64,000 bases of DNA from Tubulanus polymorphus (Eukaryota > Animalia > Nemertea), in the NCBI RefSeq assembly GCF_964204645.1, contig NC_134036.1, positions 5,300,600 through 5,364,599 on the forward strand, written 5' to 3'. How positions within the stretch are numbered: position 1 is the first letter of the stretch; the number at the start of each line of letters is the position of its first letter. Of the stretch, positions 1-64,000 are shown piece by piece. Under the pieces are notes generated by a model, which saw only the letters and a program-made list of their open reading frames with translations, was not told where the DNA came from and ran no database searches. Position numbers and translations under genes: made by a program.

Positions 1-730
1 CTTCTTCTCCATTGTACGTTTGGTCAATGCCAAATATTTCATCAAAATTAGTGACAAAAATTAGGGGTCAAAACATGAAATCCTGAATATTTCATTTTAG
101 GGGCTTTTTGATCCAGAAACTAACTTGATATTCGTGATCAGCACCCCAAAAAACATATCTGTACCAAATTTCATTCAAATAGAGTGAAAAAATTTTTGAC
201 TTTGTACCCCATTTTTGGGGTGCATTTTTTGGCCAATTAAACCCTAATTTGGCCATGAAGATGAACTCCGATTTAAAATCCGATTGCAGATCCGGATTCT
301 ACACGCCAAAATACATCTTCCTGCCAAGCTTCGAAGGAATCAGAGAAAAAAAACTTTTCGCCGAAAAAAAACTCCTGGACCTGGACCTTAGATTTTTGCC
401 ATTTTTGGCCAAAAAATCGAATCTCTTCGATATGCTTGAAATTTTAGCCCTTACTATTTTTAGGGGTACTGATTCTAAATATGCAATCAGATTTTGAATA
501 TCTAAAAAACTCTGGGGTCCAAGGCCTTTTGAAAATTTAGGGGTCCCCCTAAAAATTCAAATTTCTCATTTTTGGGGCCCTGGATCCGAAAAATTCTTTC
601 GGATTTGTGATTAGCACATCAAAATACATGTCTACACTGAATTTCATCGAAATCGGAGATAAAAAATATTTGACCCTTAACCCACATTTTAGGGGTTACC
701 TAAGATTGCCATTTCTCTGATACACCGGTA
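1..730. mobile_element. Probable end of a non-autonomous DNA transposon (Tc1/mariner-like terminus ...TACACCGG-TA), running off the left edge
   Basis: Degenerate internally repeated motif (gtgatcagcaccccaaaaaacat...ccaaatttcattcaaat at ~134-180; gtgattagcacatcaaaatacat...gaatttcatcgaaat at ~607-655). The stretch ends at ...ctgatacaccgg|ta. The other end is not visible, so the family call is an inference. Confidence 0.3.
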
Positions 731-1104
731 ACTAGACTTAACTCTTACTGTGTATGTTTGATAGGTGGCCTCAAATCATTCTATTAAGTTTCATGTATAT
801 TTTTAGGACGTTCGTACACGGTGGAACTATTGACGTTTGTTTGTGTTTGTTGATCAGGACTACATCAGATGAACTGGATAAATATGTGTGGGCAGAGAGG
901 ATAAACAAACGAACGAACTCGACTTCAGTTACAGTGAAATCTTATGTCCACGAGGACTAAATATGTGACGTTGCTGCTGATACGTTGCTGCTGATGAATA
1001 CGTGTTTGAACTGAAAACTGAAAAATGTAAAACTGCTCCCGGCATGTAGAATCTGACGGATAGAAAACAACAAGGAACATAGAAGTTTAGGTGATATGCC
1101 ATCC

Positions 1105-1358
1105 TATCCTATCTCTCTCTCTATCTCATTGTCTTCTTTCTTCTCACTCTCTCTCATTCTCCCGCTCCCTCTCTCATCCTCTCGCATTCTCGTTCTCCTC
1201 TCCCCCTCTCTCATTTTCCTTCCACTCTCATTCTCCTCTCATCCCTCTCTCATCCTCCCCGCTCTCATCCTCCCCGCTCTCTGTCTGTCTCGTTCTCCTT
1301 CTCTTTTCTCATTCTCCTCCCTTCTCTTATTCTCCTCACTCTCTGTCTCGCTCACTTC
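1105..1358. repeat. CT-rich low-complexity / degenerate (CT)n tract
   Basis: Almost pure C/T sequence; accounts for the Ser/Leu/Pro-rich ORFs 1091-1389. Confidence 0.9.
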
Positions 1359-1487
1359 CAGATTGTTTCCATCTACCGGGTTGAGATAGGAAATAGTTCC
1401 TGTCTCTCCCGGTAGATGGCATTATTTTTTTGATAAAATGTGCTTAAGCAATGGATAAATATGACTTCCCCTGCAGGTTGTATACGT

Positions 1488-1552
1488 GCCGCTATAGCGT
1501 AGTTGGTAGGGTGCTGGGCTGCTAGCCGAATGGTTGGTGGTTCAAATCCCAT
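1488..1552 (+). pseudogene. tRNA-derived fragment (tRNA-Asn-like pseudogene or SINE head)
   Basis: A-box-like tagcgtagttggt and B-box-like ggttcaaatccc. The middle ctgggctgctagccgaatggttggtggttc resembles eukaryotic tRNA-Asn (ttcggctgttaaccgaaaggttggtggttc). The 3' acceptor strand is missing. Confidence 0.55.
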
Positions 1553-1920
1553 AATTTTATTGATGATTCAATAAAATGTTGAATTTTACTTTTGCAAACA
1601 AGCTGTAAGAAATTCCTACTTTGAATTTGGAATAAATTTAATTTGGAATAATTTGTACTTTGCGTTTGTCCTTTCCGTTTTGACTTTGTCCTTTCCTTGA
1701 ACGTGAGAAGTTGCGGAAGAGTTCTTTTCCGAGCGAGTCCTTTCCGAGGCCGAGTGGAATAGTTGTCTTTCTGGGGTAGAGTGTGAAGTTGTGAGGGGGA
1801 AGAGTCCTTTCCGGGGCAAAGTGCCCGAGACAAAGATTTTTAGTAGAGACGAGCATTTTATGTAGATGTACGTTTATTTATTTACGTTACTTTATAACAT
1901 GCGGCAAAACGAATTAACGG

Positions 1921-2205
1921 AGGTCTGCGTCTCGAGGTTGGAAGATGGTGCTGTAGTCGGAGTAGAGTCTGCGTCTCGAGGTTTTTAAGATGTTTCTGTG
2001 GTCGGAGTAGAGTCTGCGTCTCGAGGTTTTAAGATGTTGCTGTAGTCGGAGTAGAGTCAGTATCTCGAGCTTTGAGGATGGTGCTGTAGTCTGAGGAGAG
2101 TCTGCGTCTCGAGGCTTTTAGATGGTGCTGTAGTCGGAGTAGAGTCAGTATCTCAAGCTTTGAGGATGGTGCTGTAGTCTGAGGAGAGTCTGCGTCTCGA
2201 GGTTT
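1921..2205. repeat. Minisatellite, ~40-41 bp unit, ~7 copies
   Basis: Unit approximately gatggtgctgtagtcggagtagagtctgcgtctcgaggttttaa, repeated in tandem with variants (gtctgcgtctcgag vs gtcagtatctcgag). Confidence 0.9.
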
Positions 2206-3654
2206 GGATTGGGAGTATAGTCTAAAAAACAAAAGATAAAAAGTCAGCTTATGAAAACGATCATTGAATATCCAAATTCTATGTTGGTAAAGTTACCTAA
2301 TCTATCAAAGTTGGACCAGTAAACAGGTTGGCTTGGTTCTAGAAGGGTCAATGCGGTACGTAACAGCAAACTGTGGGTTGGTGCAATTATCAATGTGGTA
2401 GCAGCAGCAGCAGGTTCTGGATGTTGCGACAAACTAGCTGTGTACACATAGTTGTCTAAAGTAACGGACTGGTATAGGTTAAAAAAAACCTAAAAAGACA
2501 AAATATGTAAAAGTGCGAATAATCCAAGAAATTCCAGAAATAAATCAAAGACGAAACCAAAAGCGATTTGAAAAGTTAAGCCAAATGTTAAAAAATGTTT
2601 GGGTTCAACATCAAAACCATAAAGAAAACGCGATAATTATCGATACGGTCGATTCATAACTAAAACATTCGATTCCATGAAATTTCTAACCTTTTCAAAA
2701 TGTGTGTGTAGACTAGAAATTGAACACCGGAAATCAACAACAGCGAACTCGCCCTTATCAGCAAATGCCCTCCGGGTAAGCAGTCATCCGTTTCAAGATG
2801 TAATCCGACATCAGTAGCAGCAACAGCAGTCTCCTCTCCATCGTCAGTTGTTCTTCACGCCTTGTTGCAGAGCTTTTATAGGTTGACCTTCATCACTGGG
2901 CCTCAGTTCTCGGACTGGCACAGGGAGGCTCGAACAACCCTTCTAATACATACGTCGACCAATCAGCCACGGTGCATCATCGAGGCGACCGGAATGGATC
3001 AATCAGAAGGCTCGATCGCGCATTCCTGTGGCAGACCCGAGTACGTGACGCTAATCCTCGAGAACCATTCAATTCGTGGCAAACATTTCCTATAGGTATT
3101 ATAGGTCATCGAGTTTAATTCGACTATTCATAGACACACACATTGTTAAAGATAGAATGTGGAATACTAGGATTTTAGCCTAAAATTGCATACTGCAGTT
3201 TTATCTAAACTATCCAACAAACTTTATTGTAGATTTCCCTTCTATTTACGTCTCGTTTTGAACTATAATTCCGGCTCAATTTTACTATTTTCGAGTTTTG
3301 CTTCAGGAATATTGATGTTTGCTTAAAAGTTTGTCCAGTCACGCGGCACTTTTGTGTAGTAGAGCGTGTGGCAGGTCTCCGGTGAGTGATTCTCTATTGG
3401 ATTGTCGTTTCGAGGCCGATTTTATGCACACGTTCACCAGACATCGCCGCGTACACGTCTACTCTGACTGGAAGCTGGTGAAGTTAAAAGAATCATTGAA
3501 GTTTTGTCAATTTACCTGGAGATTGATAGCTGCATTACTAACAAAATATCTACGGAATTCTCGCTGGGATTTTTTCGATTTCTTGAGGAATTAAACAAAA
3601 ATAAAAAATTTCCCAAACCCTCACCAGTCAACTTAAAATATCAAACTAATATTG

Positions 3655-3940
3655 TAAAAAAGTCGAAGGCCCCTGGTGGAATTACTCCGCAACCTGGACC
3701 GGTATTGTGGGATAAATAAATAATTCAGCCAGAAACGACTGAATTAAACATAATTTACCCCACACCAGTTATTCTGTAGGACTCACGCATTAGCAACCTC
3801 ATTCCAGGGAGGACAGCACTCTCGACTCGCCCGCTTACCGGAGATCAATTGCCACATCCTGACCCGCCTCCTCCGAGACTCGAACCTGGGCCACAGCGGT
3901 GACACGCTAGTCGCCGACCGACTAAGCCATCCGGTCCGCC
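3655..3940 (-). mobile_element. tRNA-derived SINE
   Basis: Minus strand begins ggcggaccggaTGGCTTAGTCGGtcggcgactagcgtgtcaccgctgtggcccaGGTTCGAGTCtcgg (Pol III A and B boxes, tRNA-like head), followed by a non-tRNA body ending in a T-run. The 3' boundary is approximate. Confidence 0.7.
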
Positions 3941-4581
3941 CGATTGTAGCCGGTAAACATTCACACTTAATCGCCGACTATTCACATTCGGACAAAACAC
4001 TGTGACGTCACAGTGTGGTGAAAGCCAATATCATTGAATATCAGAATAGGTTGTGCAGCAAGAATATCAGAATTATTTCAACGACTTAATATTTTCGAAC
4101 TGGGCTCAAGCGGAGAGTTTTTTTGTTAAACTGCACTAGCAGTTGAGCGTGTGGCGTCCTCGCAACATGCCAGATTTTCACCAAGAACCTTATTGTCTGA
4201 TGCACCACAGTATGGTTACACCAAAAACTGTTTTATTTCATTTTTGATTTTTTTCTATTTCGATTAGTTGATAAATTCCAAATATCCAATCGAATTGAAG
4301 TCATCTCAAGTCTTTGTGAAAACAAACTTGGCTTAGTTTCTGATATACCACAGTTGGTTACACTGAGATCCCAAAGCGACGGAGATCTCTGTCGAGACAA
4401 CCACTTCCAGGACTGAGTGACCCCAGCTTTACATAGCGGTCCTGGAAAACTACATGCCATTATCTTCTGATAATGCGCTCCCATTTTCTCTCATCAGGGG
4501 CGATTAGGCGATGCCATACACCAAAATAAGTTTTATTAGGGTTTCTGCTGCTTTCACAGAAACCTTCTTGTAATTCTGTTG

Positions 4582-4629
4582 ATTATTATTATTATTATTA
4601 TTATCATTATTATTATTATTATTATTATA
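4582..4629. repeat. (ATT)n microsatellite
   Basis: Direct reading; produces the poly-Ile ORF 4579-4839. Confidence 0.95.
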
Positions 4630-5322
4630 AATTTTCCACTTTCCATCCGAACATTTTTCATAAAATGTAACTCCTCTCAGATTCGACTACCAACAGCTTA
4701 TAAGCGTAATTTTCAATTCTGTCAGAAATATAACTCAGCGCCTGACCATTTCGAATTTGCGTATAGTAATCTAATAAAACGAGAACAGTTGTATATTGTA
4801 GTATCTCAAATCACGCCAAAAATACAACCAATGACATAAAATATGCCAATCTTGCTAAAAGTGACGTATATTTTTACAACTGCAGCTGAGAGAAATGACT
4901 TGTGGCAAAAGGGGGATGAACGACAACTAATCGTGCTAAAGGTTTTAATGTAAAAAGTGTTTAAAGCTGTCCAACAATACGGGACCTCGTGTGGTGAAAT
5001 ACTTATTGTGACGTCGAGCGGGATTAGTTAAGAGTAAAACGCAAAAATCAGATTGACGTTTCTTGCCCCTTATCGATAGGTCACTTCGAAAATCAGTAAC
5101 CTGGAGTCATAAACAGCGAACGACTCGATTTTTGATTTATTTACCCTCAGTTTTATTGAATCTAATTATAACACGACAATTGACGACTGAGGTTCAAATA
5201 TGAATTCAATTCGAGATGTTTCAGAGTCAGTCAGTAACCGGGCCGTTGTTCAGTTTCATAATCGGATATTTTCCCAAAACCAACACAAGTAAATCCAATT
5301 ACAAAACCCTCGTTGGCAACGA

Positions 5323-5748
5323 TTAATAACATTGAAGGATATGGCAACGGTTGCCGCAACACTCAGAACTTCTTCCACACCCCTGGCCATTTGGAACGCA
5401 ACCTATTCGAAAAAAAACATGAAATATTGAAAAAAGAATTAAGAGATGAAGCTAATTGTCGCTTAGATTGAGTCCCACCCCCGGAGAGTCGGTATGATAA
5501 TTGCCCCTCGTTCATGTCGACTACTCAGGCGGAAGAACAGGAGTTTAGAAATACATGAACAATACTGCGCATCAATGAAATGAATATATCTCTGAAATGC
5601 TATCCACCGAACTAAGTCGTTCAAGCGAAAAAAAAAACACTCAACGAAAGCAATTTCGACTTATACATACATGTACATGTATGTACATGTACATGTACAT
5701 GTACATGTATGTACATATACATGTACATGTACATATACATATACATAA

Positions 5749-5795
<47 letters not shown>

Positions 5796-5927
5796 GAATA
5801 TAACTAATGGATTTTCTTTTTCAAATCGTGTATTTCTTCCCAGTCGTTACTCACCATTTGCAAATGCCGCGGCACTGACCATAATTACAACAAAAGAACA
5901 TACGCGGGGTATCAAATGAGTAAACAT
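5323..5927 (-). CDS. Secreted knottin (ICK)-type cysteine-rich peptide, toxin-like, paralog 1: MFTHLIPRVCSFVVIMVSAAAFANGCVPNGQGCGRSSECCGNRCHILQCY (50 aa)
   Basis: Coding exons 5927-5855 (ATG plus hydrophobic signal peptide, 73 nt, donor AATG|GTGAGT) and 5402-5323 (acceptor T-rich...gaatAG|GT, 80 nt, TAA stop). The phase-1 intron joins in frame. Six Cys are spaced C-X6-C-X5-CC-X3-C-X4-C. AATAAA lies at 5157-5152. An upstream acceptor (exon starts 5936) and donor AAG|GTAAGC (exon ends 6323) define a 5'UTR intron. All features are conserved in the paralog at 11305-11786. Confidence 0.88.
5662..5795. repeat. (ACATGT)n/(ACATAT)n microsatellite inside the knottin-1 intron
   Basis: Direct reading; the paralogous intron (~11640) has only a short TA-rich remnant. 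Confidence 0.9.
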
Positions 5928-6322
5928 TTTCAGCGCCTAGATTTCGATATAGATAAGTTAGTATAATGGAAATTTCGTAATAAAAAAAAAAAAAAAAACT
6001 GAGAACGAAGTTTCATCAAATTAGTCCCATCAGTTCGAAACAATTATGATTGTGGAAGTAATGAAAATATGCATATCTAATATTTGTCCGTAAAGATAGA
6101 TTAATTTGAAGTCGATGAAATATCATCCGCTGTATATTTCGCAGTCAGAATGCGAGTGTTTTTTTCTGGTCCCAAGTGCGAGACGGCCACATCGCTATGG
6201 CGTTTGGCATCGCGGAAACACGTCTACAGGTTTCTATCTCTGGTTTTTTCGAAACCTTACATTGACAATGAAATGAAGGTTTGATTGCTAAATAATATTG
6301 AATATTCCAACGCCGGGCTTAC

Positions 6323-6680
6323 CTTTCTTCTAACGTATTCAACTTTCGATATGAAAATATCTCGGTTTCGTCGAGAGCAGGAACGGTCGACGAATGGGTA
6401 AAACGCGCCGCGTTAAATAGCTCGTGCATCATACCAACGATTGCACAGCTTGATATCGAGTGAAATCGATATCGGCGTTTTGTTAAGCTTAATCGATACG
6501 CACCTGGCATTTAAAATCGTTATATCATCAAAATTCAATAACGTGAAGTACGTCGTCTGCCCTTCGGACTTTTGGGTGATCATGATATTTAACGAGCTGT
6601 CGCTTTTCATCATTTCTGAATATCGATTTATATCATACGTAATTTCAATATCTTCGATGATGCACGGGGCCTATATAGAA
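6323..6680 (-). promoter_or_regulatory. Putative non-coding first exon and TATA-like core promoter of knottin paralog 1
   Basis: Donor AAG|GTAAGCCC (GT at 6322-6321) is conserved in the paralog (12268-12267). The exon differs between paralogs by a non-triplet indel, so it is likely UTR. TATATAG on the minus strand at 6677-6671; homology between the paralogs ends just beyond it. Confidence 0.45.
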
Positions 6681-7866
6681 CGCGTCATTCTGACATGTGA
6701 CCAACAGTTCGTACGTACATCTACGATCATAGGTGACCATATTTTTTTTCGAATTATTTCATGATTTCAAGAACCGAGGACAATAGCATGACACAATAAT
6801 GAACAGGTTCAGTCTTAATGACGTTCAATGGACGCGAGCACCGCTGGCTAGGTAATACCAGACTGAATCAAAATTGCTTCAAATCATCACTGCATTCGAA
6901 GAAATATCTCAGAACAATGAACATACACATTCAAAAACGGCCCTTGGCCATTATTTAGAAATAATAAGTGGCCGTATTGAAATTATTTAGAAATAATTTT
7001 TCTCAAGTGAAATTTGAAATATTGGTATTTGTATACTCATTGTATAATTTCAATGTCTATAAAATGCGAATACTTGAATGATTTCGTACCATGTACAATC
7101 TAATGGTATCGCTGGCTTCAGTTGGAAAAAGTCATCAGACAAAAGGCCAATTTTTACTTTTAAAATTCAAAAAAGTTTTGGCGCGAAAAAAATGTTCTGT
7201 CACGTTTTGCGATGCACGTGGTTATATCATTATTTACAACTGACGTCATCGGCAGATCGCAAGGCCCGCCCCACGTGTCAATCAAATATGGTTTATATGT
7301 ATAATAGCCCTACTAAAAACAAATATGCAGTGTATCAATCCGTGATTTTCGGTACAATATCCGACGCCAAATACCTTTCTCTTAAAAGGAAGGAACTGAT
7401 CGTACAGGTTTCCTAAACCTAATGAGCTACTTTTATTTCTACTTTTATTGAGCTACTTTCTATTTTTTTTTTACAATATTGCAAGCGGAAGGTCGGATGC
7501 GACAAAAGAAAAACAACCATATCTTAGATCAGACCTGTTTCCCGCTTTAGTTACATCCGGTATTTCACTACAAACGGTTTGAGAACATATTTCAGCCAAT
7601 TTTCGGCCTAACTAATTAGTTTAACGTCTAGAAAAGGAGTTGAAATCTCTACTCACCCTGATACATTAGGCTTCACAGGTGATTTCGCAAGATCTCGAGT
7701 CATCGGTCGAATTGTCGGTTTAGTCACCACGCAGTAACCAGGTCCCGAGGAATCGCGAAAAGGCTTCATCTGAAAAATAAGAATAAAAACTTAAATTCAA
7801 CTGAATTATTCGAAGCAGGTTAAACAGCCGAGTGAACTTAAGTTATCGTGTAAAAATACGTACTTA

Positions 7867-8166
7867 CGGAAGCGTCCTGGGAACTTATCTATGAAAAAAA
7901 TGTCGAGGATAATTCACAGTGTGTAACTCGGAATTAACTAGTTTTCTCAGTTAAATACGATTTTTGGAGGTTTTTGGTTGGAAATTCCAACCTCCAAACA
8001 GCACATTTAACTGAGAAAAAACTAGTTCCAAATTAATAACTCGGAATTAACCTAGAAAATCACTTTTAACTGAGAAAATTAGTTTATTCCGAGTTTATTC
8101 CGAGTCGCAAACTCGGAAATAACCTCGAATTTCTTTTTTTATAGATATGTCCCCAGGACGCTTCCG
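7867..8166. mobile_element. MITE (~300 bp) with ~40-bp terminal inverted repeats and TA flanks (Tc1/mariner-type)
   Basis: ta|CGGAAGCGTCCTGGG ... CCCAGGACGCTTCCG|ta; internal repeated motifs aactcggaattaac and ttaactgagaaaa in both orientations. Confidence 0.8.
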
Positions 8167-8572
8167 TACGCACTCTTTACCATATCTATAATACTATATT
8201 TCCGATCAACTCAGGTCATCGACATAATATGACAATCAGAGCGTAATACATTTACAAAGAAACAATTTAGAAAAATGGCACATGCGTAATTAAGTAACCG
8301 TTGATAAAACATACGCAAATCTCTTATTACATCATCATCTTAGTTGCATCAGAGCTCTGAACCTGATGGATTTGGATCGGCCGGAAATGTATTGGGGGAT
8401 ATGGCGCATTGTTACATATAATAACTACATATAGAATAATTACAGCAATGAAGATAATGATATTCATCACCGACATCAATGTTACACAGGGTACACATAC
8501 GTTGCTGTCTAACTGTCTCATCCCATCAACCAGTTTCCACCGCGAACTCGTCGATGCATGTTCTAAGTTTAA

Positions 8573-8680
8573 GGCGCGTTCACACGACGAAATTTATACC
8601 GGTTTAAATTTGGTTCGGTCCAATTTAGACCGGACCAAGCGTTCACACGGGTAAAATACCGTTCAAAATTAGACGGGTCA
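8573..8680 (+). mobile_element. Possible PIF/Harbinger-like transposon left end
   Basis: taa|GGCGCGTTCACACG followed by repeated subterminal motifs (gcgttcacacgg, aatttagacc/aattagacgg). No matching right end was identified. Confidence 0.3.
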
Positions 8681-9960
8681 AGTTTAGAGCTTCGGATTGC
8701 GCGGCTTTACAGGGCTGAACACGTATCTGCTAAACTTTCTGGTTATTAGCGCGTCAGACTTTATACGGCAGTAAGAACGATACTTACACACTAGTGTACG
8801 AATAACTAGGTGACATTGACCAGAGGAAATGAACTGGAACAAAAGTTTATTATGGGGGAGAGAATCCGAAAAGGTCACCATTTAAACACACATTGAAGTG
8901 CGAATCATATGTCCACGCAGTGTTGATGAATAAGATCTTGCAATTTGAATAAATCCTAAAATTGTAATATTAGGTTAAATTAGCTGATAATTATACGGGA
9001 AAAATATACCAATTAAAGAACAATTAATGATTTATGACAATCCGATCTTTCGACGCTGTTGAATTCGAAAACCTCGGACGTTTTTTTGAAGATTGCGCAT
9101 ACAAGTATCCACGCTTGATAACTCTTAGTTGACCCTGTACAGATGTTGATTCGATTTTCGAGTTTATTTTGACGGTGTAATATAATGACTTGTAAAATCG
9201 TTCACCTTTTCTATGATAAATCCACGGATTTATTTCACCCACATCGCAACATATCAATAACCGAGTTATAACCGACACGTTCGTATAATCAACCGTTTAT
9301 AGATACAGATATCGATTACAGAAGAAACGGTTTTAATATCGAGTTGTTTGATTGAACTGACCGAATGAAAAAGCCGCCATCTTGATTTCGATTAATTGAA
9401 CGAAACTACAACGTCTAAAAATACATTTTCAGTTTTTTGTAACGACAATTATACTACAGTTAAACATTTTATCGATAGTTTCAATCGGAATGATAAATCC
9501 GCGTAAAAACGGGTTCATCTACGGATGATGAGGCCCTGACGTTTTTCCACGAGAGACGGCTTATGACGACATCCAGACTGTGAACCAGATCTCCAGTGTG
9601 AAGTATTGATAGAGTCTCCCGAGCGTTGGTCAATGGATGGCCACTTACGTGTGTATGATATATTGTACGCCAATCCATGGTGAGTTAATTCATAGAATTA
9701 TAAGCGAACGTGAAAGCCGACTCCTCGGTACAAAATTACGCTGGTTGCCGGTATTTATTAGTCCAACTCTTAATGAGCGTATTTCATTATTTTAAAGTAG
9801 TCAACACTTGACAAAATCTCGAAAAAGGGAATCCCCACGCTCGCGGAGAATAAATTAACGTAAATATTTCTATGAATCTATTGTTCGTCGCCACCGTCGA
9901 GGGCGCTGGACAAAAGGCAAGATTGAGGATTTTTGAGACGACGCCCTTCCCGTTCACTTT

Positions 9961-10298
9961 CATCCTCCCCCGGCAGGGATTCGAACCTGATGGCATCGAA
10001 ATTGCCATGGCACGAAACCCTGCCACAATCGACCGTGTGCGCAGATACATGCGCAGTTCAGATGATGTGATTTTTAGCCAATCAGTTATCCCGTTTTATT
10101 TTAGCCCGGGTTTTCCCATTTATAGTTCCTCCTTGAAATTTGCCTCAACGATTATACAACGAGCAATCTGATTGGTGCCGCCAGTTTTCGTTCGGATAGT
10201 GCGCATGTAACTGCGCACATGGTCGTCTATGGCAGGGGTTCGTGCCGTGGCTGAGTGTAGCGATGCCATCAGGTTCGGGTCCCTGCAGAGGGAGGATG
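9961..10298. mobile_element. Non-autonomous Mutator (MULE)-like element with ~95-bp TIRs and a perfect 9-bp TSD
   Basis: Arms 9961-10054 (catcctccc...tacatgcgca) and 10200-10298 (tgcgcatgta...gggaggatg) are inverted repeats. GTTCACTTT flanks both sides (9952-9960 and 10299-10307). Confidence 0.85.
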
Positions 10299-11304
10299 GT
10301 TCACTTTTAGTTCTACGGTTAGTTTAATAACCGTTGATTATACACCGTATCCGTATTATGACGATAAGACCTTGAGTAGTACTTCATTCAACGTTTCGAC
10401 TTTATTCTAATCGTCGTCATCAGGAGTGTATCAGTCAGCCAACCAACTTCCAAAACTATCCTAAAATATCGACGATCATGGCATTTTCTTGCGGCTAATC
10501 ATCCGGGCTTAATTGATAGGTGGGTATATGTCAGTTTAGCTTTCAACCCAATCGGTTTCCTAGTAAAAAGATTTTAGTCCAAACCTAAGGTTGTTTATCA
10601 ACACTGTAGTATTATACATTTCGTTAGCAAATGGACGCAGCTTCCGAGTACATCTCTCGTGTCCAGTGCACATTCGATGGAACGACGATGTTAAACCCGA
10701 AATAATTTCCAGACTCATCACAAACTGAATTGCCACAACGAAAGTGGCGCAGATATGCCATGATATAGAAGAATTTAGGCCTGAGACCCAATTATTCAAG
10801 CGGCTAAGTGATTCGATACATCGCTAGTACCGTAGATCTCGCTTAATTCGAAATTTTCCAATTCGGATTGAATATTCGGTCGGTTAAACCGGATCCACGT
10901 AAACTATTATTCAGAATTAGGATTTTACTTAATAATTCGGAGAAGGATATCGCTTAGATATACATTTCGGGGTAGAATGCTTTTTGCGACATCTTGCGGG
11001 CCCAGCCAAGAGAAATGGACGATATTGACGTTCCTTGCCGTTTATGGAACGGTGCATCCCGTTTGTCACTACGAAAATCTTCACCGACGAATCATCAACA
11101 GTTAACAACCCGATCACTGATTTTTTTTACTCGCGGTTTTATTGAATCTGATTATAACACGAGATTTGACGACCGAGTTACAAATATAATTTCAATTCGA
11201 GCTTTTCCTAGTCAGTCATCAACCTGACAGCGGTTCAGTTTCATAATCGGATATTTCCCAAACCACCAAAAATACATCCAATTACAAACCCTTACTGCCA
11301 ACGA

Positions 11305-11786
11305 TTAGTAACATTGAAACAGTCTACAATGGTTGCTGCAACAATCAGAACTTCTGACACACGATTTGCCATTTGCAGTGCAACCTATTCGATAAAAAAT
11401 AAAATTGAAAAGAAAAATTTCGAAACGAATTTTCACTTGAATTGAGTCGCACCCCCGTTAAGAGTATGATAATTGCCCCTCGCTCATATCGATTATTCAG
11501 ACGGACAAACAGGAATTAAGAAAATACATGGACAATATCGCAAGTCGATGAAATCAATATATCTCTGACACGATATCGACCAAATTATGTCGTTCAAGCG
11601 AAAAAAATACTAAACGTTTTCTTAAAATAATTGCGACTTATATGTATATATTATTTATATTATTCATGGAAATTCTTTTTTGAAACCGTGTTTTCTTCCC
11701 AGTGGTTACTCACCATTTGCAAATGCCGCGGCACTGACCACAATTACGACAATAGAACAAACACGGGGTATCAAATGAGCAAACAT
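11305..11786 (-). CDS. Secreted knottin (ICK)-type cysteine-rich peptide, toxin-like, paralog 2: MFAHLIPRVCSIVVIVVSAAAFANGCTANGKSCVRSSDCCSNHCRLFQCY (50 aa)
   Basis: Coding exons 11786-11714 (signal peptide, donor AATG|GTGAGT) and 11384-11305 (strong polypyrimidine acceptor ...atcgaatAG|GT, TAA stop). Exon lengths (73+80 nt) and Cys spacing match paralog 1. AATAAA at 11143-11138; 5'UTR intron donor at 12268-12267. Confidence 0.88.
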
Positions 11787-12749
11787 TTTCAGTACCTAGA
11801 ATAAATTCGACAAAGATGAATTAGCAATTTGGTATTTCGGTAAATTACCAGCAATTTGGTATTTTGGTAAATTACACATTCCGATCATTAAACAGTTTCC
11901 AGTAGGCGCTCGGTGAACAAAATCTACCGCGTTTGTAATAATGCCGCTTAAGAAAACTGATAACGAAACTTCATCGAATTGGTCTTATCAGGTCGTAACA
12001 ATAATGATAACGGAATACCGAGAATATTTGTTCGTAATATTTAATTAATGTGAAGTCGTTAAAATGGCATGCTCTGCATATTTTGTAGTCGGATTCCGAG
12101 TTTCTGCCGCGAGTTTTTTTCCGGTCCCAAGTGCGAGGCGGCCACATCGCTTCGGCGTTTGGCATCGCAGAAACACGCTTACAAGTTTCTATGTCTTGTT
12201 TCTTTGTACATACGTCGACAACGAACGCTTGATCGCCGAATAATTGAATATTTCGACGCCGGGCTTACCTTAGTGACTTCTTCCAACCGATTCAACTTTC
12301 GAAATGAGAATATCTCCTTTTTGCCGAGAGCAGGAACTCTTCGCCGAATGAATAAAACACGCTGCGTGTGAAATAGCTGATGAAAAATACCAATGATTGC
12401 ACACCTGTATATTGAGCGAAATCTATATCGCCGTTTCGTTAAGCCGAATCGATGCGCATCGGGCATTCCGATATCGATCAACGCGTATCATAATTCACTA
12501 ACGTGAAGTACATTGTTTGTCATTCGGTCGTACGGGCGATCAATAAATTTACTGAGCTGTCGCTTTTCGAATTTCTGAATATTTATTTTCTACACGCCAT
12601 TTCAATATTTTAACAGATCTACGGTGCCTATATGGAACGCTTCATTTTTTGAGTAAAAGAAATAGACTTTATAAGGGTTCATTGTTATCATGGCGAACTC
12701 GCACGAAATCAGCGAGCATATACTACGGGCCGTATTTCTTGACCTACAC

Positions 12750-13030
12750 GGGTATATAATACATACTGAAAACTGCTGTCGTGCGTAGAAAGTTTAGACC
12801 GTTTTTACTGTTTAACAACTGCGCCTCGAGGCATTCGTCATATATATACGCCTCGCTGTAATATCTATTCAGCATCTCTCTCGGCTAGAATCGATTTCTA
12901 GAAAACGCGCCGAGATATGCAAAATATTTCAAAATGCGACAGGTATTGCTACGCTATACTTAAGGATGAGGCCTGATCTGCTTTATAGCTTTAAATCGTA
13001 CGCAATATTCGGATTTCGTCGACAGGTAAT
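12750..13030 (+). promoter_or_regulatory. Conserved upstream block (putative promoter/5'UTR exon) of GPCR copy 1; homologs at ~26200-26505, ~37100-37397, ~46740-47010 and ~57640-57942
   Basis: The motif string (atacata.tgaaaactgctgtcgtg...agaaag.tagaccgtttttac...GCCTCGAGGC...aatatctatt...ttctagaaaa) recurs 0.8-1.4 kb upstream of all five start codons. It is followed in four copies by a donor-like AG|GTAA (GT at 13026, 26504, 37396, 57941). All five copies have an acceptor-like tcgcAG just upstream of the start. Confidence 0.5.
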
Positions 13031-13956
13031 CTTTGATTCCTGAGCAATTTTTTTTGTGTCGCCAAATAGGCATAAGATTCAAGGCAACGCTAACCACGCA
13101 GGTATTTAAATTTGACTAAAAATGACAGAAGTTTTCTATTACGCGAAATCTTTTCCGTACCGATAATTCATTCCTTATTCAAATTTTACTATGAGGGGTT
13201 TTAATAGAAGGGCGACGTGGCTTGAACTTGCTGACTAGTTTATGAAAATTTCCTAAGGGGTAGTGGTGTGGGGGTATGAGGTAATGTACGCAATTGAAGA
13301 TGGCCAAAATAAAGCGACATGCAAGTCCTTCTCACACAAATGTTTCATGCATTGAACATGCATTGCTGATACTTGTGCGGCCTATTCAAGACTCGGTAAG
13401 TCTCGTATCAGAGATATACTTGTGTTCAATGAGATCGAGTTGATTCACGTTTCATGTTCCAAATATCGATCAAATCAACAGCGGTTTCGATGTCATTAGG
13501 TTTTGTACATCGTTTCTGTCTAAGCAGTTATGGATTAAAATTATAGATTAGAAAAAATTGATTCGAAAATTGCAAAAATGATTCGATCTTTCTCTCGATC
13601 CAATATCGGTAACCTAATTTTTTCTTTTGATAACATAACGTTCGCAATCGATATGAATAACAATCAGTAATTATATTCGATTTTGAATGCCTATTGATTG
13701 GAAAGTAAAATTGATGAACCCGTAATATGAACAAGAATGAAAACTAGAATAGCTGCAAAAATCATCATTCCTTTGTTCGCTCGCGTTATTCATATTTTCT
13801 TGGTATGCAGCATGCAACATTCGCATTCTTATTGAAAACGTTTGAAGAATGTTCGACTCGGTGGAGCGAATTTTCTGATTGGATGAAATCGGATCGTGAC
13901 CTGACCAATAAACGATTCTGTGATACCTGACGAATTTCGTTCATTCTGTCGCAGTG

Positions 13957-16900
13957 ATGTTGTTCGGTATGGAGCAGCGACTGAGAGCGCTGTTTATAGC
14001 GTCGCTGATCGTCTGTCAAGTTCGCATCGCTTGCGCTGATCGCGCAGACTCTATCGAGGAATCGTCTGTGACGGTAAGTTCGTCTTGTAACAACACGTGG
14101 TACCCGCTAGATTCTACGTCCGGTTACATCGTTTCACCGAATTACCCTTCGTTGACGCTCGGTGTTGAATGTCGTTGGTTCGTCGACAGCTCTTTACCGG
14201 GAACGTTTCACGTCCAGGTTTACTACGACATTGAGCCATCATTATTCTGCAATGATAACTATATTCTCGTCCATGAGTCTGGTAACCGATTGTGCGGTTA
14301 TGGTAAACCTGAAATCCAACGTAACGATTCGATCTCGTTGATGTTTAGGAGTAACGTCGATGGTACGCGAGGTAGTCGGCTTTATGTCGTATATCGATAT
14401 GATCGAAGTCGATTGAAGATCAGCCACGGATGCGGGATAAGGGATTTTCAAGTTAATGAATTGAAAACATCGACCGGGTACAAATTCACGATGTTCTTTC
14501 ATAATGGATGTCAGCTGTTCGTCGAATGGATCGGCATCCCGGATGGTTTGGCGATTAATGTAACCTTTGTTGATTTGGACCTTAAACTATTTCCTCGCGC
14601 TGATGTCGATCCAGCGGCGAGTTTTCGAATCTATGATGGCTGGAACAGTAGCAGTGAACCGATAGCAATCATAGGCGTACAGAGCGGACAACAGCCGTCA
14701 TCGTTTTATACCAAAACTAACAAAGCAATGATTTCTGCGTCAGGGCAACGCGAAACGACGACTAAACTTATGTTTCAAATGTATGAAATATCAGATTGGA
14801 ACGTATCTAATCCGTTGTTTCAGATCTCTAATAACGAGTCGGGAGTGCTCATTCCCGATGACAACAGTTTACACGTAATAACTCGATCAAAACACTTACA
14901 CTGCTGGTCTATCACAGTGCAGGTGTTACAGTACGTCGTCTTCAACTGGACACGTGATCTCAGCACATCCGGTGACGTCATTGGTGTATATAAACAAGAA
15001 GGGTTACGTGTTGTAGGAACTGATATTTTACTCGGTTACAACCACCTGGAATCACTGAGTGTCAAATCTGACGGATTTCTCGTCATACTGTGCGTCCTAA
15101 CGAGACCGTACATCACAGAATCGAATACGAGAATAGGCTTCAGAGTAATATCAATATCGATGTCAAAATTGCGCATCACTAAACTCAGGGTAAGTGTCAA
15201 ATTATACATGCTCTTTAATGCAAGCCTCGACGAGTGATATTTGCATCTATGATATACAATTGGTAATATAAATTAATCTTACCCACAAATCGCATACATT
15301 TAGATATTTGGCAAACTAAAAACGGCGTCGCTGGCATACTACTTGCTGCTACCAGCTCCAACGAGGACTTTGAGGTATCGTGTAAATATGTACGAGTTCA
15401 AATGGAAAGTTGAAATCTACGAGAGCGACCTTCAATTAACGGTGCTGTCTGTGAATTGCGAGCGAGCTGGATTTTACATATACGACGGTGGTAATTTCAC
15501 GGCTAGACGATACGGTCCGTATTGTCCCGGTTTATCGGGTTATGTACGAAGTGTCGTCAGTCTGATAACATCAGGTGGACCGGTTATCGTAGTTGGATAT
15601 AATTATAACTGTCAGAGAAAGCGGATAGCAAGTGGCTCTTTAGATTTACGTGCGACTGAATGTGACAGTTTTACTCTACGGGAAGGAGAACACCAGGTGA
15701 CAGTGCAGACGTCGAACTGTTTCAGGATTACACCCGAAAACCGAGTTCGATTACATAGAGTGTACGTATTTTCAAAGCACGAATATGAAATTGGTGGGTG
15801 CACGCCGGATTATACGGAACCTCTCAGGAGATGTAGATTTTTCATGTCTCTCAGTATTCAGCGTCTCAATAACAGTGTCATACTGCACACTGTGACGTTC
15901 AGATGGACTAATTTGTTCTGGAGACTCCCGTTTATCGTTGAGTTGCGGCGCAGTTGCCAAACATTAATCCAGACTAACTCAAACATTGGCTGGATCGACA
16001 GGCGGAAAGGAGGCGACTGTGGAATCGTGCAGTCACCGAATTACCCTAGATCTGCCGGAACTTCAACTGTTACATTAAAATACAGAATAAAGTTCTGGGC
16101 GACCGCAACCCGGATTCAGTTCTACCGATTTGTCATCAAAAGCATGGAAAAGACGTCGTGTATGAAAGAATCCCGAGACAAACTGGAATCCGTCTTGTTT
16201 ATCCAGGAACTGAGTTATAAATCCACTTTTAGGAGCGCTGCCCGAAAAACAATAAAACTATGCGACAAGTTTGCTGAGCCTGGAATTACGTTTTACAGTT
16301 TACTTGAAATATGGATGTGGTTCGAGGTGAAAAACCGAATACCCAAATTTAAGATACAATACGTTTTAGAGCAGTTACCGGTAAAACCGTTAAGAAATGT
16401 CTGTAAATCTGGATTCCTAGATTCGGGAATTTCATGCGTCAAATATATCAGAGATGAACGCCTGAATTGGGAGAATGCTGAATTGTACTGTAGACAGAAG
16501 TACGCGGGACATCTACTCAGCATCAACTCAGAACAGGAGATGATTTCTGTAAAAACATTATTCGCTACGAAACCTTTGATTGTCGAGGCGTATTCACAGA
16601 AAGCGCTCATAATGATGATTGGATTAAAGATACAGGTATGTGGAACAGCACGTCCTAACCCCAACCCGGTATTCGTTGCATTAAAAACAAAACAAAGTCT
16701 GTCGGCTGGCTCGTTTTTCAAGTTTTTCAAGATTTTCATGTTTGTATTCATAGTCGACGACTGGTTATAATTGTGAATTGTACGCATTGCTAATTGACCG
16801 TATTTATCTTTTCAGCTTGCAACTGGTTACTACCGGTGGACTGATGGGAAACCATTGAGCTACACAGAGTGGTATAAACCTACAAATAACGACACGATAC

Positions 16901-19900
16901 CAGAAGTTATTGAAGGATTGATATCTCCTCTCAGAAAACAACCCATAAATGACGTCAATATGCCGTGTACGGCGATGATACTGAATAATCCACGAGGATC
17001 AGCGAACTGGGTTCGATTCCCCTGCGAAATCGAAGAGGTTCACACGGGTTTCATTTGTGAAACGGAAAGAGATGATTACGAAAATGCAACAGTTAAAACG
17101 TTAAATATAACCAAAAACAACACAATTCTGATACGTAAAAAATTACAATTTTTGGAAACTGGGTTCAATGACGCGAGCTGTGTGTTTGGTTGGGTAAGCA
17201 TAAATAAACAATGCTATCAAATACTGACGGACTGGAACAAACATCAAGGTTTAGATATGATAACGGCGACGGAGATGTGTGACGAAATCCGAGGCAAAAT
17301 AGCCACCGTTATAACCAGTTACACAGAAAACGAAACAATGAACTTGATATCAAAATTTAACTTTCAACATCAATATAGCTCCATACTTTTTATGACATAT
17401 AATGACCGACCACTAGTTTTAAAACCAATAATCACTAGAGATGACATTACTTATGTCAAATCAGTTAAATGGATAATGAAACAGTTTGATAATGCGAAAG
17501 ATACAGCGCATTCTGTTTTGTGTTCGTACAATGTAACTGGTGAAGAGTTAGCTTCTATAAGCGGTTGTAAATCGTGGCAGTTTAAATGTAACGATCAAAG
17601 ATGTATCAGCGACCATCGCGTATGTGATACCAGACACGACTGTCAATACGGTGAGGATGAACTCAATTGTACGGATATTAATTTGCACAGCCAGTTTTAT
17701 TGCAATGATGGTCAGGTTATATCAATAAGTGGTTTCTGTGATTTCATACAAGATTGTGCGGATGGTTCTGATGAGAACTCGTGTTTTCACCCCCCGTGTT
17801 TGTCCGAACAATTTCGGTGCATAAGTGGTCAATGTGTCAGTAGGTCTTACAGATGCGATGGAGTCACTAATTGTAAAGACGGCTCAGATGAAATCGGTTG
17901 CACTTCTGGACAATGTCAAGGGTTCCTGTGTAAGAGTGGAGATTGTATCAGTTCTCAGTTTTATCATGATGGTGTCGTGGATTGTAGTGGAAGCCTCGAA
18001 GAAGATGAATTAGTATTAGCTACCAATGTTACAGTGAATCCTACGATCCATTGTAATTATGAAAACCACTGTACGACTAACTTCACAAATCTATGTACGG
18101 AATCTGATGAACAAAGATGTTCTTTTAATTCTCTTCATTGTTATTCAAGACGTCACAGATGTATTCTAGAAAGAATGACTAATGGTTTCCCAGTTTGTAG
18201 AAATCTTGAACACGTATTGAGATGTGAAGAATTTGAATGTCCGGCTAGTACTGTAAAATGCCCAGCCTCGTACTGTATACCGATCAGACAGGTGTGCGAT
18301 GGTCAATCGGATTGTCCTAATTCAGAAGATGAGCAAAACTGCGAGACATTTTCATGTCCAGGAATGTATAAATGTGGCCACGAAAATAGGTGCATTACAC
18401 AATCTGAAGTTTGCGATGGTGTCGTAAATTGTAAATATACAACTGATGACGAGGCTTTCTGTAACGTCACCTGCCTGAGAGGTTGTAAGTGTCAAGGTCA
18501 TCTGACCGAGTGTAGAAATACTGGTTTAACAAACATTACCGGTCTTTTCTCGGCTTCAACTCGAGTTTTAATTTTGTCGAATAACGAAATTACCTTAGAC
18601 ATGTCGACATTCCTTTCATACATCTATTTGCGCATGCTCAACATCTCCGACAATGAATTGTCTCATATTTTACCTAAATCGTTCTCAAACCTGCATAATC
18701 TACATACATTAGATCTTACACACAACAACATAACATCATTATCTGCAAAAACATTCATCGGTTTGTATAGTTTGAAAGAATTATTGATTACTGAAAATCC
18801 GATAGTTCATTTACAGGACGATACCTTCCAAGATTTGAAGTCACTTAAAGTTCTCGACCTTCATGAACTTTCGTTGTTGGTGCTTGGTAGAAACGTATTT
18901 CGAGGTTTATCTACATTACAGTCGTTGAATATCAGCAATAACAGAATCCATCATATTTCGCTTTACGCATTTTCTGGATTAACTTCACTTGAAATTCTTG
19001 ATATAACCAACAACTACAAAGTTATTTCTGTCGACAGAAATGTTTTCAACAATCTGACATCATTGGTCTCCTTAAAGTCTGATGCTTACAAATTTTGCTG
19101 CATGGCTCCGAATGTTGACCAGTGCCTTCCGGAAGCTGATCAATTTTCCTCGTGTTCTGATCTGATGGGTAACACAGTCCTCAGAGCTATCATTTGGGTG
19201 ATCGCTTCATTCAGTTCCATCGCTAACGGAATTGTCATTTCACTTCGCATTCGATCGATTCGATTTTCCTCCTCAAATCCATCTTCAGATATCATCATCA
19301 TTAATGTTGCTGTGTGTGATTTCATAATGTCTATATATTTGTTTCTGATCGCTGGAGCCGATTACAATTATTCTGGCATTTACTTTCTCAATTCGGAATT
19401 ATGGATGGATAGTCCATTTTGTTGTCTTGCTGGGATCACGGTGTCTATTTCTTGTGAAGGTTCATTGATATTTTTGCTCATCATGACACGTCATAGGTTC
19501 GCAAATATCGTTAATCCATTTTCAGGAAGTGCAATTTCATCTCCTAGATATGTGTGCGCTATTTGTTGCACATCTTGGATTATTTTGTGTGCTATTGCAT
19601 TGCTACCTCTAACACCTATCCCTTACTTCGGAAACAATTTTTACGGTACAACCGGAGTTTGTTTACCGATGAATTTACTTTCAATTGAAGTCAATGCCTG
19701 GCAATATTCATTAGCTATTTTTTCATTATCCAACTCATTCATACTCACTACGATAATGGCAACGTATGTACAAATGTACAGACTCGTATCTGGAAGTAGG
19801 TCTGGTTCGGGTAGAATTGACCCTACAGAACTAGTTTTAGCACGTAGGAGTTTGGTGATAAATCTGTGTAATCTATTTTGCTGGCTGCCGTTAATCATCG

Positions 19901-20076
19901 TTCAGTTTTGCGCGGTATTACGGGTGGAAATACCGAATCAGGTGGCGGCTTGGCTGGCGGTTCTTTTCTTACCGATCAACTCGTCCCTCAATCCCCTTCT
20001 TTACACAATACTGACTATCGATATGAAATCCATACGAGCAAAAACTAAACGCACGCAACATCGAACAGATAAATGA
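13957..20076 (+). CDS. GRL101: GRL101-like LDLa-LRR GPCR with N-terminal CUB and C-type lectin domains, copy 1 (type A), ~1941 aa
   Basis: Exons 13957-15189, 15304-16635 and 16816-20076; introns AGG|GTAAGT...TAG and CAG|GTATGT...TTTCAG, both phase 0 and in frame. Signal peptide; CUB motifs (SGYIVSPNYP, IYDG, CGIVQSPNYP); CTL (LNWENAELYC...MIGL...WTDG...FICE); LDLa repeats (CDxxxDCxDGSDE); LRRs; hinge KFCC...FSSCSDLM; 7TM ending PINSSLNPLLY. The symbol denotes family resemblance, not proven orthology. Confidence 0.9.
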
Positions 20077-20620
20077 AATAGCGCAGAGTGTTTGGTATTT
20101 ATCACCAGTCAATACGATCTTTCAATTTTATTTTCTGTCGGGGATATTTAATGATAAATCATCATTCTACACACTATACACCCACTCCCACTTATTTTTG
20201 CGTTGTTCACTTTTCACTGTTTTTTTTCGCATGCAATAAATTTGTTACATTTATTCAATTACTAGATATCATTAACGTGTCAATATCTGCAATGGATGTA
20301 TGGAGTATTAATCATAACATCCGGGTTACAGCTTTGAATTCGGGTCGCTGTATCTCCAATACACTCAACACTCAATTGAAACACTCCAGGTTAAAACTAT
20401 TTCAGTACTGACCATAAACCCACCGACCGTACTCAGACAGAAATTCTCCGGGTGATTAAACAAAACCGCCGGTAAAGAGATACTGTAAATGTTACTAAAG
20501 AGGTACCGTACCCACATTAGAGCACTATAGCTGGTTACAAAAAATATATGTTCACGCTTATTATATGGGCACCTTGGTGACCTAAATAATAAATAATAAA
20601 ATGCGAATATCCTACCAATT

Positions 20621-22375
20621 AACCATTTTACAGTTGCTAGCCGCCATTTTGTTAGGGTACTTTTGTCCTGTATTGTTGGGTCATTATTTTCTACTTTTTA
20701 GAAACTATTTGTGATGCGTGTTTTATCATATCTCATCTGTCCCCGGATAGATTTTGACAGTTTTAGCAACATTTAAACCGTGTGAATCTCTAGTTTTCAG
20801 TTATGCAAAGATCATTTTTCAAATTTGCAACAATGCGACATGAGAGCGATATAAAAATCGGTGGTCAGTTTTTGCCGCGCGCATAAAAATCCTGGGTACT
20901 GAACTTTGAAGTTCATTATTTCCAGAAATAACATTCTAAAAAATCCAAACATTTCAAGAACTGTGCGCATACACGCCCCCTTTCAAGTGAACTTTAAAAT
21001 TTTAAGAAATCTTGCCTAGTTTTTATTCTATGGCTCTTTAACTGCAGCGCGTGTATTGTCATTCCGGGTTTCGGCGCTGTTTTCTATGCGTGTATTTCAG
21101 TATATGGGTGTTATTTTTTCATTCTTACTTCACTTGTTTCCACGGAAAATGGTTTTAATTGTTGGTACGAGTATCAGGTTCAAATATTACGTCATTAATA
21201 CTCCATTCTGTTCTCTTTTAACGGCGCTAGTTCGTAATGCCTGTAATGGTAGCCGCTTTTACTGCAGGCCGAGGCTTACGTACATGCACCCAAGAAAACC
21301 CCAAATATCACTATTTTGTTGTAAATGCAATCCACACACTTCTTGCGTTTTTGGTGATGGTAGATGTCACTTTTTACTTTTAATCACCTGTGTCTGCCAT
21401 TCAGACTTGATACTTGATATTTCACCACCAAAACAAGAAAACGCTTTCTTATATTTTTTTCCCCGATCTAATCAATCTTTTGTGTACTTTATAGAAAGTA
21501 TTCATAGAAAGTAGCTGAATATCCCCCCATATGTCCAGCTTTTTGACCACTTCTCCATCCATCTAATTTCAGTGGATAGTGTACATTGATTAATGGACTA
21601 CTGAATTAAATGGTCATCATACTCGATTTTGAGTGTTATATTTGTTTTCTTCTTCCATCTCAATATAGGCCTATATATTCTCTTCCCGCGTGTAACTTCG
21701 AATGGGCGCGTGATCAAAATGCCGCTCAGTCTCTGCTGCTGAATCGTGAGAAAAATCTTTAAAACCCAAAAATCTCTCATGTCTCTGAATATTGCATAAA
21801 TGACGTAATATTTAAAGCTGATACTCGTACCAACAATTAAAACCATTTTCCGTGGAGACAAGTGTAGTAAAAATGAAAAAAATAACACCGATATACTGAA
21901 ATACACGCATAGAAAACAGCGCCGAAACCCGGAATGACAATACACGCGCTGTAGTTAAAGAGCCATAGGATAAAAACTAGGCAAGATATCTTAAGATTTT
22001 AAAGTTCACTTGAAAGGGGGCGTTTATGCGCACAGTTCTTGAAATGTTTGGATTTTCTAGAAAATAATTTCTGAAAATAATGAACTTCAAATTTCAGTAC
22101 CCTGGATTTTTATGCGTGCAGCAAAAACCGACCACCGATTTCTATATCGCTCTCATGTCGCATTGTTGCAAATTTGAAAAATGATCTTTGCATAACTGAA
22201 AACTAGAGATTCACACGGTTTGAATGTTGCAAAAACTGTCAAAATCTATCGAGGGACAGATGAGATATGATAAAACACGCATCACAAATAGTTTTTAAAA
22301 AGGAGAAACTAATGACCCAACAATACAGGACAAAAGTACCCTAACAAAATGGCGGCTAGCAACTGTAAAATGGTT
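20621..22375. mobile_element. Foldback-type non-autonomous DNA element, ~1.75 kb, with ~575-bp terminal inverted repeats
   Basis: 20621-21196 is the reverse complement of 21799-22375 (aaccattttacagttgctagccgcc ... ggcggctagcaactgtaaaatggtt). The paralogous spacers have the empty site ccaattgctatacatag (~33523, ~54443). Flanks AATT/TATT are consistent with a short imperfect TSD. Confidence 0.9.
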
Positions 22376-22418
22376 TATTGCTATACATAGCCTGCTTTTC
22401 TTTTCTGCAGTGTGCTCA

Positions 22419-22528
22419 GGACCCAGTTCCACAGTCGTGAGTTAGAGTTAACCCTGATTTAAAGTTAGTTCGTTTTCAATGAGTTAACCCAGAGTCATAT
22501 CTTAACTCAGAATTGTGGAACTGGGGCC
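22419..22528. mobile_element. Small MITE (~110 bp), PIF/Harbinger-like; second copy at 33568-33677
   Basis: tca|GGACCCAGTTCCACA ... TGTGGAACTGGGGCC|tga; absent from the homologous position after copy 4 (~54485). Confidence 0.7.
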
Positions 22529-23986
22529 TGATGATTATCTGAGAATTTGATGGTAAAATTTTCCATACATCAAAACATTATGGCTGATTTATTCAGTAAG
22601 GTAGTGATCGCAATTTGAGAAATATACCAATTAATATTGATCCGCAAAATATCTTTCGAAACGACCGTAGGCGCATAGTAGCTGAAATACTTAAGGTTTT
22701 GCGATAGATGGCGCATTGGTATCAAGTAGATCCTCAACAAAAATGCGAGTAACAGGTGACCGCGTACCACGTTACGAAAGGGTTGAATGTATCTTTCATC
22801 ATTATCGTTGAAGATAGACTAAACAGCTAGATAAAAGTTCAAAGGCTATTTTGAAAGACTGAATATGTTTGATGTCGTTTTCAAGAAGTGCGCTCCCGGA
22901 CACTGGTTTAATCCTGATAGTTATGATAGATCGATCCGATATTTTGAATTTCTGGTTCGGTTCGAAACACCGGCTCAGTAGATACGTACGTCCAACCTGT
23001 CCCAGTAGGGAGCCGAATTTAATGGTACTCGATACCACAGTTCGAAACCCGCCTTAGTATAAAGTGCGCACAGCTATTAGTTTATATCCGAAACGTTGTT
23101 TGAATTCATAAAATAAAAGCAAATCTCAATTTGTGTTTAATGTTGTTGTATTTACTGCGTGTTTCATCGGACATTTTTTTTCGATCCAATCAGTTTCTTT
23201 TTCTCTATTCTTTGAAATCGTTAACGCGAACAAGACGATTTCACAAAGCGGTAACCGTTTGATTTGATCCATCGCTGTTCACAAAAACAATTAACACGAA
23301 ACAATTATGCGTACATCCAAATATGAAATTAAATGCGCAATTACAGATTTTTACAAAAAAAGCTCTACAGGTGAAACAGCAGCATCGATACGTGAGTCGT
23401 CGCGATTATCACGGTTTAAGAGTACATTCAATATAGAAATTGTTGAAATTTGCACAAATCAACTACTTAACTGGGTATAAACGGGATATTAGTTGCGTTC
23501 TAAAATGAAAAGTTCTCCCTCAGCAAGGCACTCGTGTGTTACGTGTATTATGAACTTGTTCTTATGTCGGAATATTACGTCAATCTGATTCAATTAGGAG
23601 ACTATATGATTGCTATAATATATCTCATTCTTAGACATTTCTAAATTATCAAATATGTTTTTATCTGGTTAAAAAGGGCGACCTTACGACCGTCAGGGGC
23701 TCGTAATTTAACATGATATTGTGTGTATTGTAAGCCTTTATCTAGGTGGGTTTTACTAAAGATGATAATGTGATAAACTACACCGAAATTGACTAAGTCA
23801 CGGTTTAGGTTCCAGCAATAAAAATACATGAAGCGGGCTAAAATTTTCTAGTAAAAGTTTGTGTTCGTTTTTGCGGAATCCGCGTAGATATTACACGCTA
23901 TCAATAAAACACTAGACATATTTCAGACATCTGCAACGATGTCGACTAATATGGGTGGTCATTCGAAATAAAAAGACACGACTTCA

Positions 23987-24140
23987 GGGGCCGGTTCCTT
24001 AGTTAAATCAGACTACAGACCAGATTAAGTTAACATTAATTCTATAGTCAATCGAAAGACTTTAGAATGAAATGCACATTTAATTGTAAATGCTGTTAAG
24101 ACAAATTTCGGACTTAAGTCTCGAATTTTGAACCGGTGCC
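23987..24140. mobile_element. Older small MITE-like element (copies at ~35081-35237 and ~55866-56020)
   Basis: Imperfect inverted ends ggggccggttc ... gaaccgg(t/c)gcc; carried along in the duplicated spacers. Confidence 0.45.
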
Positions 24141-25461
24141 GTGAGAATAAACTCGATACGTGATCAAAATACATCAGAAATCGTATGCTCACCTCTGCGT
24201 GCGCAAACCACGCGGCACTTGTCGTCTCAAGCTATATAACCACAACAAACCGCTAGTACTTCATATCGCGGGTGAAAATATTCTGCCAAAAACATCATTT
24301 TCCTTCCTCGCATTATGCGTATCAAATCCAGCCTCGAAAATGTCTTCTTTCTCCAATTTCTAATGAGAATTCAACTCTGAAAACGTAATAAAACAGTTCG
24401 CTTTGAGTGATACAATTGATAAAGCTTACAATGCCGATGGTCATTTTTCGAAGGGTTAGTATTTCCTCGAATCAAAGAGACGATTTCTTTTAACTCCAGT
24501 ACAACAAGAATGATCCGTTTAAAACTATCTAAACAGTCCCTGTACTACTATAATCGTTCGCCGTCGGTAGTTAGTAGAGGTATTTAAATGGATAATTACG
24601 TAAGACAAGTTAACCAAAAGAACAGTTCTCTCACAATTTTGACATCACCCGAATGATGACTTTGTTCGACTTCAAAAATTGACTGTCATTAGTATTGTTA
24701 CCTAGAATAAATCATCTATTGATTTCAATACACCTCAGAAGCTAGCGCAGCAAATGGAAAATCAAGTCTTTTATATCGGAAATGGGTTTTGTTTGTAAAA
24801 CAATGAAATTCTTCTTCACGTGCTTTCTATTCTCAATAGGCGACTCTAGAGAGCAGTAAAATATCTTTTTTTCCAATACAAATATGTTCGGCTAGAGCTA
24901 CAAATTATTAATCATATTCCCTCGTCTCAATAAGCATTCCTTATCTATTACATGTTTAAACATAATGTAAAATATATAATGTACTTGTAAACAGTTGTGG
25001 TTAAAAAAAGATAAATAAAGTTCATATAATGATATGTTTTGGTTTAAGCTCCCCAGGAAGTTTTTCATAACACTCTCGCCGTTGAAATACGCATCCGACC
25101 ATTTACATTATGAGTTCATGGACATATTGGATCAATTGAATATGTTAATCAGCACGTTTTATTAAAAGAACTGGCTAATATCTCCTCATGAATTCAGATA
25201 TCGGTATATAACTTTTGAAAAGAACTACGTAGTCGGACAGGTTAGCTATATAATGCGGACGTTCCGGACTATATTACCAGATTTTTACATGCTCTCCACG
25301 AGCCAAGCTTCAAATTTTCCAAGATGTATTTACTTCAATGTGCGTTAGTTTGCATCGGGTAAAACAACGCTTGGTTTTTCTTACCCCAAAGAAAGTACGA
25401 ATCACGTTTTCCATACATGCGCACACTGATATCGTTATAGAAATCTGAATAAATCAACTAA

Positions 25462-25820
25462 CCCCTATTATGGAATACTCTATCTGAATCGATTCAAACT
25501 ATTCAAAGCGAACCTGCCTTTAAGCGTACCTACAATAAATCACTATTCAACACTTTGTAAATTTTCATTCCATACAAACCTATGTTAATGTGTAATATGT
25601 GCAACTTTTTTGTTTCTTTTCGCCTGTTAATTACTTGTGTGCATGATGTGTGAGTGTGATGAATGTGGTGTGGATGCTTCTGGGTGATACGGCTTATATA
25701 GACTGTTTCAGTCTCTCCGTGTAGCCCCATTATCCTGTTACATTTTTCTTCGTCTAATCATACTGATTATATCGTTCAATAATGTAACATCGTAATGAAA
25801 ATAAATTTCAATTTCAATAA
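25462..25820 (+). mobile_element. 5'-truncated LINE (CR1/L2-group) 3' end
   Basis: Insertion relative to the spacer after copy 4 (caactaatttgaccact at ~57237). It begins with PLLWNTLSESIQTIQSEPAFKRTYNKSLFNTL* (25462-25560), matching the 'LWNxLP...FKxxL' C-terminus of CR1/L2 ORF2. A 3'UTR follows with AATAAA and an (aatttc)n tail. Confidence 0.7.
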
Positions 25821-27008
25821 GTTGACCACTCATCAACCGAATTCTGACACGCAAATTCCACGCGCTGTTTCCCTTCCTAGAAGCAAAACATAGTTGAATC
25901 AAATTGGATTCTATTTATCTAATTATTATTTAAAGGAGTTAGCGGTATTGTTCATCCAAAACATTTTTTTGCAATCTGCTAAAACATAATTGAATCGAAT
26001 TGAAATCTAGTTTTCTAATTGTTATTTCACGGATTTAATGGTAGCGTCCATCCAAAACATTTGCAATCTGCTAATATAAGTCATCTGCGTTTAAAAGATA
26101 TGAATTTGAAAGTTTAATATTAATGTAATGTATGCATTAACTAGACTCGGGTTTACAAAAGAACTGCAGCGCACGAAACCAGTGAATGCATGTCATGTTG
26201 AGGGGTACATGATACATAGTGAAAACTGCTGTCGTGTTCAGAAAGCTAGACCGTTTTTACAGTAACTGCCTCGAGGCGTTTGACATCATGCGCCTTGTTG
26301 CAATATCTATTTTGTATCTAACCCATATATTCGATTCTAGAAAATGCTGAGATATGCAGAATATTTCAAATACGCATGACCTATATTTGTAGTTAAGCTA
26401 ACCTTATCGGCTATATATATAGCTTTAGATCTAGCGCAGTATTCAGATTTAGGATAACTTTGAAAGTAAAGAAACTCTCTTTTATGTTTCAATCAATCAC
26501 AAGGTAAGGCATGGAATTCTCTAGAAAATACCTAATGCAGATATTTTAATTTGACCGAACACAATTCTTTTTCATCGCGAAATCGAACATGTACCGTTAA
26601 TTCAGTCCTTTTCAAATTATACAACTCAGGATTGGTGTACATAGATCCAATTTGTGTTGAAAGAAAATCCCAAAGCAATAAATGTGGAAATAAAAAGACG
26701 TTCCTAACATTTCGTGAAAATTCGTCCGAATTCGTTTCACCCACATGAAATGTCTGAAAAGGGTTTAATGATTGTATGAATACAACAGGAGTGAAGAAAC
26801 CAAAACTAGAATTATTGCGAAAACCAAGAATGTCTTTATCTTGTTGTGTTTTCATGGGTTAAATTTGCAACGTACGCATTTTTACTGAAATATTTGAAGC
26901 ATTTTAGACTCGACGGAGCGAATTTTCTGATTGGATGAAATCGCATCGTGCTCCAACCAATAAACGATTCCGTAAAACTTGATGGATTTCGTTCATTCCG
27001 TCGCAGTG

Positions 27009-30000
27009 ATGTTGTTCGGTATGGAGCAGCTACTGAGAGCGCTGTTTATAACGTCGCTGATCGTCTGTCAAGTTCGCATCACGCGCGCTGATCGCGCAGA
27101 CTCTATCGAGGAATCGTCTGTGACGGTAAGTTCGTCTTGTAACGACACGTGGTACCCGCTAGATTCTACGTCCGGTTACATCGTTTCACCGAATTACCCT
27201 TCGTTTACGCGCGGTGTTGAATGTCGTTGGTTCATCAACAGCCTTTTACCTAAGACTTTCAACGTCCAACTTTACCTCGACATCGAGCAGTCAATATTCT
27301 GTAGTGATAACTACCTTCTCGACCAAGAGTCTGATAACAGATTGTGCGGTGATGGAAAACATGAAATCCGCCGTAACGACTCGATCTCGTTGATGTTTAG
27401 AAGTAAAGTCGACGGTGCGCGAGGTAGTCGGGTTTTTGTCACATATCGTTATGAACGAAACCGATTGAGAATCAGTCATAACTGCAGGAAATATAATTGC
27501 GATTTGAATAAATTGCAAACGTCGAAGGGATATAAATACAAAATAAAAAGGCTAGTGGGTTGTCGGTTGTACCTGGAATGGATCGGGATGCCTGATGGTT
27601 TTGCACTTAACTTGACTTTTACAAAATTAGATTACAGAATATCCTCATTCATTGCACCAATAACAGTCAACGACGGATCGAACATCAGCAGTGAACCTAT
27701 AGGTATTATACGAGAACAAACCGGATATCCACCTTCGTCATTTTATACTAAAACAAATAAAGCCATAATCTCGTCGCTACATCGCCCAAGGGTCTTTCTA
27801 GCACAGCTTTTAGTTCAGAAGTACAAAATATCAGATTGGAACGTCTCTAATCCGTTGATTCATATCTCTAATAACGAATCGGGAGTGCTTATACCCGATG
27901 ATAACAGTTTACACGTAATAACTCGATCAAAACACTTACACTGCTGGTCTATCCCAGTGCAGGTGTTACAGTACGTCGTCTTCAACTGGACACGTGATCT
28001 AGTCTCGTCCGGTGACGTCATCGGTGTATATAAACTAGAAGGGTTACGCGTTGTAGGAACTGATATCTTACTCGGATACAACTACCTGGAATCACTGAGT
28101 GTCAAATCTGACGGCTTTCTTGTTGTACTATGCGCTCTGAAAGCAACACTTCACGATAATGTAACATTTGAAATAAACTATAGAAAAGAATTTATTTCGA
28201 TGGAGAATATAAAGGTCTACAACCCTCGGGTGAGTTAAATTCGTGAAATTATTTTACCCCGTATCAAAATAATTTAAGTCAACAAATATGTATGATGCAC
28301 TTAAAATGGGCTTTTTATGTCTAGGTATCGGTGAAAGCAATGTGGTCTATGACGCAGTCCATGCTGTTTCCAAGACGAACAAAGCTCTATTTGAATTATC
28401 GCGTCACTAGATACAAGTTGAAATGGAAAACTGAGATTTATGAGGAGAATATGGAACTAACAGTTTTATCAGAGAACTGCGAGCGAGCTGGATTTTACAT
28501 ATTCGACGGTGGTAATTTCACGGCTAGACGATACGGTCCGTATTGTCCTCGTTTAAAGACATACGACAGTAACGTCGTCAGTTTCATTACGTCAGGTGGA
28601 TCTGTTACTGTAGTAGGATACGCTTATAACTGGGACGATCAGTTAACAGTCGAAACGGCATCGCGCCTCAGATTTCGTACTACCGACTGTGACGGGTATG
28701 TTTTAAAAGAGGGAGAACGTCAGATCAATGTATCGTCTGACTGCGTCTCGATTACACCTGAAAACCGACGCCTTCCTCTAAAAAACATTTACATTTGGTC
28801 CAAACACGGATATGTACTTGATTCTTGTATTATCGATAAAAGATTCGCGACCGATAGATGCATGTTTCGACTGAAACTCCAGTCTACCAATAACGGACTT
28901 GTTTTACAAACGGTGGATTTTAAGCTAGTAAGACCCTTCCGCGTGGAGCCGTTGTTTGTGAAACTACGCCGTGAATGTATGGCCTTGAAAAAGCCCGATA
29001 AGCCTACAGATATGACCGGGCAAACACCGGAATGCGGGTTAGTGCAGTCAATGAACTATCCCGGACCAGAATTCTACGGATCAGTCCGTAGAGAATACAC
29101 TTTAGAATTCAGGACTAATCAGTTACAGATTCGATTTTACAGATTCGTTTTCAAGTACATTCAGGTAATACCCTGCGAGAAATCATCCAGGAGGGGTGCG
29201 GATCCTATTTTGTTCATACAGAATACATATTATTACATAACAACCGTGCGTGTAGAGACTCAACACACAACCACAATATGCGGTAAAATGGCCGTATTGG
29301 GAACTGTATTTTATAGCTTGCATCACAAGATGCACCGGTTTCAGGTGGAAAATAATATACCCACATTTCAAATACAATACACCGTTATACGGTCTTTACT
29401 AGCCACACAGTTTGAAAATGTCTGTAAATCCGGATTTCTAGATTCGGGAATTTCATGCGTAAAATACATCAGAGATGAACGTTTGAATTGGGAGAATGCT
29501 GAATTGTACTGTAGACAGAAGTACGCGGGACATCTACTCAGTATCAACTCACAACAGGAACTGATTCACATTAAGATATTATTCGCTACAAAGTTTCTTC
29601 AAGAGGCATATTCACAGAAAGCGCTCATTATGATGATCGGATTAAAACTGCAGGTAAATTTCAAAACCGTTCGTAAGTTCTATGTTTGTAAATAAAATGT
29701 TAGTTCCGGAAATTTATGCTTTTTTGTTTCGTAGCCCAATACCGATTATTACACGTGGTCAGATGGGAAACCATTAAGCTACACAGAGTGGTATAAACCT
29801 ACAAATAACGACACGATACCAGAAGTTATTCAAGGATTGATATCTCCTCTCAGAAAACAACCGATCAATGACGTCAATATGCCGTGCACAGCGATGATAC
29901 TGAATAATCCACGAGGATCAGCGAACTGGGTTCGATTCCCCTGCAAAATCGAAGAGGTTCACACGAGTTTCATCTGTGAAACAGACATAATCGATATCGA

Positions 30001-32974
30001 AAATAGAACATCTAGCACGATAAATTCAACAAACAATGGCAAATCTTTGATACGGGAAAACATGTCGAAAGAAAGTAGTTGCACGGTTGGATGGTTAGGT
30101 ATGAATAAACAATGCTATCAAATACTGACAGACTGGAACAATCATCGAGGTTTAGATATAAAAACTGCGACAAGGATGTGTCGAGACATCCGGGGTGAAA
30201 TAGGCGCGATAACAGGTTACACAGAAAAGAAAACATTGAACTTGATAAGAACATTTCAATATCAACATCAATATGGTTCTATACTAACGATGACTCCTGA
30301 TGACAGACTGCATGTTATAAACCCAATAATCACTAGAGATGAAATTACCTATATTCAATCAGTCAAATGGACGATGAAACAGTTTGATAATGCGACAGAT
30401 ACAGCGCATTCTGTTTTGTGTTCGTACAATGTAACTGATGAAGAGTTAGCTTCTATAAGCGGTTGTAAATCGTGGCAGTTTAAATGTAACGATCAAAGGT
30501 GTATCAGCGACCATCGCGTATGTGATACCAGACATGACTGTCAGCACGGTGAAGATGAACTCAATTGTACGGATATCAATTTACACAGTCAGTTTCAATG
30601 CAAAGATGGTCAGATTATATCAATAAGTGGATTCTGTGATTTCATACAAGATTGTGCGGATGGTTCCGACGAAAAATCGTGTTTTCATCCCCCGTGTTTG
30701 TCCGGAGAATTCCGCTGTATCAGTGGTCAATGCGTCATCAGGTCAAACAGATGTGACGGTGTTACTAATTGTAAAGACGGATCAGATGAAATCGAATGCA
30801 CTGCTGAAATGTGTCAGGGGTTTCTGTGTAACAGTGGAGACTGTCTTAGTTCTCAGTTGTATCAGGATGGTGTCGTGGATTGTAGTGGAAGCCTCGAAGA
30901 AGATGAATTAGTAACAACTACTAATGTTACAGTGAATCCTACTGTTCGTTGTAATAATGAAAACGACTGCACGACTAACTTCACAAATCTCTGTACAGAA
31001 TCTGATGAACAAAGGTGTTCTTTCGAATCTCCTCATTGTTATTCGAGACGTCACAGATGTATTCTAGAAAGAATGACGAATGGTTTCCCAGTTTGTAGAA
31101 ATCTTGAGCACGTGTTGAGATGTGAAGAATTTGAATGTCCAGCTGGCACTGTCAAATGTCCAGCATCGTACTGTATACCAATCAGAAAGGTGTGCGATGG
31201 TCGATCAGATTGTCTCAATTCAGAAGATGAACAAAACTGTGAGACTCTTTCATGTTCGGGAATGTTTAAATGCGTCAACGAAAACCGATGTATTCCACAA
31301 TCTGAAGTTTGCGATGGCGTCATACATTGTAAACATTCAACTGATGACGAGGCTTTCTGTAACGTGAAATGTCGTGAAGGTTGTTACTGTCAAGGTCATA
31401 TGATCGATTGTAGAAATACCGGTTTAACGAACATTACCGGTCTTTTCTCAGCCTCAACTCGAGTTTTGATTTTATCAAATAATGAATTAACCTTAGAAAC
31501 GTCGACATTCTTTTCATATGTATATTTGCGCATGATCAACATCTCCTTTACCAGATTGTCTTATTTATTACCAAACTCGTTCTCAAACTTGCATAATCTT
31601 CATACATTGGACCTGACATACAACAACATAACATCATTACCCGCAAATACATTCACTGGTCTGTATAGTTTGAGAGAGTTATTCATAACTGAAAATCCGT
31701 TGCGTCAATTAGAGGATGATACATTCCGAGATTTGAAGTCCCTGAAAAATCTCGACCTACACGGACTTAGGTTGTTGGTGCTTGATAGTAATGTATTTCG
31801 AGGTTTATCTACATTACAGTCGTTGAATATCAGCAATAACAGAATCCATCATATTTCGCTTTACGCATTTTCTGGATTAACTTCACTTGAAATTCTTGAT
31901 ATTACCAACAACTACAAAGTTATTTCTGTCGACCGAAATATTTTAATTAATCTTAATTCATTGGTCTCCCTTATTTCTGACGATTACAAATTTTGCTGCA
32001 TGGCTCCAAACATTGACTACTGCCTTCCCGAAGCTGATCAATTTTCCTCATGTTCTGATCTGATGGGTAACACAGTCCTCAGAGCTATCATTTGGGTCAT
32101 CGCTTCATTCAGTTTTATCGCTAACGGAATTGTCATTTCTCTTCGTATTCAAGCGATACGATTTTCCCCCTCAAATCTCTCTTCAGACATCATCATCATT
32201 AATGTTGCTTTGTGTGATTTTATGATGTCTATTTATTTGTTTCTGATCGCTGGAGCCGATTATCTTTATAAAGATGATTACTTTCTCTATTCCGAATCAT
32301 GGACAGACAGTTTGTTTTGTCGTCTTGCTGGGATCACGGTGTCTATTTCATGTGAAGGTTCATTGATGTTTTTGCTCATCATGACACGTCATAGGTTCAC
32401 GAATATCTTTAATCCATTTTCAGGAAGTGCAATTACATCTACGAAATATGTGTGTATTATTTGTTGTACATGTTGGATTGTCTTGTGTGTCATTGTATTA
32501 GTACCTCTCACACCTTTCCCTTACTTTGGAGACAATTTCTACGGCACGACCGGAGTTTGTTTACCGATGAATTTGATTTCAATCGATGTGAATGCCTGGC
32601 AATATTCTTTCGCTATTTTTGCTATGTTTAACTCTGGCATACTTGCAACGATAATGGCGACTTATGCGCAAATGTACAGACTCGTATCTGGAAGCAGGTC
32701 TGTTTCTGGTAGAGTTGATCCTACCGAACTGATTCTGGCGCGCAGGAGTTTGGTGATAAATCTGTGTAATCTATTTTGCTGGCTGCCGTTAATAACCGTT
32801 CAGTTTTGCGCGGTATTTCGGGTGGAAATACCGAATCAGGTGGCGGCTTGGCTGGCGGTTCTTTTCTTACCGATCAACTCGTCCCTCAATCCCCTTCTTT
32901 ACACAATACTGACTATCGATATGAAGTCCATACGAGCAAAAACAAAACGCAGGCAACATCGAACGAATAAATGA
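27009..32974 (+). CDS. GRL101: GRL101-like CUB-CTL-LDLa-LRR GPCR, copy 2 (type B), ~1929 aa
   Basis: Exons 27009-28229, 28325-29653 and 29735-32974; phase-0 GT-AG introns of 95 and 81 nt join the three ORFs in frame; same domain series as copy 1. Confidence 0.9.
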
Positions 32975-35900
32975 AATAGCGCAGAGTGTTTGGTATATAT
33001 CGCCCGTCAAAACGATGTTTCGATCTTATTTCCTGTCGGGGATATTTCATGATAAATCATCATTATATACACTAGACTCCCCCCCCCCTTATTTTTGCGT
33101 TGTTCACTTTTCACCGTTTTTTTTTTCACATGCAATGAATTCGTTACATTTATTACATTCGTTACAATTACTGGATATCATTAACGTGTCAATATATGCA
33201 ATGGATATATGGGGTATTTATCGTTACACACGGGTCACAGCTTTCAATTCGGGTCGCTGTATCTCCTATACACTCAACACTCAATTGAAGCACTCCTGGT
33301 TAAAACTATTTCAGTACTGACCATAAACCCACCGACCGTACTCAGACAGAAATTCTCCGGGTGATTAAACAAAACCGCCGGTAAAGAGATACTGTAAGTG
33401 TTACTAAAGGGGTACTGTACCCACAGTAGGGCACTATAGCTGGTTACAAAAATATATGTTCATGCTTATTATATGGGCACCTTGGTGACCTAAATAATAA
33501 ATTATAAAATGCGAATATCCAACCAATTGCTATACATAGCCTGCTTTTCTTTTCTGCAGTGTGCTCAGGACCCAGTTCCACAGTCGTGAGTTAGAGTTAA
33601 CCCTGATTTAAAGTTAGTTCATTTTCAATGAGTTAAACCAGAGTCAAATCTTAACTCAGAATTGTGGAACTGGGGCCTGATGATTATCTGAGAATTTGAT
33701 GGTAAAATTTCCCATACATCAAAACATTATGGCTGATTTATTCAGTAAGGTAGTGATCGCAATTAGAAAAATATACCAATTAATATTGATCCGCTAAAAT
33801 ATGTTTCGAAACGACCGTAGGTGCATAGCAGCTGAAATACTTAAGGTTTTGCGATAGATGGCGCATTGGTATCAAGTAGATCCTCAACAAAAATGCGAGT
33901 AACAGGTGACCGCGTACCGCGTTACGAAAGGGTTGAATGTACCTTTCATCATTATCGTTGAAGATAGACTAAACAGCTAGATAAAAGTACAAAGGCATAT
34001 TTTGAAAGACTGAATATATTTGATGTCGTTTTCAAGAAGTGTGCCCCCGGACACTGGTTTAATCCTGATAGTTATGATATCTGGATCCGATATTTTGAAT
34101 TTCTGGTTCGGTTCGAAACACTGGCTCAGTAGATACGTACGTCCAACCTGTCCCAGTAGGGAGCCGAATTTACTCCGAGCCGGTACTTGATACCACAGTT
34201 CGAAACCCGCCTTAGTATAAAGTGCGCACAGCTATTAGTTTATACCCGAAACTTTGTATGAATTCATGAAATAAAAGCAAATCTCAATTTATCTTTATTG
34301 TTGTTGTATTTACTGCGTGTTTCATCGGACATTTTTTTCCCATCCAATCAGTTCTTTTTCTCTATTCATTAAAATCATCAACGCGAACAAGACGATTTCA
34401 CTAAGCGGTAACCGTTTGATTTGATCCATCGCTGTTCACAAAAACAATTAACACGAAACAATTATGAATACATCCAAATATAAAATTAAATGGGCAATAA
34501 AAAATAACAGATTTACAAAATAGCTCTATAGGTTAAACTGCAGCATCGTCGCGATCAACGTGGTTTAGGAGTGCATTCAATATATATATATTCAACATGA
34601 AAAGTTCCCGATCAGTAAGGCACATTGTGTGTTACGTGTATTATGAACGTGTTCTTTTGTCGGAATATTACGTCCACCCGTTTCTATAAGGAGACTATGT
34701 CATTGAATATGCCTCATTCTTATAAATTTTGAAATCATCAAATATGCTTTCATCTGTTTAAAAAGGGCGTCCTTACGACAGACAGGCTTTCGTTATTTAA
34801 CATGATATTGTGTGTATTGTAATCCTTTATATAGGCTGACTTGTAAAGATGGCAATATGGTAAACTACATACATATACCTATACCGAAACTAGTAACACA
34901 TTAGGTTCCAGCAATAAAAAGACATGTAGCGGGTTTAAATTTTCTGGTGAAATTTTTTGTTCGATTTCGCGGAATCCGCGTGATATAATACGCTATCGAA
35001 AAAATCACTAGACTTATTTCAGAAATCTGCAGCGATGGCGACTAATTTAGGTAGTTATTCGAGGTAAAAAGACACAACTTCGGGGGCCTGTAACATAGTT
35101 AAAGCGCAGTCTACACACCATTTAAAGTTAACATTAGTTCTAAAGTCAATGGAACGATTTAGAAAAAAATACACATCTAATTGTCAATGCTGTTAAGAAA
35201 ACTTTCGGACTTAATTCTCGACACTGGAACCGGCGCCGTGAGAATATCAGCGATGCGTGATCAAATGTATCAGAAATCGTATGCTCACCTTAGCGTGCGC
35301 AATCCACGCGGCACTAGTCGTATCAAGCTACATCATCGTAACATCAGCCCCGTGGGTGAAAATATTCTGCCACAAAAGTTTCCTTTATTTCCGTATTATC
35401 CATTTGAAGTCCATCCTAGAAAATGTCGTCTTTCTCAAATTCTAACGAGAATTCAATTCTGAAAATGTGATAAAACGGTTCGCTTTGAGTGAAACATTTG
35501 CTTAAAGCCTACGATGCCGTGGTGTTTTTTTTTCAATGCGTTAGTAGTTCTTAGAATCAAAGAGACGATTTATTTTAGCTCTAGCACAGAATTAACTATA
35601 TGTTCACAACTCTCTAATCAGTCCCTATACTACTATACTCGTGTGGTCGGTAGTTGGTAGAGGTCGTTTTAATGGATAATTATATAAGATAAGTCAACCA
35701 AAAGGACTGTTTTTTTTCTCAAAATTCCGACATTACCCGGATGATAGCTTTGTTCGACATCAAAAATTGATTGACAGAGCTTTAGAGTGTGGGAGGTATT
35801 TTCTATTGTCTTGAGTCTGATGAGTGTTGACCAATGGAAAGCGACTACTCACGTAAAGAAGTAGAACAATCTTTGCCAACCCAATGAGGCTCGAGGGTTT

Positions 35901-38452
35901 TCCAAAATATTTTCCTTAACGTTTTCTCTTCCCATAAGGCTAACCTAAAAGTTTTGATATTTTTTGATAGCGATCATGTTATCTTATGAATTATAAGTGA
36001 ATTTACTCATTTAGGTTCAAAAAGTGTTTCATATTGTTACCTAGAATAAATAATCTATTAATTTCAATACACTTCAGAAGCTAGCGCAGCAAAGGGACAT
36101 TGAATTGTTTTACATCGGAAATGGGTTTGGAAGTAAAACAATGAAATTCATTATCACGTGTTTTCTCTTCTCAATAGCCGACTTGAAAGCATAAACAAAT
36201 CCGATTCCAATACAAATAGGCTCGGCTATACCTTAAGACTAGAGATTATTAATCATTTTCTTTCATCTCAATGAGCATTCCTTATATGTTACATGTTTAG
36301 ACATAATGTACAATACACCATGTTTTTGTAAACAGTTGTAGTCAAAAAAGATAAATAAACTCGATATGATAATGTAATTCGGGTTTAAGCTTCGCAGGAG
36401 GTTCTTCAAATACTCTCACCGTTGAAACACGCATCCGCCCCATGTATATTATGAGTTATTGACATATTAGATCTATTAGATATATAAATCACTAAGTTTT
36501 ATTAAAAGAACTGTCAAATGTCTCCTCATGGCTGCAGATATTGGTATAACTTTTGAAACGAACTACACAGTCAGGCGGCTATATTGTGCGGACGTTTCGG
36601 ACTAAAGCACCTATTTTGTTTACATGCTCTCAACGGTCAAAGTTTACAATTTTCAAAATGCTTTTGACCTTAAGGTGCACTAGTTCGTACTATCCCGTTA
36701 GCAACATCGCTTGTTTTTTCTTACCCCAAGAAAGTACGTGTCACTTTTTCCAACACACACTCTGAGCTCATTTAGAACCCGAACAAATCAAAGAATCCTG
36801 TCATTAATCAACTGAATTCTGACACGCAAGTCCTAGGAGAGTTTAACCCGCTAAAACAAAAACGTTATCTTGGAAATAAAACATAATTGAATCAAATTGA
36901 AATCCTGAATTGCTAACTGTTATTTCAAGGAGATAATGGTAGCGTCAATCCAAAATATTTGCAATCTGCTAATTAAGGTCGTCTTCGTTTAAAAGATATG
37001 AATCGAAAGTTTAATGATATTGTTATGTATATATAGTAACTAAACTCTGGTTTACAAAAGAAACGCAGCGCACGAAACCAGTGAATATATGTCATGTTGA
37101 GGGATACATGATACATAGTGAAAACTGCTGTCGTGTTCAGAAAGCTAGAGCGTTTTTACAGTAACTGCCTCGAGGCGTTTAAGATCACGCGCCTTGCTGC
37201 AATATCTATTCAGTATCGAAGTCATACATTCGATTCTAGAAAATGCTGAGATATGCAGAATATTTCAAATACGCGTGACCTAGTATATATGTAGTTAAGC
37301 TAACCTTATCTGTTATATAGCTTTAGATCTAGCGCAATATTCAGATTTGGGATATCTTTGAAAGTAAAGAAACGTTCTTTTGTTTTTATCACAAGGTAAG
37401 GCGTGGAATTCTCTAATGCACAATACCTAATGTAGATATTTTAATTTAACCAAAATTTGTTCTTTTTCACTGCGAAATCGATCATGTACCGTTAATTCAG
37501 TCTTTTTCAAATCATACTACTCAGGATTGGTGTACCTAGATCCAACTTGTTGAAAGAAAATTCCTACGCAATAAATGTGGAAAAAATAGTCGTTGCCCAA
37601 CATTTCGTGAAATTTCGTCCGAATTCGTTTCGCCCACATAAAATGTCACATGCACAAAACATTTTTGTACTTTCTACGAAACTCTATTGGCCTCATATCG
37701 GAGATTTGTGTTCAATGAGATTGAGTTTGATTTTCATATTGTAGATATTAATCAAATCGATACCAGTATGATATGAAAATTCAATCTCTTGCGCTGTCCC
37801 AAAAGAGGGGAAAATGTTACACTCGAAAACGTTTGCTAGAATAAATTCATATATTCATTAGAAAATCAAGATTTGTACTGTTTTTGCTTCCATTGATTTT
37901 TGACAATTTCAACTCTCAAACCAAGATCAGAATCAACAGCGTTTTCGATGATAATGAGTTTTTATAAAAGGCTGATATATACGCAGTTATAGATTCAACA
38001 TTGACTTGAATTTCATCTTTCTAAATATTCGATCACCTTTTTCCATCTTGTTTCATTCGACGATACGAATTTTAAATATCGTCTACGAACCACGAAGAAC
38101 GAAATCAAAATCATTTGTATATTGAATCAGAAATAAGGATTAGAATATTTCTGGTCGGGTAAGGTCTGGTCGTTTTGAGTGGATGGGGTTTAATGATTGT
38201 ATGGATAGAACATATAGTAATGAGTGAATAAACCAAAACTGGAATAAATGCAAACAATAAGAACGTCTCTATCCTGTTGGGTTTTCATGGGTTGAATTTG
38301 CAACGTACGCATTTATGCTGAAATATTTGAAGCATTTTGGACTCGACGGAGCGAATTTTCTGATTGGATGAAATCGGATGGTAATCCGACAAATAAACGA
38401 TCACGTGAAACTTGACGAATTTCGTTCATTCTATCGCAGTGACGTGTTCGGA

Positions 38453-41400
38453 ATGGAGCAGCGACTGAGAGCGTTGTTTATAGCGTCGCTAATCGTCTGT
38501 AAAGTTCGCATCGCGCGCGCTGATCGCGCAGACTCTATCGAGGAATCGTCTGTGACGGTAAGTTCGTCTTGTAACAACACGTGGTACCCCGTAGATTCTA
38601 CGTCCGGTTACATCGTTTCACCGAATTACCCGTCGTTAACGCACGATGTTGAATGTCGTTGGATCATGAACAGCTCATTACCGGGAACTTTTCACGTCCA
38701 AGTTTACTACGATTTCGAGCCGTCAATATTCTGTAGTGATAACTACCTTCTCGTCTACGAGTCTGATAACAGATTGTGCGGCGATGGAAAATATGAAATC
38801 CGCCGTGACGATTCGATCTCGTTTATGTTAAGGAGTAATGTCGATGGTGCGCGAGGTAGTCGGGTTTATGTTATATATCGTTATGAACGAAGCCGATTGA
38901 GAATACGTCACAACTGCAGGGAACGAAATTACAATTTGAATGAATTGCAAACGTCGAAGGGATACAAATACAGTATAGGATATCTAAGGCAATGTCGGTT
39001 GTACCTAACATGGATCGGGATGCCCGATTATTTCGCTTTTAACTTGACTTTCCAGAAGTTAGACTACAGAACATCCTCTATTTTTCCAGCTATAACAGTC
39101 CACGATGGATGGAACACCAGCAGTGAACCTATAGGTATTATACGAGAACAAACCGGACATCCACCTTCCTCATTTTATACTAATTCAAATAAAGCCGTAA
39201 TATCATCGCTTCGTCGCCCAGTGATCTTTCGATCACAGCTTTTAGTTCAGATGTATAAAGTATCAGATTGGAACGTCTCTAATCCGTTGATTCAAATCGC
39301 TAAAAACGAGTCGGGAGTGCTCATACCCGATGACAACAGTTTACACATAATAACTCGATCGAAACACTTACACTGCTGGTCTATCACAGCGCAGGTGTTA
39401 CAGTACGTCGTCTTCAACTGGACACGTGATCTAGTCTCGTCCGGTGACGTCATCGGTGTATATAAACAAGAAGGGCTACGCGTTGTGGGAACTGATATCT
39501 TACTCGGATACAACTACCTGGAATCACTGAGTGTCAAATCTGACGGCTTTCTTGTTGTACTATGCGCTCTGAAAGCAACACTTGACGATAATGTAACATT
39601 TGAAATAAACTATGAAATCGAATTTATTTCGCTGGAGAATATAAAGGTCTACAACCCTCGGGTGAGTTAAATTCGTGAAATTATTTAACTCCGTATGAAA
39701 ATAATTTAAGTCAACAAATATGTACGATGCACTTAAAATGGGCTTTTTAATAACTAGGTACCGGGGATCGCAATGTGGTCCATGACGCCGTTAATGCTGT
39801 TTCCAACACGAACAAAGCTCTATTTGAATTATCGCATCACTAGATACGAGTTGAAATGGAAAACTGAGATTAATGAAGAGAATATGGAACTAACAGTTTT
39901 ATCAGAGAACTGCGAGCGCGTGGGATTTTACATATTCGACGGTGGTAATTTCACGGCTAGACGATACGGTCCGTATTGTCCGAAGAAATTAACATACGAC
40001 CGTAACGTCGTCAGCCTGATTACATCAGGTGGATCTGTTACTGTAGTAGGATACGCTTATAACTGGGACGATCAGTTAACAGTCGAAAAGGCATCACGCC
40101 TCAGATTTAGTACTACCGACTGTGACGGGTATGTTTTAAAGCAGGGAGAACGTCAGATCAATGCGTCGTCTGACTGCGTCTCGATAATACCTGAAAACCG
40201 ACGCCTCCCGTTAAAAAACATTTACATTTGGTCCAAACACGGATATGTACTTGATTCTTGTATTATCGACAAAAGATTCCCGATCGATAGATGCATGTTT
40301 CGACTGAACCTCCATTCTACCAATAACGGACTTGTTTTACAAACGGTGGATTTTAGGCTCGTAAGACCCTTCCGCGTGGAGCCGTTGTTTGTGAAACTAC
40401 GCCGTAAATGTATGGCCATGAAAAAGCCCGATAAGCTCACAGATATGACCTGGCAAACACCGGAATGCGGGTTAGTGCAGTCAATGAACTATCCCGGACC
40501 AGAATTCTACGGATCAGTCCGTAGAGCATACACTTTAGAATTCAGGACTAATCAGTTACAGATTCGATTTTACAGATTCGTTTTCAAGTACATTCAGGTA
40601 ATACCCTGCGAGAAATCGTCCTGGAGGGATGCGGATCCTATTTTGTTTATACAAAATATAAATCATTACAAAACGACCGGGCGTGTGGACACTCAACACA
40701 CAACAACAATATGCGGTAAAATGGCCGTATTGGGAACTGTATTTTATAGCTTGCATCACAAGATGCACCGGTTTCAGGTGGAAAATAATGTACCGAAATT
40801 TCAAATACAATACACCGTTATACGGTCTTTACTAGCCACACAGTTTGAAAATGTCTGTAAATCAGGATTTCTAGATTCGGGAATTTCATGCGTTGAAATA
40901 TATCAGAGATGAACGTCTGAATTGGAAGAATGCTGAATTGTATTGTATACAGAAGTACGCGGGACATCTACTCAGTATCAACTCACAACAGGAAATGATT
41001 TCTATTAAGACATTATTTGCCACGGAACTTCTTCGTAAAGCATACTCGCTGAAAGCGCTCATAGTGATGATTGGATTAAAACTGCAGGTAGATTTGAAAC
41101 ACGTTCGTAAGTTCTATGTTTTTAAATATAATGTTAGTTCCGGAAGTTTATTCTTTTTTTTTGTTTTGTAGCCCAATACCGGTTATTACACGTGGTCAGA
41201 TGGGAAACCATTAAGCTTCACAGAGTGGTATAATCCTACGAATAACGACACGATACCAGAAGTTGTTCAAGGATTGGTATCTACTCTCAGGAAACAACCG
41301 ATAAATGACGTCAATATGCCGTGTACGGCGATGATGCTGAATAATCCACGAGGATCAGCGAACTGGGTTCGATTCCCCTGCGAAATCGATGAGGTTCATA

Positions 41401-44400
41401 CGAGTTTCATTTGTGAAACAGAAAAAATCAATATCGGAAATAGAACATTTAGAAAGGTGAATTCAGCAAAAAATGACGAATCCATGATGCGGGAAAACAT
41501 GTCGAAAGAAAATAGTTGCACGTTTGGATGGTTAGGTATGAATAAACAATGCTATCAAATACTGACAGACTGGAAAAAACATCGAGGTTTGGATATAAAA
41601 ACTGCCACAGAGATGTGTCACGGCATCCGTGCAGAAATAGGCGCGATAACTGGTTACACAGAAAAAGAAAAAATGAACTTAATAAGAACATTTCAATATC
41701 AACATCAATATGGCTCTATACTAACGATGACACATAATGACGGACTGCTTGTTATAAACCCAATTATCACTAAGGATGAAATTACTTATATCGAATCAGT
41801 TAAATGGATGATGAGACAGTTTGATTATGAGACAGATACAGCGCATTCTGTTCTGTGCTCATACAATGTTACTGATGAAGAGTTATCTTCTATAAGCGGT
41901 TGTAAATCGTGGCAGTTTAAATGTAACGATCAAAGATGTATCAGCGACCATCGCGTATGTGATACCAGACAAGACTGTCAACACGGTGAAGATGAACTCA
42001 ATTGTACGGATATCAATTTACACAGTCAGTTTCAATGCAAAGATGGTCAGATTATATCAATAAGTGGTTTCTGTGATTTCATACAAGATTGTGTGGATGG
42101 TTCCGATGAGAACTCGTGTTTTCATCCCCCGTGTTTGTCCGGAGAATTCCGCTGTATCAGTGGTCAATGCGTCATCAGGTCAAACAGATGTGACGGTGTT
42201 GCTAATTGTAAAGACGGATCAGATGAAATCGAATGCACAGCTGAAATGTGTCAGGGATTCCTGTGTAACAGTGGAGACTGTCTTAGTTCTCAGTTGTATC
42301 AGGATGGTGTCGTGGATTGTAGTGGAAGCCTTGAAGAAGATGAATTAGTAACAACTATTAATGTTACAGTGAATCCTACTGTTCGTTGTAATAATGAAAA
42401 CGACTGTACGACTAACTTCACAAATCTCTGTACAGAATCTGATGAACAAAGATGTTCTTTCAATTCTCCTCATTGTTATTCAAGACGTCACAGATGTATT
42501 CTAGAAAGAATGACGAATGGTTTCCCAGTTTGTAGAAATCTTGAGCACGTATTGAGATGTGAAGAATTTCAATGTCCAGCTGGTACTGTAAAATGTCCTG
42601 CATCGTACTGTTTACCGATCAGGCAAGTGTGCGACGGTCAATCAGATTGTCCTCATTCAGAAAATGAACAAAACTGCGAGATATTTTCATGCCCAGGAAT
42701 GTTTAAATGCGGCCGCGAAAATCGATGTATTCCACAATTTGATATCTGCGATGGCGTCATACATTGTAAACATACAACTGATGACGAGGCTTTCTGTAAC
42801 GTTAAATGTCGCGAAGGTTGTTACTGTCAAGGTCATATGATAGATTGTAGGAATTCCGGTTTAATGAACATTACCGGTTTTTTCTCGGCTTCAACTCGAG
42901 TTTTAATTTTATCGAATAACGAATTAACCTTAGAAACGTCGACATTCTTTTCATATGTATATTTGCGCATGCTCAACATCTCCTTTACCAGATTGTCTTA
43001 TATATTACCAAACTCGTTCTCAAACCTGCATAATCTTCATACATTAGACCTTACGTATAACAACCTCACATCACTATCCGCAAATACGTTCACCGGTTTG
43101 TATAGTTTGAACGAGTTATTCATAACTGAAAATCCGTTGCGTCAATTAGAGGATGATACATTCCAAGATTTGAAGTCCCTGAAAAATCTCGACCTACACG
43201 GACTCAGGTTGTTGGTGCTTGATAGAAATGTATTTCGAGGGTTATCTTCATTACGATTGATGAATATCAGCAGTAACAGAATACATCATATTTCACGATA
43301 CGCATTTTCTGGATTAAGCTCACTTGAAATTCTTGATATAACCAACAATTACGAAGTTATTTCTGCCGACAGAAATGTTTTCATCAATCTGACATCATTA
43401 GTCTCCCTTATGTCTGACCATTACAAATTTTGCTGCATGGCTCCGAATATTGACCAGTGCCTTCCGGAAGCTGATCAATTTTCCTCCTGTTCTGATCTGA
43501 TGGGAAACACAGTCCTCAGAGCTATCATTTGGGTCATCGCTTCATTCAGTCTTATCGCGAACAGTATGGTCATTTCTCTGCGCGTTCGTGCGATTCGATT
43601 ATCCCCTTCAAATCCATCTTCAGATATCATCATCATTAATGTCGCTGTGTGTGATTTTATGATGTCTATATATTTGTTTCTGATCGCTGGAGCCGATTAT
43701 CTTTATAAAGATAATTACTTTCTCTATTCCGAATCGTGGACGGACAGTTTGTTTTGTCGTCTTGCTGGAATCACGGTGTCTATTTCTTGTGAAGGTTCAT
43801 TGATATTTTTGCTCATGGTGACGAGTTATAGGTTCTCAAATATCGTTAATCCATTTTCAGGAAGCGCAATAACATCTCCGAAATATCTGTGCATTATTTG
43901 TTGCACATGTTGGATTGTCTTGTGTGTCATTGTATTACTACCTCTTACACCTTTCCCTTACTTTGGAGACAATTTCTACGGTACAACTGGAGTTTGTTTA
44001 CCGATGAATTTGATTTCAATCGATGTGAATGCCTGGCAATATTCATTCGCTATTTTTGCTGTTTTTAACTCTGGCATACTTGCAACGATAATAGCGACTT
44101 ATGCGCGAATGTTCAGACTCGTATCTGGAAGCAGGTCTGGTTCGGGTAGAGCTGATCCTACGGAACTGGTTTTAGCGCGCAGGAGTTTGGTGATAAATCT
44201 TTGTAATCTATTTTGCTGGCTGCCGTTGATTATCGTTCAGTTTTGCGCGGTATTACGGGTAGAAATACCGAATCAGGTGGCGGCTTGGCTGGCGGTTCTT
44301 TTCTTACCGATCAACTCGTCCCTCAATCCCCTTCTTTACACAATTCTGACTATCGATATGAAATCCATACGAGCAAAAACTAAACGCAGGCTTCTTCGAA

Positions 44401-44408
44401 AAGATTGA
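38453..44408 (+). pseudogene. GRL101: GRL101-like CUB-CTL-LDLa-LRR GPCR, copy 3 (type B), frameshifted in exon 2
   Basis: Exons 38453-39661, 39758-41087 and 41172-44408. There is one extra base at ~40894-40895 (TGC GTT G AAA TAT vs TGC GTC/GTA AAA TAY in copies 1, 2 and 5), giving TGA at 40910-40912. The first ATG is also lost. Exon 3 is still fully open, so the lesion is recent or an assembly error. Confidence 0.75.
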
Positions 44409-46303
44409 CAAGATAGTTTTACACTCACCAAAAGCAGCGTTCGGGTGGTACAATTCAGTTGATACGATTTTTCGATTTCGTTGTCTGGTCGGGATATATC
44501 AATGTAGAACATCATCCTTAACGTTTACGTGAGACAACAATCTAAAAAATATATAGATAATCTTTCACAGTTTTATTTCACGTGAAATATTTCTAATTTT
44601 CTGAATTTACTCGATCACTTTATCTCATCAACTTCTCAATATTTACAGTGGATGTATGGACAGTAAGACCCAGGTTTTAACCCTTTCGTTGGGGCATATT
44701 CATATTGCTTACGATTTCTATGTGGGAATGAATCCTCTTTTTTGTTTTGACTTAAGCGTTTTGTATTGACTTAATGAAAAAAGACCCCGAAATGATATAT
44801 CCATTCTGAAGCTAAGTTAGTAGAAACAACCGGAAATCTGGGTAAGCAATGACCTAGATCTTGAGGTCAAATTTAGGTCACGCCTTTGTTTACATGAATT
44901 AGTTTGCTAATAAAAAACATTGCTAGCTCGCCGATGAGGTTTGAGCAGCCGGTTGGACTAGTTTAATATCTAGTGGAAATTAGGTTAGTAGGCCAAGTGT
45001 CGACTGTCAGGTGACTACGTCAAACATATCACATCTTTACGCTTTATGTGACGAAGATATAAAGCTTTCGGGTCGGGTGGTGGTAAGTGTAGAATCGCAA
45101 AAATTCGAAGTACATCAAAGTGTCCCATAAACTCCTTTAACTCACTTCTTGTGACAGTGGCAATAATGCACTTTCCGAAAAATGTGCTTACTTTTTGCTT
45201 TTTGAAAGTGAGTTTTTAGAGCGTCTGTATCTCGATACTGCGCTACAAGAACAATGACCAACGGGTAGACACCCAAGGAGCAACTATTGCTCGTATGGAC
45301 TCAACACACGATAGAGTCACTGTGTCAGGAACCCTTATCGCTCCCGTGCGGAGAGTGGGGATGCCCGACACGGTAACAAGTATCTCACTAAATTGATTGT
45401 ACCTACGGCGCAGTAACGAAACACGGGCAAACTCTCTTTCACAAAGTGTGAAAAGCATCTTTAGAAAGTGTATTATTCATCGTCATTACCGCTGGACGTA
45501 TCGGCCCCACTCCGCGCGGTTGCGCCACCGCGCAGGATTTACGCGAAGCAGCAGAACACAAACATGGCCACTCTTCCAATTTTCAATGATAGAAATCGTG
45601 TGTGCATTTCAATTATTTCGGCTGTTAGGGTTTTAAGGCACAATATAAGTTGATGATGCGATATGGCGATGTTAATTAATGATAATTCCGCAGTGAAGCT
45701 AGTCACGAACGGTGCCGATTGAGTGTACAGCTGCCAAAACACTGAAACGTGCATAGTTGCGTAACTATTTGCAGTGAATTGCAGACAAAACATGAAGCCT
45801 TAACGGACATTTAAAAAAAAATTATACCAATCGCAATTGTAAAATAAAATGAGATAGAACCTAAGTTAAAATTCTGGCCATTTCTAAAATATTATTACTA
45901 ATTTTTAGTCAGGGCCGAAGGTTTAGTTTTCCAACAATAATGAGGCGTGGTAGGTAGTCATGCAATTCAAGTCATCATTTATTACACGTTACTTCCGTGT
46001 TGTTGAAAATCTCGCGAGTCCTGGACCAAACCCCAATGAACAATGTGATCTGTGTGCTGGCCACAAATGCACACAGATCACACTACACTACCCATTAAAC
46101 ACTCCAGTACCCACAGCTTTTATATATCCATCCAAATATTTAGAGTGGATGATAGATAACAAGTGCACACGAATTGATTGTATGACATATCACATAATAT
46201 CGTCACGCTTTATGCGACAAAGACGTAAAGCTTTCGGCCGGGTGGTAGTAACGGCTAGTTTAGTTTGAGCTCTTTTTTGAAGAATCTAATCTATAAAAGA
46301 TCG

Positions 46304-46435
46304 GGACCAGTTGCTCAGAAGTTGGATAAAGATAAAGTGTATTATTCATGAATAGCATAGTTAAAATGAACTTTTAATTTTCACCATGTCAAGTGTCCAC
46401 TGGTTAACTCTTACCAAATTCTGAGCGACTGGTCC
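46304..46435. mobile_element. Small MITE-like inverted-repeat element (~130 bp)
   Basis: ggaccagttgctcagaagttgg ... ccaaattctgagcgactggtcc inverted ends around an AT-rich core. Confidence 0.55.
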
Positions 46436-47991
46436 TTGAATGGTGACAAAGAGGACCGAGGAACAGGGGTTCCCTTGCTGGAAACGAAACTATGTCTTTC
46501 GAAACAACATCATCGAATCGAATCGAAAACTTCAAATTCTCATTCCAAGCAGACAATCGTTGCTGACTATAGCCATATAAGATTTCCACGCTATGAATAA
46601 AGCGTTACAGTCTTCAAAAACATTTTCTAATCTACTAATCAAGGTTTTCTTAGATGAAAAGATATCAATATTAGGTTTATAATGATATCATGGTGTATAT
46701 ACATTGACTATTCTCGGGTTTTCAAAAGACCGTGGCGCACGAAACCATCGTGAGTATATTTGATATAGAGGAATGCATGATACATTGTACTGAAATCCGC
46801 TGTCATGTACAGAAATGTTGAGACCGTTTTTACAGTAACTGCCTCCAGGCATTTCACAATATATAAGCATTGCCGCAATATCTCTTCAGTGTCTCACTCA
46901 GTTGGATTCTAGAAAACGTTGGGATATGCAACAAATTTCAAATACGAATGGATTTAAACTATCCTTATCACCGATGTAGCTTTAAATTCAGCGCAATACT
47001 CAAATTTTGATGGGAAAGCTTTTATTATTAAACAAAATTGTTCAATTTGTTTTAATCCATTATAATTAGGCGTGAGAAAATACAGGTTATACAGATATTC
47101 CTATTCGATCGGACGTATTTATCAAAACGAAAAATCTACTTATCGCGAATATCCCAATTCGGGATCTATAATCATATACTGTTCAGACAATGTGACTCGA
47201 ACTATTGTTTTTAGAGAATTCCTATTCGGTCGAGGCACACGACAGAAGATGCCAAAATAAACGTTGAGCTAAATCGCTGCATTCATATACCTTGGAGTAA
47301 TCATTTTCAAATGATTACTCCAAGCATATACAATGTCTATTTCGTTTGAATATGACGCGCTGGAATTCCTGTGGCCTCTTCGAGACTCGATCGGACTTAT
47401 ATCCCAGATTTGTGTCAAAAGATCAGATTGAGTTTGATTTACGTTTCTTATTCTAAATATTAATAAAATCAACAGCGATTTCGATGATAATGAGTTTTTA
47501 TACAACGTCCTGCTATACGCGGTTATAGAAACGAAGTCGATTCGAATTTTACGTTTCTAAAGCAAAATTAAATCTCATTTCTAATAATCTCGTAACGGTA
47601 ACTTTTGATGACATGCATAACTTACGCGTTTCATATGAAGGAAAAAAATCGATACCTTATTTATATATTTGTTATTAAATGTATAATGAATCGGAAATTC
47701 GGATCGACGGATGTTTTGAGTATATATATGTAGTAATTATATGAACATTAACATATAGCGATGAATGAACGAAATAAAACTAGAATAAGTGAGAAAATCA
47801 AGGATCTCCTTATTCTGTTGCGTCATTATTTTTTCTTCGGTTGAATTTACGAAATATGTATTTTTTACTGAACACATACTATGATTTTCGACTCGCCGGA
47901 TCGAATTTTCTGATTGGATGAAATCGGATCGTGATCCGACCAATGACAGATTCTGTGAAACTTGATGAATTTCGTTCATTCTGTCGCAGTG

Positions 47992-50900
47992 ATGTTGTTC
48001 GGTGTGGAGCAGCGCCTGAGAGCGCTGTTTATTTCGTCGCTGATCGTCTGTCAAATTCGCATCGCGCGCGCTGATCGCGCAGACTCTATCGAGGAATCGT
48101 CTGTGACGGTAAGTTCGTCTTGTAACAATACGTGGTACCCGCTAGATTTTACGTCCGGTTACATCGTTTCACCGAATTACCCGTCGTTCACGCGCGGTGT
48201 TGAATGTCGTTGGTTCATCAACAGTTCTTTACCAGGAACTTTCTTCATCCAAACGAAATTCGATATCGAGCCGTCAATATTCTGTAGTGATAATTACTTC
48301 CTCGTCTACGAGTCTGATAACAGATTCTGTGGTGATGGAAAACATGAAATTCGCCGTAACGAATCGATCTCGTTGATGTTTAAGAGTAACGTCGATGGCG
48401 CACGAGGTAGTCGGGTTTATGTCATATATCGTTATGATCGAAGTCGATTGAGAATCAGCCACGGATGCGGGATCTGGAATTTTAAAGTGCACGAATTGGA
48501 AACATCGACCGGATACAAATTCACGATGTTCTTTCATCGCGGATGTCAGCTGTTCGTCGAATGGAACGGCATCCCGGATGGTTTTGCTATGAATTTCACA
48601 TTCGTTGATCTGGACCTTAAACTATATTATTTCGGTGGCGTCGATCCAGCGGTGAATTTTCGTATCTATGAAGGCTGGAACATCAGCAGTGAGCCGATAG
48701 CGCTTATAGGTGCACAGAGCGGACAACAGCCGTCATCGTTTTATACCAAAACAAACAAGGCATTGCTTTATGTGTTAAATCAACGCAAAACAACGACTGA
48801 ACTTTTAGTACAAATTTATAAAATATCAGATTGGAACGTATCTAATCCGTTGGTTCAGATCTCTAATAACAAGTCGGGAGTGCTCATTCCCGATGACAAC
48901 AGTTTACACGTAATAACTCGATCGAAACACCTACACTGCTGGTCTATCACAGTGCAGGTGTTACAGTACGTCGTCTTCAACTGGACACGTGATCTCGTCA
49001 TATCCAGTGACGTCATCGGTGTATATAAGTTAGAAGCGTTGCGCGTTGTAGGAACTGATATTTTACTCGGTTACAACTACCTGGAATCACTGAGTGTTAA
49101 ATCTGACGGCTTTCTCGTCATACTGTGTGTTTTAACGAGACCGAACATCACGGAATCGATTCTAAGGATAGACTTCAGAATGAAATCAATATCGATGTCT
49201 AAATTGCGCATCATTCTACCCAGAGTAGGTATCAGATCATTGATGCACTCATATTTACACTCCATCGACGGAGATTCGCAGCTATGATTTCTAATGAAAT
49301 GAATTATTCTTTTGCTCAAATATATAGATAGACAACAGATTAAAACTGTCTACGAAGTCGATGGCATTTTTTTCGCTGCTTCCATTTCCGACAAGGAAGT
49401 TGAATTATCGCGTCAACCTGTACAGATTCAAATGGAAAGTCGAAATCTACGACAGCGATCTACAATTGAAAATGGTGTCTGTGAATTGTGAAAATACCGG
49501 ATACTACATATACGACGGTGGTAATTTCACGGCTAGACGATACGGTCCGTATTGTCCTGGTTCATCGGGTTATCGACGAAGTGTCGTCAGTCTGATTACA
49601 TCAGGCGGCCCGGTCATCGTAGTAGGCTATATTTATAACAGTCGAAGCAAGCAACGGATGGCCAGCGGATCTTTAAAGTTACGTCCGACCGACTGTGACG
49701 GTTATACTCTGCGCGAAGGAGAAAACCGGGTAACAATGCCGCAGACGCCACGCTGTTTCAGGATTACACCAGAAAACCGAGCAGTTTTACTACATAAAAT
49801 TCACATATTATCACAGCGCGAATTTGAGATCAGCGGATGCAGGCGCGATAACAGAACATCGCGCACAGCATGTAGATATCAAATGGTTCTCAGTATTCAG
49901 CGTCTTAACAACAGTCTCGTACTGCACACTGTCGCATTTCGGAGGGCGGATTTCTTCTGGATAAGACCGTACTTCGTCGAATTGCGGCGCATTTGCCAAA
50001 CATTGAGAAAACATGCAGTAATATCTGACTGGTGGGAGCGAACTGAAGGCGATTGCGGAATCGTGCAGTCACCAAACTACCCAGGGTCATCTAACCCGTT
50101 ATCCGTTACGTTGGAATACTGGATCGAATTCCAAAATGTTCTGACCCGAATTCACTTTTACCGATTCGTCATCAAAACAATGGAAAAGACGTCTTGTATT
50201 AAAGAATCCAGATACAAACTGGAGTCCGTCGCGTTCGTCCAGGAAGTAAGTTACCAGAGCCGCACAGCCCGACACGTAATCAAACTGTGCGAAACGTTTG
50301 CCGAACCGGGAGTTACGTTTTACAGTTATATGAATATTAAGATGCGCATCGAGGTGAAAAACCGAGTACCCAAATTTCGCATACAGTACGTACTAGAGGA
50401 ACAGTTACCAATAAAACAGATTGAAAATGTCTGTAAAACGGGATATATTGATACGGGAATCACTTGCGTAAAACACATCAGCGATAAACGTCTAAATTGG
50501 GAGAATGCTGAATTGTATTGTAGACACAAATACGCGGGACATCTACTCAGTATAAACTCACAACAGGAAATAATGTCTATTAAAATATTATTCTCTACAA
50601 GGCCGCTCATCTTAGATGTGTATTCGCAGAAAGCGTTCATAATGATGATTGGGTTAAAACTGCAGGTACAGTACTGTATTCTAGCCCATAACCTAAACTG
50701 TACATAGAACACATTCGTAAATGTCCGAGGGTTACATTTTCAGCTTGTAAATGGTTATTACACGTGGACTGATGGAAAACCATTGAGCTACACAGAGTGG
50801 TATCAACCTACAAATAACGACACGATACCAGAAGTAATTCAAGGATTGATATCTCCTCTCAGAAAACAACCGATAAATGACGTCAATATGCCGTGTACGG

Positions 50901-53900
50901 CGATGATATTGAATAATCCACGAGGATCAGCGAACTGGGTTCGATTCCCCTGCGGAATCGAAGAGGTTCACACGAGTTTCATTTGCGAATCGGACAGAAT
51001 AAGTGTCAAAAATTTAACTGAGAGAGAAAGCAACTCAACCAATAAGGCGTCATCCGAAACTAATAAACAACACATTTTTAATTATAATACAGTAAATGCA
51101 ACTTGTACAATGGGTTGGTTAGGTATAGCTGGGAAATGTTACCAAATACTGACAGATTGGAACAAAAACCGAAGTTTAGATATTGGGAAATCAAGAAAAC
51201 TGTGTCATGGAATCCGCGGTGAAGTCGGTTTGATACAGGATCTGATGCACCTTCAAATATTGATTGGTAGATTTAATTATCGGCACCACTATGGCGCTAT
51301 TCTAACTATCGGTTTTTGGAATCAATGGTTGAAAATAAAACCGTTTGTTACCAGGGATGAAATTACTTATAATCATTCGACTAATTGGGCATTGATACCG
51401 TGGCATAATCAATCAGATACAGTGCATTCTGTTTTGTGTTCATACAATGTAACTGATGAAGAGTTAGCTTCTATAAGCGGTTGTAAATCGTGGCAGTTTA
51501 AATGTAACGATCAAAGATGTATCAGTGACCATCGCGTATGTGATACCAGACACGACTGTCGACACGGTGAAGATGAACTTAATTGTACAGATATTAATTT
51601 ACACAGTCAGTTTCAATGCAATTATGGACAGATTATATCAGTTAGTGGTTTCTGTGATTTCATACAGGATTGTGTGGATGGTTCTGATGAAAACGCATGT
51701 TTTCATCCTCCGTGTTTGTCCGAACAATTTCGCTGCCAAAATGGTCAATGTATCAGTATTTCTAAGAGATGCGATGGATTCACTGATTGTAAAGACGGCT
51801 CCGATGAAATTGGATGCACTTCTCAAATGTGTCAAGGATTCCTGTGTAACAGTGGAGACTGTATCAGTTCTCAGTTGTATCAGGATGGTGTCGTAGATTG
51901 CAGTGGAAGCCTCGAAGAAGATGAATTAGTAACAGCTACTAATGTTTCAGTGAATCCTACTGTTTATTGCAACAATAGGAACCACTGTACGACTAACTTC
52001 ACTAATTACTGCATTGAATCTGATGAACAAAGATGTTCTTTCAATTCTCCTCATTGTTATTCAAGACGTCACAGATGTATTCTAGAAAGAATGACGAATG
52101 GTTACCCAGTTTGTCGAAATCTCGAGCACGTGTTAAGATGTGAAGATTTTGAATGTCCAGCTGGTACTGTAAAATGTCCAGCATCGTACTGTATACCGAT
52201 CAGACAGGTGTGCGATGGTCAATCAGATTGTCCTAATTCAGAAGATGAACAAAACTGCGAGACGTTTTCATGTCCGGGAATGTTTAAATGTGGCCACGAA
52301 AATCGATGTATCCCACAATTTGAAGTTTGCGATGGTGTCATAACTTGTAAACATAAAACTGATGACGAGGCTTTCTGTAACGTAACCTGCCGTGAAGGTT
52401 GTGTGTGTCAAGGTTATTTGATCGATTGCCGAAATGCTGGTTTAACAAATATTACTGATCTTTTCTCGGCATCAACTCGAGTTTTAGTTTTGTCGAATAA
52501 CGAAATTACCTTAGACATGTCGACATTCCTTTCATATAACTATTTGCGCATGCTCAACATCTCTTCCAATGAATTGTCTAATATTTTACCTAAATCGTTC
52601 TCAAACCTGCATAATCTACAGACATTAGATCTTACACGCAACGACATCACATCATTATCTGCAAATACATTCATCGGGTTGAATAATTTGAAAGAGTTAT
52701 TGATTACTGAAAATCCAATACGTCATTTGGAGGACGAAACCTTCCAAGATTTGAAGTCACTTAAAGTTCTCGACCTCCACGAACTTTCGTTGTTGGTGCT
52801 TGGTAGAAACGTATTTCGAGGTTTATCTACATTACAGTCGTTGAATATCAGCTATAACAGAATCCATCATATTTCGCTTTACGCATTTTCTGGATTAACT
52901 TCACTTGAAATTCTTGATATAACCAACAACTTAAAAGTTATTTCTGTCGACAGAAATGTTTTCCACAATCTGACAGCATTGGTCTCCGTAAAGTCTGATG
53001 CTTACAAATTTTGCTGCATGGCTCCGAATGTTGACCAGTGCCTTCCGGAAGCTGACCAATTTTCCTCCTGTTCCGATCTGATGGGTAACACAGTCCTCAG
53101 AGCTATCATTTGGGTCATCGCTTCATTCAGTTTTATCGCTAACGGAATTGTCATTTCTCTTCGCATTCGAGCGATTCGATTCTCCTCCTCAAATCCTTCT
53201 TCAGACATCATCATCATTAATATCGCTGTGTGTGATTTTATGATGTCTATATATTTATTTGTGATCGCTGGGGCTGATTATACTTATAAAGGTATCTACT
53301 TTCTCAATTCAGAATCATGGACGGACAGTGCATTTTGTCGTCTAGCTGGAGTCGTGGTCACTATTTCTTGTGAAGGTTCGTTAATATTTTTGCTCATCAT
53401 GACACGTCATAGATTCTCAATTATAGTTAATCCATTTTCTGGGAGCCCGATTACATCTCCGAGATATGTGTGCATCATTTGTTGCACATGTTGGATCGTT
53501 TTGTGTGTTATTGCATCGCTACCTCTTACATCTATCTCTTACTTTGGGGACAATTTCTATGGCAGAACTGGAGTTTGTTTACCAATGAATTTAATTTCAA
53601 TTGACGTCAACGCCTGGCAATATTCATTCGCTATTTTTTCATTATCCAACTCATTCATACTCGCTACGATAATGGCGACTTATACGCAATTGTACCGACT
53701 CGTATCTGGAAGTAGGTCTGGCTCGGGTCGAATTGACCCTACAGAACTAGTTTTGGCACGCAGGAGTTTGGTGATAAATCTTTGCAATTTATTTTGCTGG
53801 CTGCCGTTAATTATCGTTCAGTTTTGCGTGGTATTTCGGGTAGAAATACCGAATCAGGTGGCGGCTTGGCTGGCGGTTCTTTTCTTACCGATCAACTCGT

Positions 53901-53992
53901 CCCTCAATCCCCTTCTTTACACAATACTGACTATCGATATGAAATCCATACGAGCAAAAACTAAACGCAGGCAACAACGAACGGATAAATGA
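47992..53992 (+). CDS. GRL101: GRL101-like CUB-CTL-LDLa-LRR GPCR, copy 4 (type A), ~1939 aa
   Basis: Exons 47992-49224, 49328-50665 and 50744-53992; phase-0 introns AGA|GTAGGT...TATAG and CAG|GTACAG...TTTCAG join in frame; N-terminal CUB region resembles copy 1. Confidence 0.88.
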
Positions 53993-56900
53993 AATAGCAC
54001 AGAGTGGTTGGTATATATCGCCAGTCAAAACCATGCTTCGATTTTATTTTCTGTCGGGGATATTTTATACTAAATCATCATTCTATACTCTATACACCCC
54101 CTTATTTTTGCATTGTTCTCTTTTCGTCGTTTTTTCGCATGCAATAAATTTTTTACATTTATTCAATTACTGGATATCATTAACGTGTCAGTATATGCAA
54201 TGGATGTATGAAGTATTAATCATAACATCCGGGTTACAGCTTTCAATTCGGGTCGCTGTATCTCCTATACACTCAACACTCAATTGAAACACTCCTGGTT
54301 GAAGGTATTTCAGTACTGACCATACCCACAGTACCGTACCCACAGTAGGGCACTATAGCAGGTAACAAAAAATATATGTTCATGCTTATTATATGGGCAC
54401 CTGGGTGACCTAAATAATAAATAATAAAATGAGAATATCCTACCAATTGCTATACATAGCCTGTTATTCTTTTCTGCAGTGTGTTCTGATGATTATCTGA
54501 GAATTTGATGGTAAAATTTCCCGTTTGGCGAAAACATTATGGCTGATTTAATGTAGCAAGGTAGTCATTGCAATTAGAGAAATATACCAATTAATATTGA
54601 TCGAAACGTCTGTAGGTGCATAGTAGCTGAAATACTCAAGGTTTTGCGATAGATGGCGCATAGATGTCAAGTAGATCCTCTACGAAAATGCGAGTCACCG
54701 GTGACCGCGTACCACGTTACGAAAGGGTTGAATGTATCTTTCATCATTATCGTTGAAGATAGACTAAACAGTTCGATAAAAGTACGAAGGCATATTTTGA
54801 TAGACTGAATATATTTGATGTCGTTTTCGAGAAGTGTGCACCCGGACACTGGTTTAATCCCGTTAGTTATGATCAATCGATCCGATTCTTACGCAGGATA
54901 TTTTAAATTTCTGGTTCGGTTCGAAATCCTGGCTCGGTAGATACGTCCAACCTGGTCCTCGATACCACAGTTCGAAACCCGCCTTTGTATAAAGTGCGCG
55001 CAGCTATTAGTTTATATCCGAAACGTTGTTTGAATTCATGAAATAAAAGCAAATCTCAATTTGTGTTTAATGTTGTTGTATTTACTGCGTGTTTTATTGG
55101 ACATTTTTTCCCGTCCAATCAGTTTCTTTTTCTCTATTATTTAAAGTCATTAACGCGAACAAAACGATTTCACTAAGCGGTAACCGTTTGATTTGATCCA
55201 TCGCCGTTCACAAAGACAATTAACACGAAACTATTATGAATACATCCAAATATGAAAGTAAATTCGTAATAACAGATTTTTACAAAATAGCTCTATCGGT
55301 TAAACTGCAGCATCGATAATGTAATGCGTCGCGATTATCAAGGTTTAAGAGTACATTCAATATAGAAATAGTTTAAATCTGCACAAATCAACTACTTAAC
55401 CGGGTATTAATGGGGTATTAGTTGCGTTCTAAGATGAAAAGTTCCCGATCAGTAAGGCACATTGTGTGTTACGTGTATTATGAAAGTGTTCTTTTGTCGG
55501 AATATTATGTCCACCCGTTTCTATAAGGAGACTTTATGATTGCTATGTCATTGAATATGTCTGATTCTTACAAATTTTGAAATTATCAAATATGCTTTTA
55601 TCTGTTAAAAAAGGGCGACCTTACGACCGACAGGCTTTCGTTATTTAACATGATATTGTGTGTATTGTAAGCCTTTAGGCTGGCTTTACTAAAGATGATA
55701 ATATGATAAACTACACCGAAACTCACTAAGGTTTAGGTTCCAGCAATAAAAATACATGAAGCGGGATAAGATTTTCTAGTGAAAATTTTTGTTTGATTTC
55801 AAGGAATCCTAGTGATTTTACCCGCTATTGAATGAAACACTAGACATATTTCAGACCACGACTTCAGGGGCCGGTTCCTTAGTTAAGATAGACCACAGAC
55901 CTGTTTAAGTTAACATTAATTCTATAGTCAATCGAAAGACTTTAGAATAAAATACATATTTAATTGCAAATGCTGTTAAGACAACTTTCGGACTTAAGTC
56001 TCGCCTTTAGAACCGGCGCCGTGAAAATAATATCAATTCATGATCAAATGTATCAGAATTTGTATGCTCACCTTTTCGTGCGCTATCCACGCGGCACTAG
56101 TCGACTCAAGCTATCACCGCAACAAACCGCTTGATGTTCATATCGTTGTTCATATTTTCTGGCAAAAACGTTATTTGCCTTCCTCGCATTATGCATATGA
56201 AATCCATCCTGGAAAATGACGTCTTTCTCAAATTACTAACGAGATTTCAATTCGGAAAACGTAATAAAACAGTTCGCTTTGAGTGATACAATTTTGCTAA
56301 AGCCTACGATAACTTGGTCTTTTTTCGAAGCGCTAGTATTTCTTAAAAGTACTGGAGACGATATCCATTGGCTCTAATACAGAATTGACTCTCCATATAG
56401 ATTTGTTCACAATTTTTCAATAGCGATAATGAAGCTCAAGAAATCTCAGGATAAAAAATGAATCTACCCATACAGGTGCAAAAAGTGTTTAATATTGTTA
56501 CCTAGAATAAATCATCTGTTGATTTCAATACACTTCAGAAGCTAGCGGAGAAAAAGGAAAATCAAGTCTTTTATATCGGAAACGGAGTCGGGAGTAAAAT
56601 AATAAATTCTTCTTTAGCTATTTTCTCTACTGACCCTAGAACATTAAGGAATCTTATTCCAATGCAAATAGGCTCGGCAGCTATACCTACAAATTATTAA
56701 TCATATTCTATGAACTCAGTAAGCATTCCTTATATGTTACATATTTAGACATACTGTACATTTTACCATGTATTTGTAAACAGTTGTTGTTAGAAAAGGA
56801 TAAATAAAGTTGTTGATATATTTTGGTTTAAGCTTCCCAGGTGGTTTTTCAAATACTATCACCGTTGAAACACGCATCTGACCATTATACGAATCCATTG

Positions 56901-58984
56901 ACATGAATGGATCAATTGAACATATATGTCAGCAAATTTCATTGAAAGTACTGTGAAATTTCTCTTCATGACTGCATTTATTTCGTTATAACTTTTGAAA
57001 CGAACTACATTGTCAGGCGGCTATATTATGCGGACGTTCCTTACTAAGGCACCTGATTTTTTACACGCTCTCAACGGGCAAAGTTTCAGATTTTAAAAAA
57101 ATCTATTTGCTTTAAGATGCACTAGTTCGTATCCCGTTAGCAACAACGCTTGATTTTTCTTCCCCGAATAAAGTACGAGTCACGTTTTCCATGCACACAT
57201 GCACACACTGATATAGTTTTAGAAATCTGAATAAATCAACTAATTTGACCACTCATCAACCGAATTCTGACACGCAAGTCCCACGCGCTGTTTCCCCTCC
57301 AAGAGCAAAACGTTACTTTAAAAAAAAATAGTTCAATCAAATTGGATTCTATTTTTCTGATTGTTTATTTCAAGGGGTTAACGGTATTGTCCATCCAAAC
57401 ATTTTTTTTTGCAATTTGCTAAAAACGTAAATGAATCAAATTGAAATCTAGTTTTCTAATTGTTATATCAAGGATTTTGTGGTAGCGTCCATCCAAAACA
57501 TTTGCAATCTGCTAATTAAAGTCATCTTCGTTTAAAAGATGTGAATTAGACAGTTTAATGATAGTGTAATGTATGCATTAACTAGACTCGGGTTTACAAA
57601 AGAACTGCAGCGCACGAAACCAGTGAATGCATGTCATGTTGAGGGATACATGATACATAGTGATAACTGCTGTCGTGTTCAGAAAGCTAGACCGATTTTA
57701 CAGTAACTGCCTCGAGGCGTTTAACACCACGCGCCTTGTTGCAATATCTATTTTGTATCTAACCCATACATTCGATTCTAGAAAATGCTGAGATATGCAG
57801 AATATTTCAAATACGCGTGATCTATATATGTAGTTAAGCTAACCTTATCTGCGAGGTAGCCTTAAAGTTAGCGAAATATTCATATTTGGGATATCTTTGA
57901 AAGTAAAGACACTTTCTTTTGTGTTTCAATCAATCACAAGGTAAGGCATGGAATTCTCTAGAAAATACCTAATGCAGATATTTTGATTCGACCGAATATA
58001 ATTCTTTTTCATCGCGAAATCGAAAATGTACCGTTAATTCAGTCCTTTTCAAATTATACAAATCAGGATTGGTGTACCTAGATCCAACTTGTTAAAAGAA
58101 AATTCCTACGCAATGAATGTGGAAATAAACAGACGTTCCCAACATTTCGTGAAATTTCGTCCGAATTCGTTTCGCCCACATAAAATGTCACATGCATTAA
58201 AGATGCGCATATATTTCTGAGTCCTCTCTACGAAACTATATGGGCCTCATATTAGACATCAGTGTTCAATCATATTGCGTTTGCTTCACGTTTCATATTC
58301 TGAATATTAATCAAATCGATACCAATATGATATTGAAAAATTCAATCTCTTGCGCTATGACCGATGAGGGAAAATGTAACTCCCGAAACGTTTGCTATAG
58401 AATAAATTCATATACTCATTAGAAAATCAAGATTTGTACTGTTTTTGCTTCCATTGATGTTTGACAATTTCAACTCTCCACCCAAGATCAGAATCAACAG
58501 CGCTTTCAATGAAAATGAATTTTCGGACAACGTTGCAATATACGCAGTTATAGATTCAACATTGACTAGAATTTTATCTTTCTAAATATTCAATGATCTT
58601 TTCCATCTGGTTTCGTTCGACAATACGAATTTTGAATATCGCCTACGATCCACATGAAGAACGAAATCAAAATCATTTGTAAATTGTATCAGGAATAAGG
58701 ATTAGAATATTTCTGGTCGGGTAAAGTTTGGTCGTTTTGAATGAATGGGGTTTAATGATTGTATGAATACAACATATAGTAATGAATGAACAAACCAAAA
58801 CTAGAATAATTGCGAAAACCAAGAATGTCTTTATCTTGTTGTGTTTTCATGGCTTGAATTTGCAACGTACGCATTTTTACGGATTTCGACGGAGCGAATT
58901 TTCTGATTGGACGAGATTGGATCGAGCTCCAACCAATAAACGAATCCGTCAAACTTGACAGATTTCATTCATTCCGTCGCAGTG

Positions 58985-61900
58985 ATGTTGTTCGGTATGG
59001 AGCAGCGACTGAGAGCGCTGTTTATAGCGTCGCTGATCGTCTGTCAAGTTCGCATCGCGCGCGCTGATCGCGTAGACTCTATCGAGGAATCGTCTGTGAC
59101 GGTAAGTTCGTCTTGTAACAACACGTGGTACCCCGTAGATTCCACGTCCGGTTACATCATTTCACCGAATTACCCGTCGTTAACGCGCGGTGTTGAATGT
59201 CGTTGGTTCATCAACAGCTCTTTACCTAAGACTTTCAACGTCCAAGTTTACTACGACATCGAGCCGTCAATATTCGGTAGTGATAACTACCTTCTCGTCT
59301 ACGAGTCTGATTACAGATTGTGCGGTGATGGAAAACATGAAATCCGCCGTAACGATTCGATCTCGTTGATTTTTAGGAGTCATGTCGATGGTGCGCGAGG
59401 TAGTAGGGTTTATATCACATATCGTTATGAACGAAGCCGATTGAGAATCAGTCATAACTGCAGGAAATATAATTGCGATTTGAATAAATTGCAAACGTCG
59501 AAGGGATACAAATACAAAATAAAAAGGCTAGTGGGTTGTCGGTTGTACCTGGAATGGATCGGGATGCCCGATGGTTGTGCTCTTAACTTGACTTTTACAA
59601 AATTAGATTACAGAATATCCTCTCTTATTGCACCAATAACAGTCAACGATGGATGGAACATCAGCAGTGAACCTATTCGTATTATACGAGAACAAAGCGG
59701 ATATCCAGCTTTTTCATTTTATACTAAAACAAATAAAGCCATAATCTCGTCGCTACATCGCCCAAGGGTGTTTCGATCACAGCTTTTAGTTCAGAAGTAC
59801 AAAATATCAGATTGGAACGTCTCTAATCCGTTGATTCAGATCTCTAATAACGAGTCGGGAGTGCTCATTCCCGATGCCAACAGTTTACACGTAATAACTA
59901 TATCAAAACACTTACACTGCTGGTCTATCACAGTGCAGGTGTTACAGTACGTCGTTTTCAACTGGACACGTGATCTCGTCACATCCGGTGACGTCATCGG
60001 TGTATATAAACAAGAAGGGTTACGCGTTGTGGAAACTGATATTTTACTCGGATACAACTACCTGGAATCACTGAGTCTCAAATCTGACGGTTTTCTTGTT
60101 GTACTATGCGCTCTGAAAGCAAAACTTCACGATAATGAAACATTTGAAATAAACTATGAAATCGAATTTATTTCGATGGAGAATATCAAGGTCTACAACC
60201 CTCGGGTGAGTTAAATTCGTGAAATTATTTAACTCCGTATGAAAATAATTTAAGTCAACAAATATGTATGATGCACTTAAAATGGGCTTTTTTATAACTA
60301 GGTACCGGGGAACGCAATGTGGTCTATGACGCCGTCCATGCTGTTTCCAAGAAGAACAAAGCTCCATTTAAATTATCGCATCACTAGATACGAGTTTAAT
60401 GGGAAAGTTGATATTTATGAAGAGAATATGGAACTAACAGTTTTATCAGAGAACTGCGAGCGAGCTGGATTTTACATATTCGACGGTGGTAATTTCACGG
60501 CTAGACGATACGGTCCATATTGTCCTCGTTTATGGAGATACGGCCGTAACGTCGTCAGTCTGATTACATCAGGTGGATCGGTTACTGTAGTAGGATACGC
60601 TTATAACTGGGATGATCAGTTAACAGTCGATAAGGATTCGCGCCTAGGATTTCGTGCTACCGACTGTGACGGGTATGTTCTAAAGGAAGGAGAACGTCAG
60701 ATCAATGTGACGTCTGACTGCATCTCGATAACACCTGAAAACCGACGCCTCCCGTTAAAAAACATTTACATTTGGTCCAAACACGAATATCGAGTTGATT
60801 CTTGTATTATCGATAAAAGATTCGCGACCGATAGATGCATGTTTCGACTGAACCTCCAGTTTACCAATAACGGACTTGTTTTACAAACGGTGGATTTTAG
60901 GCTCGTAAGACCCTTCCGCGTGGAGCCGTTGTTTGTGAAACTACGCCGTAAATGTATGGCATTGAAAAAGCCCGATAAGCTTACAGATACTACCTGGCAA
61001 ACACCGGAATGCGGGTTAGTGCAGTCAATGAACTATCCCGGATCAGCGCCATACCAGTCAGAACGTAAAACATACAATTTAGAATTCAGACCTAATCCGT
61101 TGCAGATTCGATTTTACAGATTCGTTTTCAAATACATTCAGGTAATACCCTGCGAGAAATCATCCTTGGGGGACAAAGATCATATTTTGTTTATACAGAT
61201 AATGCATTATTTCATAACAACCGGGCGAATTGTAGAGACTCAATACACGACAACAATATGCGGTAAAATGGCCATATTGGGAACTGTTTTTTATAGCCTG
61301 TCCAATTCGAGGCTGAGTTTTCAGGTGGAAAATAATATACCAACCTTTCAAATACAATACACGGTTATTCATTCATTATTAGAGAAACAGATGAAAAATG
61401 TCTGTAAATCGGGATTTCTAGATTCGGGAATTTCATGCGTAAAATACATCAGAGATAAACGTCTGAATTGGGAGAATGCAGAATTGTATTGTAGACAGAA
61501 GTACTCGGGACATCTACTCAGTATCAACTCAGAACGGAAAATGATTAATATAAAAACATTATTCGCAACAAAGTTTCTTCAACAGGCATATTCACAAAAA
61601 GCGCTCATAGTGATGATTGGGTTAAAACTGCAGGTAAGTTTGAAACACCGTTCGTAAGTTCTAAGTTTGTAAATATAATGTTAGTTCCGGAAGTTTATTC
61701 TTTCTTTGTTTCGTAGCCCAATACCGGTTATTACACGTGGTCTGATGGGAAACCATTGAGCTTCACAGAGTGGTATAAACCTACAAATAACGACACGATA
61801 CCAGAAGTTATTCGAGGATTGATATCTCCTCTCAGAAAACAACCCATAAATGACGTCAATATGCTGTGTACGGCGATGATACTGAATAATCCACGAGGAT

Positions 61901-64000
61901 CAGCGAACTGGGTTCGATTCCCCTGCAAAATCGAAGAGGTTCACACGAGTTTCATCTGTGAAACAGAAAGAACCGATATCGAAAATAGAACATTTAGAAC
62001 GATGAGTTCAACAAAAAATAACAAATCTTTGATACGGGAAAACATGTCAAAAGATAATAGTTGCACGGTTGGATGGTTACGTATGAATAAACAATGCTAT
62101 CAAATACTGACAGACTGGAAAAATCATCGAGGTTTGGATATAAAAATTGCAACTGAGATGTGTCGAGACATCCGAGGTGAAATAGGCGAGATATTAACTG
62201 GTTACACAGAAAAGAAAACTTCGAACTTGATAAGAACATTTCAATATCAACATCAATATAGCTCTATCCTAACGATGGCATCTAATGACCGACTGCAAGT
62301 TATAAACCCAATAATCACTAGAGATGAAATTACTTATATTAAATCAGTCAAATGGACGACGAAACAGTTCGATAATGCGACAGATACAGCGCATTCTGTT
62401 TTGTGTTCCTACAATGTAACTGTTGAAGAGTTAGCTTCTGTAAGCGGTTGTAAATCGTGGCAGTTTAAATGTAACGATCAAAGGTGTATCAGCGACCAAC
62501 GCGTATGTGATACCAGACACGACTGTCAACACGGTGAAGATGAACTCAATTGTACGGATATCAATTTACACAGTCAGTTTCAATGCAAAGATAGTCAGAT
62601 TATATCAATAAGTGGATTCTGTGATTTCATACAAGATTGTGCGGATGGTTCCGACGAGAAATCGTGTTTTCATCCCCCGTGTTTGTCCGGAGAATTCCGC
62701 TGTATCAGTGGTCAATGCGTCATCAGGTCAAACAGATGTGACGGTGTTGCTAATTGTAAAGACGGATCAGATGAAATCGAATGCATTGCTGAAATGTGTC
62801 AGGGGTTTCTGTGTAACAGTGGAGACTGTCTTAGTTCTCAGTTGTATCAGGATGGTGTCGTGGATTGTAGTGGAAGCCTTGAAGAAGATGAATTAGTAAC
62901 AACTATTAATTTTACAGTGAATCCTACTGTTCTTTGTAATACTGAAAACGACTGTACGACTAACTTCACAAATCTCTGTACAGAATCTGATGAACAAAGA
63001 TGTTCTTTCGATTCTCCTCACTGTTATTCTAGACGTCACAGATGTATTCTAGAAAGAATGACGAATACTTTCCCAGTTTGTAGAAATCTTGAGCACGTAT
63101 TGAGATGTGAAGAATTCGAATGTCCAGCTGGTACTGTAAAATGCCCAGCATCGTACTGTATCCCGATCAGACAGGTGTGCGATGGTCAGTCGGATTGTCC
63201 TAATTCAGAAGATGAGCAAAACTGCGAGACATTTTCATGTCCAGGAATGTTTAAATGTGGCAACGAAAATAGATGTATTACACAATCTGAAGTTTGCGAT
63301 GGTGTCGTAAATTGTAAATATACAACTGATGACGAGGCTTTCTGTAACGTCACCTGTCTGAGAGGTTGTAAGTGTCAAGGTCATCTGACCGAGTGTAGAA
63401 ATACTGGTTTAACAAACATTACCGGTCTTTTCTCGGCATCAACTCGAGTTTTAATTTTGTCGAATAACGAAATTACCTTAGACATGTCGACATTCCTTTC
63501 ATATATCTATTTGCGCATGCTCAACATCTCCGCCAATGAATTGTCTTATATTTCACCTAAATCGTTCTCAAACCTGCATAATCTACATACATTAGATCTT
63601 ACACACAACAACATAACATCATTACCTGCAAAAACATTCATCGGTTTGTATAGTTTGAAAGAGTTATTGATTACTGAAAATCCAATACGTCATTTACACG
63701 ATGATACCTTCCAAGATTTGAAGTCACTTAAAGTTCTCGACCTTCACGAACTTTCGTTGTTGGTGCTTGGTAGAAACGTATTTCGAGGTTTATCTACATT
63801 ACAGTCGTTGAATATCAGCAATAACAGAATCCATCATATTTCGCTTTACGCATTTTCTGGATTAACTTCACTTGAAATTCTTGATATAACCAACAACTAC
63901 AAAGTTATTTCTGTCGACAGAAATGTTTTCAACAATCTGACATCATTGGTCTCCTTAAAGTCTGATGCTCACAAATTTTGCTGCATGTCTCCGAATGTTG
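58985..64000 (+). CDS. GRL101: GRL101-like CUB-CTL-LDLa-LRR GPCR, copy 5 (type B N-terminus), truncated by the window edge before the 7TM
   Basis: Exons 58985-60205, 60302-61633 and 61717->64000. Exon 3 reads in frame to the edge (...SDAHKFCCMSPNV) and is absent from the ORF track because no stop lies in the window. Confidence 0.88.

What the first reader, a model, noticed from the sequence alone, without database searches (positions are those of the whole stretch)
13957..64000. Tandem array of five giant multi-domain GPCRs (CUBn-CTL-LDLa-LRR-7TM)
Seen: five same-strand paralogs with starts spaced 13.1, 11.4, 9.5 and 11.0 kb apart, each splicing into a ~1,930-1,940-aa receptor with a ~1,640-aa ectodomain. 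Established: canonical GRL101 has LDLa repeats, LRRs and 7TM; CUB and C-type lectin modules are typical of innate-immune, endocytic and gamete-recognition proteins. Inference: about 1,000 extra N-terminal residues of CUB-like and CTL domains, local expansion and divergence concentrated in the ectodomain suggest a lineage-specific sensor repertoire rather than a single hormone receptor. The array may continue beyond the window.
Basis: partly seen in the sequence, partly recalled or inferred. Interest (0 to 1): 0.75.

Follow-up and report, generated by a model that had tools for sequence, protein, structure and literature searches.

The report
Recombining array of giant GRL101-like receptors
Five side-by-side copies of a giant relaxin-receptor-like GPCR gene, likely from a ribbon worm, share conserved signalling parts but carry swapped, highly divergent outer modules, so they likely act as a diversified set of sensors for outside proteins, as proposed for similar clusters in snails.

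Summary
The array is real: five same-strand, three-exon paralogs at the stated spacing, with GT-AG phase-0 introns. Three are intact (1,929-1,941 aa), copy C is frameshifted and copy E is cut by the window. They are type C2 LGRs (LDLa-LRR-7TM; RXFP1 is the closest solved receptor), with the hinge and ECL2 activation motifs kept. The closest named relative is from the nemertean Tubulanus polymorphus (73-75% identity). The CUB-CTL-LDLa-LRR-7TM layout is not new: database proteins of molluscs, an annelid, a starfish and hemichordates have it. Tandem 'GRL101' clusters are published for snails. Only one CUB domain is firm, two more are weak, and the lectin domain has lost its sugar-binding residues. 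New here: the copies are recombination mosaics. Conserved blocks alternate with cassettes only 35-44% identical, and copy E switches type at its LRRs. dN/dS is below 1, so positive selection is not shown. Read depth suggests tens of further copies. The best reading is a diversified sensor repertoire, chemosensory more likely than immune. Splicing and expression were not seen in RNA.

The parts
13957..15189 (+). Copy A exon 1: likely signal peptide, CUB1 (about 14086-14406), CUB-like N2 and segment N3
15304..16635 (+). Copy A exon 2: variable segments N4-N5, CUB-like N6 (about 15991-16395), first half of C-type lectin domain CTL1
16816..20076 (+). Copy A exon 3: second half of CTL1, degenerate CTL-like unit (read by eye), six LDLa units around a Cys-rich middle module, LRRNT and about seven LRRs, hinge, 7TM (about 19180-20010), 23-aa tail; spliced product 1,941 aa
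27009..28229 (+). Copy B exon 1
28325..29653 (+). Copy B exon 2
29735..32974 (+). Copy B exon 3; spliced product 1,929 aa, intact
38453..39661 (+). Copy C exon 1 (first ATG lost, second ATG used)
39758..41087 (+). Copy C exon 2 with a one-base frameshifting insertion near 40895 (pseudogene, null allele or assembly error)
41172..44408 (+). Copy C exon 3, open frame with 7TM
47992..49224 (+). Copy D exon 1
49328..50665 (+). Copy D exon 2
50744..53992 (+). Copy D exon 3 with a distinct CTL-like unit (38-45% identical to the others); spliced product 1,939 aa, intact
58985..60205 (+). Copy E exon 1
60302..61633 (+). Copy E exon 2
61717..64000 (+). Copy E exon 3, cut by the window end at the hinge
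63000..63150 (+). Recombination switch in copy E: B/C-type upstream, A-type downstream (best breakpoint about 63130, A residue 1333)
13878..13909 (+). Paired CCAAT boxes at -79 and -52 from the ATG, kept in A, B, D and E; C keeps one (promoter role inferred)

Best explanation
This is a tandem array of type C2 (GRL101-like) LRR-GPCR paralogs, three intact, one frameshifted and one cut by the window, whose ectodomains are recombination mosaics; they likely serve as a sensor repertoire for outside protein cues and are predicted to signal like the relaxin receptor. Shown: the domain order, the kept hinge, ECL2, TM6 and TM7 motifs, purifying selection, and alternating conserved and deeply divergent blocks. 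Inferred: a ligand binds the variable CUB-like, CTL-like and LRR modules; this lifts LRR/hinge autoinhibition; ECL2 then acts as a tethered agonist for a G protein. Inferred: unequal crossing-over and gene conversion between the conserved blocks swap the cassettes, and copies are born and lost. Expression in epidermal or sensory cells (chemoreception) is the most likely role, by analogy only.
For: RXFP1 is the best solved 7TM match (E 1.2e-49; next TSHR 1.7e-26). The hinge (DQFSSCSDLM against RXFP1 DGISSLENLL), the ECL2 C-phi-P-phi motif (CLPM), CWLP and NPxxY are kept in 4 of 4 copies with a 7TM. The RXFP1 mechanism is from bioRxiv 10.1101/2022.01.22.477343 (passages). Whole-gene dN/dS is 0.32-0.42 in 10 of 10 pairs. 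Mosaic: PHI-like 0.157 against 0.230 +/- 0.0035, 0 of 2000 permutations; max-chi2 362 against at most 17.5 in 300 permutations. AU tests give opposite topologies on either side of the switch. The A/D versus B/C/E branch runs 0.002, 0.54, 0.025, 0.69 and 0.027 along the ectodomain. DNA reads of a near-identical organism give depth about 24 in the lowest flank bin, about 50 in variable cassettes and 500-1,250 in conserved blocks (run X5). Expanded tandem GRL101 genes are expressed in apple-snail tentacles and palps (PMC6573481, passages). Tentacle-specific or tentacle-biased GRL101 is reported in Charonia and Acanthaster.
Against: No RNA shows splicing, tissue or inducibility. Which GRL101 lineage the sensory-organ papers studied was not checked. 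No positive selection was found (pooled regional dN/dS 0.09-0.58). The acidic residue of the E/DRY motif is replaced (H, Y), so coupling may be atypical. Most of the variable N-terminus has no confident fold. The published cluster most like this one is tied to parasite resistance, not sensing. A mosaic could in part be assembly chimerism, though E differs from A at 24 of 870 nt after the switch.
Confidence: 0.5

Rival explanations
1. The array is an immune or non-self recognition repertoire, with the same receptor mechanism but with parasite or microbe proteins as ligands.
For: Biomphalaria sudanica SudRes2 holds 12 clustered GRL101-like genes (10 with CTL, LDL and LRR), with presence/absence differences between haplotypes, and is associated with schistosome resistance (PMC12297450, passages). 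GRL101 genes appear in differential-expression tables of resistant snails (PMC13619432, passages). Deep, long-kept cassette types and shuffling are typical of recognition loci (recalled).
Against: The top SudRes2 variants lie in a Zn-RING-IAP gene, not in a GRL101. CTL1 has lost the canonical sugar site and is conserved between copies (78-91%), not variable. No induction data exist here.
Confidence: 0.25
2. They are redundant duplicates of an endocrine receptor for an insulin-like peptide, and the ectodomain diversity is drift under relaxed constraint plus patchy gene conversion.
For: Type C receptors bind relaxin-like peptides, and GRL101 proper is proposed as an IGF receptor (PMC8286064, passages). 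dN/dS is below 1 in all pooled regions and copy C is broken. The AU test does not reject grouping with canonical GRL101 (p 0.28).
Against: Canonical GRL101 is single-copy in the ambulacrarians studied and forms its own 100/100 clade without these genes. CTL1 matches 13 of 13 CUB/CTL-type relatives and 0 of 6 canonical ones; the middle module matches 9 of 13 and 0 of 6. Tens of copies are implied.
Confidence: 0.15
3. Exons 1-2 form a separate secreted CUB protein, or the giant third exon is expressed alone, so the 1,930-aa receptor does not exist.
For: No spliced read was seen (none of the laid runs is on record as RNA). SudRes2 genes were annotated as single ORFs of about 3.4-3.5 kb without CUB (supplementary Data 7, rows seen). 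No database protein of 721-2,055 aa matched exon 1 (0 of 4,707 candidates; weak evidence by the tool's note).
Against: CTL1 is split by intron 2. Relatives align continuously from their last CUB through the CTL across it (P0005 E 1.5e-11, P0008 E 2.9e-9). RefSeq model P0121 joins at the same point. 10 of 10 introns are short, GT-AG and phase 0; intron 1 has no poly(A) signal in 5 of 5 copies; exon 3's first Met lies inside the CTL.
Confidence: 0.07
4. The array is largely an assembly artefact (uncollapsed haplotypes or chimeric joins).
For: The organism appears very polymorphic (share of words at most 0.44) and one copy has a one-base frameshift.
Against: Copies are only 67-87% identical as proteins with dS 0.19-0.62, and they carry different transposon insertions in their flanks. 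Independent DNA runs cover 30 of 30 bins of the A-B stretch.
Confidence: 0.03

Closest known systems
SudRes2 GRL101-like cluster of Biomphalaria sudanica (PMC12297450)
   Same: Dense tandem cluster of CTL-LDLa-LRR-7TM receptors, mostly missed by automatic annotation, with truncated and haplotype-specific copies. Its ORFs (1,098-1,229 aa in the rows seen) match the size and content of this array's exon 3 (about 1,080 aa).
   Different: No CUB is listed for the GRL101 rows seen (all 7 IPR000859 rows are other genes). Genes are tens of kb apart. Snail relatives sit on a separate branch of the 7TM tree. Cassette mosaics were not described in the passages seen.
Lymnaea GRL101 / arthropod LGR5 (canonical type C2 LGR)
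   Same: Multiple LDLa units, LRRs, hinge and an RXFP-like 7TM.
   Different: Canonical GRL101 has about 12 LDLa units, no CUB or CTL, and is single-copy where studied. Its orthologues form a clade that excludes these genes (100/100), although the AU test is not significant.
Unnamed CUB-CTL type C2 LGRs in databases (Haliotis P0005, Solemya P0012, Dimorphilus P0008, Acanthaster P0006, Saccoglossus P0002, Glandiceps P0130, Larinioides P0119, Lingula P0241/P0125)
   Same: Same core order CUB-CTL-LDLa-middle module-LDLa-LRR-7TM. Lingula also shares the lost sugar motif and the short tail.
   Different: The long forms keep QPD and W[HNQ]D in the CTL (8 of 8), have canonical CUBs, often F5/8, kringle or ApeC domains, and carry a 104-676-aa tail with a kinase-like stretch. 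The window copies have about 770 aa of degenerate CUB-like sequence and a 22-23-aa tail.
Apple-snail GRL101 expansion (PMC6573481)
   Same: Lineage-specific tandem expansion (29-132 genes; 9 tightly clustered on one scaffold).
   Different: Expression data exist there. Its domain layout and lineage were not given in the passages seen, and its supplement returned no hit for GRL101 or CUB.
Human RXFP1 (PDB 7tmw)
   Same: Closest solved 7TM; hinge, ECL2 motif and TM3 cysteine align.
   Different: One LDLa, a known peptide ligand and no N-terminal extension; E3.49 is kept in RXFP1 and replaced here.

Membership tests
Type C LGR (rhodopsin-class LRR GPCR with LDLa) | Rhodopsin-family 7TM closest to relaxin receptors | tested here: met
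   7tm_1 in 4 of 5 third exons (E cut); RXFP1 best PDB match, E 1.2e-49
Type C LGR (rhodopsin-class LRR GPCR with LDLa) | LRRs followed by a Cys-rich hinge, with LDLa N-terminal of the LRRs | tested here: met
   LRR_8 and Ldl_recept_a in 5 of 5; hinge motif in 4 of 4 complete copies
Type C LGR (rhodopsin-class LRR GPCR with LDLa) | ECL2 C-phi-P-phi motif | tested here: met
   CLPM in 4 of 4; motif defined in the paper read
Type C2 (GRL101-type) | Multiple LDLa repeats | tested here: met
   Pfam 4-5 stretches per copy; six units by eye in the alignment
Type C2 (GRL101-type) | 7TM groups with GRL101-type rather than RXFP/LGR3/LGR4 | tested here: inconclusive
   The trees held no type C1 sequence, so C1 against C2 was not tested by phylogeny. 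The best full-length hits are GRL101-like
Canonical GRL101/LGR5 orthogroup | About 12 LDLa units at the N-terminus, no CUB or CTL | tested here: not met
   Six LDLa units preceded by about 1,100 aa with CUB and CTL
Canonical GRL101/LGR5 orthogroup | Nests in the canonical clade | tested here: inconclusive
   Outside the 7-row canonical clade (100/100), but AU p 0.28 for holding them together; stem branch 1.4
CUB-CTL type C2 lineage (unnamed) | CTL and Cys-rich middle module shared with the long forms, absent from canonical GRL101 | tested here: met
   CTL1 13 of 13 against 0 of 6; middle module 9 of 13 at domain E<0.01 against 0 of 6
CUB-CTL type C2 lineage (unnamed) | Kinase-like cytoplasmic tail | tested here: not met
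   22-23-aa tails; a tail profile finds nothing in six frames of the window
Calcium-dependent sugar-binding C-type lectin | EPN or QPD plus WND-type motif (motif meaning recalled) | tested here: not met
   QPI and WVR in 5 of 5 copies; QPD and W[HNQ]D in 8 of 8 long relatives
Tandem multi-CUB array (CUBn) | Several CUB folds in series | tested here: inconclusive
   CUB1 firm. N2 62% and N6 79% by hhalign, with HMM scores near shuffles; N6 also aligns with relatives' last CUB. Atlas 0.94 and 0.89 to CUB clusters. Both folds failed
Chemosensory or immune receptor repertoire | Expression in sensory or immune cells and an outside ligand | not testable with these tools
   No RNA holder listed; needs bench work

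The most novel reading that the evidence does not exclude
These genes reveal a second, unnamed pan-bilaterian type C2 LGR lineage (CUB-CTL-LDLa-LRR-7TM, ancestrally with a sugar-binding CTL and a kinase-like tail). It has repeatedly become intron-poor and expanded into recognition arrays. Here tens of copies shuffle interchangeable ectodomain cassettes between conserved blocks, giving a combinatorial GPCR repertoire. The snail SudRes2 single-ORF 'GRL101' genes would then be last exons of longer receptors whose variable CUB-like exons are still unannotated.
Probability: 0.3. Interest if true: 0.7.

Novelty: new variant of a known kind. Interest (0 to 1): 0.45.

Why it matters
GRL101-like receptors are orphans, variously called hormone, smell or immune receptors from BLAST labels. 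This array shows that the expanded ones likely belong to a CUB-CTL lineage separate from GRL101 proper. It also shows that their diversity is organised as swappable cassettes. That gives defined natural chimeras (copy E against A and B) for mapping which module sets ligand specificity. It predicts missed upstream exons at the schistosome-resistance locus SudRes2. It is not a new kind of system: clusters of such receptors are already published.

Tried and rejected
No whole genome was held, so there is no direct copy count. The run search listed no RNA holder: no evidence either way. Of 7 different runs laid (X5 twice), X7 and X6 laid nothing, and X1, X2, X3 and X5 behave as DNA (contig pieces across intron 1 or in flanks). 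One X4 joint (41017-41181) brackets intron 2, but the letters between are unknown and X4 also covers intergenic DNA, so it was not counted as splicing. Frameshift check: 292 of about 338 X5 reads at 40893-40895 lack the extra base, but most come from paralogs and another individual, so it is inconclusive. AlphaFold2 failed on exon 1 (pLDDT 31.8) and on the exon 2 alignment (27.6), so no fold search was run. The representative-protein search was never run. Exon 1 against longer proteins: none of 4,707 candidates. JGI metagenome scan: 7 pattern hits, none confirmed. The CUB HMM from 34 relatives' domains scored N2 and N6 at 0.6-7.1 bits against a shuffle maximum of 5.1. Exon 1 against exon 2 profile: probability 1%. 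The CTL-like second unit did not match relatives, so it rests on reading by eye. The careful 51-row tree did not finish; the quick tree is cited (2 of 49 relatives dropped for short coverage), then a careful tree on 25 chosen rows without long branches and without copy C. The script ended in an error after the cited output. Rfam: 0 matches. 12 intergenic ORFs: no Pfam match above cut-off. Earlier scan findings: none in three look-ups. Positive selection was considered and not supported. A fourth exon with a kinase-like tail was sought and not found. Paper searches that found no description of a CUB-CTL-LDLa-LRR-7TM family: (listings only, except the papers opened; subscription journals are not held).
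Full report
Observation. The six-frame ORF list shows five repeats of three long ORFs on the + strand. Gene models built from the splice sites start at 13957, 27009, 38453, 47992 and 58985, spaced 13,052, 11,444, 9,539 and 10,993 nt. All 10 introns are GT-AG, phase 0 and 78-180 nt long. All 10 contain in-frame stops, and 3 of 10 are not multiples of three. Copies A, B and D give 1,941, 1,929 and 1,939 aa without stops. Copy C has one extra base near 40895 and stops at residue 788; it also lacks the first ATG and one of two upstream CCAAT boxes. Copy E runs off the window in the hinge. No further copy lies in the first 13.9 kb. The duplicated unit includes about 1.2 kb upstream and several kb downstream (self-BLAST).

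Anatomy (copy A numbering). A hydrophobic N-terminus (residues 9-27) is read as a signal peptide. CUB1 (about 44-150) matches Pfam in 5 of 5 copies, above the cut-off in 4 of 5, and matches cubilin in the PDB. Of five further N-terminal segments, N2 and N6 are CUB-like at 62% and 79% hhalign probability, and N3-N5 score under 3%. N6 also aligns in line with the last CUB and the CTL of Haliotis and Dimorphilus relatives across intron 2. Atlas features point to CUB for both exons, at weak strength. Two AlphaFold jobs failed. So 'CUBn' means one firm, two likely and up to three unproven units. CTL1 (776-937) is split by intron 2. It is followed by a degenerate CTL-like unit (by eye), four LDLa units, a Cys-rich middle module, two LDLa units, LRRNT, about seven LRRs, the hinge, the 7TM from about 1,645, and a 22-23-aa tail.

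Family. RXFP1 is the best solved 7TM match (E 1.2e-49). The closest named protein is RefSeq XP_074658304.1 of the nemertean Tubulanus polymorphus. It is 73-75% identical over 683-684 aligned residues, is a partial model, and joins exons at the position of intron 2. The window is therefore likely from a Tubulanus-like ribbon worm (inference). Pfam finds CUB, Lectin_C, LDLa, LRR and 7tm_1 together in 7 of 13 relatives chosen for scanning: Haliotis, Solemya, Dimorphilus, Acanthaster, Saccoglossus, Glandiceps and an unnamed record. Lingula P0241 has the same order with a weak CUB. In a 25-row 7TM tree the seven canonical GRL101/LGR5 orthologues form a 100/100 clade without the window genes, which sit with Tubulanus P0121 on a long stem. 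The AU test rejects neither a link to canonical GRL101 (p 0.28) nor one to the Lingula group (p 0.50). The ectodomain is clearer: CTL1 matches 13 of 13 CUB/CTL-type relatives and 0 of 6 canonical ones, and the middle module matches 9 of 13 and 0 of 6. No type C1 sequence was in the trees.

Derived features. The long relatives keep QPD and W[HNQ]D in the CTL (8 of 8). The window copies (0 of 5) and the Lingula and ENA forms (0 of 3) do not. By recalled lectin rules, CTL1 here is unlikely to bind sugar at the canonical calcium site. The long relatives also carry 104-676-aa tails with a shared kinase-like stretch (Pfam kinase hits in P0002 and P0130); the window has none. The acidic residue of E/DRY is H or Y here and Q in P0121, against D/E-R in 38 of 46 other rows. 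The hinge, CLPM, CWLP and NPxxY motifs are intact.

Evolution within the array. Whole-gene dN/dS is 0.32-0.42 in 10 of 10 pairs, and pooled regional values are 0.09-0.58. The genes are under purifying selection and positive selection is not shown. Divergence is patchy. Between A/D and B/C/E, N5-N6 are 35-44% identical with near-saturated dS, while across all pairs CUB1 is 76-85%, CTL1 78-91%, LDLa 83-97% and the 7TM 84-90% identical. The internal branch alternates 0.002, 0.54, 0.025, 0.69 and 0.027 along the ectodomain, and D alone has a distinct CTL-like unit. Recombination is strongly supported: 579 informative sites, PHI-like 0.157 against 0.230, 0 of 2000 permutations. Copy E shares 788 B-like against 120 A-like sites before A residue 1333 and 111 A-like against 14 B-like after it. 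AU tests favour opposite trees on the two sides. After the switch E still differs from A at 24 of 870 nt, which argues against a simple assembly collapse.

Copy number. DNA reads of a near-identical organism (run X5, 90% likeness) give total depth about 24 in the lowest flank bin, about 50 in N6, 544 at the end of exon 1, 1,250 in the LDLa block and about 500 at the end of the 7TM. If the lowest bin is single-copy, conserved blocks occur in about 20-50 copies and the cassettes in about two. If it is not, there are more: with a 310-360 Mb genome as measured for T. polymorphus (PMC8468679, passages), single-copy depth would be about 6. The reads are not from the window's own individual as far as I can tell, so this is a rough lower bound.

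Mechanism. By homology with RXFP1 (bioRxiv 10.1101/2022.01.22.477343, passages), the LRRs and hinge would hold ECL2 inactive, and ligand binding would release it as a tethered agonist. This step is inferred from kept motifs. Specificity would lie in the variable CUB-like, CTL-like and LRR modules, reshuffled by exchange between conserved blocks (the exchange is shown, its function is inferred). I put a sensory role for outside protein cues at 0.5, immunity at 0.25, redundant hormone receptors at 0.15, separate transcripts at 0.07 and artefact at 0.03.

What is known. Tandem GRL101 expansions with tentacle and palp expression are published for apple snails (PMC6573481, passages; its supplement gave no hit). 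Tentacle expression is reported in Charonia (PMC13403566, passages) and Acanthaster (PMC6267866, passages). A 12-gene GRL101-like cluster, 10 of them with CTL, LDL and LRR, lies in a schistosome-resistance region of Biomphalaria sudanica (PMC12297450, passages). The rows of its supplementary Data 7 that I saw are single ORFs of 1,098-1,229 aa with no CUB listed, though one RefSeq orthologue spans 9.4 kb (one scanned PDF could not be searched). Canonical GRL101 is an orphan type C2 receptor, proposed to bind IGF (PMC8286064, PMC11863921, PMC4079206; passages). Ciona has its own LDLa-GPCR expansion (PMC2396169, passages). The nemertean GPCR survey left out LRR-GPCRs (PMC8557429, passages). PMC2246102 reports CUB and lectin domains only on adhesion GPCRs in the passages seen, and PMC11521371 gave nothing relevant. 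Eight searches found no paper describing a CUB-CTL-LDLa-LRR-7TM family; the library lacks most subscription journals.

Verdict. This is a real array and a new variant of a known kind. The layout is widespread in databases, and clustered expansion is published. The long degenerate CUB-like extension, the cassette mosaic and the separation from canonical GRL101 are what a specialist would find worth following. Interest 0.45.

Noticed in passing
window 20613-22383: A 1.77-kb element with about 590-nt terminal inverted repeats (94-95% alike) inserted behind copy A; the empty site (20617 to 22377) is seen in runs X1 and X5. Likely a non-autonomous DNA transposon; its ORFs have no Pfam match above cut-off.
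   Followed up: partly
window 45492-46147: High-copy interspersed repeat between copies C and D (X5 depth about 2,000-4,000 against about 24 nearby).
   Followed up: no
window 22416-22531 and 33565-33680: Short hairpin element with 29-nt arms in the 3' flanks of A and B, with many loose read ends at the first site, so probably mobile.
   Followed up: no
window 5080-6689 and 11065-12646: Diverged direct duplicate (74-84%) with no Pfam match in the ORFs tested.
   Followed up: partly
window 7860-8173 and 9961-10298: Small elements with nested inverted repeats, MITE-like.
   Followed up: no
window 1919-2206: Tandem array of a 44-nt unit, about 6.4 copies.
   Followed up: no
proteins P0002, P0005, P0006, P0008, P0012, P0119, P0130, P0131, C-terminal tails: The long CUB-CTL relatives from five phyla and one unnamed record share a kinase-like stretch behind the 7TM (Pfam kinase hits in two of them): a class A GPCR with a pseudokinase-like tail that I found no paper on, though I did not search for it directly.
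   Followed up: partly
proteins P0122-P0127 (unnamed ENA records): ORFs of 1,050-1,130 aa; the three inspected start inside the CTL like this array's exon 3, which suggests the same giant last exon in other animals.
   Followed up: partly
protein P0121 (XP_074658304.1): The only Tubulanus relative among the 240 hits listed is a 689-aa model with large gaps against the window proteins, probably false introns; automatic annotation seems to miss or mangle this family.
   Followed up: partly
window 16680 and 29691: Possible poly(A) hexamers inside intron 2 of copies A and B; could allow a secreted short form, but may be chance in AT-rich DNA.
   Followed up: no
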